Shown in pieces: positions 1-64,000 of a stretch of DNA of 64,000 nt. The stretch is from Eledone cirrhosa (taxonomy: Eukaryota). The notes beneath the pieces were generated by a model that saw only the letters and a program-made list of their open reading frames with translations, was not told where the DNA came from and ran no database searches. How positions within the stretch are numbered: the first letter of the stretch is position 1; every line of letters begins with the position of its first letter. The stretch covers positions 1-64,000 of the forward strand of contig OZ024745.1 of NCBI GenBank assembly GCA_964016885.1, read 5' to 3'. The translations under genes were made by a program, and so were the position numbers.

Positions 1-3000
1 CAGATGTTATATAGGGTGTAGTGGTGACAGAGGTTATATGATATATAGGGTGTAGTGGTGACAGAAGTTATATATATAGGGTGTAGTGGTGACAGAAGTT
101 ATATAGGGTGTAGTGGTGACAGATGTTATATATATAGGGTGTAGTGGTAACAGAAGTTATATACATAGGGTGTAGTGGTGACAGAAGTTATATATATAGG
201 GTGTAGTGGTGACAGAAGTTATATAGGGTGTAGTGGTGACAGAAGTTATATAGGGTGTAGTGGTGACAGAAGTTATATAGGGTGTAGTGGTGACAGAAGT
301 TATATAGGGTGTAGTGGTGACAGATGTTATATAGGGTGTAGTGGTGACAGAAGTTATATATATATAGGGGTGTAGTGGTAACAGAAGTTATATAGGGTGT
401 AGTGGTGACAGAAGTTATATATATAGGGTGTAGTGGTGACAGAAGTTATATAGGGTGTAGTGGTGACAGAAGTTATATAAATAGGGGTGTAGTGGTGACA
501 GAAGTTATATATATAGGGTGTAGTGGTGACAGAAGTTATATATATAGGGAGTAGTGGTGACAGAAGTTATATAGGGTGTAGTGGTGACAGAAGTTATATA
601 TATAGGGTGTAGTGGTGACAGAAGTTATATAGGGTGTAGTGGTGACAGAAGTTATATATATAGGGTGTAGTGGTGACAGAAGTTATATAGGGTGTAGTGG
701 TGACAGAAGTTATATATATAGGGTGTAGTGGTGACAGAAGTTATATATATAGGGTGTAGTGGTGACAGAAGTTATATATATAGGGTGTAGTGGTGACAGA
801 AGTTATATAGGGTGTAGTGGTGACAGAAGTTATATAGGGTGTAGTGGTGACAGAAGTTATATATATAGAGTGTAGTGGTGACAGAAGTTATATAGGGTGT
901 AGTGGTGACAGAAGTTATATAGGGTGTAGTGGTGACAGAGGTTATATAGGGTGTAGTGGTGACAGATGTTATATATATATAGGGTGTAGTGGTGACAGAA
1001 GTTATATAGGGTGTAGTGGTGACAGAAGTTATATAGGATGTAGTGGTGACAGAAGTTATATATATAGGGTGTAGTGGTGACAGAAGTTATATATATAGGG
1101 TGTAGTGGTGACAGAAGTTATATAGGGTGTAGTGGTGACAGAAGTTATATATATAGGGTGTAGTGGTGACAGAAGTTATATAGGGTGTAGTGGTGACAGA
1201 AGTTATATAGGGTGTAGTGGTGACAGAAGTTATATATATAGAGTGTAGTGGTGACAGAAGTTATATAGGGTGTAGTGGTGACAGATGTTATATATATAGG
1301 GTGTAGTGGTGACAGAAGTTATATAGGGTGTAGTGGTGACAGAGGTTATATAGGGTGTAGTGGTGACAGATGTTATATATATAGGGTGTAGTGGTGACAG
1401 AAGTTATATAGGGTGTAGTGGTGACAGAAGTTATATAGGATGTAGTGGTGACAGAAGTTATATATATAGGGTGTAGTGGTGACAGAAGTTATATATATAT
1501 AGGGTGTAGTGGTGACAGAAGTTATATAGGGTGTAGTGGTGACAGAAGTTATATAGGGTGTAGTGGTGACAGAAGTTATATATATAGGGTGTAGTGGTGA
1601 CAGAAGTTATATAGGGTGTAGTGGTGACAGAAGTTATATAGGGTGTAGTGGTGACAGAAGTTATGTATATAGGGTGTAGTGGTGACAGAGGTTATATATA
1701 TAGGGTGTAGTGGTGACAGAAGTTATATAGGGTGTAGTGGTGACAGAAGTTATATATATAGGGTGTAGTGGTGACAGATGTTATATATATAGGGTGTAGT
1801 GGTGACAGAGGTTATATATATAGGGTGTAGTGGTGACAGAAGTTATATATATAGGGGGTAGTGGTGACAGAAGTTATATAGGGTGTAGTAGTGACAGAAG
1901 TTATATATATAGGGTGTAGTGGTGACAGAGGTTATATATATAGGGTGTAGTGGTGACAGAAGTTATATAGGGTGTAGTGGTGACAGAGGTTATATAGGGT
2001 GTAGTGGTGACAGATGTTATATATATAGGGTGTAGTGGTGACAGAAGTTATATAGGGTGTAGTGGTGACAGAAGTTATATAGGATGTAGTGGTGACAGAA
2101 GTTATATATATAGGGTGTAGTGGTGACAGAAGTTATATATATAGGGTGTAGTGGTGACAGAAGTTATATAGGGTGTAGTGGTGACAGAAGTTATATAGGG
2201 TGTAGTGGTGACAGAAGTTATATATATAGGGTGTAGTGGTGACAGAAGTTATATAGGGTGTAGTGGTGACAGATGTTATATATATAGGGTGTAGTGGTGA
2301 CAGAAGTTATATAGGGTGTAGTGGTGACAGAAGTTATATATATAGGGTGTAGTGGTGACAGATGTTATATATATAGGGTGTAGTGGTGACAGAGGTTATA
2401 TATATAGGGTGTAGTGGTGACAGAAGTTATATATATAGGGGGGTAGTGGTGACAGAAGTTATATAGGGGTGTAGTAGTGACAGAAGTTATATATATAGGG
2501 TGTAGTGGTGACAGAGGTTATATATATAGGGTGTAGTGGTGACAGAAATTATATATATAGGGCGTAGTGGTGACAGAAGTTATATAGGGTGTAGTGGTGA
2601 CAGAAGTTATATATATAGGGTGTAGTGGTGACAGAAGTTATATAGGGTGTAGTGGTGACAGAAGTTATATATATAGGGTGTAGTGGTGACAGAAGTTATA
2701 TATATAGGGTGTAGTCGGTGACAGAAGTTATATATATAGGGCGTAGTGGTGACAGAAGTTATACAGGGTGTAGTGGTGACAGAAGTTATATATATAGGGT
2801 GTAGTGGTGACAGAAGTTATATATATAGGGTGTAGTGGTGACAGAGTTATATATATAGGGTGTAGTGGTGACAGAAGTTATATAGGGTGTAGTGGTGACA
2901 GAAGTTATATATATAGGGTGTAGTGGTGACAGAAGTTATATAGGGTGTAGTGGTGACAGAAGTTATATATATAGGGTGTAGTGGTGACAGAAGTTATATA

Positions 3001-6000
3001 TATAGGGCGTAGTGGTGACAGAAGTTATATAGGGTGTAGTGGTGACAGAAGTTATATATATAGGGTGTAGTGGTGACAGAAGTTATATATATATAGGGTG
3101 TAGTGGTGACAGAAGTTATATATATAGGGTGTAGTGGTGACAGAGGTTATATATATAGGGTGTAGTGGTGACAGAAGTTATATAGGGTGTAGTGGTGACA
3201 GAAGTTATATAGGGTGTAGTGGTGACAGAAGTTATATATATAGGGTGTAGTGGTGACAGAAGTTATATAGGGTGTAGTGGTGACAGAAGTTATATAGGGT
3301 GTAGTGGTGACAGAAGTTATATAGGGTGTAGTGGTGACAGATGTTATATATATAGGGTGTAGTGGTGACAGAAGTTATATAGGGTGTAGTGGTGACAGAG
3401 GTTATATAGGGTGTAGTGCTGACAGATGTTATATATATAGGGTGTAGTGGTGACAGAAGTTATATATATAGAGGGTGTAGTGGTGACAGAGGTTATATAT
3501 ATAGGGTGTAGTGGTGACAGAAGTTATATATATAGGGTGTAGTGGTGACAGAAGTTATATATATAGGGTGTAGTGGTGACAGAGGTTATATATATAGGGT
3601 GTAGTGGTGACAGAAGTTATATAGGGTGTAGTGGTGACAGAAGTTATATAGGGTGTAGTGGTGACAGAAGTTATATATATAGGGTGTAGTGGTGACAGAA
3701 GTTATATATATAGGGTGTAGTGGTGACAGAAGTTATATAGGGTGTAGTGGTGACAGATGTTATATATATAGGGTGTAGTGGTGACAGAAGTTATATAGGG
3801 TGTAGTGATGACAGAAGTTATATATATAGGGTGTAGTGGTAACAGAAGTTATATATATAGGGTGTAGTGGTGACAGATGTTATATAGGGTGTAGTAGTGA
3901 CAGAAGTTATATAGGGTGTAGTGGTGACAGAAGTTATATAGGGTGTAGTGGTGACAGATGTTATATGGGGTGTAGTGGTGACAGAAGTTATATAGGGTGT
4001 AGTGGTGACAGAAGTTATATATATATAGGGTGTAGTGGTGACAGAAGTTATATATATAGGGTGTAGTGGTGACAGAAGTTATATAGGGTGTAGTGGTGAC
4101 AGAAGTTATATAGGGGGTAGTGGTGACAGAAGTTATATATATAGGGCGTAGTGGTGACAGAAGTTATATAGGGTGTAGTGGTGACAGAAGTTATATAGGG
4201 TGTAGTGGTGACAGAAGTTATATATATAGGGTGTAGTGGTGACAGAAGTTATATAGGGGGTAGTGGTGACAGAAGTTATATAGGGGGTAGTGGTGACAGA
4301 AGTTATATAGGGTGTAGTGGTGACAGATGTTATATATATAGGGTGTAGTGGTGACAGAAGTTTTATATATAGGGTGTAGTGGTGACAGAAGTTATATATA
4401 TAGGGTGTAGTGGTGACAGAGGTTATATATATAGGGTGTAGTGGTGACAGAAGTTATATAGGGGGTAGTGGTGACAAGTTATATAGGGTGTAGTGGTGAC
4501 AGAAGTTATATATATAGGGTGTAGTGGTGACAGAAGTTATATATATAGGGTTTAGTGGTGACAGAAGTTATATAGTGTGTAGTGGTGACAGAAGTTATAT
4601 AGGGGGTAGTGGTGACAGAAGTTATATAGGGTATAGTGGTGACAGAAGTTATATATATAGGGTGTAGTGGTGACAGAAGTTATATAGGGTGTAGTGGTGA
4701 CAGAAGTTATATATATAGGGCGTAGTGGTGACAGAAGTTATATAGGGTGTAGTGGTGACAGAAGTTATATAGGGTGTAGTGGTGACAGAAGTTATATAGG
4801 GTGTAGTGGTGACAGAAGTTATATATAGGGTGTAGTGGTGACGGAAGTTATATATAGGGTGTAGTGGTGACAGAAGTTATATAGGGTGTAGTGGTGACAG
4901 ATGTTATATATATAGGGTGTAGTGGTGACAGAAGTTATATATATAGGGTGTAGTGGTGACAGAAGTTATATAGGGTGTAGTGGTGACAGAAGTTATATAT
5001 AGGGTGTAGTGGTGACGGAAGTTATATATAGGGTGTAGTGGTGACAGAAGTTATATAGGGTGTAGTGGTGACAGATGTTATATATATAGGGCGTAGTGGT
5101 GACAGAAGTTATATAGGGTGTAGTGGTGACAGAAGTTATATATATAGGGTGTAGTGGTGACAGAAGTTATATATATTGGGTGTAGTTGTGACAGAAGTTA
5201 TATATATAGGGTGTAGTGGTGACAGAAGTTATATAGGGTGTAGTGGTGACAGAGGTTATATATATAGGGTGTAGTGGTGACAGAAGTTATATAGGGTGTA
5301 GTGGTGACAGATGTTATATAGGGTGTAGTGGTGACAGAAGTTATATATATTGGGTGTAGTGGTGACAGAACTTATATATATAGGGGGTAGTGGTGACAGA
5401 AGTTATATAGGGGGTAGTGGTGACAGAAATTATATATATTGGGTGTAGTTGTGACAGAAGTTATATATATAGGGGGTAGTGGTGACAGAAGTTATATAGG
5501 GTGTAGTGGTGACAGAAGTTATATATATAGGGTGTAGTGGTGACAGAAGTTATATATATAGGGTGTAGTGGTGACAGAAGTTATATAGGGGGTAGTGGTG
5601 ACAGAAGTTATATAGGGTGTAGTGGTGACAGAAGTTATATATATAGGGTGTAGTGGTGACAGAAGTTATATATATAGGGTGTAGTGGTGACAGAAGTTAT
5701 ATAGGGTGTAGTGGTGACAGAAGTTATATATATATAGGGTGTAGTGGTGACAGAAGTTATATATATAGGGTGTAGTGGTGACAGAAGTTATATATATAGG
5801 GTGTAGTGGTGACAGAAGTTATATAGGGTGTAGTGGTGACAGAAGTTATATATATAGGGTGTAGTGGTGACAGATGTTATATATATAGGGTGTAGTGGTG
5901 ACAGAAGTTATATATATAGGGTGTAGTGGTGACAGAAGTTATATAGGGTGTAGTGGTGACAGAAGTTATATAGGGTGTAGTGGTGACAGAAGTTATATAG

Positions 6001-9000
6001 GGTGTAGTGGTGACAGATGTTATATATATAGGGTGTAGTGGTGACAGAAGTTATATATATAGGGTGTAGTGGTGACAGAAGTTATATAGGGTGTAGTGGT
6101 GACAGAAGTTATATAGGGTGTAGTAGTGACAGAGGTTATATATATAGGGCGTAGTGGTGACAGATGTTATATAGGGTGTAGTGGTGACAGATGTTATATA
6201 GGGTGTAGTGGTGACAGAAGTTATATATATAGGGCGTAGTGGTGACAGAAGTTATATAGGGTGTAGTGGTGACAGAAGTTATATATATATAGGGTGTAGT
6301 AGTGACAGAGGTAATATATATAGGGGGTAGTGGTGACAGAAGTTATATAGGGTGTAGTGGTGACAGAAGTTATATAGGGTGTAGTGGTGACAGAAGTTAT
6401 ATAGGGTGTAGTGGTGACAGAAGTTATATAGGGTGTAGTGGTAACAGAAGTTATATATATAGGGTGTAGTGGTGACATGTTATATAGGGTGTAGTGGTGA
6501 CAGATGTTATATATATAGGGTGTAGTGGTGACAGAAGTTATATATATAGGGTGTAGTGGTGACAGAAGTTATATATATAGGGTGTAGTGGTGACAGAAGT
6601 TATATATATAGGGTGTAGTGGTGACAGAAGTTATATAGGGGGTAGTGGTGACAGAAGTTATATATATAGGGTGTAGTGGTGACAGATGTTATATATATAG
6701 GGTGTAGTGGTGACAGAAGTTATATAGGGTGTAGTGGTGACAGAAGTTATATAGGGTGTAGTGGTGACAGATGTTATATATATAGGGTGTAGTGGTGACA
6801 GAAGTTATATATATAGGGTGTAGTGGTGACAGAAGTTATATAGGGTGTAGTGGTGACAGATGTTATATATATAGGGTGTAGTGGTGACAGAAGTTACATA
6901 TATAGGGTGTAGTGGTGACAGAAGTTATATAGGGTGTAGTGGTAACAGAAGTTATATATATAGGGTGTAGTGGTGACAGAAGTTATATAAGGTGTAGTGG
7001 TGACAGAAGTTATATAGGGTGTAGTGGTGACAGAAATTATATAGGGTGTAGTGGTGACAGATGTTATATAGGGTGTAGTGGGGACAGATGTTATATAGGG
7101 TGTAGTGGTGACAGAAGTTATATATATAGGGCGTAGTGGTGACAGATGTTATATAGGGTGTAGTGGTGACAGAAGTTATATAGGGTGTAGTGGTGACAGA
7201 AGTTATATATATATAGGGTGTAGTAGTGACAGAGGTTATATATATAGGGGGTAGTGGTGACAGAAGTTATATAGGGTGTAGTGGTGACAGAAGTTATATA
7301 GGGTGTAGTGGTGACAGAAGTTATATAGGGTGTAGTGGTGACAGATGTTATATAGGGTGTAGTGGTGACAGATGTTATATAGGGTGTAGTGGTAACAGAA
7401 GTTATATATATAGGGTGTAGTGGTGACATGTTATATAGGGTGTAGTGGTAACAGAAGTTATATATATAGGGCGTAGTGGTGACAGATGTTATATAGGGTG
7501 TAGTGGTGACAGAGGTTATATATATATAGGGTGTAGTGGTGACAGAAGTTATATATATAGGGTGTAGTGGTGACAGAAGTTATATAGGGTGTAGTGGTGA
7601 CAGATGTTATATATATAGGGTGTAGTGGTAACAGAAGTTATATACATAGGGTGTAGTGGTGACAGAAGTTATATATATAGGGTGTAGTGGTGACAGAAGT
7701 TATATAGGGTGTAGTGGTGACAGAAGTTATATAGGGTGTAGTGGTGACAGAAGTTATATAGGGTGTAGTGGTGACAGAAGTTATATAGGGTGTAGTGGTG
7801 ACAGATGTTATATAGGGTGTAGTGGTGACAGAAGTTATATATATATAGGGTGTAGTGGTAACAGAAGTTATATAGGGTGTAGTGGTGACAGAAGTTATAT
7901 ATATAGGGTGTAGTGGTGACAGAAGTTATATAGGGTGTAGTGGTGACAGAAGTTATATAAATAGGGTGTAGTGGTGACAGAAGTTATATATATAGGGTGT
8001 AGTGGTGACAGAAGTTATATATATAGGGAGTAGTGGTGACAGAAGTTATATAGGGTGTAGTGGTGACAGAAGTTATATATATAGGGTGTAGTGGTGACAG
8101 AAGTTATATAGGGTGTAGTGGTGACAGAAGTTATATATATAGGGTGTAGTGGTGACAGAAGTTATATAGGGTGTAGTGGTGACAGAAGTTATATATATAG
8201 GGTGTAGTGGTGACAGAAGTTATATATATAGGGTGTAGTGGTGACAGAAGTTATATATATAGGGTGTAGTGGTGACAGAAGTTATATAGGGTGTAGTGGT
8301 GACAGAAGTTATATAGGGTGTAGTGGTGACAGAAGTTATATATATAGAGTGTAGTGGTGACAGAAGTTATATAGGGTGTAGTGGTGACAGAAGTTATATA
8401 GGGTGTAGTGGTGACAGAGGTTATATAGGGTGTAGTGGTGACAGATGTTATATATATATAGGGTGTAGTGGTGACAGAAGTTATATAGGGTGTAGTGGTG
8501 ACAGAAGTTATATAGGATGTAGTGGTGACAGAAGTTATATATATAGGGTGTAGTGGTGACAGAAGTTATATATATAGGGTGTAGTGGTGACAGAAGTTAT
8601 ATAGGGTGTAGTGGTGACAGAAGTTATATATATAGGGTGTAGTGGTGACAGAAGTTATATAGGGTGTAGTGGTGACAGAAGTTATATAGGGTGTAGTGGT
8701 GACAGAAGTTATATATATAGAGTGTAGTGGTGACAGAAGTTATATAGGGTGTAGTGGTGACAGATGTTATATATATAGGGTGTAGTGGTGACAGAAGTTA
8801 TATAGGGTGTAGTGGTGACAGAGGTTATATAGGGTGTAGTGGTGACAGATGTTATATATATAGGGTGTAGTGGTGACAGAAGTTATATAGGGTGTAGTGG
8901 TGACAGAAGTTATATAGGATGTAGTGGTGACAGAAGTTATATATATAGGGTGTAGTGGTGACAGAAGTTATATATATATAGGGTGTAGTGGTGACAGAAG

Positions 9001-11280
9001 TTATATAGGGTGTAGTGGTGACAGAAGTTATATAGGGTGTAGTGGTGACAGAAGTTATATATATAGGGTGTAGTGGTGACAGAAGTTATATAGGGTGTAG
9101 TGGTGACAGAAGTTATATAGGGTGTAGTGGTGACAGAAGTTATGTATATAGGGTGTAGTGGTGACAGAGGTTATATATATAGGGTGTAGTGGTGACAGAA
9201 GTTATATAGGGTGTAGTGGTGACAGAAGTTATATATATAGGGTGTAGTGGTGACAGATGTTATATATATAGGGTGTAGTGGTGACAGAGGTTATATATAT
9301 AGGGTGTAGTGGTGACAGAAGTTATATATATAGGGGGTAGTGGTGACAGAAGTTATATAGGGTGTAGTAGTGACAGAAGTTATATATATAGGGTGTAGTG
9401 GTGACAGAGGTTATATATATAGGGTGTAGTGGTGACAGAAGTTATATAGGGTGTAGTGGTGACAGAGGTTATATAGGGTGTAGTGGTGACAGATGTTATA
9501 TATATAGGGTGTAGTGGTGACAGAAGTTATATAGGGTGTAGTGGTGACAGAAGTTATATAGGATGTAGTGGTGACAGAAGTTATATATATAGGGTGTAGT
9601 GGTGACAGAAGTTATATATATAGGGTGTAGTGGTGACAGAAGTTATATAGGGTGTAGTGGTGACAGAAGTTATATAGGGTGTAGTGGTGACAGAAGTTAT
9701 ATATATAGGGTGTAGTGGTGACAGAAGTTATATAGGGTGTAGTGGTGACAGATGTTATATATATAGGGTGTAGTGGTGACAGAAGTTATATAGGGTGTAG
9801 TGGTGACAGAAGTTATATATATAGGGTGTAGTGGTGACAGATGTTATATATATAGGGTGTAGTGGTGACAGAGGTTATATATATAGGGTGTAGTGGTGAC
9901 AGAAGTTATATATATAGGGGGTAGTGGTGACAGAAGTTATATAGGGTGTAGTAGTGACAGAAGTTATATATATAGGGTGTAGTGGTGACAGAGGTTATAT
10001 ATATAGGGTGTAGTGGTGACAGAAATTATATATATAGGGCGTAGTGGTGACAGAAGTTATATAGGGTGTAGTGGTGACAGAAGTTATATATATAGGGTGT
10101 AGTGGTGACAGAAGTTATATAGGGTGTAGTGGTGACAGAAGTTATATATATAGGGTGTAGTGGTGACAGAAGTTATATATATAGGGTGTAGTGGTGACAG
10201 AAGTTATATATATAGGGCGTAGTGGTGACAGAAGTTATACAGGGTGTAGTGGTGACAGAAGTTATATATATAGGGTGTAGTGGTGACAGAAGTTATATAT
10301 ATAGGGTGTAGTGGTGACAGAGTTATATATATAGGGTGTAGTGGTGACAGAAGTTATATAGGGTGTAGTGGTGACAGAAGTTATATATATAGGGTGTAGT
10401 GGTGACAGAAGTTATATAGGGTGTAGTGGTGACAGAAGTTATATATATAGGGTGTAGTGGTGACAGAAGTTATATATATAGGGCGTAGTGGTGACAGAAG
10501 TTATATAGGGTGTAGTGGTGACAGAAGTTATATATATAGGGTGTAGTGGTGACAGAAGTTATATATATATAGGGTGTAGTGGTGACAGAAGTTATATATA
10601 TAGGGTGTAGTGGTGACAGAGGTTATATATATAGGGTGTAGTGGTGACAGAAGTTATATAGGGTGTAGTGGTGACAGAAGTTATATAGGGTGTAGTGGTG
10701 ACAGAAGTTATATATATAGGGTGTAGTGGTGACAGAAGTTATATAGGGTGTAGTGGTGACAGAAGTTATATAGGGTGTAGTGGTGACAGAAGTTATATAG
10801 GGTGTAGTGGTGACAGATGTTATATATATAGGGTGTAGTGGTGACAGAAGTTATATAGGGTGTAGTGGTGACAGAGGTTATATAGGGTGTAGTGCTGACA
10901 GATGTTATATATATAGGGTGTAGTGGTGACAGAAGTTATATATATAGAGGGTGTAGTGGTGACAGAGGTTATATATATAGGGTGTAGTGGTGACAGAAGT
11001 TATATATATAGGGTGTAGTGGTGACAGAAGTTATATATATAGGGTGTAGTGGTGACAGAGGTTATATATATAGGGTGTAGTGGTGACAGAAGTTATATAG
11101 GGTGTAGTGGTGACAGAAGTTATATAGGGTGTAGTGGTGACAGAAGTTATATATATAGGGTGTAGTGGTGACAGAAGTTATATATATAGGGTGTAGTGGT
11201 GACAGAAGTTATATAGGGTGTAGTGGTGACAGATGTTATATATATAGGGTGTAGTGGTGACAGAAGTTATATAGGGTGTA
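1..11280 (+). repeat. Higher-order duplication: 1-~3800 recurs at ~7480-~11280 (offset about 7.48 kb)
   Basis: Identical ORF translations at 844 and 8323 (offset 7479). Rare variants recur in the same order: ATACATAGGG (~161/~7643), GGGAGTAG (~547/~8026), GTGCTGAC (3419/10895), TAGAGGG (~3470/~10946). Confidence 0.9.
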
Positions 11281-11479
11281 GTGGTGACAGAAGTTATATA
11301 TATAGGGTGTAGTGGTGACAGAGGTTATATATATAGGGTGTAGTGGTGACAGAAGTTATATAGGGTGTAGTGGTGACAGAAGTTATATATATAGGGTGTA
11401 GTGGTGACAGATGTTATATATATAGGGTGTAGTGGTGACAGAGGTTATATATATAGGGTGTAGTGGTGACAGAAGTTAT

Positions 11480-14400
11480 ATATATAGGGGGTAGTGGTGA
11501 CAGAAGTTATATATATAGGGGGTAGTGGTGACAGAAGTTATATAGGGTGTAGTAGTGACAGAAGTAATATATATAGGGCGTAGTGGTGACAGAGGTTATA
11601 TATATAGGGTGTAGTGGTGACAGAAGTTATATATATAGGGCGTAGTGGTGACACAAGTTATATATATAGGGGGTAGTGGTGACAGAAGTTATATAGGGTG
11701 TAGTAGTGACAGAAGTAATATATATAGGGTGTAGTGGTGACAGAGGTTATATATATAGGGTGTAGTGGTGACAGAAGTTATATAGGGTGTAGTGGTGACA
11801 GAAGTTATATATATAGGGTGTAGTGGTGACAGAAGTTATATAGGGTGTAGTGGTGACAGAAGTTATATATATAGGGTGTAGTGGTGACAGAAGTTATATA
11901 TATAGGGTGTAGTGGTGACAGAAGTTATATATATAGGGCGTAGTGGTGACAGAAGTTATATAGGGTGTAGTGGTGACAGAAGTTATATATATAGGGTGTA
12001 GTGGTGACAGAAGTTATATATATAGGGTGTAGTGGTGACAGAGTTATATATATAGGGTGTAGTGGTGACAGAAGTTATATAGGGTGTAGTGGTGACAGAA
12101 GTTATATATATAGGGTGTAGTGGTGACAGAAGTTATATAGGGTGTAGTGGTGACAGAAGTTATATATATAGGGTGTAGTGGTGACAGAAGTTATATATAT
12201 AGGGCGTAGTGTTGACAGAAGTTATATAGGGTGTAGTGGTGACAGAAGTTATATATATAGGGTGTAGTGGTGACAGAAGTTATATATATAGAGGGTGTAG
12301 TGGTGACAGAGGTTATATATATATAGGGTGTAGTGGTGACAGAAGTTATATATATAGGGTGTAGTGGTGACAGAAGTTATATATATAGGGTGTAGTGGTG
12401 ACAGAGGTTATATATATAGGGTGTAGTGGTGACAGAAGTTATATAGGGTGTAGTGGTGACAGAAGTTATATAGGGTGTAGTGGTGACAGAAGTTATATAT
12501 ATAGGGTGTAGTGGTGACAGAAGTTATATATATAGGGTGTAGTGGTGACAGAAGTTATATAGGGTGTAGTGGTGACAGATGTTATATATATAGGGTGTAG
12601 TGGTGACAGAAGTTATATAGGGTGTAGTGGTGACAGAAGTTATATATATAGGGTGTAGTGGTGACAGAGGTTATATATATAGGGTGTAGTGGTGACAGAA
12701 GTTATATAGGGTGTAGTGGTGACAGAAGTTATATATATAGGGTGTAGTGGTGACAGATGTTATATATATAGGGTGTAGTGGTGACAGAGGTTATATATAT
12801 AGGGTGTAGTGGTGACAGAAGTTATATATATAGGGGGTAGTGGTGACAGAAGTTATATAGGGTGTAGTAGTGACAGAAGTTATATATATAGGGTGTAGTG
12901 GTGACAGAGGTTATATATATAGGGTGTAGTGGTGACAGAAGTTATATATATAGGGCGTAGTGGTGACAGAAGTTATATAGGGTGTAGTGGTGACAGAAGT
13001 TATATATATAGGGTGTAGTGGTGACAGAAGTTATATAGGGTGTAGTGGTGACAGAAGTTATATATATAGGGTGTAGTGGTGACAGAAGTTATATATATAG
13101 GGTGTAGTGGTGACAGAAGTTATATATATAGGGCGTAGTGGTGACAGAAGTTATACAGGGTGTAGTGGTGACAGAAGTTATATATATAGGGTGTAGTGGT
13201 GACAGAAGTTATATATATAGGGTGTAGTGGCGACAGAGTTATATATATAGGGTGTAGTGGTGACAGAAGTTATATAGGGTGTAGTGGTGACAGAAGTTAT
13301 ATATATAGGGTGTAGTGGTGACAGAAGTTAAATAGGGTGTAGTGGTGACAGAAGTTATATATATAGGGTGTAGTGGTGACAGAAGTTATATATATAGGGC
13401 GTAGTGGTGACAGAAGTTATATAGGGTGTAGTGGTGACAGAAGTTATATATATAGGGTGTAGTGGTGACAGAAGTTATATATATATAGGGTGTAGTGGTG
13501 ACAGAAGTTATATATATAGGGTGTAGTGGTGACAGAGGTTATATATATAGGGTGTAGTGGTGACAGAAGTTATATAGGGTGTAGTGGTGACAGAAGTTAT
13601 ATAGGGTGTAGTGGTGACAGAAGTTATATATATAGGGTGTAGTGGTGACAGAAGTTATATAGGGTGTAGTGGTGACAGAAGTTATATAGGGTGTAGTGGT
13701 GACAGAAGTTATATAGGGTGTAGTGGTGACAGATGTTATATATATAGGGTGGAGTTGTGACAGAAGTTATATAGGGTGTAGTGGTGACAGAGGTTATATA
13801 GGGTGTAGTGCTGACAGATGTTATATATATAGGGTGTAGTGGTGACAGAAGTTATATAGGGTGTAGTGGTGACAGAAGTTATATAGGGTGTAGTGGTGAC
13901 AGAAGTTATATATATAGGGTGTAGTGGTGACAGAAGTTATATATATAGGGTGTAGTGGTGACAGAAGTTATATATATAGGGTGTAGTGGTGACAGAAGTT
14001 ATATAGGGTGTAGTGGTGACAGAAGTTATATAGGGTGTAGTGGTGACAGAAGTTATATATATAGGGTGTAGTGGTGACAGAAGTTATATAGGGTGTAGTG
14101 GTGACAGAAGTTATATATATAGGGTGTAGTGGTGACAGATGTTATATAGGGTGTAGTGGTGACAGAAGTTATATATATAGGGCGTAGTGGTGACAGAAGT
14201 TATATAGGGTGTAGTGGTGACAGAAGTTATATATATAGGGTGTAGTGGTGACAGAAGTTATATAGGGTGTAGTGGTGACAGAAGTTATATATATAGGGGG
14301 TAGTGGTGACAGAAGTTATATATATAGGGGGTAGTGGTGACAGAAGTTATATAGGGTGTAGTAGTGACAGAAGTAATATATATAGGGCGTAGTGGTGACA

Positions 14401-15300
14401 GAGGTTATATATATAGGGTGTAGTGGTGACAGAAGTTATATATATAGGGCGTAGTGGTGACACAAGTTATATATATAGGGGGTAGTGGTGACAGAAGTTA
14501 TATAGGGTGTAGTAGTGACAGAAGTAATATATATAGGGTGTAGTGGTGACAGAGGTTATATATATAGGGTGTAGTGGTGACAGAAGTTATATAGGGTGTA
14601 GTGGTGACAGAAGTTATATATATAGGGTGTAGTGGTGACAGAAGTTATATAGGGTGTAGTGGTGACAGAAGTTATATATATAGGGTGTAGTGGTGACAGA
14701 AGTTATATATATAGGGTGTAGTGGTGACAGAAGTTATATATATAGGGCGTAGTGGTGACAGAAGTTATATAGGGTGTAGTGGTGACAGAAGTTATATATA
14801 TAGGGTGTAGTGGTGACAGAAGTTATATATATAGGGTGTAGTGGTGACAGAGTTATATATATAGGGTGTAGTGGTGACAGAAGTTATATAGGGTGTAGTG
14901 GTGACAGAAGTTATATATATAGGGTGTAGTGGTGACAGAAGTTATATAGGGTGTAGTGGTGACAGAAGTTATATATATAGGGTGTAGTGGTGACAGAAGT
15001 TATATATATAGGGCGTAGTGTTGACAGAAGTTATATAGGGTGTAGTGGTGACAGAAGTTATATATATAGGGTGTAGTGGTGACAGAAGTTATATATATAG
15101 AGGGTGTAGTGGTGACAGAGGTTATATATATAGGGTGTAGTGGTGACAGAAGTTATATATATAGGGTGTAGTGGTGACAGAAGTTATATATATAGGGTGT
15201 AGTGGTGACAGAGGTTATATATATAGGGTGTAGTGGTGACAGAAGTTATATAGGGTGTAGTGGTGACAGAAGTTATATAGGGTGTAGTGGTGACAGAAGT
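11480..15300 (+). repeat. Higher-order duplication with about 2.81 kb offset (~11.5-12.5 kb vs ~14.3-15.3 kb)
   Basis: Shared rare variants GACACAAG (~11651/~14460), GTGTTGAC (~12210/~15020), TAGAGGG (~12290/~15099) and AAGTAAT units in the same order. Confidence 0.8.
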
Positions 15301-18300
15301 TATATATATAGGGTGTAGTGGTGACAGAAGTTATATAGGGTGTAGTGGTGACAGAAGTTATATAGGGTGTAGTGGTGACAGAAGTTATATAGGGTGTAGT
15401 GGTGACAGATGTTATTTATATAGGGTGTAGTGGTGACAGAAGTTATATAGGGTGTAGTGGTGACAGAGGTTATATAGGGTGTAGTGGTGACAGATGTTAT
15501 ATATATAGGGTGTAGTGGTGACAGAAGTTATATAGGGTGTAGTGGTGACAGAAGTTATATAGGGTGTAGTGGTGACAGAAGTTATATATATAGGGTGTAG
15601 TGGTGACAGAAGTTATATAGGGTGTAGTGGTGACAGATGTTATATATATAGGGTGTAGTGGTGACAGAAGTTATATAGGGTGTAGTGGTGACAGAAGTTA
15701 TATAGGGTGTAGTGGTGACTGAAGTTATATATATAGGGTGTAGTGGTGACAGAAGTTATATAGGGTGTAGTGGTGACAGAAGTTATATAGGGTGTAGTGG
15801 TGACAGAAGTTATATATATAGGGTGTAGTGGTGACAGAAGTTATATAGGGTGTAGTGGTGACAGATGTTATATATATAGGGTGTAGTGGTGACAGAAGTT
15901 ATATATATAGGGTGTAGTGGTGACAGAGGTTATATATATAGGGTGTAGTGGTGACAGAAGTTATATAGGGTGTAGTGGTGACAGAAGTTATATATATAGG
16001 GTGTAGTGGTGACAGAGGTTATATATATAGGGTGTAGTGGTGACAGAGGTTATATATATAGGGTGTAGTGGTGATAGAAGTTATATATATAGGGGGTAGT
16101 GGTGACAGAAGTTATATAGGGTGTAGTAGTGACAGAAGTTATATATATAGGGTGTAGTGGTGACAGAGGTTATATATATAGGGTGTAGTGGTGACAGAAG
16201 TTATATATATAGGGCGTAGTGGTGACAGAAGTTATATAGGGTGTAGTGGTGACAGAAGTTATATATATAGGGTGTAGTGGTGACAGAAGTTATATAGGGT
16301 GTAGTGGTGACAGAAGTTATATATATAGGGTGTAGTGGTGACAGAAGTTATATATATAGGGTGTAGTGGTGACAGAAGTTATATATATAGGGTGTAGTGG
16401 TGACAGAAGTTATATATATAGGGCGTAGTGGTGACAGAAGTTATATATATAGGGTGTAGTGGTGACAGAAGTTATATATATAGGGTGTAGTGGTGACAGA
16501 GTTATATATATAGGGTGTAGTGGTGACAGAAGTTATATAGGGTGTAGTGGTGACAGATGTTATATATATAGGGTGTAGTGGTGACAGAAGTTATATAGGG
16601 TGTAGTGGTGACAGGTTATATAGGGTGTAGTGGTGACATGTTATATATATAGGGTGTAGTGGTGACAGAAGTTATATAGGGTGTAGTGGTGACAGAAGTT
16701 ATATAGGGTGTAGTGGTGACAGAAGTTATATATATAGGGTGTAGTGGTGACAGAAGTTATATAGGGTGTAGTGGTGACAGAAGTTATATAAGGTGTAGTG
16801 GTGACAGAAGTTATATATATAGGGTGTAGTGGTGACAGAAGTTATATAGGGTGTAGTAGTGCAGAAGTTATATATATAGGGGTGTAGTGGTGACAGAAGT
16901 TATATAGGGTGTAGTGGTGACAGAAGTTATATATATAGGGTGTAGTGGTGACAGATGTTATATATATAGGGTGTAGTGGTGACAGAGGTTATATATATAG
17001 GGTGTAGTGGTGACAGAAGTTATATATATAGGGGTAGTGGTGACAGAAGTTATATAGGGTGTAGTAGTGACAGAAGTTATATATATAGGGTGTAGTGGTG
17101 ACAGAGGTTATATATATAGGGGTGTAGTGGTGACAGAAGTTATATAGGGTGTAGTGGATGACAGAGTTATATAGGGTGTAGTGGTGACAGATGTTATATA
17201 TATAGGGTGTAGTGGTGACAGAAGTTATATAGGGTGTAGTGGTGACAGAAGTTATATAGGATGTAGTGGTGACAGAAGTTATATATATAGGGTGTAGTGG
17301 TGACAGAAGTTATATATATAGGGTGTAGTGGTGACAGAAGTTATATAGGGTGTAGTGGTGACAGAAGTTATATAGGGTGTAGTGGTGACAGAAGTTATAT
17401 ATATAGGGTGTAGTGGTGACAGAAGTTATATATAGGGTGTAGTGGTGACAGATGTTATATATATAGGGTGTAGTGGTGACAGAAGTTATATATAGGGTGT
17501 AGTGGTGACAGAAGGTTATATATATAGGGTGTAGTGGTGACAGAAGTTATATATATAGGGTGTAGTGGTGACAGAAGTTATATAGGGTGTAGTGGTGACA
17601 GAAGTTAATATAGGGTGTAGTGGTGACAGAAGTTATATATATAGGGTGTAGTGGTGACAGAGGTTATATATAGGGTGTAGTGGTGACAGAAGTTATATAT
17701 ATAGGGGGTAGTGGTGACAGAAGTTATATAGGGTGTAGTGGTGACAGAAGTTATATATATAGGGTGTAGTGGTGACAGAGTTATATATATAGGGTGTAGT
17801 GGTGACAGAAGTTATATATATAGGGCGTAGTGGTGACAGAAGTTATATAGGGTGTAGTGGTGACAGAAGTTATATATATAGGGTGTAGTGGTGACAGAAG
17901 TTATATATATATAGGGTGTAGTGGTGACAGAAGTTATATATATAGGGTGTAGTGGTGACAGAAGGTTATATATATAGGGTGTAGTGGTGACAGAAGTTAT
18001 ATAGGGTGTAGTGGTGACAGAAGTTATATAGGGTGTAGTGGTGACAGAAGTTATATAGGGTGTAGTGGTGACAGATGTTATATATATAGGGTGTAGTGGT
18101 GACAGAAGTTATATAGGGTGTAGTGGTGACAGAGGTTATATAGGGTGTAGTGCTGACAGATGTTATATATATAGGGTGTAGTGGTGACAGAAGTTATATA
18201 GGGTGTAGTGGTGACAGAAGTTATATAGGGTGTAGTGGTGACAGAAGTATATATATAGGGTGTAGTGGTGACAGAAGTTATATATATAGGGTGTAGTGGT

Positions 18301-21300
18301 GACAGAAGTTATATAGGGTGTAGTGGTGACAGAAGTTATATAGGGTGTAGTGGTGACAGAAGTTATATATATAGGGTGTAGTGGTGACAGAAGTTATATA
18401 GGGTGTAGTGGTGACAGAAGTTATATATATAGGGTGTAGTGGTGACAGATGTTATATAGGGTGTAGTGGTGACAGAAGTTATATATATAGGGCGTAGTGG
18501 TGACAGAAGTTATATAGGGTGTAGTGGTGACAGAAGTTATATATATAGGGTGTAGTGGTGACAGAAGTTATATAGGGTGTAGTGGTGACAGAAGTTATAT
18601 ATATAGGGTGTAGTGGTGACAGAAGTTTATATATAGGGGGTAGTGGTGACAGAAGTTATATATATATAGGGGGTAGTGGTGACAGAAGTTATATAGGGTG
18701 TAGTAGTGACAGAAGTATATATATAGGGCGTAGTGGTGACAGAGGTTATATATATAGGGTGTAGTGGTGACAGAAGTTATATATATAGGGGGTAGTGGTG
18801 ACAGAAGTTATATAGGGTGTAGTAGTGACAGAAGTTATATATATAGGGTGTAGTGGTGACAGAAGTTATATAGGGTTGTAGTGGTGACAGAAGTTATATA
18901 TATAGGGTGTAGTGGTGACAGAAGTTATATATATAGGGTGTAGTGGTGACAGAAGTTATATATATAGGGCGTAGTGGTGACAGAAGTTATATAGGGTGTA
19001 GTGGTGACAGAAGTTATATATATAGGGTGTAGTGGTGACAGAAGTTATATATATAGGGTGTAGTGGTGACAGAGTTATATATATAGGGTGTAGTGGTGAC
19101 AGAAGTTATATAGGGTGTAGTGGTGACAGAAGTTATATATATATGGTGTAGTGGTGACAGAAGTTATATAGGGTGTAGTGGTGACAGAAGTTATATATAT
19201 AGGGTGTAGTGGTGACAGAAGTTATATATATAGGGCGTAGTGTTGACAGAAGTTATATAGGGTGTAGTGGTGACAGAAGTTATATATATAGGGTGTAGTG
19301 GTGACAGAAGTTATATATATAGAGGGTGTGAGGTTATAGATATAGGGTGTAGTGGTGACAGAAGTTATATATATAGGGTGTAGTGGTGACAGAAGTTTAT
19401 ATATAGGGTGTACGTGGTGACAGAAGTTATATATATAGGGTGTAGTGGTGACAGAAGTTATATAGGGTGTAGTGGTGACAGAAGTTATATATATATGGTG
19501 TAGTGGTGACAGATGTTTTATATAGGGTGTAGTGGTGACAGAAGTTATATATATAGGGTGTAGTGGTGACAGAAGTTTATATATAGGGTGTAGTGTTGAC
19601 AGAAGTTATATATAGGGTGTAGTGGTGACAGAAGTTATATATATAGGGTGTAGTGGTGACAGAAGTTATATATGAGGTTGTAGTGGTGACAGAGTTATAT
19701 ATATAGGGTGTAGTTGGTGACAGAAGTTATATATAAGGGTGTAGTGGTGACAGAAGTTATATATATAGGTTGTAGTGGTGACAGAGTTATATATAGGGTT
19801 GTAGTGGTGACAGAGAGTTATATAGGGTGTGTAGTGGTGACAGAGAGTTATATATAGGGTGTAGTGGTGACAGAAGTTATATATATAGGGTGTAGTGGTG
19901 ACAGAAGTTAATATAGGGTGTAGTGGTGACAGAAGGTTATATAGGGTGTAGTGGTGACAGATGTTATATATAGGGTGTAGTGGTGACAGAAGTTATATAT
20001 AGGGTGTAGTGGTGACAGAGGTTATAATAGGGTGTAGTGGTGACAGAGTTATATATATAGGGTGTAGTGGTGACAGAAGTTATATAGGGTGTAGTGGTGA
20101 CAGAAGTTAAATAGGGTGTAGTGGTGACAGAAGTTATATAGGGTGTAGTGGTGACAGAAGTTATATATATAGGGTGTAGTGGTGACAGAAGTTATATAGG
20201 GTGTAGTGGTGACAGATGTTATATATATAGGGTGTAGTGGTGACAGAAGTTATATAGGGTGTAGTGGTGACAGAAGTTATATAGGGTGTAGTGGTGACAG
20301 AAGTTATATATATAGGGTGTAGTGGTGACAGAAGTTATATAGGGTGTAGTGGTGACAGAAGTTATATAGGGTGTAGTGGTGACAGAAGTTATATATATAG
20401 GGTGTAGTGGTGACAGATGTTATATATATAGGGTGTAGTGGTGACAGAAGTTATATATATAGGGTGTAGTGGTGACAGAAGTTATATAGGGTGTAGTGGT
20501 GACAGAAGTTATATATATAGGGTGTAGTGGTGACAGAAGTTATATAGGGTGTAGTGGTGACAGAAGTTATATAGGGTGTAGTGGTGACAGAAGTTATATA
20601 TATAGGGTGTAGTGGTGACAGAAGTTATATATATAGGGTGTAGTGGTGACAGAAGTTATATAGGGTGTAGTGGTGACAGAAGTTATATAGGGTGTAGTGG
20701 TGACAGAAGTTATATATATAGGGTGTAGTGGTGACAGAAGTTATATATGTAGGGCGTAGTGGTGACAGAAGTTATATAGGGTGTAGTGGTGACAGAAGTT
20801 ATATATATAGGGTGTAGTGGTGACAGAAGTTATATATATAGGGTGTAGTGGTGACAGAAGTTATATATATAGGGTGTAGTGGTGACAGAAGTTATATAGG
20901 GTGTAGTGGTGACAGAAGTTATATAGGGTGTAGTGGTGACAGAAGTTATATATATAGGGTGTAGTGGTGACAGAAGTTATATATATAGGGTGTAGTGGTG
21001 ACAGAAGTTATATAGGGTGTAGTGGTGACAGAAGTTATATAGGGTGTAGTGGTGACAGAAGTTATATATATAGGGTGTAGTGGTGACAGAAGTTATATAG
21101 GGTGTAGTGGTGACAGAAGTTATATATATAGGGTGTAGTGGTGACAGATGTTATATAGGGTGTAGTGGTGACAGAAGTTATATATATAGGGCGTAGTGGT
21201 GACAGAAGTTATATAGGGTGTAGTGGTGACAGAAGTTATATATATAGGGTGTAGTGGTGACAGAAGTTATATAGGGTGTAGTGGTGACAGAAGTTATATA

Positions 21301-24300
21301 TATAGGGTGTAGTGGTGACAGAAGTTATATATATAGGGGGTAGTGGTGACAGAAGTTATATAGGGTGTAGTAGTGACAGAAGTAATATATATAGGGTGTA
21401 GTGGTGACAGAGTTATATATATAGGGTGTAGTGGTGACAGAAGTTATATATATAGGGCGTAGTGGTGACAGAAGTTATATAGGGTGTAGTGGTGACAGAA
21501 GTTATATATATAGGGTGTAGTGGTGACAGAAGTTATATATATAGGGCGTAGTGGTGACAGAAGTTATATAGGGTGTAGTGGTGACAGAAGTTATATATAT
21601 AGGGTGTAGTGGTGACAGAGGTTATATATATAGGGTGTAGTGGTGACAGAAGTTATATAGGGTGTAGTGGTGACAGAGGTTATATAGGGTGTAGTGGTGA
21701 CAGAAGTTATATATATAGGGTGTAGTGGTGACAGAAGTTATATATATAGGGTGTAGTGGTGACAGAAGTTATATAGGGTGTAGTGGTGACAGAAGTTATA
21801 TAGGGTGTAGTGGTGACAGAAGTTATATATATAGGGTGTAGTGGTGACAGAAGTTATATAGGGTGTAGTGGTGACAGATGTTATATATATAGGGTGTAGT
21901 GGTGACAGAAGTTATATAGGGTGTAGTGGTGACAGAAGTTATATAGGGTGTAGTGGTGACAGAAGTTATATAGGGTGTAGTGGTGACAGAAGTTATATAT
22001 ATAGGGTGTAGTGGTGACAGAGGTTATATATATAGGGTGTAGTGGTGACAGAAGTTATATAGGGTGTAGTGGTGACAGAAGTTATATATATAGGGTGTAG
22101 TGGTGACAGATGTTATATATATAGGGTGTAGTGGTGACAGAGGTTATATATATAGGGTGTAGTGGTGACAGAAGTTATATATATAGGGGGTAGTGGTGAC
22201 AGAAGTTATATAGGGTGTAGTAGTGACAGAAGTTATATATATAGGGTGTAGTGGTGACAGAGGTTATATATATAGGGTGTAGTGGTGACAGAAGTTATAT
22301 ATATAGGGCGTAGTGGTGACAGAAGTTATATAGGGTGTAGTGGTGACAGAAGTTATATATATAGGGTGTAGTGGTGACAGAAGTTATATAGGGTGTAGTG
22401 GTGACAGAAGTTATATATATAGGGTGTAGTGGTGACAGGAGTTATATATATAGGGTGTAGTGGTGACAGAAGTTATATATATAGGGCGTAGTGGTGACAG
22501 AAGTTATACAGGGTGTAGTGGTGACAGAAGTTATATATATACGGTGTAGTGGTGACAGAAGTTATATATATAGGGTGTAGTGGTGACAGAGTTATATATA
22601 TAGGGTGTAGTGGTGACAGAAGTTATATAGGGTGTAGTGGTGACAGAAGTTATATATATAGGGTGTAGTGGTGACAGAAGTTATATAGGGTGTAGTGGTG
22701 ACAGAAGTTATATAGGGTGTAGTGGTGACAGAAGTTATATAGGGTGTAGTGGTGACAGAAGTTATATATATAGGGTGTAGTGGTGACAGAAGTTATATAG
22801 GGTGTAGTGGTGACAGAAGTTATATAGGGTGTAGTGGTGACAGAAGTTATATATATAGGGTGTAGTGGTGACAGAAGTTATATATGTAGGGCGTAGTGGT
22901 GACAGAAGTTATATAGGGTGTAGTGGTGACAGAAGTTATATATATAGGGTGTAGTGGTGACAGAAGTTATATATATATAGGGTGTAGTGGTGACAGAAGT
23001 TATATAGGGTGTAGTGGTGACAGAAGTTATATAGGGTGTAGTGGTGACAGAAGTTATATATATAGGGTGTAGTGGTGACAGAAGTTATATATATAGGGTG
23101 TAGTGGTGACAGAAGTTATATAGGGTGTAGTGGTGACAGAAGTTATATAGGGTGTAGTGGTTACAGAAGTTATATATATATAGGGTGTAGTGGTGACAGA
23201 TGTTATATAGGGTGTAGTGGTGACAGAAGTTATATATATAGGGTGTAGTGGTGACAGATGTTATATAGGGTGTAGTGGTGACAGAAGTTATATATATAGG
23301 GCGTAGTGGTGACAGAAGTTATATAGGGTGTAGTGGTGACAGAAGTTATATATATAGGGTGTAGTGGTGACAGAAGTTATATAGGGTGTAGTGGTGACAG
23401 AAGTTATATATATAGGGTGTAGTGGAGACAGAAGTTATATATATAGGGGGTAGTGGTGACAGAAGTTATATAGGGTGTAGTAGTGACAGAAGTAATATAT
23501 ATAGGGTGTAGTGGTGACAGAGGTTATATATATAGGGTGTAGTGGTGACAGAAGTTATATATATAGGGCGTAGTGGTGACAGAAGTTATATATATAGGGG
23601 GTAGTGGTGACAGAAGTTATATAGGGTGTAGTAGTGACAGAAGTAATATATATAGGGTGTAGTGGTGACAGAGGTTATATATATAGGGTGTAGTGGTGAC
23701 AGAAGTTATATAGGGTGTAGTGGTGACAGAAGTTATATATATAGGGTGTAGTGGTGACAGAAGTTATATAGGGTGTAGTGGTGACAGAAGTTATATATAT
23801 AGGGTGTAGTGGTGACAGAAGTTATATATATAGGGTGTAGTGGTGACAGAAGTTATATATATAGGGCGTAGTGGTGACAGAAGTTATATAGGGTGCAGTG
23901 GTGACAGAAGTTATATATATAGGGTGTAGTGGTGACAGAAGTTATATATATAGGGTGTAGTGGTGACAGAGTTATATATATAGGGTGTAGTGGTGACAGA
24001 AGTTATATAGGGTGTAGTGGTGACAGAAGTTATATATATAGGGTGTAGTGGTGACAGAAGTTATATAGGGTGTAGTGGTGACAGAAGTTATATATATAGG
24101 GTGTAGTGGTGACAGAAGTTATATATATAGGGCGTAGTGGTGACAGAAGTTATATAGGGTGTAGTGGTGACAGAAGTTATATATATAGGGTGTAGTGGTG
24201 ACAGAAGTTATATATATAGAGGGTGTAGTGGTGACAGAGGTTATATATATAGGGTGTAGTGGTGACAGAAGTTATATATATAGGGTGTAGTGGTGACAGA

Positions 24301-25689
24301 AGTTATATATATAGGGTGTAGTGGTGACAGAGGTTATATATATATAGGGTGTAGTGGTGACAGAAGTTATATAGGGTGTAGTGGTGACAGAAGTTATATA
24401 GGGTGTAGTGGTGACAGAAGTTATATATATAGGGTGTAGTGGTGACAGAAGTTATATAGGGTGTAGTGGTGACAGAAGTTATATAGGGTGTAGTGGTGAC
24501 AGATGTTATATATATAGGGTGTAGTGGTGACAGAAGTTATATAGGGTGTAGTGGTGACAGAGGTTATATAGGGTGTAGTGGTGACAGATGTTATATATAT
24601 AGGGTGTAGTGGTGACAGAAGTTATATAGGGTGTAGTGGTGACAGAAGTTATATAGGGTGTAGTGGTGACAGAAGTTATATATATATATATAGGGTGTAG
24701 TGGTGACAGAAGTTATGTAGGGTGTAGTGGTGACAGAAGTTATATAGGGTGTAGTGGTGACAGAAGTTATATAGGGTGTAGTGGTGACAGAAGTTATATA
24801 TATAGGGTGTAGTGGTGACAGAAGTTATATAGGGTGTAGTGGTGACAGATGTTATATATATAGGGTGTAGTGGTGACAGAAGTTATATAGGGTGTAGTGG
24901 TGACAGAAGTTATATATATAGGGTGTAGTGGTGACAGAAGTTATATAGGGTGTAGTGGTGACAGAAGTTATATAGGGTGTAGTGGTGACAGAAGTTATAT
25001 AGGGTGTAGTGGTGACAGAAGTTATATATATAGGGTGTAGTGGTGACAGATGTTATATATATAGGGTGTAGTGGTGACAGATGTTATATATATAGGGTGT
25101 AGTGGTGACAGAGGTTATATATATAGGGTGTAGTGGTGACAGAAGTTATATATATAGGGGGTAGTGGTGACAGAAGTTATATAGGGTGTAGTAGTGACAG
25201 AAGTTATATATATAGGGTGTAGTGGTGACAGAGGTTATATATATAGGGTGTAGTGGTGACAGAAGTTATATATATAGGGCGTAGTGGTGACAGAAGTTAT
25301 ATAGGGTGTAGTGGTGACAGAAGTTATATATATATAGGGTGTAGTGGTGACAGAAGTTATATAGGGTGTAGTGGTGACAGAAGTTATATATATAGGGTGT
25401 AGTGGTGACAGAAGTTATATATATAGGGTGTAGTGGTGACAGAAGTTATATATATAGGGTGTAGTGGTGACAGAAGTTATATATATAGGGCGTAGTGGTG
25501 ACAGAAGTTATATATATAGGGTGTAGTGGTGACAGAAGTTATATATATAGGGTGTAGTGGTGACAGAGTTATATATATAGGGTGTAGTGGTGACAGAAGT
25601 TATATATATAGGGTGTAGTGGTGACAGAAGTTATATAGGGTGTAGTGGTGACAGAAGTTATATATATAGGGTGTAGTGGTGACAGAAGT

Positions 25690-28600
25690 TATATAGGGTG
25701 TAGTGGTGACAGAAGTTATATATATAGGGTGTAGTGGTGACAGAAGTTATATATATAGGGCGTAGTGGTGACAGAAGTTATATAGGGTGTAGTGGTGACA
25801 GAAGTTATATATATAGGGTGTAGTGGTGACAGAAGTTATATATATATAGGGTGTAGTGGTGACAGAAGTTATATATATAGGGTGTAGTGGTGACAGAGGT
25901 TATATATATAGGGTGTAGTGGTGACAGAAGTTATATAGGGTGTAGTGGTGACAGAAGTTATATATATAGGGTGTAGTGGTGACAGAAGTTATATAGGGTG
26001 TAGTGGTGACAGAAGTTATATAGGGTATAGTGGTGACAGATGTTATATATATAGGGGGTAGTGGTGACAGAAGTTATATAGGGTGTAGTGGTGACAGAGG
26101 TTATATAGGGTGTAGTGGTGACATGTTATATATATAGGGTGTAGTGGTGACAGAAGTTATATAGGGTGTAGTGGTGACAGAAGTTATATATATAGGGTGT
26201 AGTGGTGACAGAAGTTATATAGGGTGTAGTGGTGACAGAAGTTATATAAGGTGTAGTGGTGACAGAAGTTATATATATAGGGTGTAGTGGTGACAGAAGT
26301 TATATAGGGTGTAGTGGTGACAGATGTTATATATATAGGGTGTAGTGGTGACAGAAGTTATATAGGGTGTAGTGGTGACAGAAGTTATATAGGGTGTAGT
26401 GGTGACAGAAGTTATATAGGGTGTAGTGGTGACAGAAGTTATATATATAGGGTGTAGTGGTGACAGAAGTTATATATATATAGGGTGTAGTGGTGACAGA
26501 GGTTATATATATAGGGTGTAGTGGTGACAGAGGTTATATATATAGGGTGTAGTGGTGACAGAAGTTATATATATAGGGTGTAGTGGTGACAGATGTTATA
26601 TATATAGGGTGTAGTAGTGACAGAAGTTATATATATAGGGTGTAGTGGTGACAGAGGTTATATATATAGGGTGTAGTGGTGACAGAAGTTATATAGGGTG
26701 TAGTGGTGACAGAAGTTATGTAGGGTGTAGTGGTGACAGATGTTATATAGGATGTAGTGGTGACAGAAGTTATATATATAGGGTGTAGTAGTGACAGAAG
26801 TTATATATATAGGGTGTAGTGGTGACAGAAGTTATATAGGGTGTAGTGGTGACAGAAGTTATATAGGGTGTAGTGGTGACAGATGTTATATAGGGTGTAG
26901 TGGTGACAGAAGTTATATATATAGGGTGTAGTGGTGACAGAGGTTATATATATATATGGTGTAGTGGTGACAGAAGTTATATAGGGTGTAGTAGTGACAG
27001 AAGTTATATAGGGTGTAGTGGTGACAGAAGTTATATAGGGTGTAGTGGTGACAGAAGTTATATAGGGTGTAGTGGTGACAGAGGTTATATAGGGTGTAGT
27101 GGTGACAGAAGTTATATATATAGGGTGTAGTGGTGACAGATGTTATATAGGGTGTAGTGGTGACAGAAGTTATATAGGGTGTAGTGGTGACAGAAGTTAT
27201 ATAGGGTGTAGTGGTGACAGATGTTATATATATAGGGTGTAGTGGTGACAGAAGTTATATATATAGGGTGTAGTGGTGACAGAAGTTATATAGGGTGTAG
27301 TGGTGACAGAAGTTATATAGGGTGTAGTAGTGACAGAAGTTATATATATAGGGTGTAGTGGTGACAGAAGTTATATAGGGTGTAGTGGTGACAGAAGTTA
27401 TATATATAGGGTGTAGTGGTGACAGAAGTTATATAGGGTGTAGTGGTGACAGAAGTTATATATATAGGGTGTAGTGGTGACAGAAGTTATATAGGGTGTA
27501 GTGGTGACAGAAGTTATATATATAGGGTGTAGTGGTGACAGAAGTTATATAGGGTGTAGTGGTGACAGAAGTTATATAGGGTGTAGTGGTGACAGAAGTT
27601 ATATATATAGGGTGTAGTGGTGACAGGTTATATATATAGGGTGTAGTGGTGACAGATGTTATATATATAGGGTGTAGTGGTGACAGAGGTTATATATATA
27701 GGGTGTAGTGGTGACAGAAGTTATATATATAGGGGGTAGTGGTGACAGAAGTTATATAGGGTGTAGTAGTGACAGAAGTTATATATATAGGGTGTAGTGG
27801 TGACAGAGGTTATATATATAGGGTGTAGTGGTGACAGAAGTTATATATATAGGGCGTAGTGGTGACAGAAGTTATATAGGGTGTAGTGGTGACAGAAGTT
27901 ATATATATAGGGTGTAGTGGTGACAGAAGTTATATAGGGTGTAGTGGTGACAGAAGTTATATATATAGGGTGTAGTGGTGACAGAAGTTATATATATAGG
28001 GTGTAGTGGTGACAGAAGTTATATATATAGGGTGTAGTGGTGACAGAAGTTATATATATAGGGCGTAGTGGTGACAGAAGTTATATATATAGGGTGTAGT
28101 GGTGACAGAAGTTATATATATAGGGTGTAGTGGTGACAGAGTTATATATATAGGGTGTAGTGGTGACAGAAGTTATATATATAGGGTGTAGTGGTGACAG
28201 AAGTTATATAGGGTGTAGTGGTGACAGAAGTTATATATATAGGGTGTAGTGGTGACAGAAGTTATATAGGGTGTAGTGGTGACAGAAGTTATATATATAG
28301 GGTGTAGTGGTGACAGAAGTTATATATATAGGGCGTAGTGGTGACAGAAGTTATATAGGGTGTAGTGGTGACAGAAGTTATATATATAGGGTGTAGTGGT
28401 GACAGAAGTTATATATATATAGGGTGTAGTGGTGACAGAAGTTATATATATAGGGTGTAGTGGTGACAGAGGTTATATATATAGGGTGTAGTGGTGACAG
28501 AAATTATATAGGGTGTAGTGGTGACAGAAGTTATATATATAGGGTGTAGTGGTGACAGAAGTTATATAGGGTGTAGTGGTGACAGAAGTTATATAGGGTG

Positions 28601-31600
28601 TAGTGGTGACAGATGTTATATATATAGGGGGTAGTGGTGACAGAAGTTATATAGGGTGTAGTGGTGACAGAGGTTATATAGGGTGTAGTGGTGACATGTT
28701 ATATATATAGGGTGTAGTGGTGACAGAAGTTATATAGGGTGTAGTGGTGACAGAAGTTATATAGGGTGTAGTGGTGACAGAAGTTATATATATAGGGTGT
28801 AGTGGTGACAGAAGTTATATAGGGTGTAGTGGTGACAGAAGTTATATAAGGTGTAGTGGTGACAGAAGTTATATATATAGGGTGTAGTGGTGACAGAAGT
28901 TATATAGGGTGTAGTGGTGACAGATGTTATATATATAGGGTGTAGTGGTGACAGAAGTTATATAGGGTGTAGTGGTGACAGAAGTTATATAGGGTGTAGT
29001 GGTGACAGAAGTTATATAGGGTGTAGTGGTGACAGAAGTTATATATATAGGGTGTAGTGGTGACAGAAGTTATATATATATAGGGTGTAGTGGTGACAGA
29101 GGTTATATATATAGGGTGTAGTGGTGACAGAGGTTATATATATAGGGTGTAGTGGTGACAGAAGTTATATATATAGGGTGTAGTGGTGACAGATGTTATA
29201 TATATAGGGTGTAGTAGTGACAGAAGTTATATATATAGGGTGTAGTGGTGACAGAGGTTATATATATAGGGTGTAGTGGTGACAGAAGTTATATAGGGTG
29301 TAGTGGTGACAGAAGTTATGTAGGGTGTAGTGGTGACAGATGTTATATAGGGTGTAGTGGTGACAGAAGTTATATATATAGGGTGTAGTAGTGACAGAAG
29401 TTATATATATAGGGTGTAGTGGTGACAGAGGTTATATATATATGGTGTAGTGGTGACAGAGGTTATATAGGGTGTAGTAGTGACAGAAGTTATATAGGGT
29501 GTAGTGTTGACAGAAGTTATATAGGGTGTAGTGGTGACAGAAGTTATATAGGGTGTAGTGGTGACAGAGGTTATATAGGGTGTAGTGGTGACAGAAGTTA
29601 TATATATAGGGTGTAGTGGTGACAGATGTTATATAGGGTGTAGTGGTGACAGAAGTTATATAGGGTGTAGTGGTGACAGAAGTTATATAGGGTGTAGTGG
29701 TGACAGATGTTATATATATAGGGTGTAGTGGTGACAGAAGTTATATATATATAGGGTGTAGTGGTGACAGAAGTTATATAGGGTGTAGTGGTGACAGAAG
29801 TTATATAGGGTGTAGTAGTGACAGAAGTTATATATATAGGGTGTAGTGGTGACAGAAGTTATATAGGGTGTAGTGGTGACAGAAGTTATATATATAGGGT
29901 GTAGTGGTGACAGAAGTTATATAGGGTGTAGTGGTGACAGAAGTTATATATATAGGGTGTAGTGGTGACAGAAGTTATATATATAGGGCGTAGTGGTGAC
30001 AGAAGTTATATAGGGTGTAGTGGTGACAGAAGTTATATATATAGGGTGTAGTGGTGACAGAAGTTATATATATAGGGTGTACTGGTGACAGGTTATATAT
30101 ATAGGGTGTAGTGGTGACAGAAGTTATATAGGGTGTAGTGGTGACAGAGGTTATATAGGGTGTAGTGGTGACAGAAGTTATATATATAGGGTGTAGTGGT
30201 GACAGAAGTTATATAGGGTGTAGTGGTGACAGAGGTTATATAGGGTGTAGTGGTGACAGAAGTTATATATATAGGGTGTAGTGGTGACAGAAGTTATATA
30301 GGGTGTAGTGGTGACAGAAGTTATATAGGGTGTAGTAGTGACAGAAGTTATATAGGGTGTAGTAGTGACAGAAGTTATATATATAGGGTGTAGTGGTGAC
30401 AGAAATTATATATATAGGGTGTAGTGGTGACAGAAATTATATATATAGGGTGTAGTGGTGACAGATGTTATATAGGGTGTAGTGGTGACAGAAGTTATAT
30501 AGGGTGTAGTGGTGACAGATGTTATATAGGGGGTAGTGGTGACAGAAGTTATATAGGGTGTAGTGGTGACGGAAGTTATATAGGGTGTAGTGGTGACAGA
30601 AGTTATATAGGGTGTAGTGGTGACAGAAGTTATATATATAGGGTGTAGTGGTGACAGAAGTTATATATATAGGGCGTAGTGGTGACAGAAGTTATATAGG
30701 GTGTAGTGGTGACAGAAGTTATATATATATAGGGTGTAGTGGTGACAGAGGTTATATATATAGGGTGTAGTGGTGACAGAAGTTATATAGGGTGTAGTGG
30801 TGACAGAGGTAATATAGGGTGTAGTGGTGACAGAAGTTATATATATAGGGTGTAGTGGTGACAGATGTTATATAGGGTGTAGTGGTGACAGAAGTTATAT
30901 AGGGTGTAGTGGTGACAGATGTTATATAGGGGGTAGTGGTGACAGAAGTTATATAGGGTGTAGTGGTGACAGAAGTTATATATGGTGTAGTGGTGACAGA
31001 AGTTATATAGGGTGTAGTGGTGACAGAAGTTATATATATAGGGTGTAGTGGTAACAGAAGTTATATATATAGGGTGTAGTGGTGACAGATGTTATATAGG
31101 GTGTAGTGGTGACAGAAGTTATATAGGGTGTAGTGGTGACAGATGTTATATAGGGTGTAGTGGTGACAGAAGTTATATAGGGGGTAGTGGTAACAGAAGT
31201 TATATAGGGTGTAGTGGTGACAGATGTTATATAGGGTGTAGTGGTGACAGAAGTTATATATATAGGGTGTAGTAGTGACAGAAGTTATATATATAGGGTG
31301 TAGTGGTGACAGAAGTTATATAGGGTGTAGTTGTGACAGAAGTTATATAGGGTGTAGTGGTGACAGATGTTATATATATAGGGTGTAGTGGTGACAGAGG
31401 TTATATATATATGGTGTAGTGGTGACAGAAGTTATATAGGGTGTAGTAGTGACAGAAGTTATATAGGGTGTAGTGGTGACAGAAGTTATATAGGGTGTAG
31501 TGGTGACAGAGGTTATATAGGGTGTAGTGGTGACAGAAGTTATATATATAGGGTGTAGTGGTGACAGATGTTATATAGGGTGTAGTGGTGACAGAAGTTA

Positions 31601-34600
31601 TATAGGGTGTAGTGGTGACAGAAGTTATATAGGGTGTAGTGGTGACAGAAGTTATATAGGGTGTAGTGGTGACAGAAGTTATATAGGGTGTAGTGGTGAC
31701 AGATGTTATATATATAGGGTGTAGTGGTGACAGAAGTTATATATATAGGGTGTAGTGGTGACAGAAGTTATATAGGGTGTAGTGGTGACAGAAGTTATAT
31801 AGGGTGTAGTGGTGACAGAAGTTATATAGGGTGTAGTGGTGACAGAAGTTATATAGGGTGTAGTAGTGACAGAAGTTATATATATAGGGTGTAATGGTGA
31901 CAGAAGTTATATAGGGTGTAGTGGCGACAGAAGTTATATATATAGGGTGTAGTGGTGACAGAAGTTATATAGGGCGTAGTGGTGACAGAAGTTATATATA
32001 TAGGGTGTAGTGGTGACAGAAGTTATATATATAGGGCGTAGTGGTGACAGAAGTTATATAGGGTGTAGTGGTGACAGAAGTTATATATATAGGGTGTAGT
32101 GGTGACAGAAGTTATATATATAGGGTGTAGTGGTGACAGAAGTTATATATATAGGGTGTAGTGGTGACAGAGGTTATATATATAGGGTGTAGTGGTGACA
32201 GAAGTTATATAGGGTGTAGTGGTGACAGAGGTTATATAGGGTGTAGTGGTGACAGAGGTTATATAGGGTGTAGTGGTGACAGAAGTTATATATATAGGGT
32301 GTAGTGGTGACAGATGTTATATAGGGTGTAGTGGTGACAGAAGTTATATAGGGTGTAGTGGTGACAGATGTTATATAGGGGGTAGTGGTGACAGAAGTTA
32401 TATAGGGTGTAGTGGTGACAGAAGTTATATAGGGTGTAGTGGTGACAGAAGTTATATATGGTGTAGTGGTGACAGAAGTTATATAGGGTGTAGTGGTGAC
32501 AGAAGTTATATATATAGGGTGTAGTGGTAACAGAAGTTATATATATAGGGTGTAGTGGTGACAGATGTTATATAGGGTGTAGTGGTGACAGAAGTTATAT
32601 AGGGGGTAGTGGTGACAGAGGTTATATAGGGTGTAGTGGTGACAGAAGTTATATAGAGTGTAGTGGTGACAGATGTTATATAGGGTGTAGTGGTGACAGA
32701 TGTTATATAGGGTGTAGTGGTGACAGAAGTTATATATATAGGGTGTAGTGGTGACAGAAGTTATATAGGGTGTAGTGGTGACAGATGTTATATAGGGTGT
32801 AGTGGTGACAGAAGTTATATAGGGGGTAGTGGTGACAGAGGTTATATAGGGTGTAGTGGTGACAGAAATTATATAGGGTGTAGTGGTGACATGTTATATA
32901 GGGTGTAGTGGTGACAGAAGTTATATATATAGGGTGTAGTGGTGACAGAAGTTATATAGGGTGTAGTGGTGACAGAAGTTATATAGGGTGTAGTGGTGAC
33001 AGATGTTATATAGGGTGTAGTGGTGACAGAAGTTATATATATAGGGTGTAGTGGTGACAGATGTTATATAGGGGGTAGTGGTGACAGAAGTTATATATAT
33101 AGGGTGTAGTGGTAACAGAAGTTATATAGGGTGTAGTGGTGACAGAAGTTATATAGGGTGTAGTGGTAATAGAAGTTATATATATAGGGTGTAGTGGTGA
33201 CAGATGTTATATAGGGGGTAGTGGTGACAGAAGTTATATAGGGGGTAGTGGTGACAGAAGTTATATATATAGGGTGTAGTGGTAACAGAAGTTATATAGG
33301 GTGTAGTGGTGACAGAAGTTATATATATAGGGTGTAGTGGTGACAGAAGTTATATATATAGGGTGTAGTGGTGACAGAAGTTATATATATAGGGCGTAGT
33401 GGTGACAGAAGTTATATAGGGTGTAGTGGTGACAGAAGTTATATATATAGGGTGTAGTGGTGACAGAAGTTATATAGGGTGTAGTGGTGACAGAAGTTAT
33501 ATAGGGTGTAGTGGTGACAGATGTTATATAGGGTGTAGTGGTGACAGAAGTTATATATACAGGGTGTAGTGGTGACAGAAGTTATATAGGGTGTAGTGGT
33601 GACAGAAGTTATATAGGGTGTAGTGGTGACAGAAGTTATATAGGGTGTAGTGGTGACAGAAGTTATATATATAGGGTGTAGTGGTGACAGAAGTTATATA
33701 TATATAGGGTGTAGTGGTGACAGAGGTTATATATATAGGGTGTAGTGGTGACAGAAGTTATATATATAGGGTGGAGTGGTGACAGAAGTTATATAGGGTG
33801 TAGTGGTGACAGAAGTTATATAGGGTGTAGTGGTGAGAGAAGTTATATATATAGGGTGTAGTGGTGACAGAAGTTATATATATATAGGGTGTAGTGGTGA
33901 CAGAGGTTATATATATATAGGGTGTAGTGGTGACAGAAGTTATATAGGGTGTAGTGGTGACAGAAGTTATATATATAGGGTGTAGTGGTGACAGAGGTTA
34001 TATATATAGGGTGTAGTGGTGACAGAAGTTATATATATAGGGTGTAGTGGTGACAGAAGTTATATATATAGGGTGTAGTGGTGACAGAAGTTATATATAT
34101 ATAGGGTGTAGTGGTGACAGAGGTTATATATATAGGGTGTAGTGGTGACAGAAGTTATATATATAGGGTGGAGTGGTGACAGAAGTTATATATATATAGG
34201 GTGTAGTGGTGACAGAGGTTATATATATAGGGTGTAGTGGTGACAGAAGTTATATATATAGGGTGGAGTGGTGACAGAAGTTATATATATAGGGTGTAGT
34301 GGTGACAGAAGTTATATATATAGGGTGTAGTGGTGACAGAAGTTATATAGGGTGTAGTGGTGACAGAAGTTATATATATAGGGTGTAGTGGTGACAGATG
34401 TTATATATAGGGTGTAGTGGTGACAGAAGTTATATAGGGTGTAGTGGTGACAGAAGTTATATAGGGTGTAGTGGTGACAGAAGTTATATATATAGGGTGT
34501 AGTGGTGACAGAAGTTATATATATAGGGCGTAGTGGTGACAGAAGTTATATAGGGTGTAGTGGTGACAGAAGTTATATATATAGGGTGTAGTGGTGACAG

Positions 34601-37600
34601 AAGTTATATATATATAGGGTGTAGTGGTGACAGAAGTTATATATATAGGGTGTAGTGGTGACAGAGGTTATATATATAGGGTGTAGTGGTGACAGAAGTT
34701 ATATAGGGTGTAGTGGTGACAGAAGTTATATATATAGGGTGTAGTGGTGACAGAAGTTATATAGGGTGTAGTGGTGACAGAAGTTATATAGGGTATAGTG
34801 GTGACAGATGTTATATATATAGGGGGTAGTGGTGACAGAAGTTATATAGGGTGTAGTGGTGACAGAGGTTATATAGGGTGTAGTGGTGACATGTTATATA
34901 TATAGGGTGTAGTGGTGACAGAAGTTATATAGGGTGTAGTGGTGACAGAAGTTATATATATAGGGTGTAGTGGTGACAGAAGTTATATAGGGTGTAGTGG
35001 TGACAGAAGTTATATAAGGTGTAGTGGTGACAGAAGTTATATATATAGGGTGTAGTGGTGACAGAAGTTATATAGGGTGTAGTGGTGACAGATGTTATAT
35101 ATATAGGGTGTAGTGGTGACAGAAGTTATATAGGGTGTAGTGGTGACAGAAGTTATATAGGGTGTAGTGGTGACAGAAGTTATATAGGGTGTAGTGGTGA
35201 CAGAAGTTATATATATAGGGTGTAGTGGTGACAGAAGTTATATATATATAGGGTGTAGTGGTGACAGAGGTTATATATATAGGGTGTAGTGGTGACAGAG
35301 GTTATATATATAGGGTGTAGTGGTGACAGAAGTTATATATATAGGGTGTAGTGGTGACAGATGTTATATATATAGGGTGTAGTAGTGACAGAAGTTATAT
35401 ATATAGGGTGTAGTGGTGACAGAGGTTATATATATAGGGTGTAGTGGTGACAGAAGTTATATAGGGTGTAGTGGTGACAGAAGTTATGTAGGGTGTAGTG
35501 GTGACAGATGTTATATAGGATGTAGTGGTGACAGAAGTTATATATATAGGGTGTAGTAGTGACAGAAGTTATATATATAGGGTGTAGTGGTGACAGAAGT
35601 TATATAGGGTGTAGTGGTGACAGAAGTTATATAGGGTGTAGTGGTGACAGATGTTATATAGGGTGTAGTGGTGACAGAAGTTATATATATAGGGTGTAGT
35701 GGTGACAGAGGTTATATATATATATGGTGTAGTGGTGACAGAAGTTATATAGGGTGTAGTAGTGACAGAAGTTATATAGGGTGTAGTGGTGACAGAAGTT
35801 ATATAGGGTGTAGTGGTGACAGAAGTTATATAGGGTGTAGTGGTGACAGAAGTTATATAGGGTGTAGTGGTGACAGAGGTTATATAGGGTGTAGTGGTGA
35901 CAGAAGTTATATATATAGGGTGTAGTGGTGACAGATGTTATATAGGGTGTAGTGGTGACAGAAGTTATATAGGGTGTAGTGGTGACAGAAGTTATATAGG
36001 GTGTAGTGGTGACAGATGTTATATATATAGGGTGTAGTGGTGACAGAAGTTATATATATAGGGTGTAGTGGTGACAGAAGTTATATAGGGTGTAGTGGTG
36101 ACAGAAGTTATATAGGGTGTAGTAGTGACAGAAGTTATATATATAGGGTGTAGTGGTGACAGAAGTTATATAGGGTGTAGTGGTGACAGAAGTTATATAT
36201 ATAGGGTGTAGTGGTGACAGAAGTTATATAGGGTGTAGTGGTGACAGAAGTTATATATATAGGGTGTAGTGGTGACAGAAGTTATATAGGGTGTAGTGGT
36301 GACAGAAGTTATATATATAGGGTGTAGTGGTGACAGAAGTTATATAGGGTGTAGTGGTGACAGAAGTTATATAGGGTGTAGTGGTGACAGAAGTTATATA
36401 TATAGGGTGTAGTGGTGACAGATGTTATATATATAGGGTGTAGTGGTGACAGATGTTATATATATAGGGTGTAGTGGTGACAGAGGTTATATATATAGGG
36501 TGTAGTGGTGACAGAAGTTATATATATAGGGGGTAGTGGTGACAGAAGTTATATAGGGTGTAGTAGTGACAGAAGTTATATATATAGGGTGTAGTGGTGA
36601 CAGAGGTTATATATATAGGGTGTAGTGGTGACAGAAGTTATATATATAGGGCGTAGTGGTGACAGAAGTTATATAGGGTGTAGTGGTGACAGAAGTTATA
36701 TATATAGGGTGTAGTGGTGACAGAAGTTATATAGGGTGTAGTGGTGACAGAAGTTATATATAGGTGTAGTGGTGACAGAAGTTATATATATAGGGTGTAG
36801 TGGTGACAGAAGTTATATATATAGGGTGTAGTGGTGACAGAAGTTATATATATAGGGCGTAGTGGTGACAGAAGTTATATATATAGGGTGTAGTGGTGAC
36901 AGAAGTTATATATAGGGTGTAGTGGTGACAGAGTTATATATATAGGGTGTAGTGGTGACAGAAGTTATATATATAGGGTGTAGTGGTGACAGAAGTTATA
37001 TAGGGTGTAGTGGTGACAGAAGTTATATATATAGGGTGTAGTGGTGACAGAAGTTATATAGGGTGTAGTGGTGACAGAAGTTATATATATAGGGTGTAGT
37101 GGTGACAGAAGTTATATATATAGGGCGTAGTGGTGACAGAAGTTATATAGGGTGTAGTGGTGACAGAAGTTATATATATAGGGTGTAGTGGTGACAGAAG
37201 TTATATATATATAGGGTGTAGTGGTGACAGAAGTTATATATATAGGGTGTAGTGGTGACAGAGGTTATATATATAGGGTGTAGTGGTGACAGAAATTATA
37301 TAGGGTGTAGTGGTGACAGAAGTTATATATATAGGGTGTAGTGGTGACAGAAGTTATATAGGGTGTAGTGGTGACAGAAGTTATATAGGGTGTAGTGGTG
37401 ACAGATGTTATATATATAGGGGGTAGTGGTGACAGAAGTTATATAGGGTGTAGTGGTGACAGAGGTTATATAGGGTGTAGTGGTGACATGTTATATATAT
37501 AGGGTGTAGTGGTGACAGAAGTTATATAGGGTGTAGTGGTGACAGAAGTTATATAGGGTGTAGTGGTGACAGAAGTTATATATATAGGGTGTAGTGGTGA

Positions 37601-40600
37601 CAGAAGTTATATAGGGTGTAGTGGTGACAGAAGTTATATAAGGTGTAGTGGTGACAGAAGTTATATATATAGGGTGTAGTGGTGACAGAAGTTATATAGG
37701 GTGTAGTGGTGACAGATGTTATATATATAGGGTGTAGTGGTGACAGAAGTTATATAGGGTGTAGTGGTGACAGAAGTTATATAGGGTGTAGTGGTGACAG
37801 AAGTTATATAGGGTGTAGTGGTGACAGAAGTTATATATATAGGGTGTAGTGGTGACAGAAGTTATATATATATAGGGTGTAGTGGTGACAGAGGTTATAT
37901 ATATAGGGTGTAGTGGTGACAGAGGTTATATATATAGGGTGTAGTGGTGACAGAAGTTATATATATAGGGTGTAGTGGTGACAGATGTTATATATATAGG
38001 GTGTAGTAGTGACAGAAGTTATATATATAGGGTGTAGTGGTGACAGAGGTTATATATATAGGGTGTAGTGGTGACAGAAGTTATATAGGGTGTAGTGGTG
38101 ACAGAAGTTATGTAGGGTGTAGTGGTGACAGATGTTATATAGGGTGTAGTGGTGACAGAAGTTATATATATAGGGTGTAGTAGTGACAGAAGTTATATAT
38201 ATAGGGTGTAGTGGTGACAGAGGTTATATATATATGGTGTAGTGGTGACAGAGGTTATATAGGGTGTAGTAGTGACAGAAGTTATATAGGGTGTAGTGTT
38301 GACAGAAGTTATATAGGGTGTAGTGGTGACAGAAGTTATATAGGGTGTAGTGGTGACAGAGGTTATATAGGGTGTAGTGGTGACAGAAGTTATATATATA
38401 GGGTGTAGTGGTGACAGATGTTATATAGGGTGTAGTGGTGACAGAAGTTATATAGGGTGTAGTGGTGACAGAAGTTATATAGGGTGTAGTGGTGACAGAT
38501 GCTATATATATAGGGTGTAGTGGTGACAGAAGTTATATATATATAGGGTGTAGTGGTGACAGAAGTTATATAGGGTGTAGTGGTGACAGAAGTTATATAG
38601 GGTGTAGTAGTGACAGAAGTTATATATATAGGGTGTAGTGGTGACAGAAGTTATATAGGGTGTAGTGGTGACAGAAGTTATATATATAGGGTGTAGTGGT
38701 GACAGAAGTTATATAGGGTGTAGTGGTGACAGAAGTTATATATATAGGGTGTAGTGGTGACAGAAGTTATATATATAGGGCGTAGTGGTGACAGAAGTTA
38801 TATAGGGTGTAGTGGTGACAGAAGTTATATATATAGGGTGTAGTGGTGACAGAAGTTATATATATAGGGTGTACTGGTGACAGGTTATATATATAGGGTG
38901 TAGTGGTGACAGAAGTTATATAGGGTGTAGTGGTGACAGAGGTTATATAGGGTGTAGTGGTGACAGAAGTTATATATATAGGGTGTAGTGGTGACAGAAG
39001 TTATATAGGGTGTAGTGGTGACAGAGGTTATATAGGGTGTAGTGGTGACAGAAGTTATATATATAGGGTGTAGTGGTGACAGAAGTTATATAGGGTGTAG
39101 TGGTGACAGAAGTTATATAGGGTGTAGTAGTGACAGAAGTTATATATATAGGGTGTAGTGGTGACAGAAGTTATATAGGGTGTAGTGGTGACAGAAATTA
39201 TATATATAGGGTGTAGTGGTGACAGATGTTATATAGGGTGTAGTGGTGACAGAAGTTATATAGGGTGTAGTGGTGACAGATGTTATATAGGGGGTAGTGG
39301 TGACAGAAGTTATATAGGGTGTAGTGGTGACGGAAGTTATATAGGGTGTAGTGGTGACAGAAGTTATATAGGGTGTAGTGGTGACAGAAGTTATATATAT
39401 AGGGTGTAGTGGTGACAGAAGTTATATATATAGGGCGTAGTGGTGACAGAAGTTATATAGGGTGTAGTGGTGACAGAAGTTATATATATAGGGTGTAGTG
39501 GTGACAGAGGTTATATATATATAGGGTGTAGTGGTGACAGAAGTTATATAGGGTGTAGTGGTGACAGAGGTAATATAGGGTGTAGTGGTGACAGAAGTTA
39601 TATATATAGGGTGTAGTGGTGACAGATGTTATATAGGGTGTAGTGGTGACAGAAGTTATATAGGGTGTAGTGGTGACAGATGTTATATAGGGGGTAGTGG
39701 TGACAGAAGTTATATAGGGTGTAGTGGTGACAGAAGTTATATATGGTGTAGTGGTGACAGAAGTTATATAGGGTGTAGTGGTGACAGAAGTTATATATAT
39801 AGGGTGTAGTGGTAACAGAAGTTATATATATAGGGTGTAGTGGTGACAGATGTTATATAGGGTGTAGTGGTGACAGAAGTTATATAGGGTGTAGTGGTGA
39901 CAGATGTTATATAGGGTGTAGTGGTGACAGAAGTTATATAGGGGGTAGTGGTAACAGAAGTTATATAGGGTGTAGTGGTGACAGATGTTATATAGGGTGT
40001 AGTGGTGACAGAAGTTATATATATAGGGTGTAGTAGTGACAGAAGTTATATATATAGGGTGTAGTGGTGACAGAAGTTATATAGGGTGTAGTTGTGACAG
40101 AAGTTATATAGGGTGTAGTGGTGACAGATGTTATATAGGGTGTAGTGGTGACAGAAGTTATATAGGGGGTAGTGGTGACAGAAGTTATATATATAGGGTG
40201 TAGTGGTAACAGAAGTTATATAGGGTGTAGTGGTGACAGAAGTTATATATATAGGGTGTAGTGGTGACAGAAGTTATATATATAGGGTGTAGTGGTGACA
40301 GAAGTTATATATATAGGGCGTAGTGGTGACAGAAGTTATATAGGGTGTAGTGGTGACAGAAGTTATATATATAGGGTGTAGTGGTGACAGAAGTTATATA
40401 GGGTGTAGTGGTGACAGAAGTTATATAGGGTGTAGTGGTGACAGATGTTATATAGGGTGTAGTGGTGACAGAAGTTATATATACAGGGTGTAGTGGTGAC
40501 AGAAGTTATATAGGGTGTAGTGGTGACAGAAGTTATATAGGGTGTAGTGGTGACAGAAGTTATATAGGGTGTAGTGGTGACAGAAGTTATATATATAGGG

Positions 40601-43600
40601 TGTAGTGGTGACAGAAGTTATATATATATAGGGTGTAGTGGTGACAGAGGTTATATATATAGGGTGTAGTGGTGACAGAAGTTATATATATAGGGTGGAG
40701 TGGTGACAGAAGTTATATAGGGTGTAGTGGTGACAGAAGTTATATAGGGTGTAGTGGTGACAGAAGTTATATAGGGTGTAGTAGTGACAGAAGTTATATA
40801 TATAGGGTGTAATGGTGACAGAAGTTATATAGGGTGTAGTGGTGACAGAAGTTATATATATAGGGTGTAGTGGTGACAGAAGTTATATAGGGTGTAGTGG
40901 TGACAGAAGTTATATAGGGTGTAGTGGTGACAGATGTTATATATATAGGGTGTAGTGGTGACAGAAGTTATATATATAGGGTGTAGTGGTGACAGAAGTT
41001 ATATAGGGTGTAGTGGTGACAGAAGTTATATAGGGTGTAGTGGTGACAGAAGTTATATAGGGTGTAGTGGTGACAGAAGTTATATAGGGTGTAGTAGTGA
41101 CAGAAGTTATATATATAGGGTGTAATGGTGACAGAAGTTATATAGGGTGTAGTGGCGACAGAAGTTATATATATAGGGTGTAGTGGTGACAGAAGTTATA
41201 TAGGGCGTAGTGGTGACAGAAGTTATATATATAGGGTGTAGTGGTGACAGAAGTTATATATATAGGGCGTAGTGGTGACAGAAGTTATATAGGGTGTAGT
41301 GGTGACAGAAGTTATATATATAGGGTGTAGTGGTGACAGAAGTTATATATATAGGGTGTAGTGGTGACAGAAGTTATATATATAGGGTGTAGTGGTGACA
41401 GAGGTTATATATATAGGGTGTAGTGGTGACAGAAGTTATATAGGGTGTAGTGGTGACAGAGGTTATATAGGGTGTAGTGGTGACAGAGGTTATATAGGGT
41501 GTAGTGGTGACAGAAGTTATATATATAGGGTGTAGTGGTGACAGATGTTATATAGGGTGTAGTGGTGACAGAAGTTATATAGGGTGTAGTGGTGACAGAT
41601 GTTATATAGGGGGTAGTGGTGACAGAAGTTATATAGGGTGTAGTGGTGACAGAAGTTATATAGGGTGTAGTGGTGACAGAAGTTATATATGGTGTAGTGG
41701 TGACAGAAGTTATATATATAGGGTGTAGTGGTGACAGATGTTATATAGGGTGTAGTGGTGACAGAAGTTATATAGGGTGTAGTGGTGACAGAAGTTATAT
41801 AGGGTGTAGTGGTGACAGATGTTATATATATAGGGTGTAGTGGTGACAGAAGTTATATATATAGGGTGTAGTGGTGACAGAAGTTATATAGGGTGTAGTG
41901 GTGACAGAAGTTATATAGGGTGTAGTAGTGACAGAAGTTATATATATAGGGTGTAGTGGTGACAGAAGTTATATAGGGTGTAGTGGTGACAGAAGTTATA
42001 TATATAGGGTGTAGTGGTGACAGAAGTTATATAGGGTGTAGTGGTGACAGAAGTTATATATATAGGGTGTAGTGGTGACAGAAGTTATATAGGGTGTAGT
42101 GGTGACAGAAGTTATATATATAGGGTGTAGTGGTGACAGAAGTTATATAGGGTGTAGTGGTGACAGAAGTTATATAGGGTGTAGTGGTGACAGAAGTTAT
42201 ATATATAGGGTGTAGTGGTGACAGATGTTATATATATAGGGTGTAGTGGTGACAGATGTTATATATATAGGGTGTAGTGGTGACAGAGGTTATATATATA
42301 GGGTGTAGTGGTGACAGAAGTTATATATATAGGGGGTAGTGGTGACAGAAGTTATATAGGGTGTAGTAGTGACAGAAGTTATATATATAGGGTGTAGTGG
42401 TGACAGAGGTTATATATATAGGGTGTAGTGGTGACAGAAGTTATATATATAGGGCGTAGTGGTGACAGAAGTTATATAGGGTGTAGTGGTGACAGAAGTT
42501 ATATATATAGGGTGTAGTGGTGACAGAAGTTATATATATAGGGTGTAGTGGTGACAGAAGTTATATATATAGGGTGTAGTGGTGACAGAAGTTATATATA
42601 TAGGGCGTAGTGGTGACAGAAGTTATATATATAGGGTGTAGTGGTGACAGAAGTTATATATATAGGGTGTAGTGGTGACAGAGTTATATATATAGGGTGT
42701 AGTGGTGACAGAAGTTATATATATAGGGTGTAGTGGTGACAGAAGTTATATAGGGTGTAGTGGTGACAGAAGTTATATATATAGGGTGTAGTGGTGACAG
42801 AAGTTATATAGGGTGTAGTGGTGACAGAAGTTATATAGGGTGTAGTGGTAATAGAAGTTATATATATAGGGTGTAGTGGTGACAGATGTTATATAGGGGG
42901 TAGTGGTGACAGAAGTTATATAGGGGGTAGTGGTGACAGAAGTTATATATATAGGGTGTAGTGGTAACAGAAGTTATATAGGGTGTAGTGGTGACAGAAG
43001 TTATATATATAGGGTGTAGTGGTGACAGAAGTTATATATATAGGGTGTAGTGGTGACAGAAGTTATATATATAGGGCGTAGTGGTGACAGAAGTTATATA
43101 GGGTGTAGTGGTGACAGAAGTTATATATATAGGGTGTAGTGGTGACAGAAGTTATATAGGGTGTAGTGGTGACAGAAGTTATATAGGGTGTAGTGGTGAC
43201 AGATGTTATATAGGGTGTAGTGGTGACAGAAGTTATATATACAGGGTGTAGTGGTGACAGAAGTTATATAGGGTGTAGTGGTGACAGAAGTTATATAGGG
43301 TGTAGTGGTGACAGAAGTTATATAGGGTGTAGTGGTGACAGAAGTTATATATATAGGGTGTAGTGGTGACAGAAGTTATATATAAATAGGGTGTAGTGGT
43401 GACAGAGGTTATATATATAGGGTGTAGTGGTGACAGAAGTTATATATATAGGGTGGAGTGGTGACAGAAGTTATATAGGGTGTAGTGGTGACAGAAGTTA
43501 TATAGGGTGTAGTGGTGAGAGAAGTTATATATATAGGGTGTAGTGGTGACAGAAGTTATATATATATAGGGTGTAGTGGTGACAGAGGTTATATATATAG

Positions 43601-46600
43601 GGTGTAGTGGTGACAGAAGTTATATAGGGTGTAGTGGTGACAGAAGTTATATATATAGGGTGTAGTGGTGACAGAGGTTATATATATAGGGTGTAGTGGT
43701 GACAGAAGTTATATATATAGGGTGTAGTGGTGACAGAAGTTATATATATAGGGTGTAGTGGTGACAGAAGTTATATATATAGGGTGGAGTGGTGACAGAA
43801 GTTATATATATATAGGGTGTAGTGGTGACAGAGGTTATATATATAGGGTGTAGTGGTGACAGAAGTTATATATATAGGGTGGAGTGGTGACAGAAGTTAT
43901 ATATATAGGGTGTAGTGGTGACAGAAGTTATATATATAGGGTGTAGTGGTGACAGAAGTTATATAGGGTGTAGTGGTGACAGAAGTTATATATATAGGGT
44001 GTAGTGGTGACAGATGTTATATATAGGGTGTAGTGGTGACAGAAGTTATATAGGGTGTAGTGGTGACAGAAGTTATATAGGGTGTAGTGGTGACAGAAGT
44101 TATATATATAGGGTGTAGTGGTGACAGAAGTTATATATATAGGGCGTAGTGGTGACAGAAGTTATATAGGGTGTAGTGGTGACAGAAGTTATATATATAG
44201 GGTGTAGTGGTGACAGAAGTTATATATATATAGGGTGTAGTGGTGACAGAAGTTATATATATAGGGTGTAGTGGTGACAGAGGTTATATATATAGGGTGT
44301 AGTGGTGACAGAAGTTATATAGGGTGTAGTGGTGACAGAAGTTATATATATAGGGTGTAGTGGTGACAGAAGTTATATAGGGTGTAGTGGTGACAGAAGT
44401 TATATAGGGTATAGTGGTGACAGATGTTATATATATAGGGGGTAGTGGTGACAGAAGTTATATAGGGTGTAGTGGTGACAGAGGTTATATAGGGTGTAGT
44501 GGTGACATGTTATATATATAGGGTGTAGTGGTGACAGAAGTTATATAGGGTGTAGTGGTGACAGAAGTTATATATATAGGGTGTAGTGGTGACAGAAGTT
44601 ATATAGGGTGTAGTGGTGACAGAAGTTATATAAGGTGTAGTGGTGACAGAAGTTATATATATAGGGTGTAGTGGTGACAGAAGTTATATAGGGTGTAGTG
44701 GTGACAGATGTTATATATATAGGGTGTAGTGGTGACAGAAGTTATATAGGGTGTAGTGGTGACAGAAGTTATATAGGGTGTAGTGGTGACAGAAGTTATA
44801 TAGGGTGTAGTGGTGACAGAAGTTATATATATAGGGTGTAGTGGTGACAGAAGTTATATATATATAGGGTGTAGTGGTGACAGAGGTTATATATATAGGG
44901 TGTAGTGGTGACAGAGGTTATATATATAGGGTGTAGTGGTGACAGAAGTTATATATATAGGGTGTAGTGGTGACAGATGTTATATATATAGGGTGTAGTA
45001 GTGACAGAAGTTATATATATAGGGTGTAGTGGTGACAGAGGTTATATATATAGGGTGTAGTGGTGACAGAAGTTATATAGGGTGTAGTGGTGACAGAAGT
45101 TATGTAGGGTGTAGTGGTGACAGATGTTATATAGGATGTAGTGGTGACAGAAGTTATATATATAGGGTGTAGTAGTGACAGAAGTTATATATATAGGGTG
45201 TAGTGGTGACAGAAGTTATATAGGGTGTAGTGGTGACAGAAGTTATATAGGGTGTAGTGGTGACAGATGTTATATAGGGTGTAGTGGTGACAGAAGTTAT
45301 ATATATAGGGTGTAGTGGTGACAGAGGTATATATATATATGGTGTAGTGGTGACAGAAGTTATATAGGGTGTAGTAGTGACAGAAGTTATATAGGGTGTA
45401 GTGGTGACAGAAGTTATATAGGGTGTAGTGGTGACAGAAGTTATATAGGGTGTAGTGGTGACAGAAGTTATATAGGGTGTAGTGGTGACAGAGGTTATAT
45501 AGGGTGTAGTGGTGACAGAAGTTATATATATAGGGTGTAGTGGTGACAGATGTTATATAGGGTGTAGTGGTGACAGAAGTTATATAGGGTGTAGTGGTGA
45601 CAGAAGTTATATAGGGTGTAGTGGTGACAGATGTATATATATAGGGTGTAGTGGTGACAGAAGTTATATATATAGGGTGTAGTGGTGACAGAAGTTATAT
45701 AGGGTGTAGTGGTGACAGAAGTTATATAGGGTGTAGTAGTGACAGAAGTTATATATATAGGGTGTAGTGGTGACAGAAGTTATATAGGGTGTAGTGGTGA
45801 CAGAAGTTATATATATAGGGTGTAGTGGTGACAGAAGTTATATAGGGTGTAGTGGTGACAGAAGTTATATATATAGGGTGTAGTGGTGACAGAAGTTATA
45901 TAGGGTGTAGTGGTGACAGAAGTTATATATATAGGGTGTAGTGGTGACAGAAGTTATATAGGGTGTAGTGGTGACAGAAGTTATATAGGGTGTAGTGGTG
46001 ACAGAAGTTATATATATAGGGTGTAGTGGTGACAGATGTTATATATATAGGGTGTAGTGGTGACAGAAGTTATATATATAGGGTGTAGTGGTGACAGAGG
46101 TTATATATATAGGGTGTAGTGGTGACAGAAGTTATATATATAGGGGGTAGTGGTGACAGAAGTTATATAGGGTGTAGTAGTGACAGAAGTTATATATATA
46201 GGGTGTAGTGGTGACAGAGGTTATATATATAGGGTGTAGTGGTGACAGAAGTTATATATATAGGGCGTAGTGGTGACAGAAGTTATATAGGGTGTAGTGG
46301 TGACAGAAGTTATATATATAGGGTGTAGTGGTGACAGAAGTTATATAGGGTGTAGTGGTGACAGAAGTTATATATATAGGGTGTAGTGGTGACAGAAGTT
46401 ATATATATAGGGTGTAGTGGTGACAGAAGTTATATATATAGGGTGTAGTGGTGACAGAAGTTATATATATAGGGCGTAGTGGTGACAGAAGTTATATATA
46501 TAGGGTGTAGTGGTGACAGAAGTTATATATATAGGGTGTAGTGGTGACAGAGTTATATATATAGGGTGTAGTGGTGACAGAAGTTATATATATAGGGTGT

Positions 46601-49600
46601 AGTGGTGACAGAAGTTATATAGGGTGTAGTGGTGACAGAAGTTATATATATAGGGTGTAGTGGTGACAGAAGTTATATAGGGTGTAGTGGTGACAGAAGT
46701 TATATATATAGGGTGTAGTGGTGACAGAAGTTATATATATAGGGCGTAGTGGTGACAGAAGTTATATAGGGTGTAGTGGTGACAGAAGTTATATATATAG
46801 GGTGTAGTGGTGACAGAAGTTATATATATATAGGGTGTAGTGGTGACAGAAGTTATATATATAGGGTGTAGTGGTGACAGAGGTTATATATATAGGGTGT
46901 AGTGGTGACAGAAATTATATAGGGTGTAGTGGTGACAGAAGTTATATATATAGGGTGTAGTGGTGACAGAAGTTATATAGGGTGTAGTGGTGACAGAAGT
47001 TATATAGGGTGTAGTGGTGACAGATGTTATATATATAGGGGGTAGTGGTGACAGAAGTTATATAGGGTGTAGTGGTGACAGAGGTTATATAGGGTGTAGT
47101 GGTGACATGTTATATATATAGGGTGTAGTGGTGACAGAAGTTATATAGGGTGTAGTGGTGACAGAAGTTATATAGGGTGTAGTGGTGACAGAAGTTATAT
47201 ATATAGGGTGTAGTGGTGACAGAAGTTATATAGGGTGTAGTGGTGACAGAAGTTATATAAGGTGTAGTGGTGACAGAAGTTATATATATAGGGTGTAGTG
47301 GTGACAGAAGTTATATAGGGTGTAGTGGTGACAGATGTTATATATATAGGGTGTAGTGGTGACAGAAGTTATATAGGGTGTAGTGGTGACAGAAGTTATA
47401 TAGGGTGTAGTGGTGACAGAAGTTATATAGGGTGTAGTGGTGACAGAAGTTATATATATAGGGTGTAGTGGTGACAGAAGTTATATATATATAGGGTGTA
47501 GTGGTGACAGAGGTTATATATATAGGGTGTAGTGGTGACAGAGGTTATATATATAGGGTGTAGTGGTGACAGAAGTTATATATATAGGGTGTAGTGGTGA
47601 CAGATGTTATATATATAGGGTGTAGTAGTGACAGAAGTTATATATATAGGGTGTAGTGGTGACAGAGGTTATATATATAGGGTGTAGTGGTGACAGAAGT
47701 TATATAGGGTGTAGTGGTGACAGAAGTTATGTAGGGTGTAGTGGTGACAGATGTTATATAGGGTGTAGTGGTGACAGAAGTTATATATATAGGGTGTAGT
47801 AGTGACAGAAGTTATATATATAGGGTGTAGTGGTGACAGAGGTTATATATATATGGTGTAGTGGTGACAGAGGTTATATAGGGTGTAGTAGTGACAGAAG
47901 TTATATAGGGTGTAGTGTTGACAGAAGTTATATAGGGTGTAGTGGTGACAGAAGTTATATAGGGTGTAGTGGTGACAGAGGTTATATAGGGTGTAGTGGT
48001 GACAGAAGTTATATATATAGGGTGTAGTGGTGACAGATGTTATATAGGGTGTAGTGGTGACAGAAGTTATATAGGGTGTAGTGGTGACAGAAGTTATATA
48101 GGGTGTAGTGGTGACAGATGCTATATATATAGGGTGTAGTGGTGACAGAAGTTATATATATATAGGGTGTAGTGGTGACAGAAGTTATATAGGGTGTAGT
48201 GGTGACAGAAGTTATATAGGGTGTAGTAGTGACAGAAGTTATATATATAGGGTGTAGTGGTGACAGAAGTTATATAGGGTGTAGTGGTGACAGAAGTTAT
48301 ATATATAGGGTGTAGTGGTGACAGAAGTTATATAGGGTGTAGTGGTGACAGAAGTTATATATATAGGGTGTAGTGGTGACAGAAGTTATATATATAGGGC
48401 GTAGTGGTGACAGAAGTTATATAGGGTGTAGTGGTGACAGAAGTTATATATATAGGGTGTAGTGGTGACAGAAGTTATATATATAGGGTGTACTGGTGAC
48501 AGGTTATATATATAGGGTGTAGTGGTGACAGAAGTTATATAGGGTGTAGTGGTGACAGAGGTTATATAGGGTGTAGTGGTGACAGAAGTTATATATATAG
48601 GGTGTAGTGGTGACAGAAGTTATATAGGGTGTAGTGGTGACAGAGGTTATATAGGGTGTAGTGGTGACAGAAGTTATATATATAGGGTGTAGTGGTGACA
48701 GAAGTTATATAGGGTGTAGTGGTGACAGAAGTTATATAGGGTGTAGTAGTGACAGAAGTTATATATATAGGGTGTAGTGGTGACAGAAGTTATATAGGGT
48801 GTAGTGGTGACAGAAATTATATATATAGGGTGTAGTGGTGACAGATGTTATATAGGGTGTAGTGGTGACAGAAGTTATATAGGGTGTAGTGGTGACAGAT
48901 GTTATATAGGGGGTAGTGGTGACAGAAGTTATATAGGGTGTAGTGGTGACGGAAGTTATATAGGGTGTAGTGGTGACAGAAGTTATATAGGGTGTAGTGG
49001 TGACAGAAGTTATATATATAGGGTGTAGTGGTGACAGAAGTTATATATATAGGGCGTAGTGGTGACAGAAGTTATATAGGGTGTAGTGGTGACAGAAGTT
49101 ATATATATAGGGTGTAGTGGTGACAGAGGTTATATATATATAGGGTGTAGTGGTGACAGAAGTTATATAGGGTGTAGTGGTGACAGAGGTAATATAGGGT
49201 GTAGTGGTGACAGAAGTTATATATATAGGGTGTAGTGGTGACAGATGTTATATAGGGTGTAGTGGTGACAGAAGTTATATAGGGTGTAGTGGTGACAGAT
49301 GTTATATAGGGGGTAGTGGTGACAGAAGTTATATATGGTGTAGTGGTGACAGAAGTTATATAGGGTGTAGTGGTGACAGAAGTTATATATGGTGTAGTGG
49401 TGACAGAAGTTATATAGGGTGTAGTGGTGACAGAAGTTATATATATAGGGTGTAGTGGTAACAGAAGTTATATATATAGGGTGTAGTGGTGACAGATGTT
49501 ATATAGGGTGTAGTGGTGACAGAAGTTATATAGGGTGTAGTGGTGACAGATGTTATATAGGGTGTAGTGGTGACAGAAGTTATATAGGGGGTAGTGGTAA

Positions 49601-52600
49601 CAGAAGTTATATAGGGTGTAGTGGTGACAGATGTTATATAGGGTGTAGTGGTGACAGAAGTTATATATATAGGGTGTAGTAGTGACAGAAGTTATATATA
49701 TAGGGTGTAGTGGTGACAGAAGTTATATAGGGTGTAGTTGTGACAGAAGTTATATAGGGTGTAGTGGTGACAGATGTTATATAGGGTGTAGTGGTGACAG
49801 AAGTTATATATATAGGGTGTAGTGGTGACAGAGGTTATATATATATGGTGTAGTGGTGACAGAAGTTATATAGGGTGTAGTAGTGACAGAAGTTATATAG
49901 GGTGTAGTGGTGACAGAAGTTATATAGGGTGTAGTGGTGACAGAGGTTATATAGGGTGTAGTGGTGACAGAAGTTATATATATAGGGTGCAGTGGTGACA
50001 GATGTTATATAGGGTGTAGTGGTGACAGAAGTTATATAGGGTGTAGTGGTGACAGAAGTTATATAGGGTGTAGTGGTGACAGAAGTTATATAGGGTGTAG
50101 TGGTGACAGAAGTTATATAGGGTGTAGTGGTGACAGATGTTATATATATAGGGTGTAGTGGTGACAGAAGTTATATATATAGGGTGTAGTGGTGACAGAA
50201 GTTATATAGGGTGTAGTGGTGACAGAAGTTATATAGGGTGTAGTGGTGACAGAAGTTATATAGGGTGTAGTGGTGACAGAAGTTATATAGGGTGTAGTAG
50301 TGACAGAAGTTATATATATAGGGTGTAATGGTGACAGAAGTTATATAGGGTGTAGTGGCGACAGAAGTTATATATATAGGGTGTAGTGGTGACAGAAGTT
50401 ATATAGGGCGTAGTGGTGACAGAAGTTATATATATAGGGTGTAGTGGTGACAGAAGTTATATATATAGGGCGTAGTGGTGACAGAAGTTATATAGGGTGT
50501 AGTGGTGACAGAAGTTATATATATAGGGTGTAGTGGTGACAGAAGTTATATATATAGGGTGTAGTGGTGACAGAAGTTATATATATAGGGTGTAGTGGTG
50601 ACAGAGGTTATATATATAGGGTGTAGTGGTGACAGAAGTTATATAGGGTGTAGTGGTGACAGAGGTTATATAGGGTGTAGTGGTGACAGAGGTTATATAG
50701 GGTGTAGTGGTGACAGAAGTTATATATATAGGGTGTAGTGGTGACAGATGTTATATAGGGTGTAGTGGTGACAGAAGTTATATAGGGTGTAGTGGTGACA
50801 GATGTTATATAGGGGGTAGTGGTGACAGAAGTTATATAGGGTGTAGTGGTGACAGAAGTTATATAGGGTGTAGTGGTGACAGAAGTTATATATGGTGTAG
50901 TGGTGACAGAAGTTATATATATAGGGTGTAGTGGTGACAGATGTTATATAGGGTGTAGTGGTGACAGAAGTTATATAGGGTGTAGTGGTGACAGAAGTTA
51001 TATAGGGTGTAGTGGTGACAGATGTTATATATATAGGGTGTAGTGGTGACAGAAGTTATATATATAGGGTGTAGTGGTGACAGAAGTTATATAGGGTGTA
51101 GTAGTGACAGAAGTTATATATATAGGGTGTAGTGGTGACAGAAGTTATATAGGGTGTAGTGGTGACAGAAGTTATATATATAGGGTGTAGTGGTGACAGA
51201 AGTTATATAGGGTGTAGTGGTGACAGAAGTTATATATATAGGGTGTAGTGGTGACAGAAGTTATATAGGGTGTAGTGGTGACAGAAGTTATATATATAGG
51301 GTGTAGTGGTGACAGAAGTTATATAGGGTGTAGTGGTGACAGAAGTTATATAGGGTGTAGTGGTGACAGAAGTTATATATATAGGGTGTAGTGGTGACAG
51401 ATGTTATATATATAGGGTGTAGTGGTGACAGATGTTATATATATAGGGTGTAGTGGTGACAGAGGTTATATATATAGGGTGTAGTGGTGACAGAAGTTAT
51501 ATATATAGGGGGTAGTGGTGACAGAAGTTATATAGGGTGTAGTAGTGACAGAAGTTATATATATAGGGTGTAGTGGTGACAGAGGTTATATATATAGGGT
51601 GTAGTGGTGACAGAAGTTATATATATAGGGCGTAGTGGTGACAGAAGTTATATAGGGTGTAGTGGTGACAGAAGTTATATATATAGGGTGTAGTGGTGAC
51701 AGAAGTTATATAGGGTGTAGTGGTGACAGAAGTTATATATATAGGGTGTAGTGGTGACAGAAGTTATATATATAGGGTGTAGTGGTGACAGAAGTTATAT
51801 ATATAGGGTGTAGTGGTGACAGAAGTTATATATATAGGGCGTAGTGGTGACAGAAGTTATATATATAGGGTGTAGTGGTGACAGAAGTTATATATATAGG
51901 GTGTAGTGGTGACAGAGTTATATATATAGGGTGTAGTGGTGACAGAAGTTATATATATAGGGTGTAGTGGTGACAGAAGTTATATAGGGTGTAGTGGTGA
52001 CAGAAGTTATATATATAGGGTGTAGTGGTGACAGAAGTTATATAGGGTGTAGTGGTGACAGAAGTTATATATATAGGGTGTAGTGGTGACAGAAGTTATA
52101 TATATAGGGCGTAGTGGTGACAGAAGTTATATAGGGTGTAGTGGTGACAGAAGTTATATATATAGGGTGTAGTGGTGACAGAAGTTATATATATATAGGG
52201 TGTAGTGGTGACAGAAGTTATATATATAGGGTGTAGTGGTGACAGAGGTTATATATATAGGGTGTAGTGGTGACAGAAATTATATAGGGTGTAGTGGTGA
52301 CAGAAGTTATATATATAGGGTGTAGTGGTGACAGAAGTTATATAGGGTGTAGTGGTGACAGAAGTTATATAGGGTGTAGTGGTGACAGATGTTATATATA
52401 TAGGGGGTAGTGGTGACAGAAGTTATATAGGGTGTAGTGGTGACAGAGGTTATATAGGGTGTAGTGGTGACATGTTATATATATAGGGTGTAGTGGTGAC
52501 AGAAGTTATATAGGGTGTAGTGGTGACAGAAGTTATATAGGGTGTAGTGGTGACAGAAGTTATATATATAGGGTGTAGTGGTGACAGAAGTTATATAGGG

Positions 52601-55600
52601 TGTAGTGGTGACAGAAGTTATATAAGGTGTAGTGGTGACAGAAGTTATATATATAGGGTGTAGTGGTGACAGAAGTTATATAGGGTGTAGTGGTGACAGA
52701 TGTTATATATATAGGGTGTAGTGGTGACAGAAGTTATATAGGGTGTAGTGGTGACAGAAGTTATATAGGGTGTAGTGGTGACAGAAGTTATATAGGGTGT
52801 AGTGGTGACAGAAGTTATATATATAGGGTGTAGTGGTGACAGAAGTTATATATATATAGGGTGTAGTGGTGACAGAGGTTATATATATAGGGTGTAGTGG
52901 TGACAGAGGTTATATATATAGGGTGTAGTGGTGACAGAAGTTATATATATAGGGTGTAGTGGTGACAGATGTTATATATATAGGGTGTAGTAGTGACAGA
53001 AGTTATATATATAGGGTGTAGTGGTGACAGAGGTTATATATATAGGGTGTAGTGGTGACAGAAGTTATATAGGGTGTAGTGGTGACAGAAGTTATGTAGG
53101 GTGTAGTGGTGACAGATGTTATATAGGGTGTAGTGGTGACAGAAGTTATATATATAGGGTGTAGTAGTGACAGAAGTTATATATATAGGGTGTAGTGGTG
53201 ACAGAGGTTATATATATATGGTGTAGTGGTGACAGAGGTTATATAGGGTGTAGTAGTGACAGAAGTTATATAGGGTGTAGTGTTGACAGAAGTTATATAG
53301 GGTGTAGTGGTGACAGAAGTTATATAGGGTGTAGTGGTGACAGAGGTTATATAGGGTGTAGTGGTGACAGAAGTTATATATATAGGGTGTAGTGGTGACA
53401 GATGTTATATAGGGTGTAGTGGTGACAGAAGTTATATAGGGTGTAGTGGTGACAGAAGTTATATAGGGTGTAGTGGTGACAGATGCTATATATATAGGGT
53501 GTAGTGGTGACAGAAGTTATATATATATAGGGTGTAGTGGTGACAGAAGTTATATAGGGTGTAGTGGTGACAGAAGTTATATAGGGTGTAGTAGTGACAG
53601 AAGTTATATATATAGGGTGTAGTGGTGACAGAAGTTATATAGGGTGTAGTGGTGACAGAAGTTATATATATAGGGTGTAGTGGTGACAGAAGTTATATAG
53701 GGTGTAGTGGTGACAGAAGTTATATATATAGGGTGTAGTGGTGACAGAAGTTATATATATAGGGCGTAGTGGTGACAGAAGTTATATAGGGTGTAGTGGT
53801 GACAGAAGTTATATATATAGGGTGTAGTGGTGACAGAAGTTATATATATAGGGTGTACTGGTGACAGGTTATATATATAGGGTGTAGTGGTGACAGAAGT
53901 TATATAGGGTGTAGTGGTGACAGAGGTTATATAGGGTGTAGTGGTGACAGAAGTTATATATATAGGGTGTAGTGGTGACAGAAGTTATATAGGGTGTAGT
54001 GGTGACAGAGGTTATATAGGGTGTAGTGGTGACAGAAGTTATATATATAGGGTGTAGTGGTGACAGAAGTTATATAGGGTGTAGTGGTGACAGAAGTTAT
54101 ATAGGGTGTAGTAGTGACAGAAGTTATATATATAGGGTGTAGTGGTGACAGAAGTTATATAGGGTGTAGTGGTGACAGAAATTATATATATAGGGTGTAG
54201 TGGTGACAGATGTTATATAGGGTGTAGTGGTGACAGAAGTTATATAGGGTGTAGTGGTGACAGATGTTATATAGGGGGTAGTGGTGACAGAAGTTATATA
54301 GGGTGTAGTGGTGACGGAAGTTATATAGGGTGTAGTGGTGACAGAAGTTATATAGGGTGTAGTGGTGACAGAAGTTATATATATAGGGTGTAGTGGTGAC
54401 AGAAGTTATATATATAGGGCGTAGTGGTGACAGAAGTTATATAGGGTGTAGTGGTGACAGAAGTTATATATATAGGGTGTAGTGGTGACAGAGGTTATAT
54501 ATATATAGGGTGTAGTGGTGACAGAAGTTATATAGGGTGTAGTGGTGACAGAGGTAATATAGGGTGTAGTGGTGACAGAAGTTATATATATAGGGTGTAG
54601 TGGTGACAGATGTTATATAGGGTGTAGTGGTGACAGAAGTTATATAGGGTGTAGTGGTGACAGATGTTATATAGGGGGTAGTGGTGACAGAAGTTATATA
54701 GGGTGTAGTGGTGACAGAAGTTATATATGGTGTAGTGGTGACAGAAGTTATATAGGGTGTAGTGGTGACAGAAGTTATATATATAGGGTGTAGTGGTAAC
54801 AGAAGTTATATATATAGGGTGTAGTGGTGACAGATGTTATATAGGGTGTAGTGGTGACAGAAGTTATATAGGGTGTAGTGGTGACAGATGTTATATAGGG
54901 TGTAGTGGTGACAGAAGTTATATAGGGGGTAGTGGTAACAGAAGTTATATAGGGTGTAGTGGTGACAGATGTTATATAGGGTGTAGTGGTGACAGAAGTT
55001 ATATATATAGGGTGTAGTAGTGACAGAAGTTATATATATAGGGTGTAGTGGTGACAGAAGTTATATAGGGTGTAGTTGTGACAGAAGTTATATAGGGTGT
55101 AGTGGTGACAGATGTTATATAGGGTGTAGTGGTGACAGAAGTTATATATATAGGGTGTAGTGGTGACAGAGGTTATATATATATGGTGTAGTGGTGACAG
55201 AAGTTATATAGGGTGTAGTAGTGACAGAGGTTATATAGGGTGTAGTGGTGACAGAAGTTATATAGGGTGTAGTGGTGACAGAGGTTATATAGGGTGTAGT
55301 GGTGACAGAAGTTATATATATAGGGTGCAGTGGTGACAGATGTTATATAGGGTGTAGTGGTGACAGAAGTTATATAGGGTGTAGTGGTGACAGAAGTTAT
55401 ATAGGGTGTAGTGGTGACAGAAGTTATATAGGGTGTAGTGGTGACAGAAGTTATATAGGGTGTAGTGGTGACAGATGTTATATATATAGGGTGTAGTGGT
55501 GACAGAAGTTATATATATAGGGTGTAGTGGTGACAGAAGTTATATAGGGTGTAGTGGTGACAGAAGTTATATAGGGTGTAGTGGTGACAGAAGTTATATA

Positions 55601-58150
55601 GGGTGTAGTGGTGACAGAAGTTATATAGGGTGTAGTAGTGACAGAAGTTATATATATAGGGTGTAATGGTGACAGAAGTTATATAGGGTGTAGTGGCGAC
55701 AGAAGTTATATATATAGGGTGTAGTGGTGACAGAAGTTATATAGGGCGTAGTGGTGACAGAAGTTATATATATAGGGTGTAGTGGTGACAGAAGTTATAT
55801 ATATAGGGCGTAGTGGTGACAGAAGTTATATAGGGTGTAGTGGTGACAGAAGTTATATATATAGGGTGTAGTGGTGACAGAAGTTATATATATAGGGTGT
55901 AGTTGTGACAGAAGTTATATATATAGGGTGTAGTGGTGACAGAGGTTATATATATAGGGTGTAGTGGTGACAGAAGTTATATAGGGTGTAGTGGTGACAG
56001 AGGTTATATAGGGTGTAGTGGTGACAGAGGTTATATAGGGTGTAGTGGTGACAGAAGTTATATATATAGGGTGTAGTGGTGACAGATGTTATATAGGGTG
56101 TAGTGGTGACAGAAGTTATATAGGGTGTAGTGGTGACAGATGTTATATAGGGGGTAGTGGTGACAGAAGTTATATAGGGTGTAGTGGTGACAGAAGTTAT
56201 ATAGGGTGTAGTGGTGACAGAAGTTATATATGGTGTAGTGGTGACAGAAGTTATATAGGGTGTAGTGGTGACAGAAGTTATATATATAGGGTGTAGTGGT
56301 AACAGAAGTTATATATATAGGGTGTAGTGGTGACAGATGTTATATAGGGTGTAGTGGTGACAGAAGTTATATAGGGGGTAGTGGTGACAGAGGTTATATA
56401 GGGTGTAGTGGTGACAGAAGTTATATAGGGTGTAGTGGTGACAGATGTTATATAGGGTGTAGTGGTGACAGATGTTATATAGGGTGTAGTGGTGACAGAA
56501 GTTATATATATAGGGTGTAGTGGTGACAGAAGTTATATAGGGTGTAGTGGTGACAGATGTTATATAGGGTGTAGTGGTGACAGAAGTTATATAGGGGGTA
56601 GTGGTGACAGAGGTTATATAGGGTGTAGTGGTGACAGAAATTATATAGGGTGTAGTGGTGACATGTTATATAGGGTGTAGTGGTGACAGAAGTTATATAT
56701 ATAGGGTGTAGTGGTGACAGAAGTTATATAGGGTGTAGTGGTGACAGAAGTTATATAGGGTGTAGTGGTGACAGATGTTATATAGGGTGTAGTGGTGACA
56801 GAAGTTATATATATAGGGTGTAGTGGTGACAGATGTTATATAGGGGGTAGTGGTGACAGAAGTTATATATATAGGGTGTAGTGGTAACAGAAGTTATATA
56901 GGGTGTAGTGGTGACAGAAGTTATATAGGGTGTAGTGGTAACAGAAGTTATATATATAGGGTGTAGTGGTGACAGATGTTATATAGGGGGTAGTGGTGAC
57001 AGAAGTTATATAGGGGGTAGTGGTGACAGAAGTTATATATATAGGGTGTAGTGGTAACAGAAGTTATATAGGGTGTAGTGGTGACAGAAGTTATATATAT
57101 AGGGTGTAGTGGTGACAGAAGTTATATATATAGGGTGTAGTGGTGACAGAAGTTATATATATAGGGCGTAGTGGTGACAGAAGTTATATAGGGTGTAGTG
57201 GTGACAGAAGTTATATATATAGGGTGTAGTGGTGACAGAAGTTATATAGGGTGTAGTGGTGACAGAAGTTATATAGGGTGTAGTGGTGACAGATGTTATA
57301 TAGGGTGTAGTGGTGACAGAAGTTATATATACAGGGTGTAGTGGTGACAGAAGTTATATAGGGTGTAGTGGTGACAGAAGTTATATAGGGTGTAGTGGTG
57401 ACAGAAGTTATATAGGGTGTAGTGGTGACAGAAGTTATATATATAGGGTGTAGTGGTGACAGAAGTTATATATATATAGGGTGTAGTGGTGACAGAGGTT
57501 ATATATATAGGGTGTAGTGGTGACAGAAGTTATATATATAGGGTGGAGTGGTGACAGAAGTTATATAGGGTGTAGTGGTGACAGAAGTTATATAGGGTGT
57601 AGTGGTGAGAGAAGTTATATATATAGGGTGTAGTGGTGACAGAAGTTATATATATATAGGGTGTAGTGGTGACAGAGGTTATATATATATAGGGTGTAGT
57701 GGTGACAGAAGTTATATATATAGGGTGGAGTGGTGACAGAAGTTATATATATAGGGTGTAGTGGTGACAGAAGTTATATATATATAGGGTGTAGTGGTGA
57801 CAGAGGTTATATATATAGGGTGTAGTGGTGACAGAAGTTATATATATAGGGTGGAGTGGTGACAGAAGTTATATATATATAGGGTGTAGTGGTGACAGAG
57901 GTTATATATATAGGGTGTAGTGGTGACAGAAGTTATATATATAGGGTGGAGTGGTGACAGAAGTTATATATATAGGGTGTAGTGGTGACAGAAGTTATAT
58001 ATATAGGGTGTAGTGGTGACAGAAGTTATATAGGGTGTAGTGGTGACAGAAGTTATATATATAGGGTGTAGTGGTGACAGATGTTATATATAGGGTGTAG
58101 TGGTGACAGAAGTTATATAGGGTGTAGTGGTGACAGAAGTTATATAGGGT
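25690..58150 (+). repeat. Higher-order repeat domain: about 8.8 kb block present as about four complete or mosaic copies
   Basis: Identical ORF translations at 29419/38211/47830/53195, 30424/39185/48804/54169 and 31048/39809/49455/54793. Marker GTACTGGTGACAGG at 30082/38874/48493/53858. Marker GGGTATAG at ~26026/~34794/~44410. Boundaries approximate. Confidence 0.88.
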
Positions 58151-60284
58151 GTAGTGGTGACAGAAGTTATATATATAGGGTGTAGTGGTGACAGATGTTA
58201 TATATATAGGGTGTAGTGGTGACAGATGTTATATATATAGGGTGTAGTGGTGACAGATGTTATATATATAGGGTGTAGTGGTGACAGAAGTTATATAGGG
58301 TGTAGTGGTGACAGAAGTTATATAGGGTGTAGTGGTGACAGAAGTTATATATATAGGGTGTAGTGGTGACAGATGTTATATAGGGTGTAGTGGTGACAGA
58401 AGTTATATAGGGTGTAGTGGTGTCAGAAGTTATATATATAGGGTGTAGTGCTGACAGATGTTATATAGGGTGTAGTGGTGACAGAAGTTATATATATAGG
58501 GTGTAGTGGTGACAGATGTTATATATATAGGGTGTAGTGGTGACAGAAGTTATATATATAGGGTGTAGTGGTGACAGATGTTATATAGGGTGTAGTGGTG
58601 ACAGAAGTTATATATATAGGGTGTAGTGGTGACAGATGTTATATATATAGGGTGTAGTGGTGACAGAAGTTATATATATAGGGCGTAGTGGTGACAGAAG
58701 TTATATAGGGTGTAGTGGTGACAGAAGTTATATATATAGGGTGTAGTGGTGACAGAAGTTATATATATATAGGGTGTAGTGGTGACAGAAGTTATATATA
58801 TAGGGTGTAGTGGTGACAGAGGTTATATATATAGGGTGTAGTGGTGACAGAAGTTATATAGGGTGTAGTGGTGACAGAAGTTATATAGGGTGTAGTGGTG
58901 ACAGAAGTTATATAGGGTGTAGTGGTGACAGAAGTTATATATAGGGTGTAGTGGTGACAGATGTTATATATATAGGGTGTAGTGGTGACAGAAGTTATAT
59001 ATATAGGGTGTAGTGGTGACAGAAGTTATATAGGGTGTAGTGGTGACAGAAGTTATATAGGGTGTAGTGGTGACAGAAGTTATATATATAGGGTGTAGTG
59101 GTGACAGAAGTTATATATATAGGGTGTAGTGGTGACAGAAGTTATATATAGGGTGTAGTGGTGACAGAGGTTATATAGGGTGTAGTGGTGACAGAGGTTA
59201 TATAGGGTGTAGTGGTGACAGAGGTTATATAGGGTGTAGTGGTGACAGAAGTTATATATATAGGGTGTAGTGGTGACAGAAGTTATATATATAGGGTGTA
59301 GTGGTGACAGAAGTTATATATATAGGGTGTAGTGGTGACAGAAGTTATATAGGGTGTAGTGGTGACAGATGTTATATAGGGTGTAGTGGTGACAGATGTT
59401 ATATAGGGTGTAGTGGTGACAGAAGTTATATATATAGGGTGTAGTGGTGACAGATGTTATATAGGGTGTAGTGGTGACAGAAGTTATATATATAGGGTGT
59501 AGTGGTGACAGAAGTTATATAGGGTGTAGTGGTGACAGAGGTTATATATATAGGGTGTAGTGGTGACAGAAGTTATATATATAGGGTGTAGTGGTGACAG
59601 AAGTTATATAGGGTGTAGTGGTGACAGATGTTATATAGGGTGTAGTGGTGACAGAAGTTATATATATAGGGTGTAGTGGTGACAGATGTTATATAGGGTG
59701 TAGTGGTGACAGAAGTTATATATATAGGGTGTAGTGGTGACAGAAGTTATATAGGGTGTAGTGGTGACAGAGGTTATATATATAGGGTGTAGTGGTGACA
59801 GAAGTTATATATATAGGGTGTAGTGGTGACAGAAGTTATATAGGGTGTAGTGGTGACAGAGGTTATATATATAGGGTGTAGTGGTGACAGAAGTTATATA
59901 TATAGGGTGTAGTGGTGACAGAAGTTATATAGGGTGTAGTCGTGACAGAAGTTATATAGGGTGTAGTGGTGACAGAAGTTATATATAGGGTGTAGTGGTG
60001 ACAGAAGTAAACAATATGAAGGTTTTCTGTTTTCCAACATAAAAATATGTTTTAGCTATTTTTTTCATTGCAAACCTAACACAACTTTGAACTGCAAATT
60101 CCTTTTATTGAGGACTTAAGAATGAAATATTTCTTATTCTTCCTCCATCCCACCAAGAAATTAATTTACATAAAACTTATTTTCAAGAAAAAATCAAATC
60201 AAAAACATGAGGAAAAAGTGAGAACTGAGTTAGAAACCCAGATTTAAACAAGATTTAAAATACTTTTAAGTAACTAATCTAACA

Positions 60285-60290
60285 ACTTAC
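60285..60290 (-). promoter_or_regulatory. 5' splice donor TGG|GTAAGT
   Basis: Plus-strand ACTTAC at 60285-60290 is a consensus GTAAGT immediately after the Trp codon. Confidence 0.92.
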
Positions 60291-60398
60291 CCAAGTTGTT
60301 GTTCTTGTGTTATGATCAATGAAGAATGGTCGAGAGTTTGGAGCAATAGAGGTAGCCCAACCAGCAGGTAAAGGCTCTTCGTTAACATCACTAATTGA
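60291..60398 (-). CDS. Nedd4: Internal 108-bp coding exon encoding most of a WW domain ([36 protein letters not shown]) of a NEDD4-family HECT E3 ubiquitin ligase, most like WW3 of NEDD4/NEDD4L
   Basis: Manual translation gives 36 sense codons between CAG and GTAAGT. WW signature LPxGW...R.FFIDHNT.TTTW closely resembles human NEDD4 WW3 ([27 protein letters not shown], recalled). The WW call is strong; orthology rests on this single exon. Confidence 0.88.
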
Positions 60399-60425
60399 CT
60401 GCAATCAAACAGGAGAAACAGTAAC
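60399..60425 (-). promoter_or_regulatory. 3' splice acceptor with pyrimidine-rich tract (..GTTACTGTTTCTCCTGTTTGATTGCAG|)
   Basis: Reverse complement of 60399-60425. A CTAAT branch-point-like pentamer lies further upstream at about 60452-60456 on the minus strand. Confidence 0.8.
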
Positions 60426-60980
60426 AGCTAGATACTTAATTAATCAACTTAATTAGCCAGTAATTCAGTCTGAGGCTAAATATGGAATATTGGAGAATTA
60501 TTATTTTCTAGGATTACACAATAAGGACAAATTACATCTGAACAGAATTGTCTTTTTATTAGAATAATTATAATTCCAATCTCTAATCAGTTTCAGAGTA
60601 AATACCAAAAGTATTATAGATTTCTAAAGCCAATAGAAGACCCTAGTAACTACATCCTATAAACAAAGAGTAAAATATTTACTGCCAGCCAGAATCAAAT
60701 TAATTTTGTCAACACCCAAGCCCCTAATCAATTATACAAACATCACATTAGACAGGGATAATCAAATATTATTCTCTAGAAATGTAAATATATTTCCATT
60801 TATTGTTTTGAGTGACATTTTGTTAACTGGGATGGCAAGATGGCAGAGAAATGTGAAATATCAAAGCCATGTAGTCCAATATCATCAGAATATGAAAGAA
60901 GAAGGGGATATAAATATTTCATTTTTAAGATGTTACACTTCAATTACAAACCTGAATACTGATTTCTTTAAAAAGTCTGT

Positions 60981-61100
60981 CTTAAGCCTGGCTGCTCATC
61001 AGGCCAATGCTTATCCCAGTTTATACAAGATTCCCTGGACAGGACAGCAGACCATCACAGGGTAAACTCCTGCTCAAGAACACAACACACCACTAGGTCA
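60981..61100 (-). mobile_element. Decayed, internally deleted SINE-like fragment
   Basis: Segments CATCAGGCC..GCTTATCCCAGTTT, CCCTGGA.....ACCATCACAGGGT and CTCAAGAACACAACAC resemble, in order, the reverse complement of invertebrate tRNA-derived SINE bodies. Recalled similarity only, not searched. Confidence 0.45.
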
Positions 61101-61518
61101 CACATTTTTAAATACTTATTTATTACTACAAGATTGGCAATTCCTTGGCTTAATACTAAGTAAGGCAACTTAGTTTCACATATAGGCCAGATTTCTTCAT
61201 ATAACATGGAAATTGGAATTATAATACTTAGAAGCTGTGCGCAGTGAAAATTTGATAAGATTGTAAGTTAGTGAAACAGAGGTTTATAAGGGAAGATTAC
61301 ATAAAGTTGTAGCTTGATGGAAGTCAATATCCAACTTCTTTATCTCAGTAAATACAAATTACTATTTAAGTGACTACAATTCCAGATCTAACTACTAATA
61401 TATTATTTTAATTACTACAGCTTGTCCTTCCATTCGTCTCATCTCTCTTTTCATTACCCAACCCATTACAGCATGGAAAGAGAGACCCAATTATTTTAGC
61501 CACATGCACCACCTTAAT

Positions 61519-61530
61519 CCCCCCCCCCCC
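61519..61530 (+). repeat. Poly-C run (12 nt)
   Basis: Directly visible. Confidence 0.9.
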
Positions 61531-61579
61531 ACACTTTCCATGATAGTACAGAAATAAAATAGAAGTACCCCAGTTCACC

Positions 61580-61645
61580 TTTGTGCAACCCATGCCTACT
61601 CCCACCCCCATCCTTGTCCAACCCATGCCTACTCCCAACCCCATC
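61580..61645 (+). repeat. Two-copy 33-bp tandem repeat (TTGTSCAACCCATGCCTACTCCCAMCCCCATC)
   Basis: Copies start at 61581 and 61614. Confidence 0.88.
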
Positions 61646-61707
61646 ACTTGATACTTCCTCTCAAATGGTGGTTTAATCTCCCCAACTCCTACCAATGCCT
61701 CCCTAAT

Positions 61708-62192
61708 GATGATGCAAGATAAAAATACATCCAGCTCACTCTGTAAAGTAGTAATGTTGATGCCATTACAAAAGCACTCAGTCCACCTTGTAAGGTGATA
61801 GTACCAGGGTGATGATAAAATGTTCCCAGTATATGCTGTAAAATGGTTGGTGTTAGGAAGGGCATTCAGCTGCAGAACCCATGCTTCTAGTACATGCTGT
61901 AACATGGCTGGTGCTGAGAAGGGCATCTGGGTGTAAAAAAAACATGCCACCAGTACACACTATAACGTGGCTGGTATTAGGAGGGGCATCCAGCTGTAGA
62001 AACCAAGCCAAGAATGGATCATACGAGCAAGACATGGTCATTTGACTAGACTAACCTCACAACATACCCTGTCTAACCCATTTAAGCATGGAAAACTAGA
62101 CGTTAATCAGTAATGATGATGATGATGAATTACCATTACTATGGACAACCATGCTAGCGTGGAAGATGGACGTTAAAAGATGATGATGATGA
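61708..62192 (+). mobile_element. SINE-like composite: tandem ~62-bp core motifs (..GGTGTTAGGAAGGGCATCCAGCTGTAGAAACC) followed by two 3' tails (..CATGGAAxxxGACGTTAA..(GAT)n)
   Basis: Three core copies at 61826, 61887 and 61950, with two more diverged partial copies upstream. Tails at ~62070-62128 and ~62147-62192 both end in GAT repeats, as expected of SINE/LINE 3' ends. Resembles an abundant octopus SINE (recalled). Confidence 0.65.
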
Positions 62193-62317
62193 AAAAGTGC
62201 TTTGCATTGGTTTGAAGGGAAAAATTATTTGATTTGAACTTTAGAAGTGCTGAAGCCATTCAATTTGGTATTTCAGATATTAATGACAACTATTAGGAAA
62301 AGTCAACATAGGACATA

Positions 62318-62331
62318 TGTGTGTGTGTGTG
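62318..62331 (+). repeat. Short (TG)n microsatellite
   Basis: Directly visible TGTGTGTGTGTGTG. Confidence 0.85.
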
Positions 62332-62662
62332 GTGGGGCGGGGGATGGTAGTTGTTTTACAATTCCAAGAAATGTAACTGGTAAAATAAAAGCTGTACATT
62401 TTTATTGTAATTCTTTAAAGATTGCTATTATTATTGACTAATTCCACTATTACAATTAACAACATTAATATTGATATGTAGCAATAAGTTCTCAGCAAAA
62501 CAAACCTCTGACCTAACTTAGAACCATATCGCTGATGTCCCTTCCGCTAAAAACTTGATGTTTTACAATTAAAAAGAATGATAAGAATGCAAAGAAGATT
62601 GCAGAGAAGCAACTGGTGAAAAGATAAATAACAACATGAAGAATGCAATGGAAAAGAAGAAG

Positions 62663-62775
62663 ATAAAGCTGTCACTGTCTTTATTATTCCATAATGGTTA
62701 ACACTCCATCTATACTAAAATAAAGCTGTTATTGTATTTATTATCCCATAATGGTTAACACTCCACCTATACTAA
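62663..62775 (+). repeat. Two-copy 57-bp tandem duplication
   Basis: ATAAAGCTGT...TTTATTAT.CCATAATGGTTAACACTCCA.CTATACTAA starts at 62663 and 62720. Confidence 0.92.
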
Positions 62776-62832
62776 GGTGGTGTATAACAAAAATAATGAT
62801 TTCTTTCTCTAGAAAAGAAATTAATAATATAA

Positions 62833-62990
62833 GGCGGTGAATTGGCAGAGTCGTTAGAACAGATAAAATGTTTTGTAGTATTTGTTCCAGCTCTCTCATC
62901 TCTCAGTTCAAATCCTGCCAAGGACAACTTTGGTACTTTTTTTTTATCAACCTTGAATGGATGAACGGCAGTCTAGTATTGAGATAGATT
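62833..62990 (+). mobile_element. tRNA-derived SINE, decayed
   Basis: Pol III A-box-like TGGCAGAGTCG (62843-62853) and B box GTTCAAATC (62906-62914). 5' GGCGG can pair with CTGCC (62915-62919). The head resembles octopus tRNA-derived SINEs (recalled). 3' boundary uncertain. Confidence 0.65.
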
Positions 62991-63319
62991 CTTCCTCTAT
63001 ATCTCCTTCTCTGGAAGAAATCTGCTGTTCTCAGACCTGGAGAGGAGATGGACTCCACCAGGTTTAAAAACAGCCCTAGAAACACCATATGTCAATATGG
63101 CGCCCCTACAACTCTCTCAGGAGTTACAGGTCTATACCATACCAACAATGGTCATTTTATTATTTTAAATAGGTTCAAACATGAAGGACAATGAAATATT
63201 GTGACTTTTCCCAACAGTATTAGTGGTCTAAGAGAAATTGCTTAAACCAGCAATGAAAACTGGATCAAGGGTTTATCAATAGCATTATTAATTAAAACAA
63301 TTATTTTAAAGTAACTGAA

Positions 63320-63465
63320 AGGTAAGAGGGAAAATCTGAGACAGTAAAGAACCAAACTAAATCATTTGCTGTATACAATTTTTTTCTGAATTTAAATCCC
63401 AGCAAAGTTTCCCCTTTCATCTAACTGGAGTTAATACCAGTAAGATACTAGGTTTAATAATAGAA
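63320..63465 (+). mobile_element. Possible second, more decayed copy of the same tRNA-derived SINE
   Basis: TTCTGAATTTAAATCCCAGCAAAG parallels TCTCAGTTCAAATCCTGCCAAGG at ~62901, and is followed by CCTTTCATC...TACCAGT...ACTAGG as in the recalled family body. Confidence 0.4.
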
Positions 63466-63903
63466 ATATGAAGACATCCCTACAAAATATTTATATAGAA
63501 AACAAAACAAAACAAAATGTAATATTCTTCTTTTAAATTTTATTTTAAAACATTTTAAATCTTAATAAATTGAAAACAAACTCTGACAAATTAAATTTTC
63601 AGAACCCAATCATTGAGATTCTTTCCAATTATGTTTTTATAGCAGATAGAGCCTCTATATGGTCATTGAATCTATGAGAAAAAGCAGCCAAATCTTAAGA
63701 AGTCAAGCAATAATGTAATCCTAAATATACTCTTAAAAAGACAGTGTGGTTATTCCAGCCATGACCAATCTTTTAATAGATATTCTAAAATCTTTAGAAA
63801 ATTTCACAATAAACTCAAAATCTATCTTTTCTATCAGAAGTCTATTTATAAATGTATCAGTTCTATGTAAAGATATATTTTTTATTCATCTCAGACACAT
63901 AGA

Positions 63904-63965
63904 AGCAAGACATGCTTATCTGACTAGACTGACCTCAGAACATAACCCGTCTAACCCATTAAGCA
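63904..63965 (+). repeat. Dispersed direct repeat of 62026-62088
   Basis: AGCAAGACATG....TGACTAGACT.ACCTCA.AACATA.CC.GTCTAACCCATT.AAGCA occurs at both positions, about 1.88 kb apart. Confidence 0.88.
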
Positions 63966-64000
63966 CTCACAACTCACACACTGTCAAACATGAATAGATT

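What the first reader, a model, noticed from the sequence alone, without database searches (positions are those of the whole stretch)
1..60398. A minisatellite of at least 60 kb sits inside an intron that splits a WW domain of a Nedd4-like gene
Seen: a clean minus-strand exon ends at ...TTTW|GTAAGT, and about 280 bp into that intron an uninterrupted array begins and runs off the window. Known: WW domains continue with xDP, and NEDD4 proteins need downstream WW and HECT exons, so the gene should resume beyond the array. Inference: Pol II must transcribe, and the spliceosome must bridge, at least 60 kb of near-perfect repeat in a broadly conserved gene. This parallels the satellite-filled giant introns of Drosophila Y fertility genes (kl-3, kl-5). 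Array length could affect transcription time or expression level.
Basis: partly seen in the sequence, partly recalled or inferred. Interest (0 to 1): 0.75.

Follow-up and report, generated by a model that had tools for sequence, protein, structure and literature searches.

The report
Giant minisatellite inside octopus NEDD4 intron
A 27-33-base DNA repeat found at only one locus of an octopus genome fills tens of kilobases (60 kb as assembled) between two consecutive coding exons of the NEDD4 gene; it likely grew in place and is likely spliced out as tolerated filler, like the many other large repeat blocks in the same gene.

Summary
Observation confirmed. Window 60291-60398 (-) encodes WW3 of octopus NEDD4; 282 bp into the intron an uninterrupted array of about 2,055 units of 27-33 bp runs to base 1, which is the end of a 134.7-Mb scaffold. 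The next exon (EDPR...) lies on unplaced contig C608, behind 18.6 kb of the same repeat in the same orientation. All 2,166 exact core matches in the genome lie in these two pieces. Twenty-one exons join into 682 stop-free codons, 96.9% identical to O. sinensis NEDD4; the last 192 codons are not assembled. C608 overlaps the window's array (likely the other allele), so the lengths do not add: the intron is about 64-68 kb as assembled, and read depth suggests 35-56 kb of array. The array is not special here: the gene holds 38 arrays of 1 kb or more (another of 55 kb), and 7 of 7 samples from the scaffold's first 10 Mb were mostly array. It is a very large single-locus VNTR, likely tolerated; the kl-3/kl-5 parallel fails on size and repeat type. 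Splicing across it is inferred, not shown. The scan already noted such introns in other genes of this genome.

The parts
60291..60398 (-). 13th coding exon of NEDD4 as mapped here (36 codons, phase 0-0), WW3 up to ...TTTW
60285..60290 (-). 5' splice site GTAAGT of the array-bearing intron
60009..60290 (-). 282 bp of unique intron between donor and array; one read-derived contig per run spans exon, flank and the first 29-30 array bases
1..60008 (-). single-locus minisatellite, about 2,055 units of 27/29/31/33 bp (21-bp core plus a variable TA run), C-rich on the gene's sense strand; runs to the scaffold end
50966..54635 (-). copy 1 of a 126-unit (3.7-kb) block present four times in the array
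45602..49270 (-). copy 2 of the 3.7-kb block
35987..39651 (-). copy 3 of the 3.7-kb block
27192..30890 (-). copy 4 of the 3.7-kb block (most diverged: 3-5 recurrent-variant differences from the others)
13350..25230 (.). error-rich patch of the array (29 odd-length units in 400, against 0-4 per 200 elsewhere); likely thin read cover
3786..16984 (-). part of the array that is collinear with C608:7838-18084, with about 98 extra units in the window
1..3666 (-). tail of the array, a near-exact copy of window 7511-11142 (117 of 124 units the same, no recurrent-variant difference): recent duplication or assembler repeat
60399..64000 (-). 3' part of the preceding 5,701-bp intron (previous exon at C5:66100-66135), with high-copy dispersed repeats near 61700-62260 and 62800-63200

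Best explanation
This is a very large single-locus minisatellite lying between the WW3 exon and the next exon of an octopus NEDD4 gene whose assembled exons are intact up to HECT residue 682; it likely grew in place and is likely transcribed and spliced out as tolerated filler. Shown: the repeat occurs only here; its two ends face consecutive exons in one orientation; units differ by TA-run length and point variants; 58% of units sit in exact repeats of 20 or more units, with 3-6-kb blocks copied up to four times. Inferred: a short intronic seed with a TA run duplicated, slippage set the 27/31-bp variants, and unequal exchange or template switching copied kilobase blocks. Inferred: Pol II reads through and the exons are defined at their own strong sites (donor 282 bp before the array, acceptor 3,867 bp after it). 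The sense strand offers almost no decoys (14 AG, no GTAAG or GTGAG, no AATAAA or ATTAAA in 60 kb), which would help but is not required. The array broke the assembly: C5 ends inside it and C608 carries an overlapping, likely allelic, copy of its far end. True length is likely 35-65 kb and likely differs between alleles.
For: Single locus: 514+172 exact 44-mers and 1,642+524 exact 20-mers, all in the window and C608. Next exon at C608:22433-22552 abuts the window's exon without gap in the alignment with 8 homologues. 21 exons with AG/GT ends, 682 codons, no stop, 660 of 681 identical to P0003. Left junction present in read-derived contigs of X1-X3. Block structure: 1,188 of 2,054 units in exact runs of 20 or more; longest window-C608 run 95 units against 7-8 after shuffling. 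Context: 38 arrays of 1 kb or more in the gene's C5 span, 18 of 5 kb or more, 8 of 10 kb or more, each with its own unit; 7 of 7 samples at C5 1-10 Mb at least 80% one array, against 2 of 32 interstitial samples. No orientation rule: 19 of 38 arrays C-rich on the sense strand, and the 54.8-kb array carries 124 AG per kb on the sense strand.
Against: No splice junction across this intron was observed in this species. NEDD4 residues 713-904, with the catalytic lobe, have no match of their own in the assembly (41 of 41 candidates scored, best 63% over 27 aa, paralogues), and the last, cut exon on C608 is one base out of frame. X1-X3 are one sample and may be the assembly's own data; their contigs hold only 29-30 array bases, under the tool's 31-base bar for bridging. 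The C608-side junction was not checked against reads. No read or contig spans the array. Neutrality is argued from context only; long alleles of the human CACNA1C repeat are associated with lower expression in two tissues (PMC13131567, abstract).
Confidence: 0.78

Rival explanations
1. The array is real and intronic but the 60 kb is inflated: with thin coverage the assembler tiled near-identical blocks, or pieces of both alleles, end to end, and the true array is nearer 30-45 kb. This changes the size, not the biology of the best explanation.
For: Depth of a core repeat contig over flank depth gives 344, 341 and 551 copies (pooled 390) against 591 in the window's assembly, i.e. about 35, 35 and 56 kb. 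The tail copy has no recurrent-variant difference from its source, and units 1200-1600 are error-rich. The window runs past the point where C608's array ends.
Against: The four 3.7-kb copies differ by whole-unit indels or recurrent variants and have different neighbours, so at most two can be alleles of one place. Flank depth rests on about 13 reads in all. Long reads can under-sample satellites (PMC12758392, abstract and opening paragraph; shown there for simple satellites). A long and a short allele would give the same mean.
Confidence: 0.3
2. The array is a regulatory device: its length would delay or damp NEDD4 transcription, or its C-rich RNA would bind dedicated proteins, as at the Drosophila Y loops.
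For: The sense strand is almost free of AG, donors and poly(A) signals. At 1-4 kb/min (rates recalled) the intron adds 17-68 min. An intronic 30-bp VNTR in human CACNA1C is associated with expression.
Against: The intron is about a tenth of a gene of about 620 kb, with three longer introns. 37 other arrays with unrelated units fill the same gene, in either orientation, many rich in sense-strand AG. The block copies are nearly identical, so the length is recent and unsettled.
Confidence: 0.1
3. Misjoin or dead gene: the exon was joined to an unrelated satellite by the assembler, or the gene is truncated at a chromosome end.
For: The scaffold ends in the array; the next exon is on another contig; the last 192 codons are absent and the last assembled exon is out of frame by one base.
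Against: The repeat has no other locus to be misjoined from. Two independent misjoins would have to put it, in one orientation, beside consecutive exons. The left junction is in the reads. 96.9% identity over 681 residues without a stop, and no second NEDD4 copy among the 50 matches. C5 has telomere repeats at its far end and none at this end, so the chromosome goes on.
Confidence: 0.07

Closest known systems
TRACT, the 30-bp VNTR in intron 3 of human CACNA1C (PMC13131567, abstract read)
   Same: Single-locus array of about 30-bp variant units inside an intron of a conserved gene; kilobases to tens of kilobases; allele structure differs.
   Different: TRACT is 3-30+ kb; this array is 35-65 kb and one of 38 in its gene. 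No population or expression data here.
Drosophila Y-loop genes kl-3, kl-5 (PMC6508621, passages read; PMC11207136, abstract read)
   Same: Coding exons separated by long tandem-repeat DNA that Pol II must cross (inferred here, shown there).
   Different: There: megabase introns, genes over 4 Mb, simple satellites (AATAT, AAGAC), Y-linked spermatocyte genes, Blanks and Heph required. Here: an intron of about 64-68 kb, a private 27-33-bp unit, a conserved ubiquitin ligase, no evidence of a dedicated programme.
Amphioxus 'mirage' minisatellites (PMC3087553, abstract read)
   Same: Intronic minisatellites in an invertebrate gene; the 40-bp array in a later intron on C608 fits this kind.
   Different: The 60-kb array starts 282 bp from the donor and its core matches no splice boundary or other fetched DNA above chance.
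NEDD4/NEDD4L C2-4WW-HECT E3 ligases (O. sinensis XP_029648348.1, P0003)
   Same: 96.9% identical over 681 residues; C2, four WW and the first part of HECT mapped.
   Different: Split over two contigs in this assembly; residues 713-904 not assembled.

Membership tests
Single-locus minisatellite / VNTR | Head-to-tail units of about 10-60 bp (definition recalled) | tested here: met
   27-33-bp units, no interruption in 60 kb
Single-locus minisatellite / VNTR | One locus in the genome | tested here: met
   All 2,166 exact 20-mer matches lie in the window (1,642) and C608 (524), which overlap; exact matches only, assembly may be incomplete
Single-locus minisatellite / VNTR | Interspersed variant units | tested here: met
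   141 unit types in the window, 70 shared with C608
Single-locus minisatellite / VNTR | Copy number varies between alleles | tested here: inconclusive
   Window and C608 differ by a block of about 98 units, 8 single-unit gaps in 259 columns and their end point; alleles and assembly error cannot be told apart
Drosophila Y-loop gigantic-intron genes | Megabase-scale introns | tested here: not met
   64,157-68,391 bp as assembled; longest intron of the gene 221,470 bp
Drosophila Y-loop gigantic-intron genes | Simple satellites shared with other heterochromatin (AATAT, AAGAC) | tested here: not met
   Private 27-33-bp unit
Drosophila Y-loop gigantic-intron genes | Intronic repeat RNA visible as a loop; dedicated RNA-binding proteins; spermatocyte expression | not testable with these tools
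   Needs RNA FISH, nascent RNA and genetics
NEDD4 E3 ligase | C2 domain and four WW domains | tested here: met
   Exons match P0003 residues 82-207 at 90-100%; WW at C5:85319-85408, C5:81352-81441, window 60291-60371 and C608:23170-25112
NEDD4 E3 ligase | Complete HECT domain with catalytic lobe | tested here: inconclusive
   Residues to 712 present on C608; 713-904 not found in the assembly
Mirage minisatellite | Unit copied from an intron-exon boundary | tested here: not met
   Main array: best match of the 21-bp core in 1.31 Mb of other fetched DNA, which includes the gene's exon boundaries, is 17 of 21; shuffled cores reach 16-18

The most novel reading that the evidence does not exclude
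A conserved ubiquitin-ligase gene works inside a domain of at least 10 Mb built of private giant minisatellites: 63% of its span is tandem repeat and its two alleles differ by kilobases in a single intron. Octopods would then run a general, Y-loop-like programme for reading and splicing through repeat arrays in ordinary genes, and array length would be a fast-mutating, heritable dial on transcription time and dose of NEDD4.
Probability: 0.12. Interest if true: 0.7.

Novelty: new member of a known kind. Interest (0 to 1): 0.32.

Why it matters
As one locus it is a large but ordinary intronic VNTR. It matters in two modest ways. It shows why this gene is split and its last fifth missing in a chromosome-scale assembly, and warns against adding repeat lengths across contigs. 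And it adds a conserved, single-copy gene to the evidence that this octopod lineage tolerates 10-60-kb private minisatellites in introns, a pattern my searches did not find in print. With unique flanks on both sides and allele differences already visible, the locus would be a clean test of whether intron repeat length changes gene output.

Tried and rejected
1. C1:649-711 kb as the downstream half (WW plus HECT exons near a scaffold start): no copy of the array in 200 kb and only 40-67% identity in the HECT and WW matches of 29 or more residues; a paralogue. The loci on C2, C4 and C6 were also paralogues. 2. Adding the two arrays (60.0 + 18.6 kb, intron 82,722 bp): rejected, they overlap. 3. 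RNA evidence: no RNA holder listed for window 60010-64000 (the query was mostly intron, so the blank says nothing on expression). No protein from this species spanning the junction turned up among 96 hits under 497 aa, the 120 listed of 2,433 hits or the 25 members of three clusters. 4. RAD-seq run X4 had no depth at the exon or junction. 5. Selection on array orientation: 19 of 38 C-rich on sense; unit-level AATAAA/ATTAAA in 0 of 38 on sense and 2 of 38 on antisense, too few to judge. 6. Origin from a dispersed repeat or from the downstream HECT acceptor: no match above shuffled controls. 7. Subtelomeric satellite at a true chromosome end: no telomere repeats at base 1, and the gene continues on C608. 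8. My first exon set gave 4 stops: two boundaries were mis-set and the last, cut exon is out of frame; one search corrects the two and leaves that 22nd exon out of the count. One search was translated in the wrong frame and is not used. 9. The 40 control stretches were round-number positions of my choice, not random draws. 10. Literature: 'octopus, minisatellite, intron, genome assembly' gave 1 unrelated review; 'octopus, minisatellite, chromosome-level' gave 0; 'NEDD4, octopus, intron' gave 1 unrelated review; 25 of 37 listings showed nothing on this by title or abstract start. No supplements were opened; genome papers may mention such arrays there.
Full report
1. The observation. The minus strand holds a 108-bp exon at 60398-60291 with AG before it and GTAAGT after it. 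It encodes a WW domain cut three profile positions short (Pfam 36.3 bits, positions 1-28 of 31), closest to WW3 of human NEDD4L. The array begins 282 bp into the intron and runs to base 1: 2,055 unit anchors, mostly 27 or 31 bp apart, 141 unit types, no foreign insertion. The unit is a 21-bp core plus a TA run of varying length; substitution divergence from the canonical unit averages 1.6%. The window is C5:1-64000 of a 134.7-Mb scaffold, so the array runs off the assembly, not just off the window.

2. The gene. A HECT exon of the same gene is identical over 40 residues to NEDD4 of Octopus sinensis and O. bimaculoides. Thirteen coding exons lie on C5 between 602,393 and 60,291, and nine on an unplaced 36,388-bp contig, C608. 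C608 starts with 18,565 bp of the same repeat, C-rich on the sense strand as in the window, then 3,867 bp of other DNA, then an exon that begins EDPR. In an alignment with eight homologues the window's exon and this exon abut without gap. With boundaries set by hand against the homologue, 21 exons all have AG/GT ends and give 682 codons with no stop, 660 of 681 identical to P0003. A 22nd exon is cut by the end of C608 and is one base out of frame at its start; I left it out of that count. It is likely a read error at a thin contig end, but this is untested. Residues 713-904 have no match of their own in the assembly.

3. One locus, two overlapping pieces. Every exact match in the 3.0-Gb genome lies in these two pieces: 514 + 172 for a 44-mer and 1,642 + 524 for a 20-mer. 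Written as strings of unit variants, C608 units 361-618 match window units 1674-1927 in 247 of 259 columns, and units 266-408 match 1477-1623 in 130 of 147. The longest exact shared run is 95 units, against 7-8 after shuffling. C608 therefore overlaps the far part of the window's array, and lacks a block of about 98 units that the window has; it is likely the other allele. Some 14 units before C608's array ends, the window's array instead repeats its own units 1674-1798 (117 of 124 the same, no recurrent-variant difference) until the scaffold stops. The intron is 64,157 bp if the array ended at base 1 and 68,391 bp if that last duplication runs on to C608's end; the naive sum of 82,722 bp is wrong.

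4. What reads say. In each of three runs of one sample, possibly the assembly's own data, a single 1,866-1,867-letter contig runs from 61,844 through the exon to 59,979 or 59,980, that is 29-30 bases into the array. That is about as far as a 31-mer graph can reach into a repeat (my inference) but under the tool's 31-base bar. The depth of a core repeat contig over flank depth gives 344, 341 and 551 copies (pooled 390), against 591 in the window's assembly: about 35, 35 and 56 kb, pooled 40 kb, as a mean of two alleles. Flank depth sums to about 13, and long reads can under-sample satellites (PMC12758392, abstract and opening paragraph), so this confirms tens of kilobases but not 60 kb. The C608-side junction was not checked against reads, and nothing spans the array.

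5. How it grew. 1,188 of 2,054 units lie in exact repeats of 20 or more units. One 3.7-kb block occurs four times with 119-123 of 126-128 columns the same, small unit indels or recurrent variants between copies, and different neighbours. This is the pattern expected from recent kilobase-scale duplications by unequal exchange or template switching, on top of slippage in the TA run (mechanism inferred from general knowledge of minisatellites). Units 1200-1600 are error-rich, so some joins may be the assembler's. The core has no parent in 1.31 Mb of other fetched DNA beyond chance, and the array ends in one decayed unit, which fits growth in place.

6. How it is likely handled. On the sense strand the 60 kb hold 14 AG (8,031 on the other strand), no GTAAG or GTGAG, no AATAAA or ATTAAA and no GGG. 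Few decoys would ease exon definition at the normal sites. But this is not a rule of the locus: of 38 arrays of 1 kb or more in the gene's C5 span, 19 are C-rich on the sense strand, and a 54.8-kb array in the first intron has 124 AG per kb there. At 1-4 kb/min (rates recalled) this intron costs 17-68 min of 155-620 min for a gene of about 620 kb. Transcription and splicing across it are inferred from the intact frame; I have no RNA from this species.

7. Context. Tandem repeats cover 62.8% of C5:1-602,393, or 58.6% without this array; 18 arrays reach 5 kb and 8 reach 10 kb, each with its own unit. Three introns of the gene are longer: 221,470, 127,852 and 93,613 bp. Of 10-kb samples at round positions, 7 of 7 within C5 1-10 Mb were at least 80% one array (6 wholly), against 2 of 32 elsewhere; the 40th sample, C5's far end, was telomere repeat. 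Earlier notes of this scan report 29-117-kb private arrays in introns of SLC22, RB1, ANKRD26-like and TBK1-like genes of the same genome (unreviewed, not checked by me), and one note on C608's 40-bp array mentions a likely mRNA contig for the later exons (not checked).

8. Comparison and verdict. It meets the tested features of a single-locus VNTR, and is larger than the 3-30+ kb CACNA1C intronic repeat (PMC13131567, abstract). It fails the size and repeat-type features of the Drosophila Y-loop genes (PMC6508621, passages; PMC11207136, abstract), though the task of crossing long repeats is of the same kind. In O. bimaculoides, gene bodies of broadly expressed genes and satellites are methylated (PMC9476566, passages); this unit's canonical form has no CpG (98 in 60 kb), so that gives no handle. 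Four searches found no paper on such arrays in octopods.

Noticed in passing
G000:C608:29012-31706 (L043-L044): A 40-bp array of 67 copies fills 2,695 of 2,880 bp of a HECT intron and resembles the acceptor and first bases of the next exon; all 67 copies have GG where the acceptor has AG. Already noted by the scan as a 'mirage'.
   Followed up: partly
G000:C608:36295-36388 (L044): The last exon on the contig is one base short at its start against the homologue's frame and is cut by the contig end; residues 713-904 are not in the assembly.
   Followed up: partly
G000:C5:1-10,000,000 (L095-L097, L111-L114): A minisatellite-dense domain: 7 of 7 samples were at least 80% one array, with different unit lengths (19-156 bp). 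This scaffold end has no telomere, the other has. It may be pericentromeric or an assembly break in a longer chromosome; in three Octopus species NEDD4 lies on contigs of 192-216 Mb.
   Followed up: partly
G000:C5:505450-560284 (L080-L085): A second giant array (35-bp unit, 54.8 kb) in the 221-kb first intron of the same gene; it carries AATAAA/ATTAAA at 11 per kb on the antisense strand only.
   Followed up: partly
G000:C608:18580-20980 (L042-L043): Right behind the array: two long palindromes (about 180 and 300 bp) and a LINE-like reverse-transcriptase fragment on the minus strand, seen by eye (motif recalled).
   Followed up: no
P0131 and P0002 in alignment A1 /: The O. bimaculoides NEDD4 models lack or replace exons in the C2 and WW2-WW3 regions, which may mean this locus is hard to assemble in relatives too.
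   Followed up: no
G000:C1:649086-710731 (L033-L040): Another WW-plus-HECT ligase gene near a scaffold start, with 1.7-6.8-kb minisatellites in its introns; 23% of the 200 kb fetched is tandem repeat.
   Followed up: no
P0209 and P0197: An unnamed short ORF reads through the same EDPR exon with the same boundaries, so the intron position is shared with another sample; another unnamed ORF has TTW-EDPR contiguous but reads into the next intron, so the intron may be absent in some animals.
   Followed up: no
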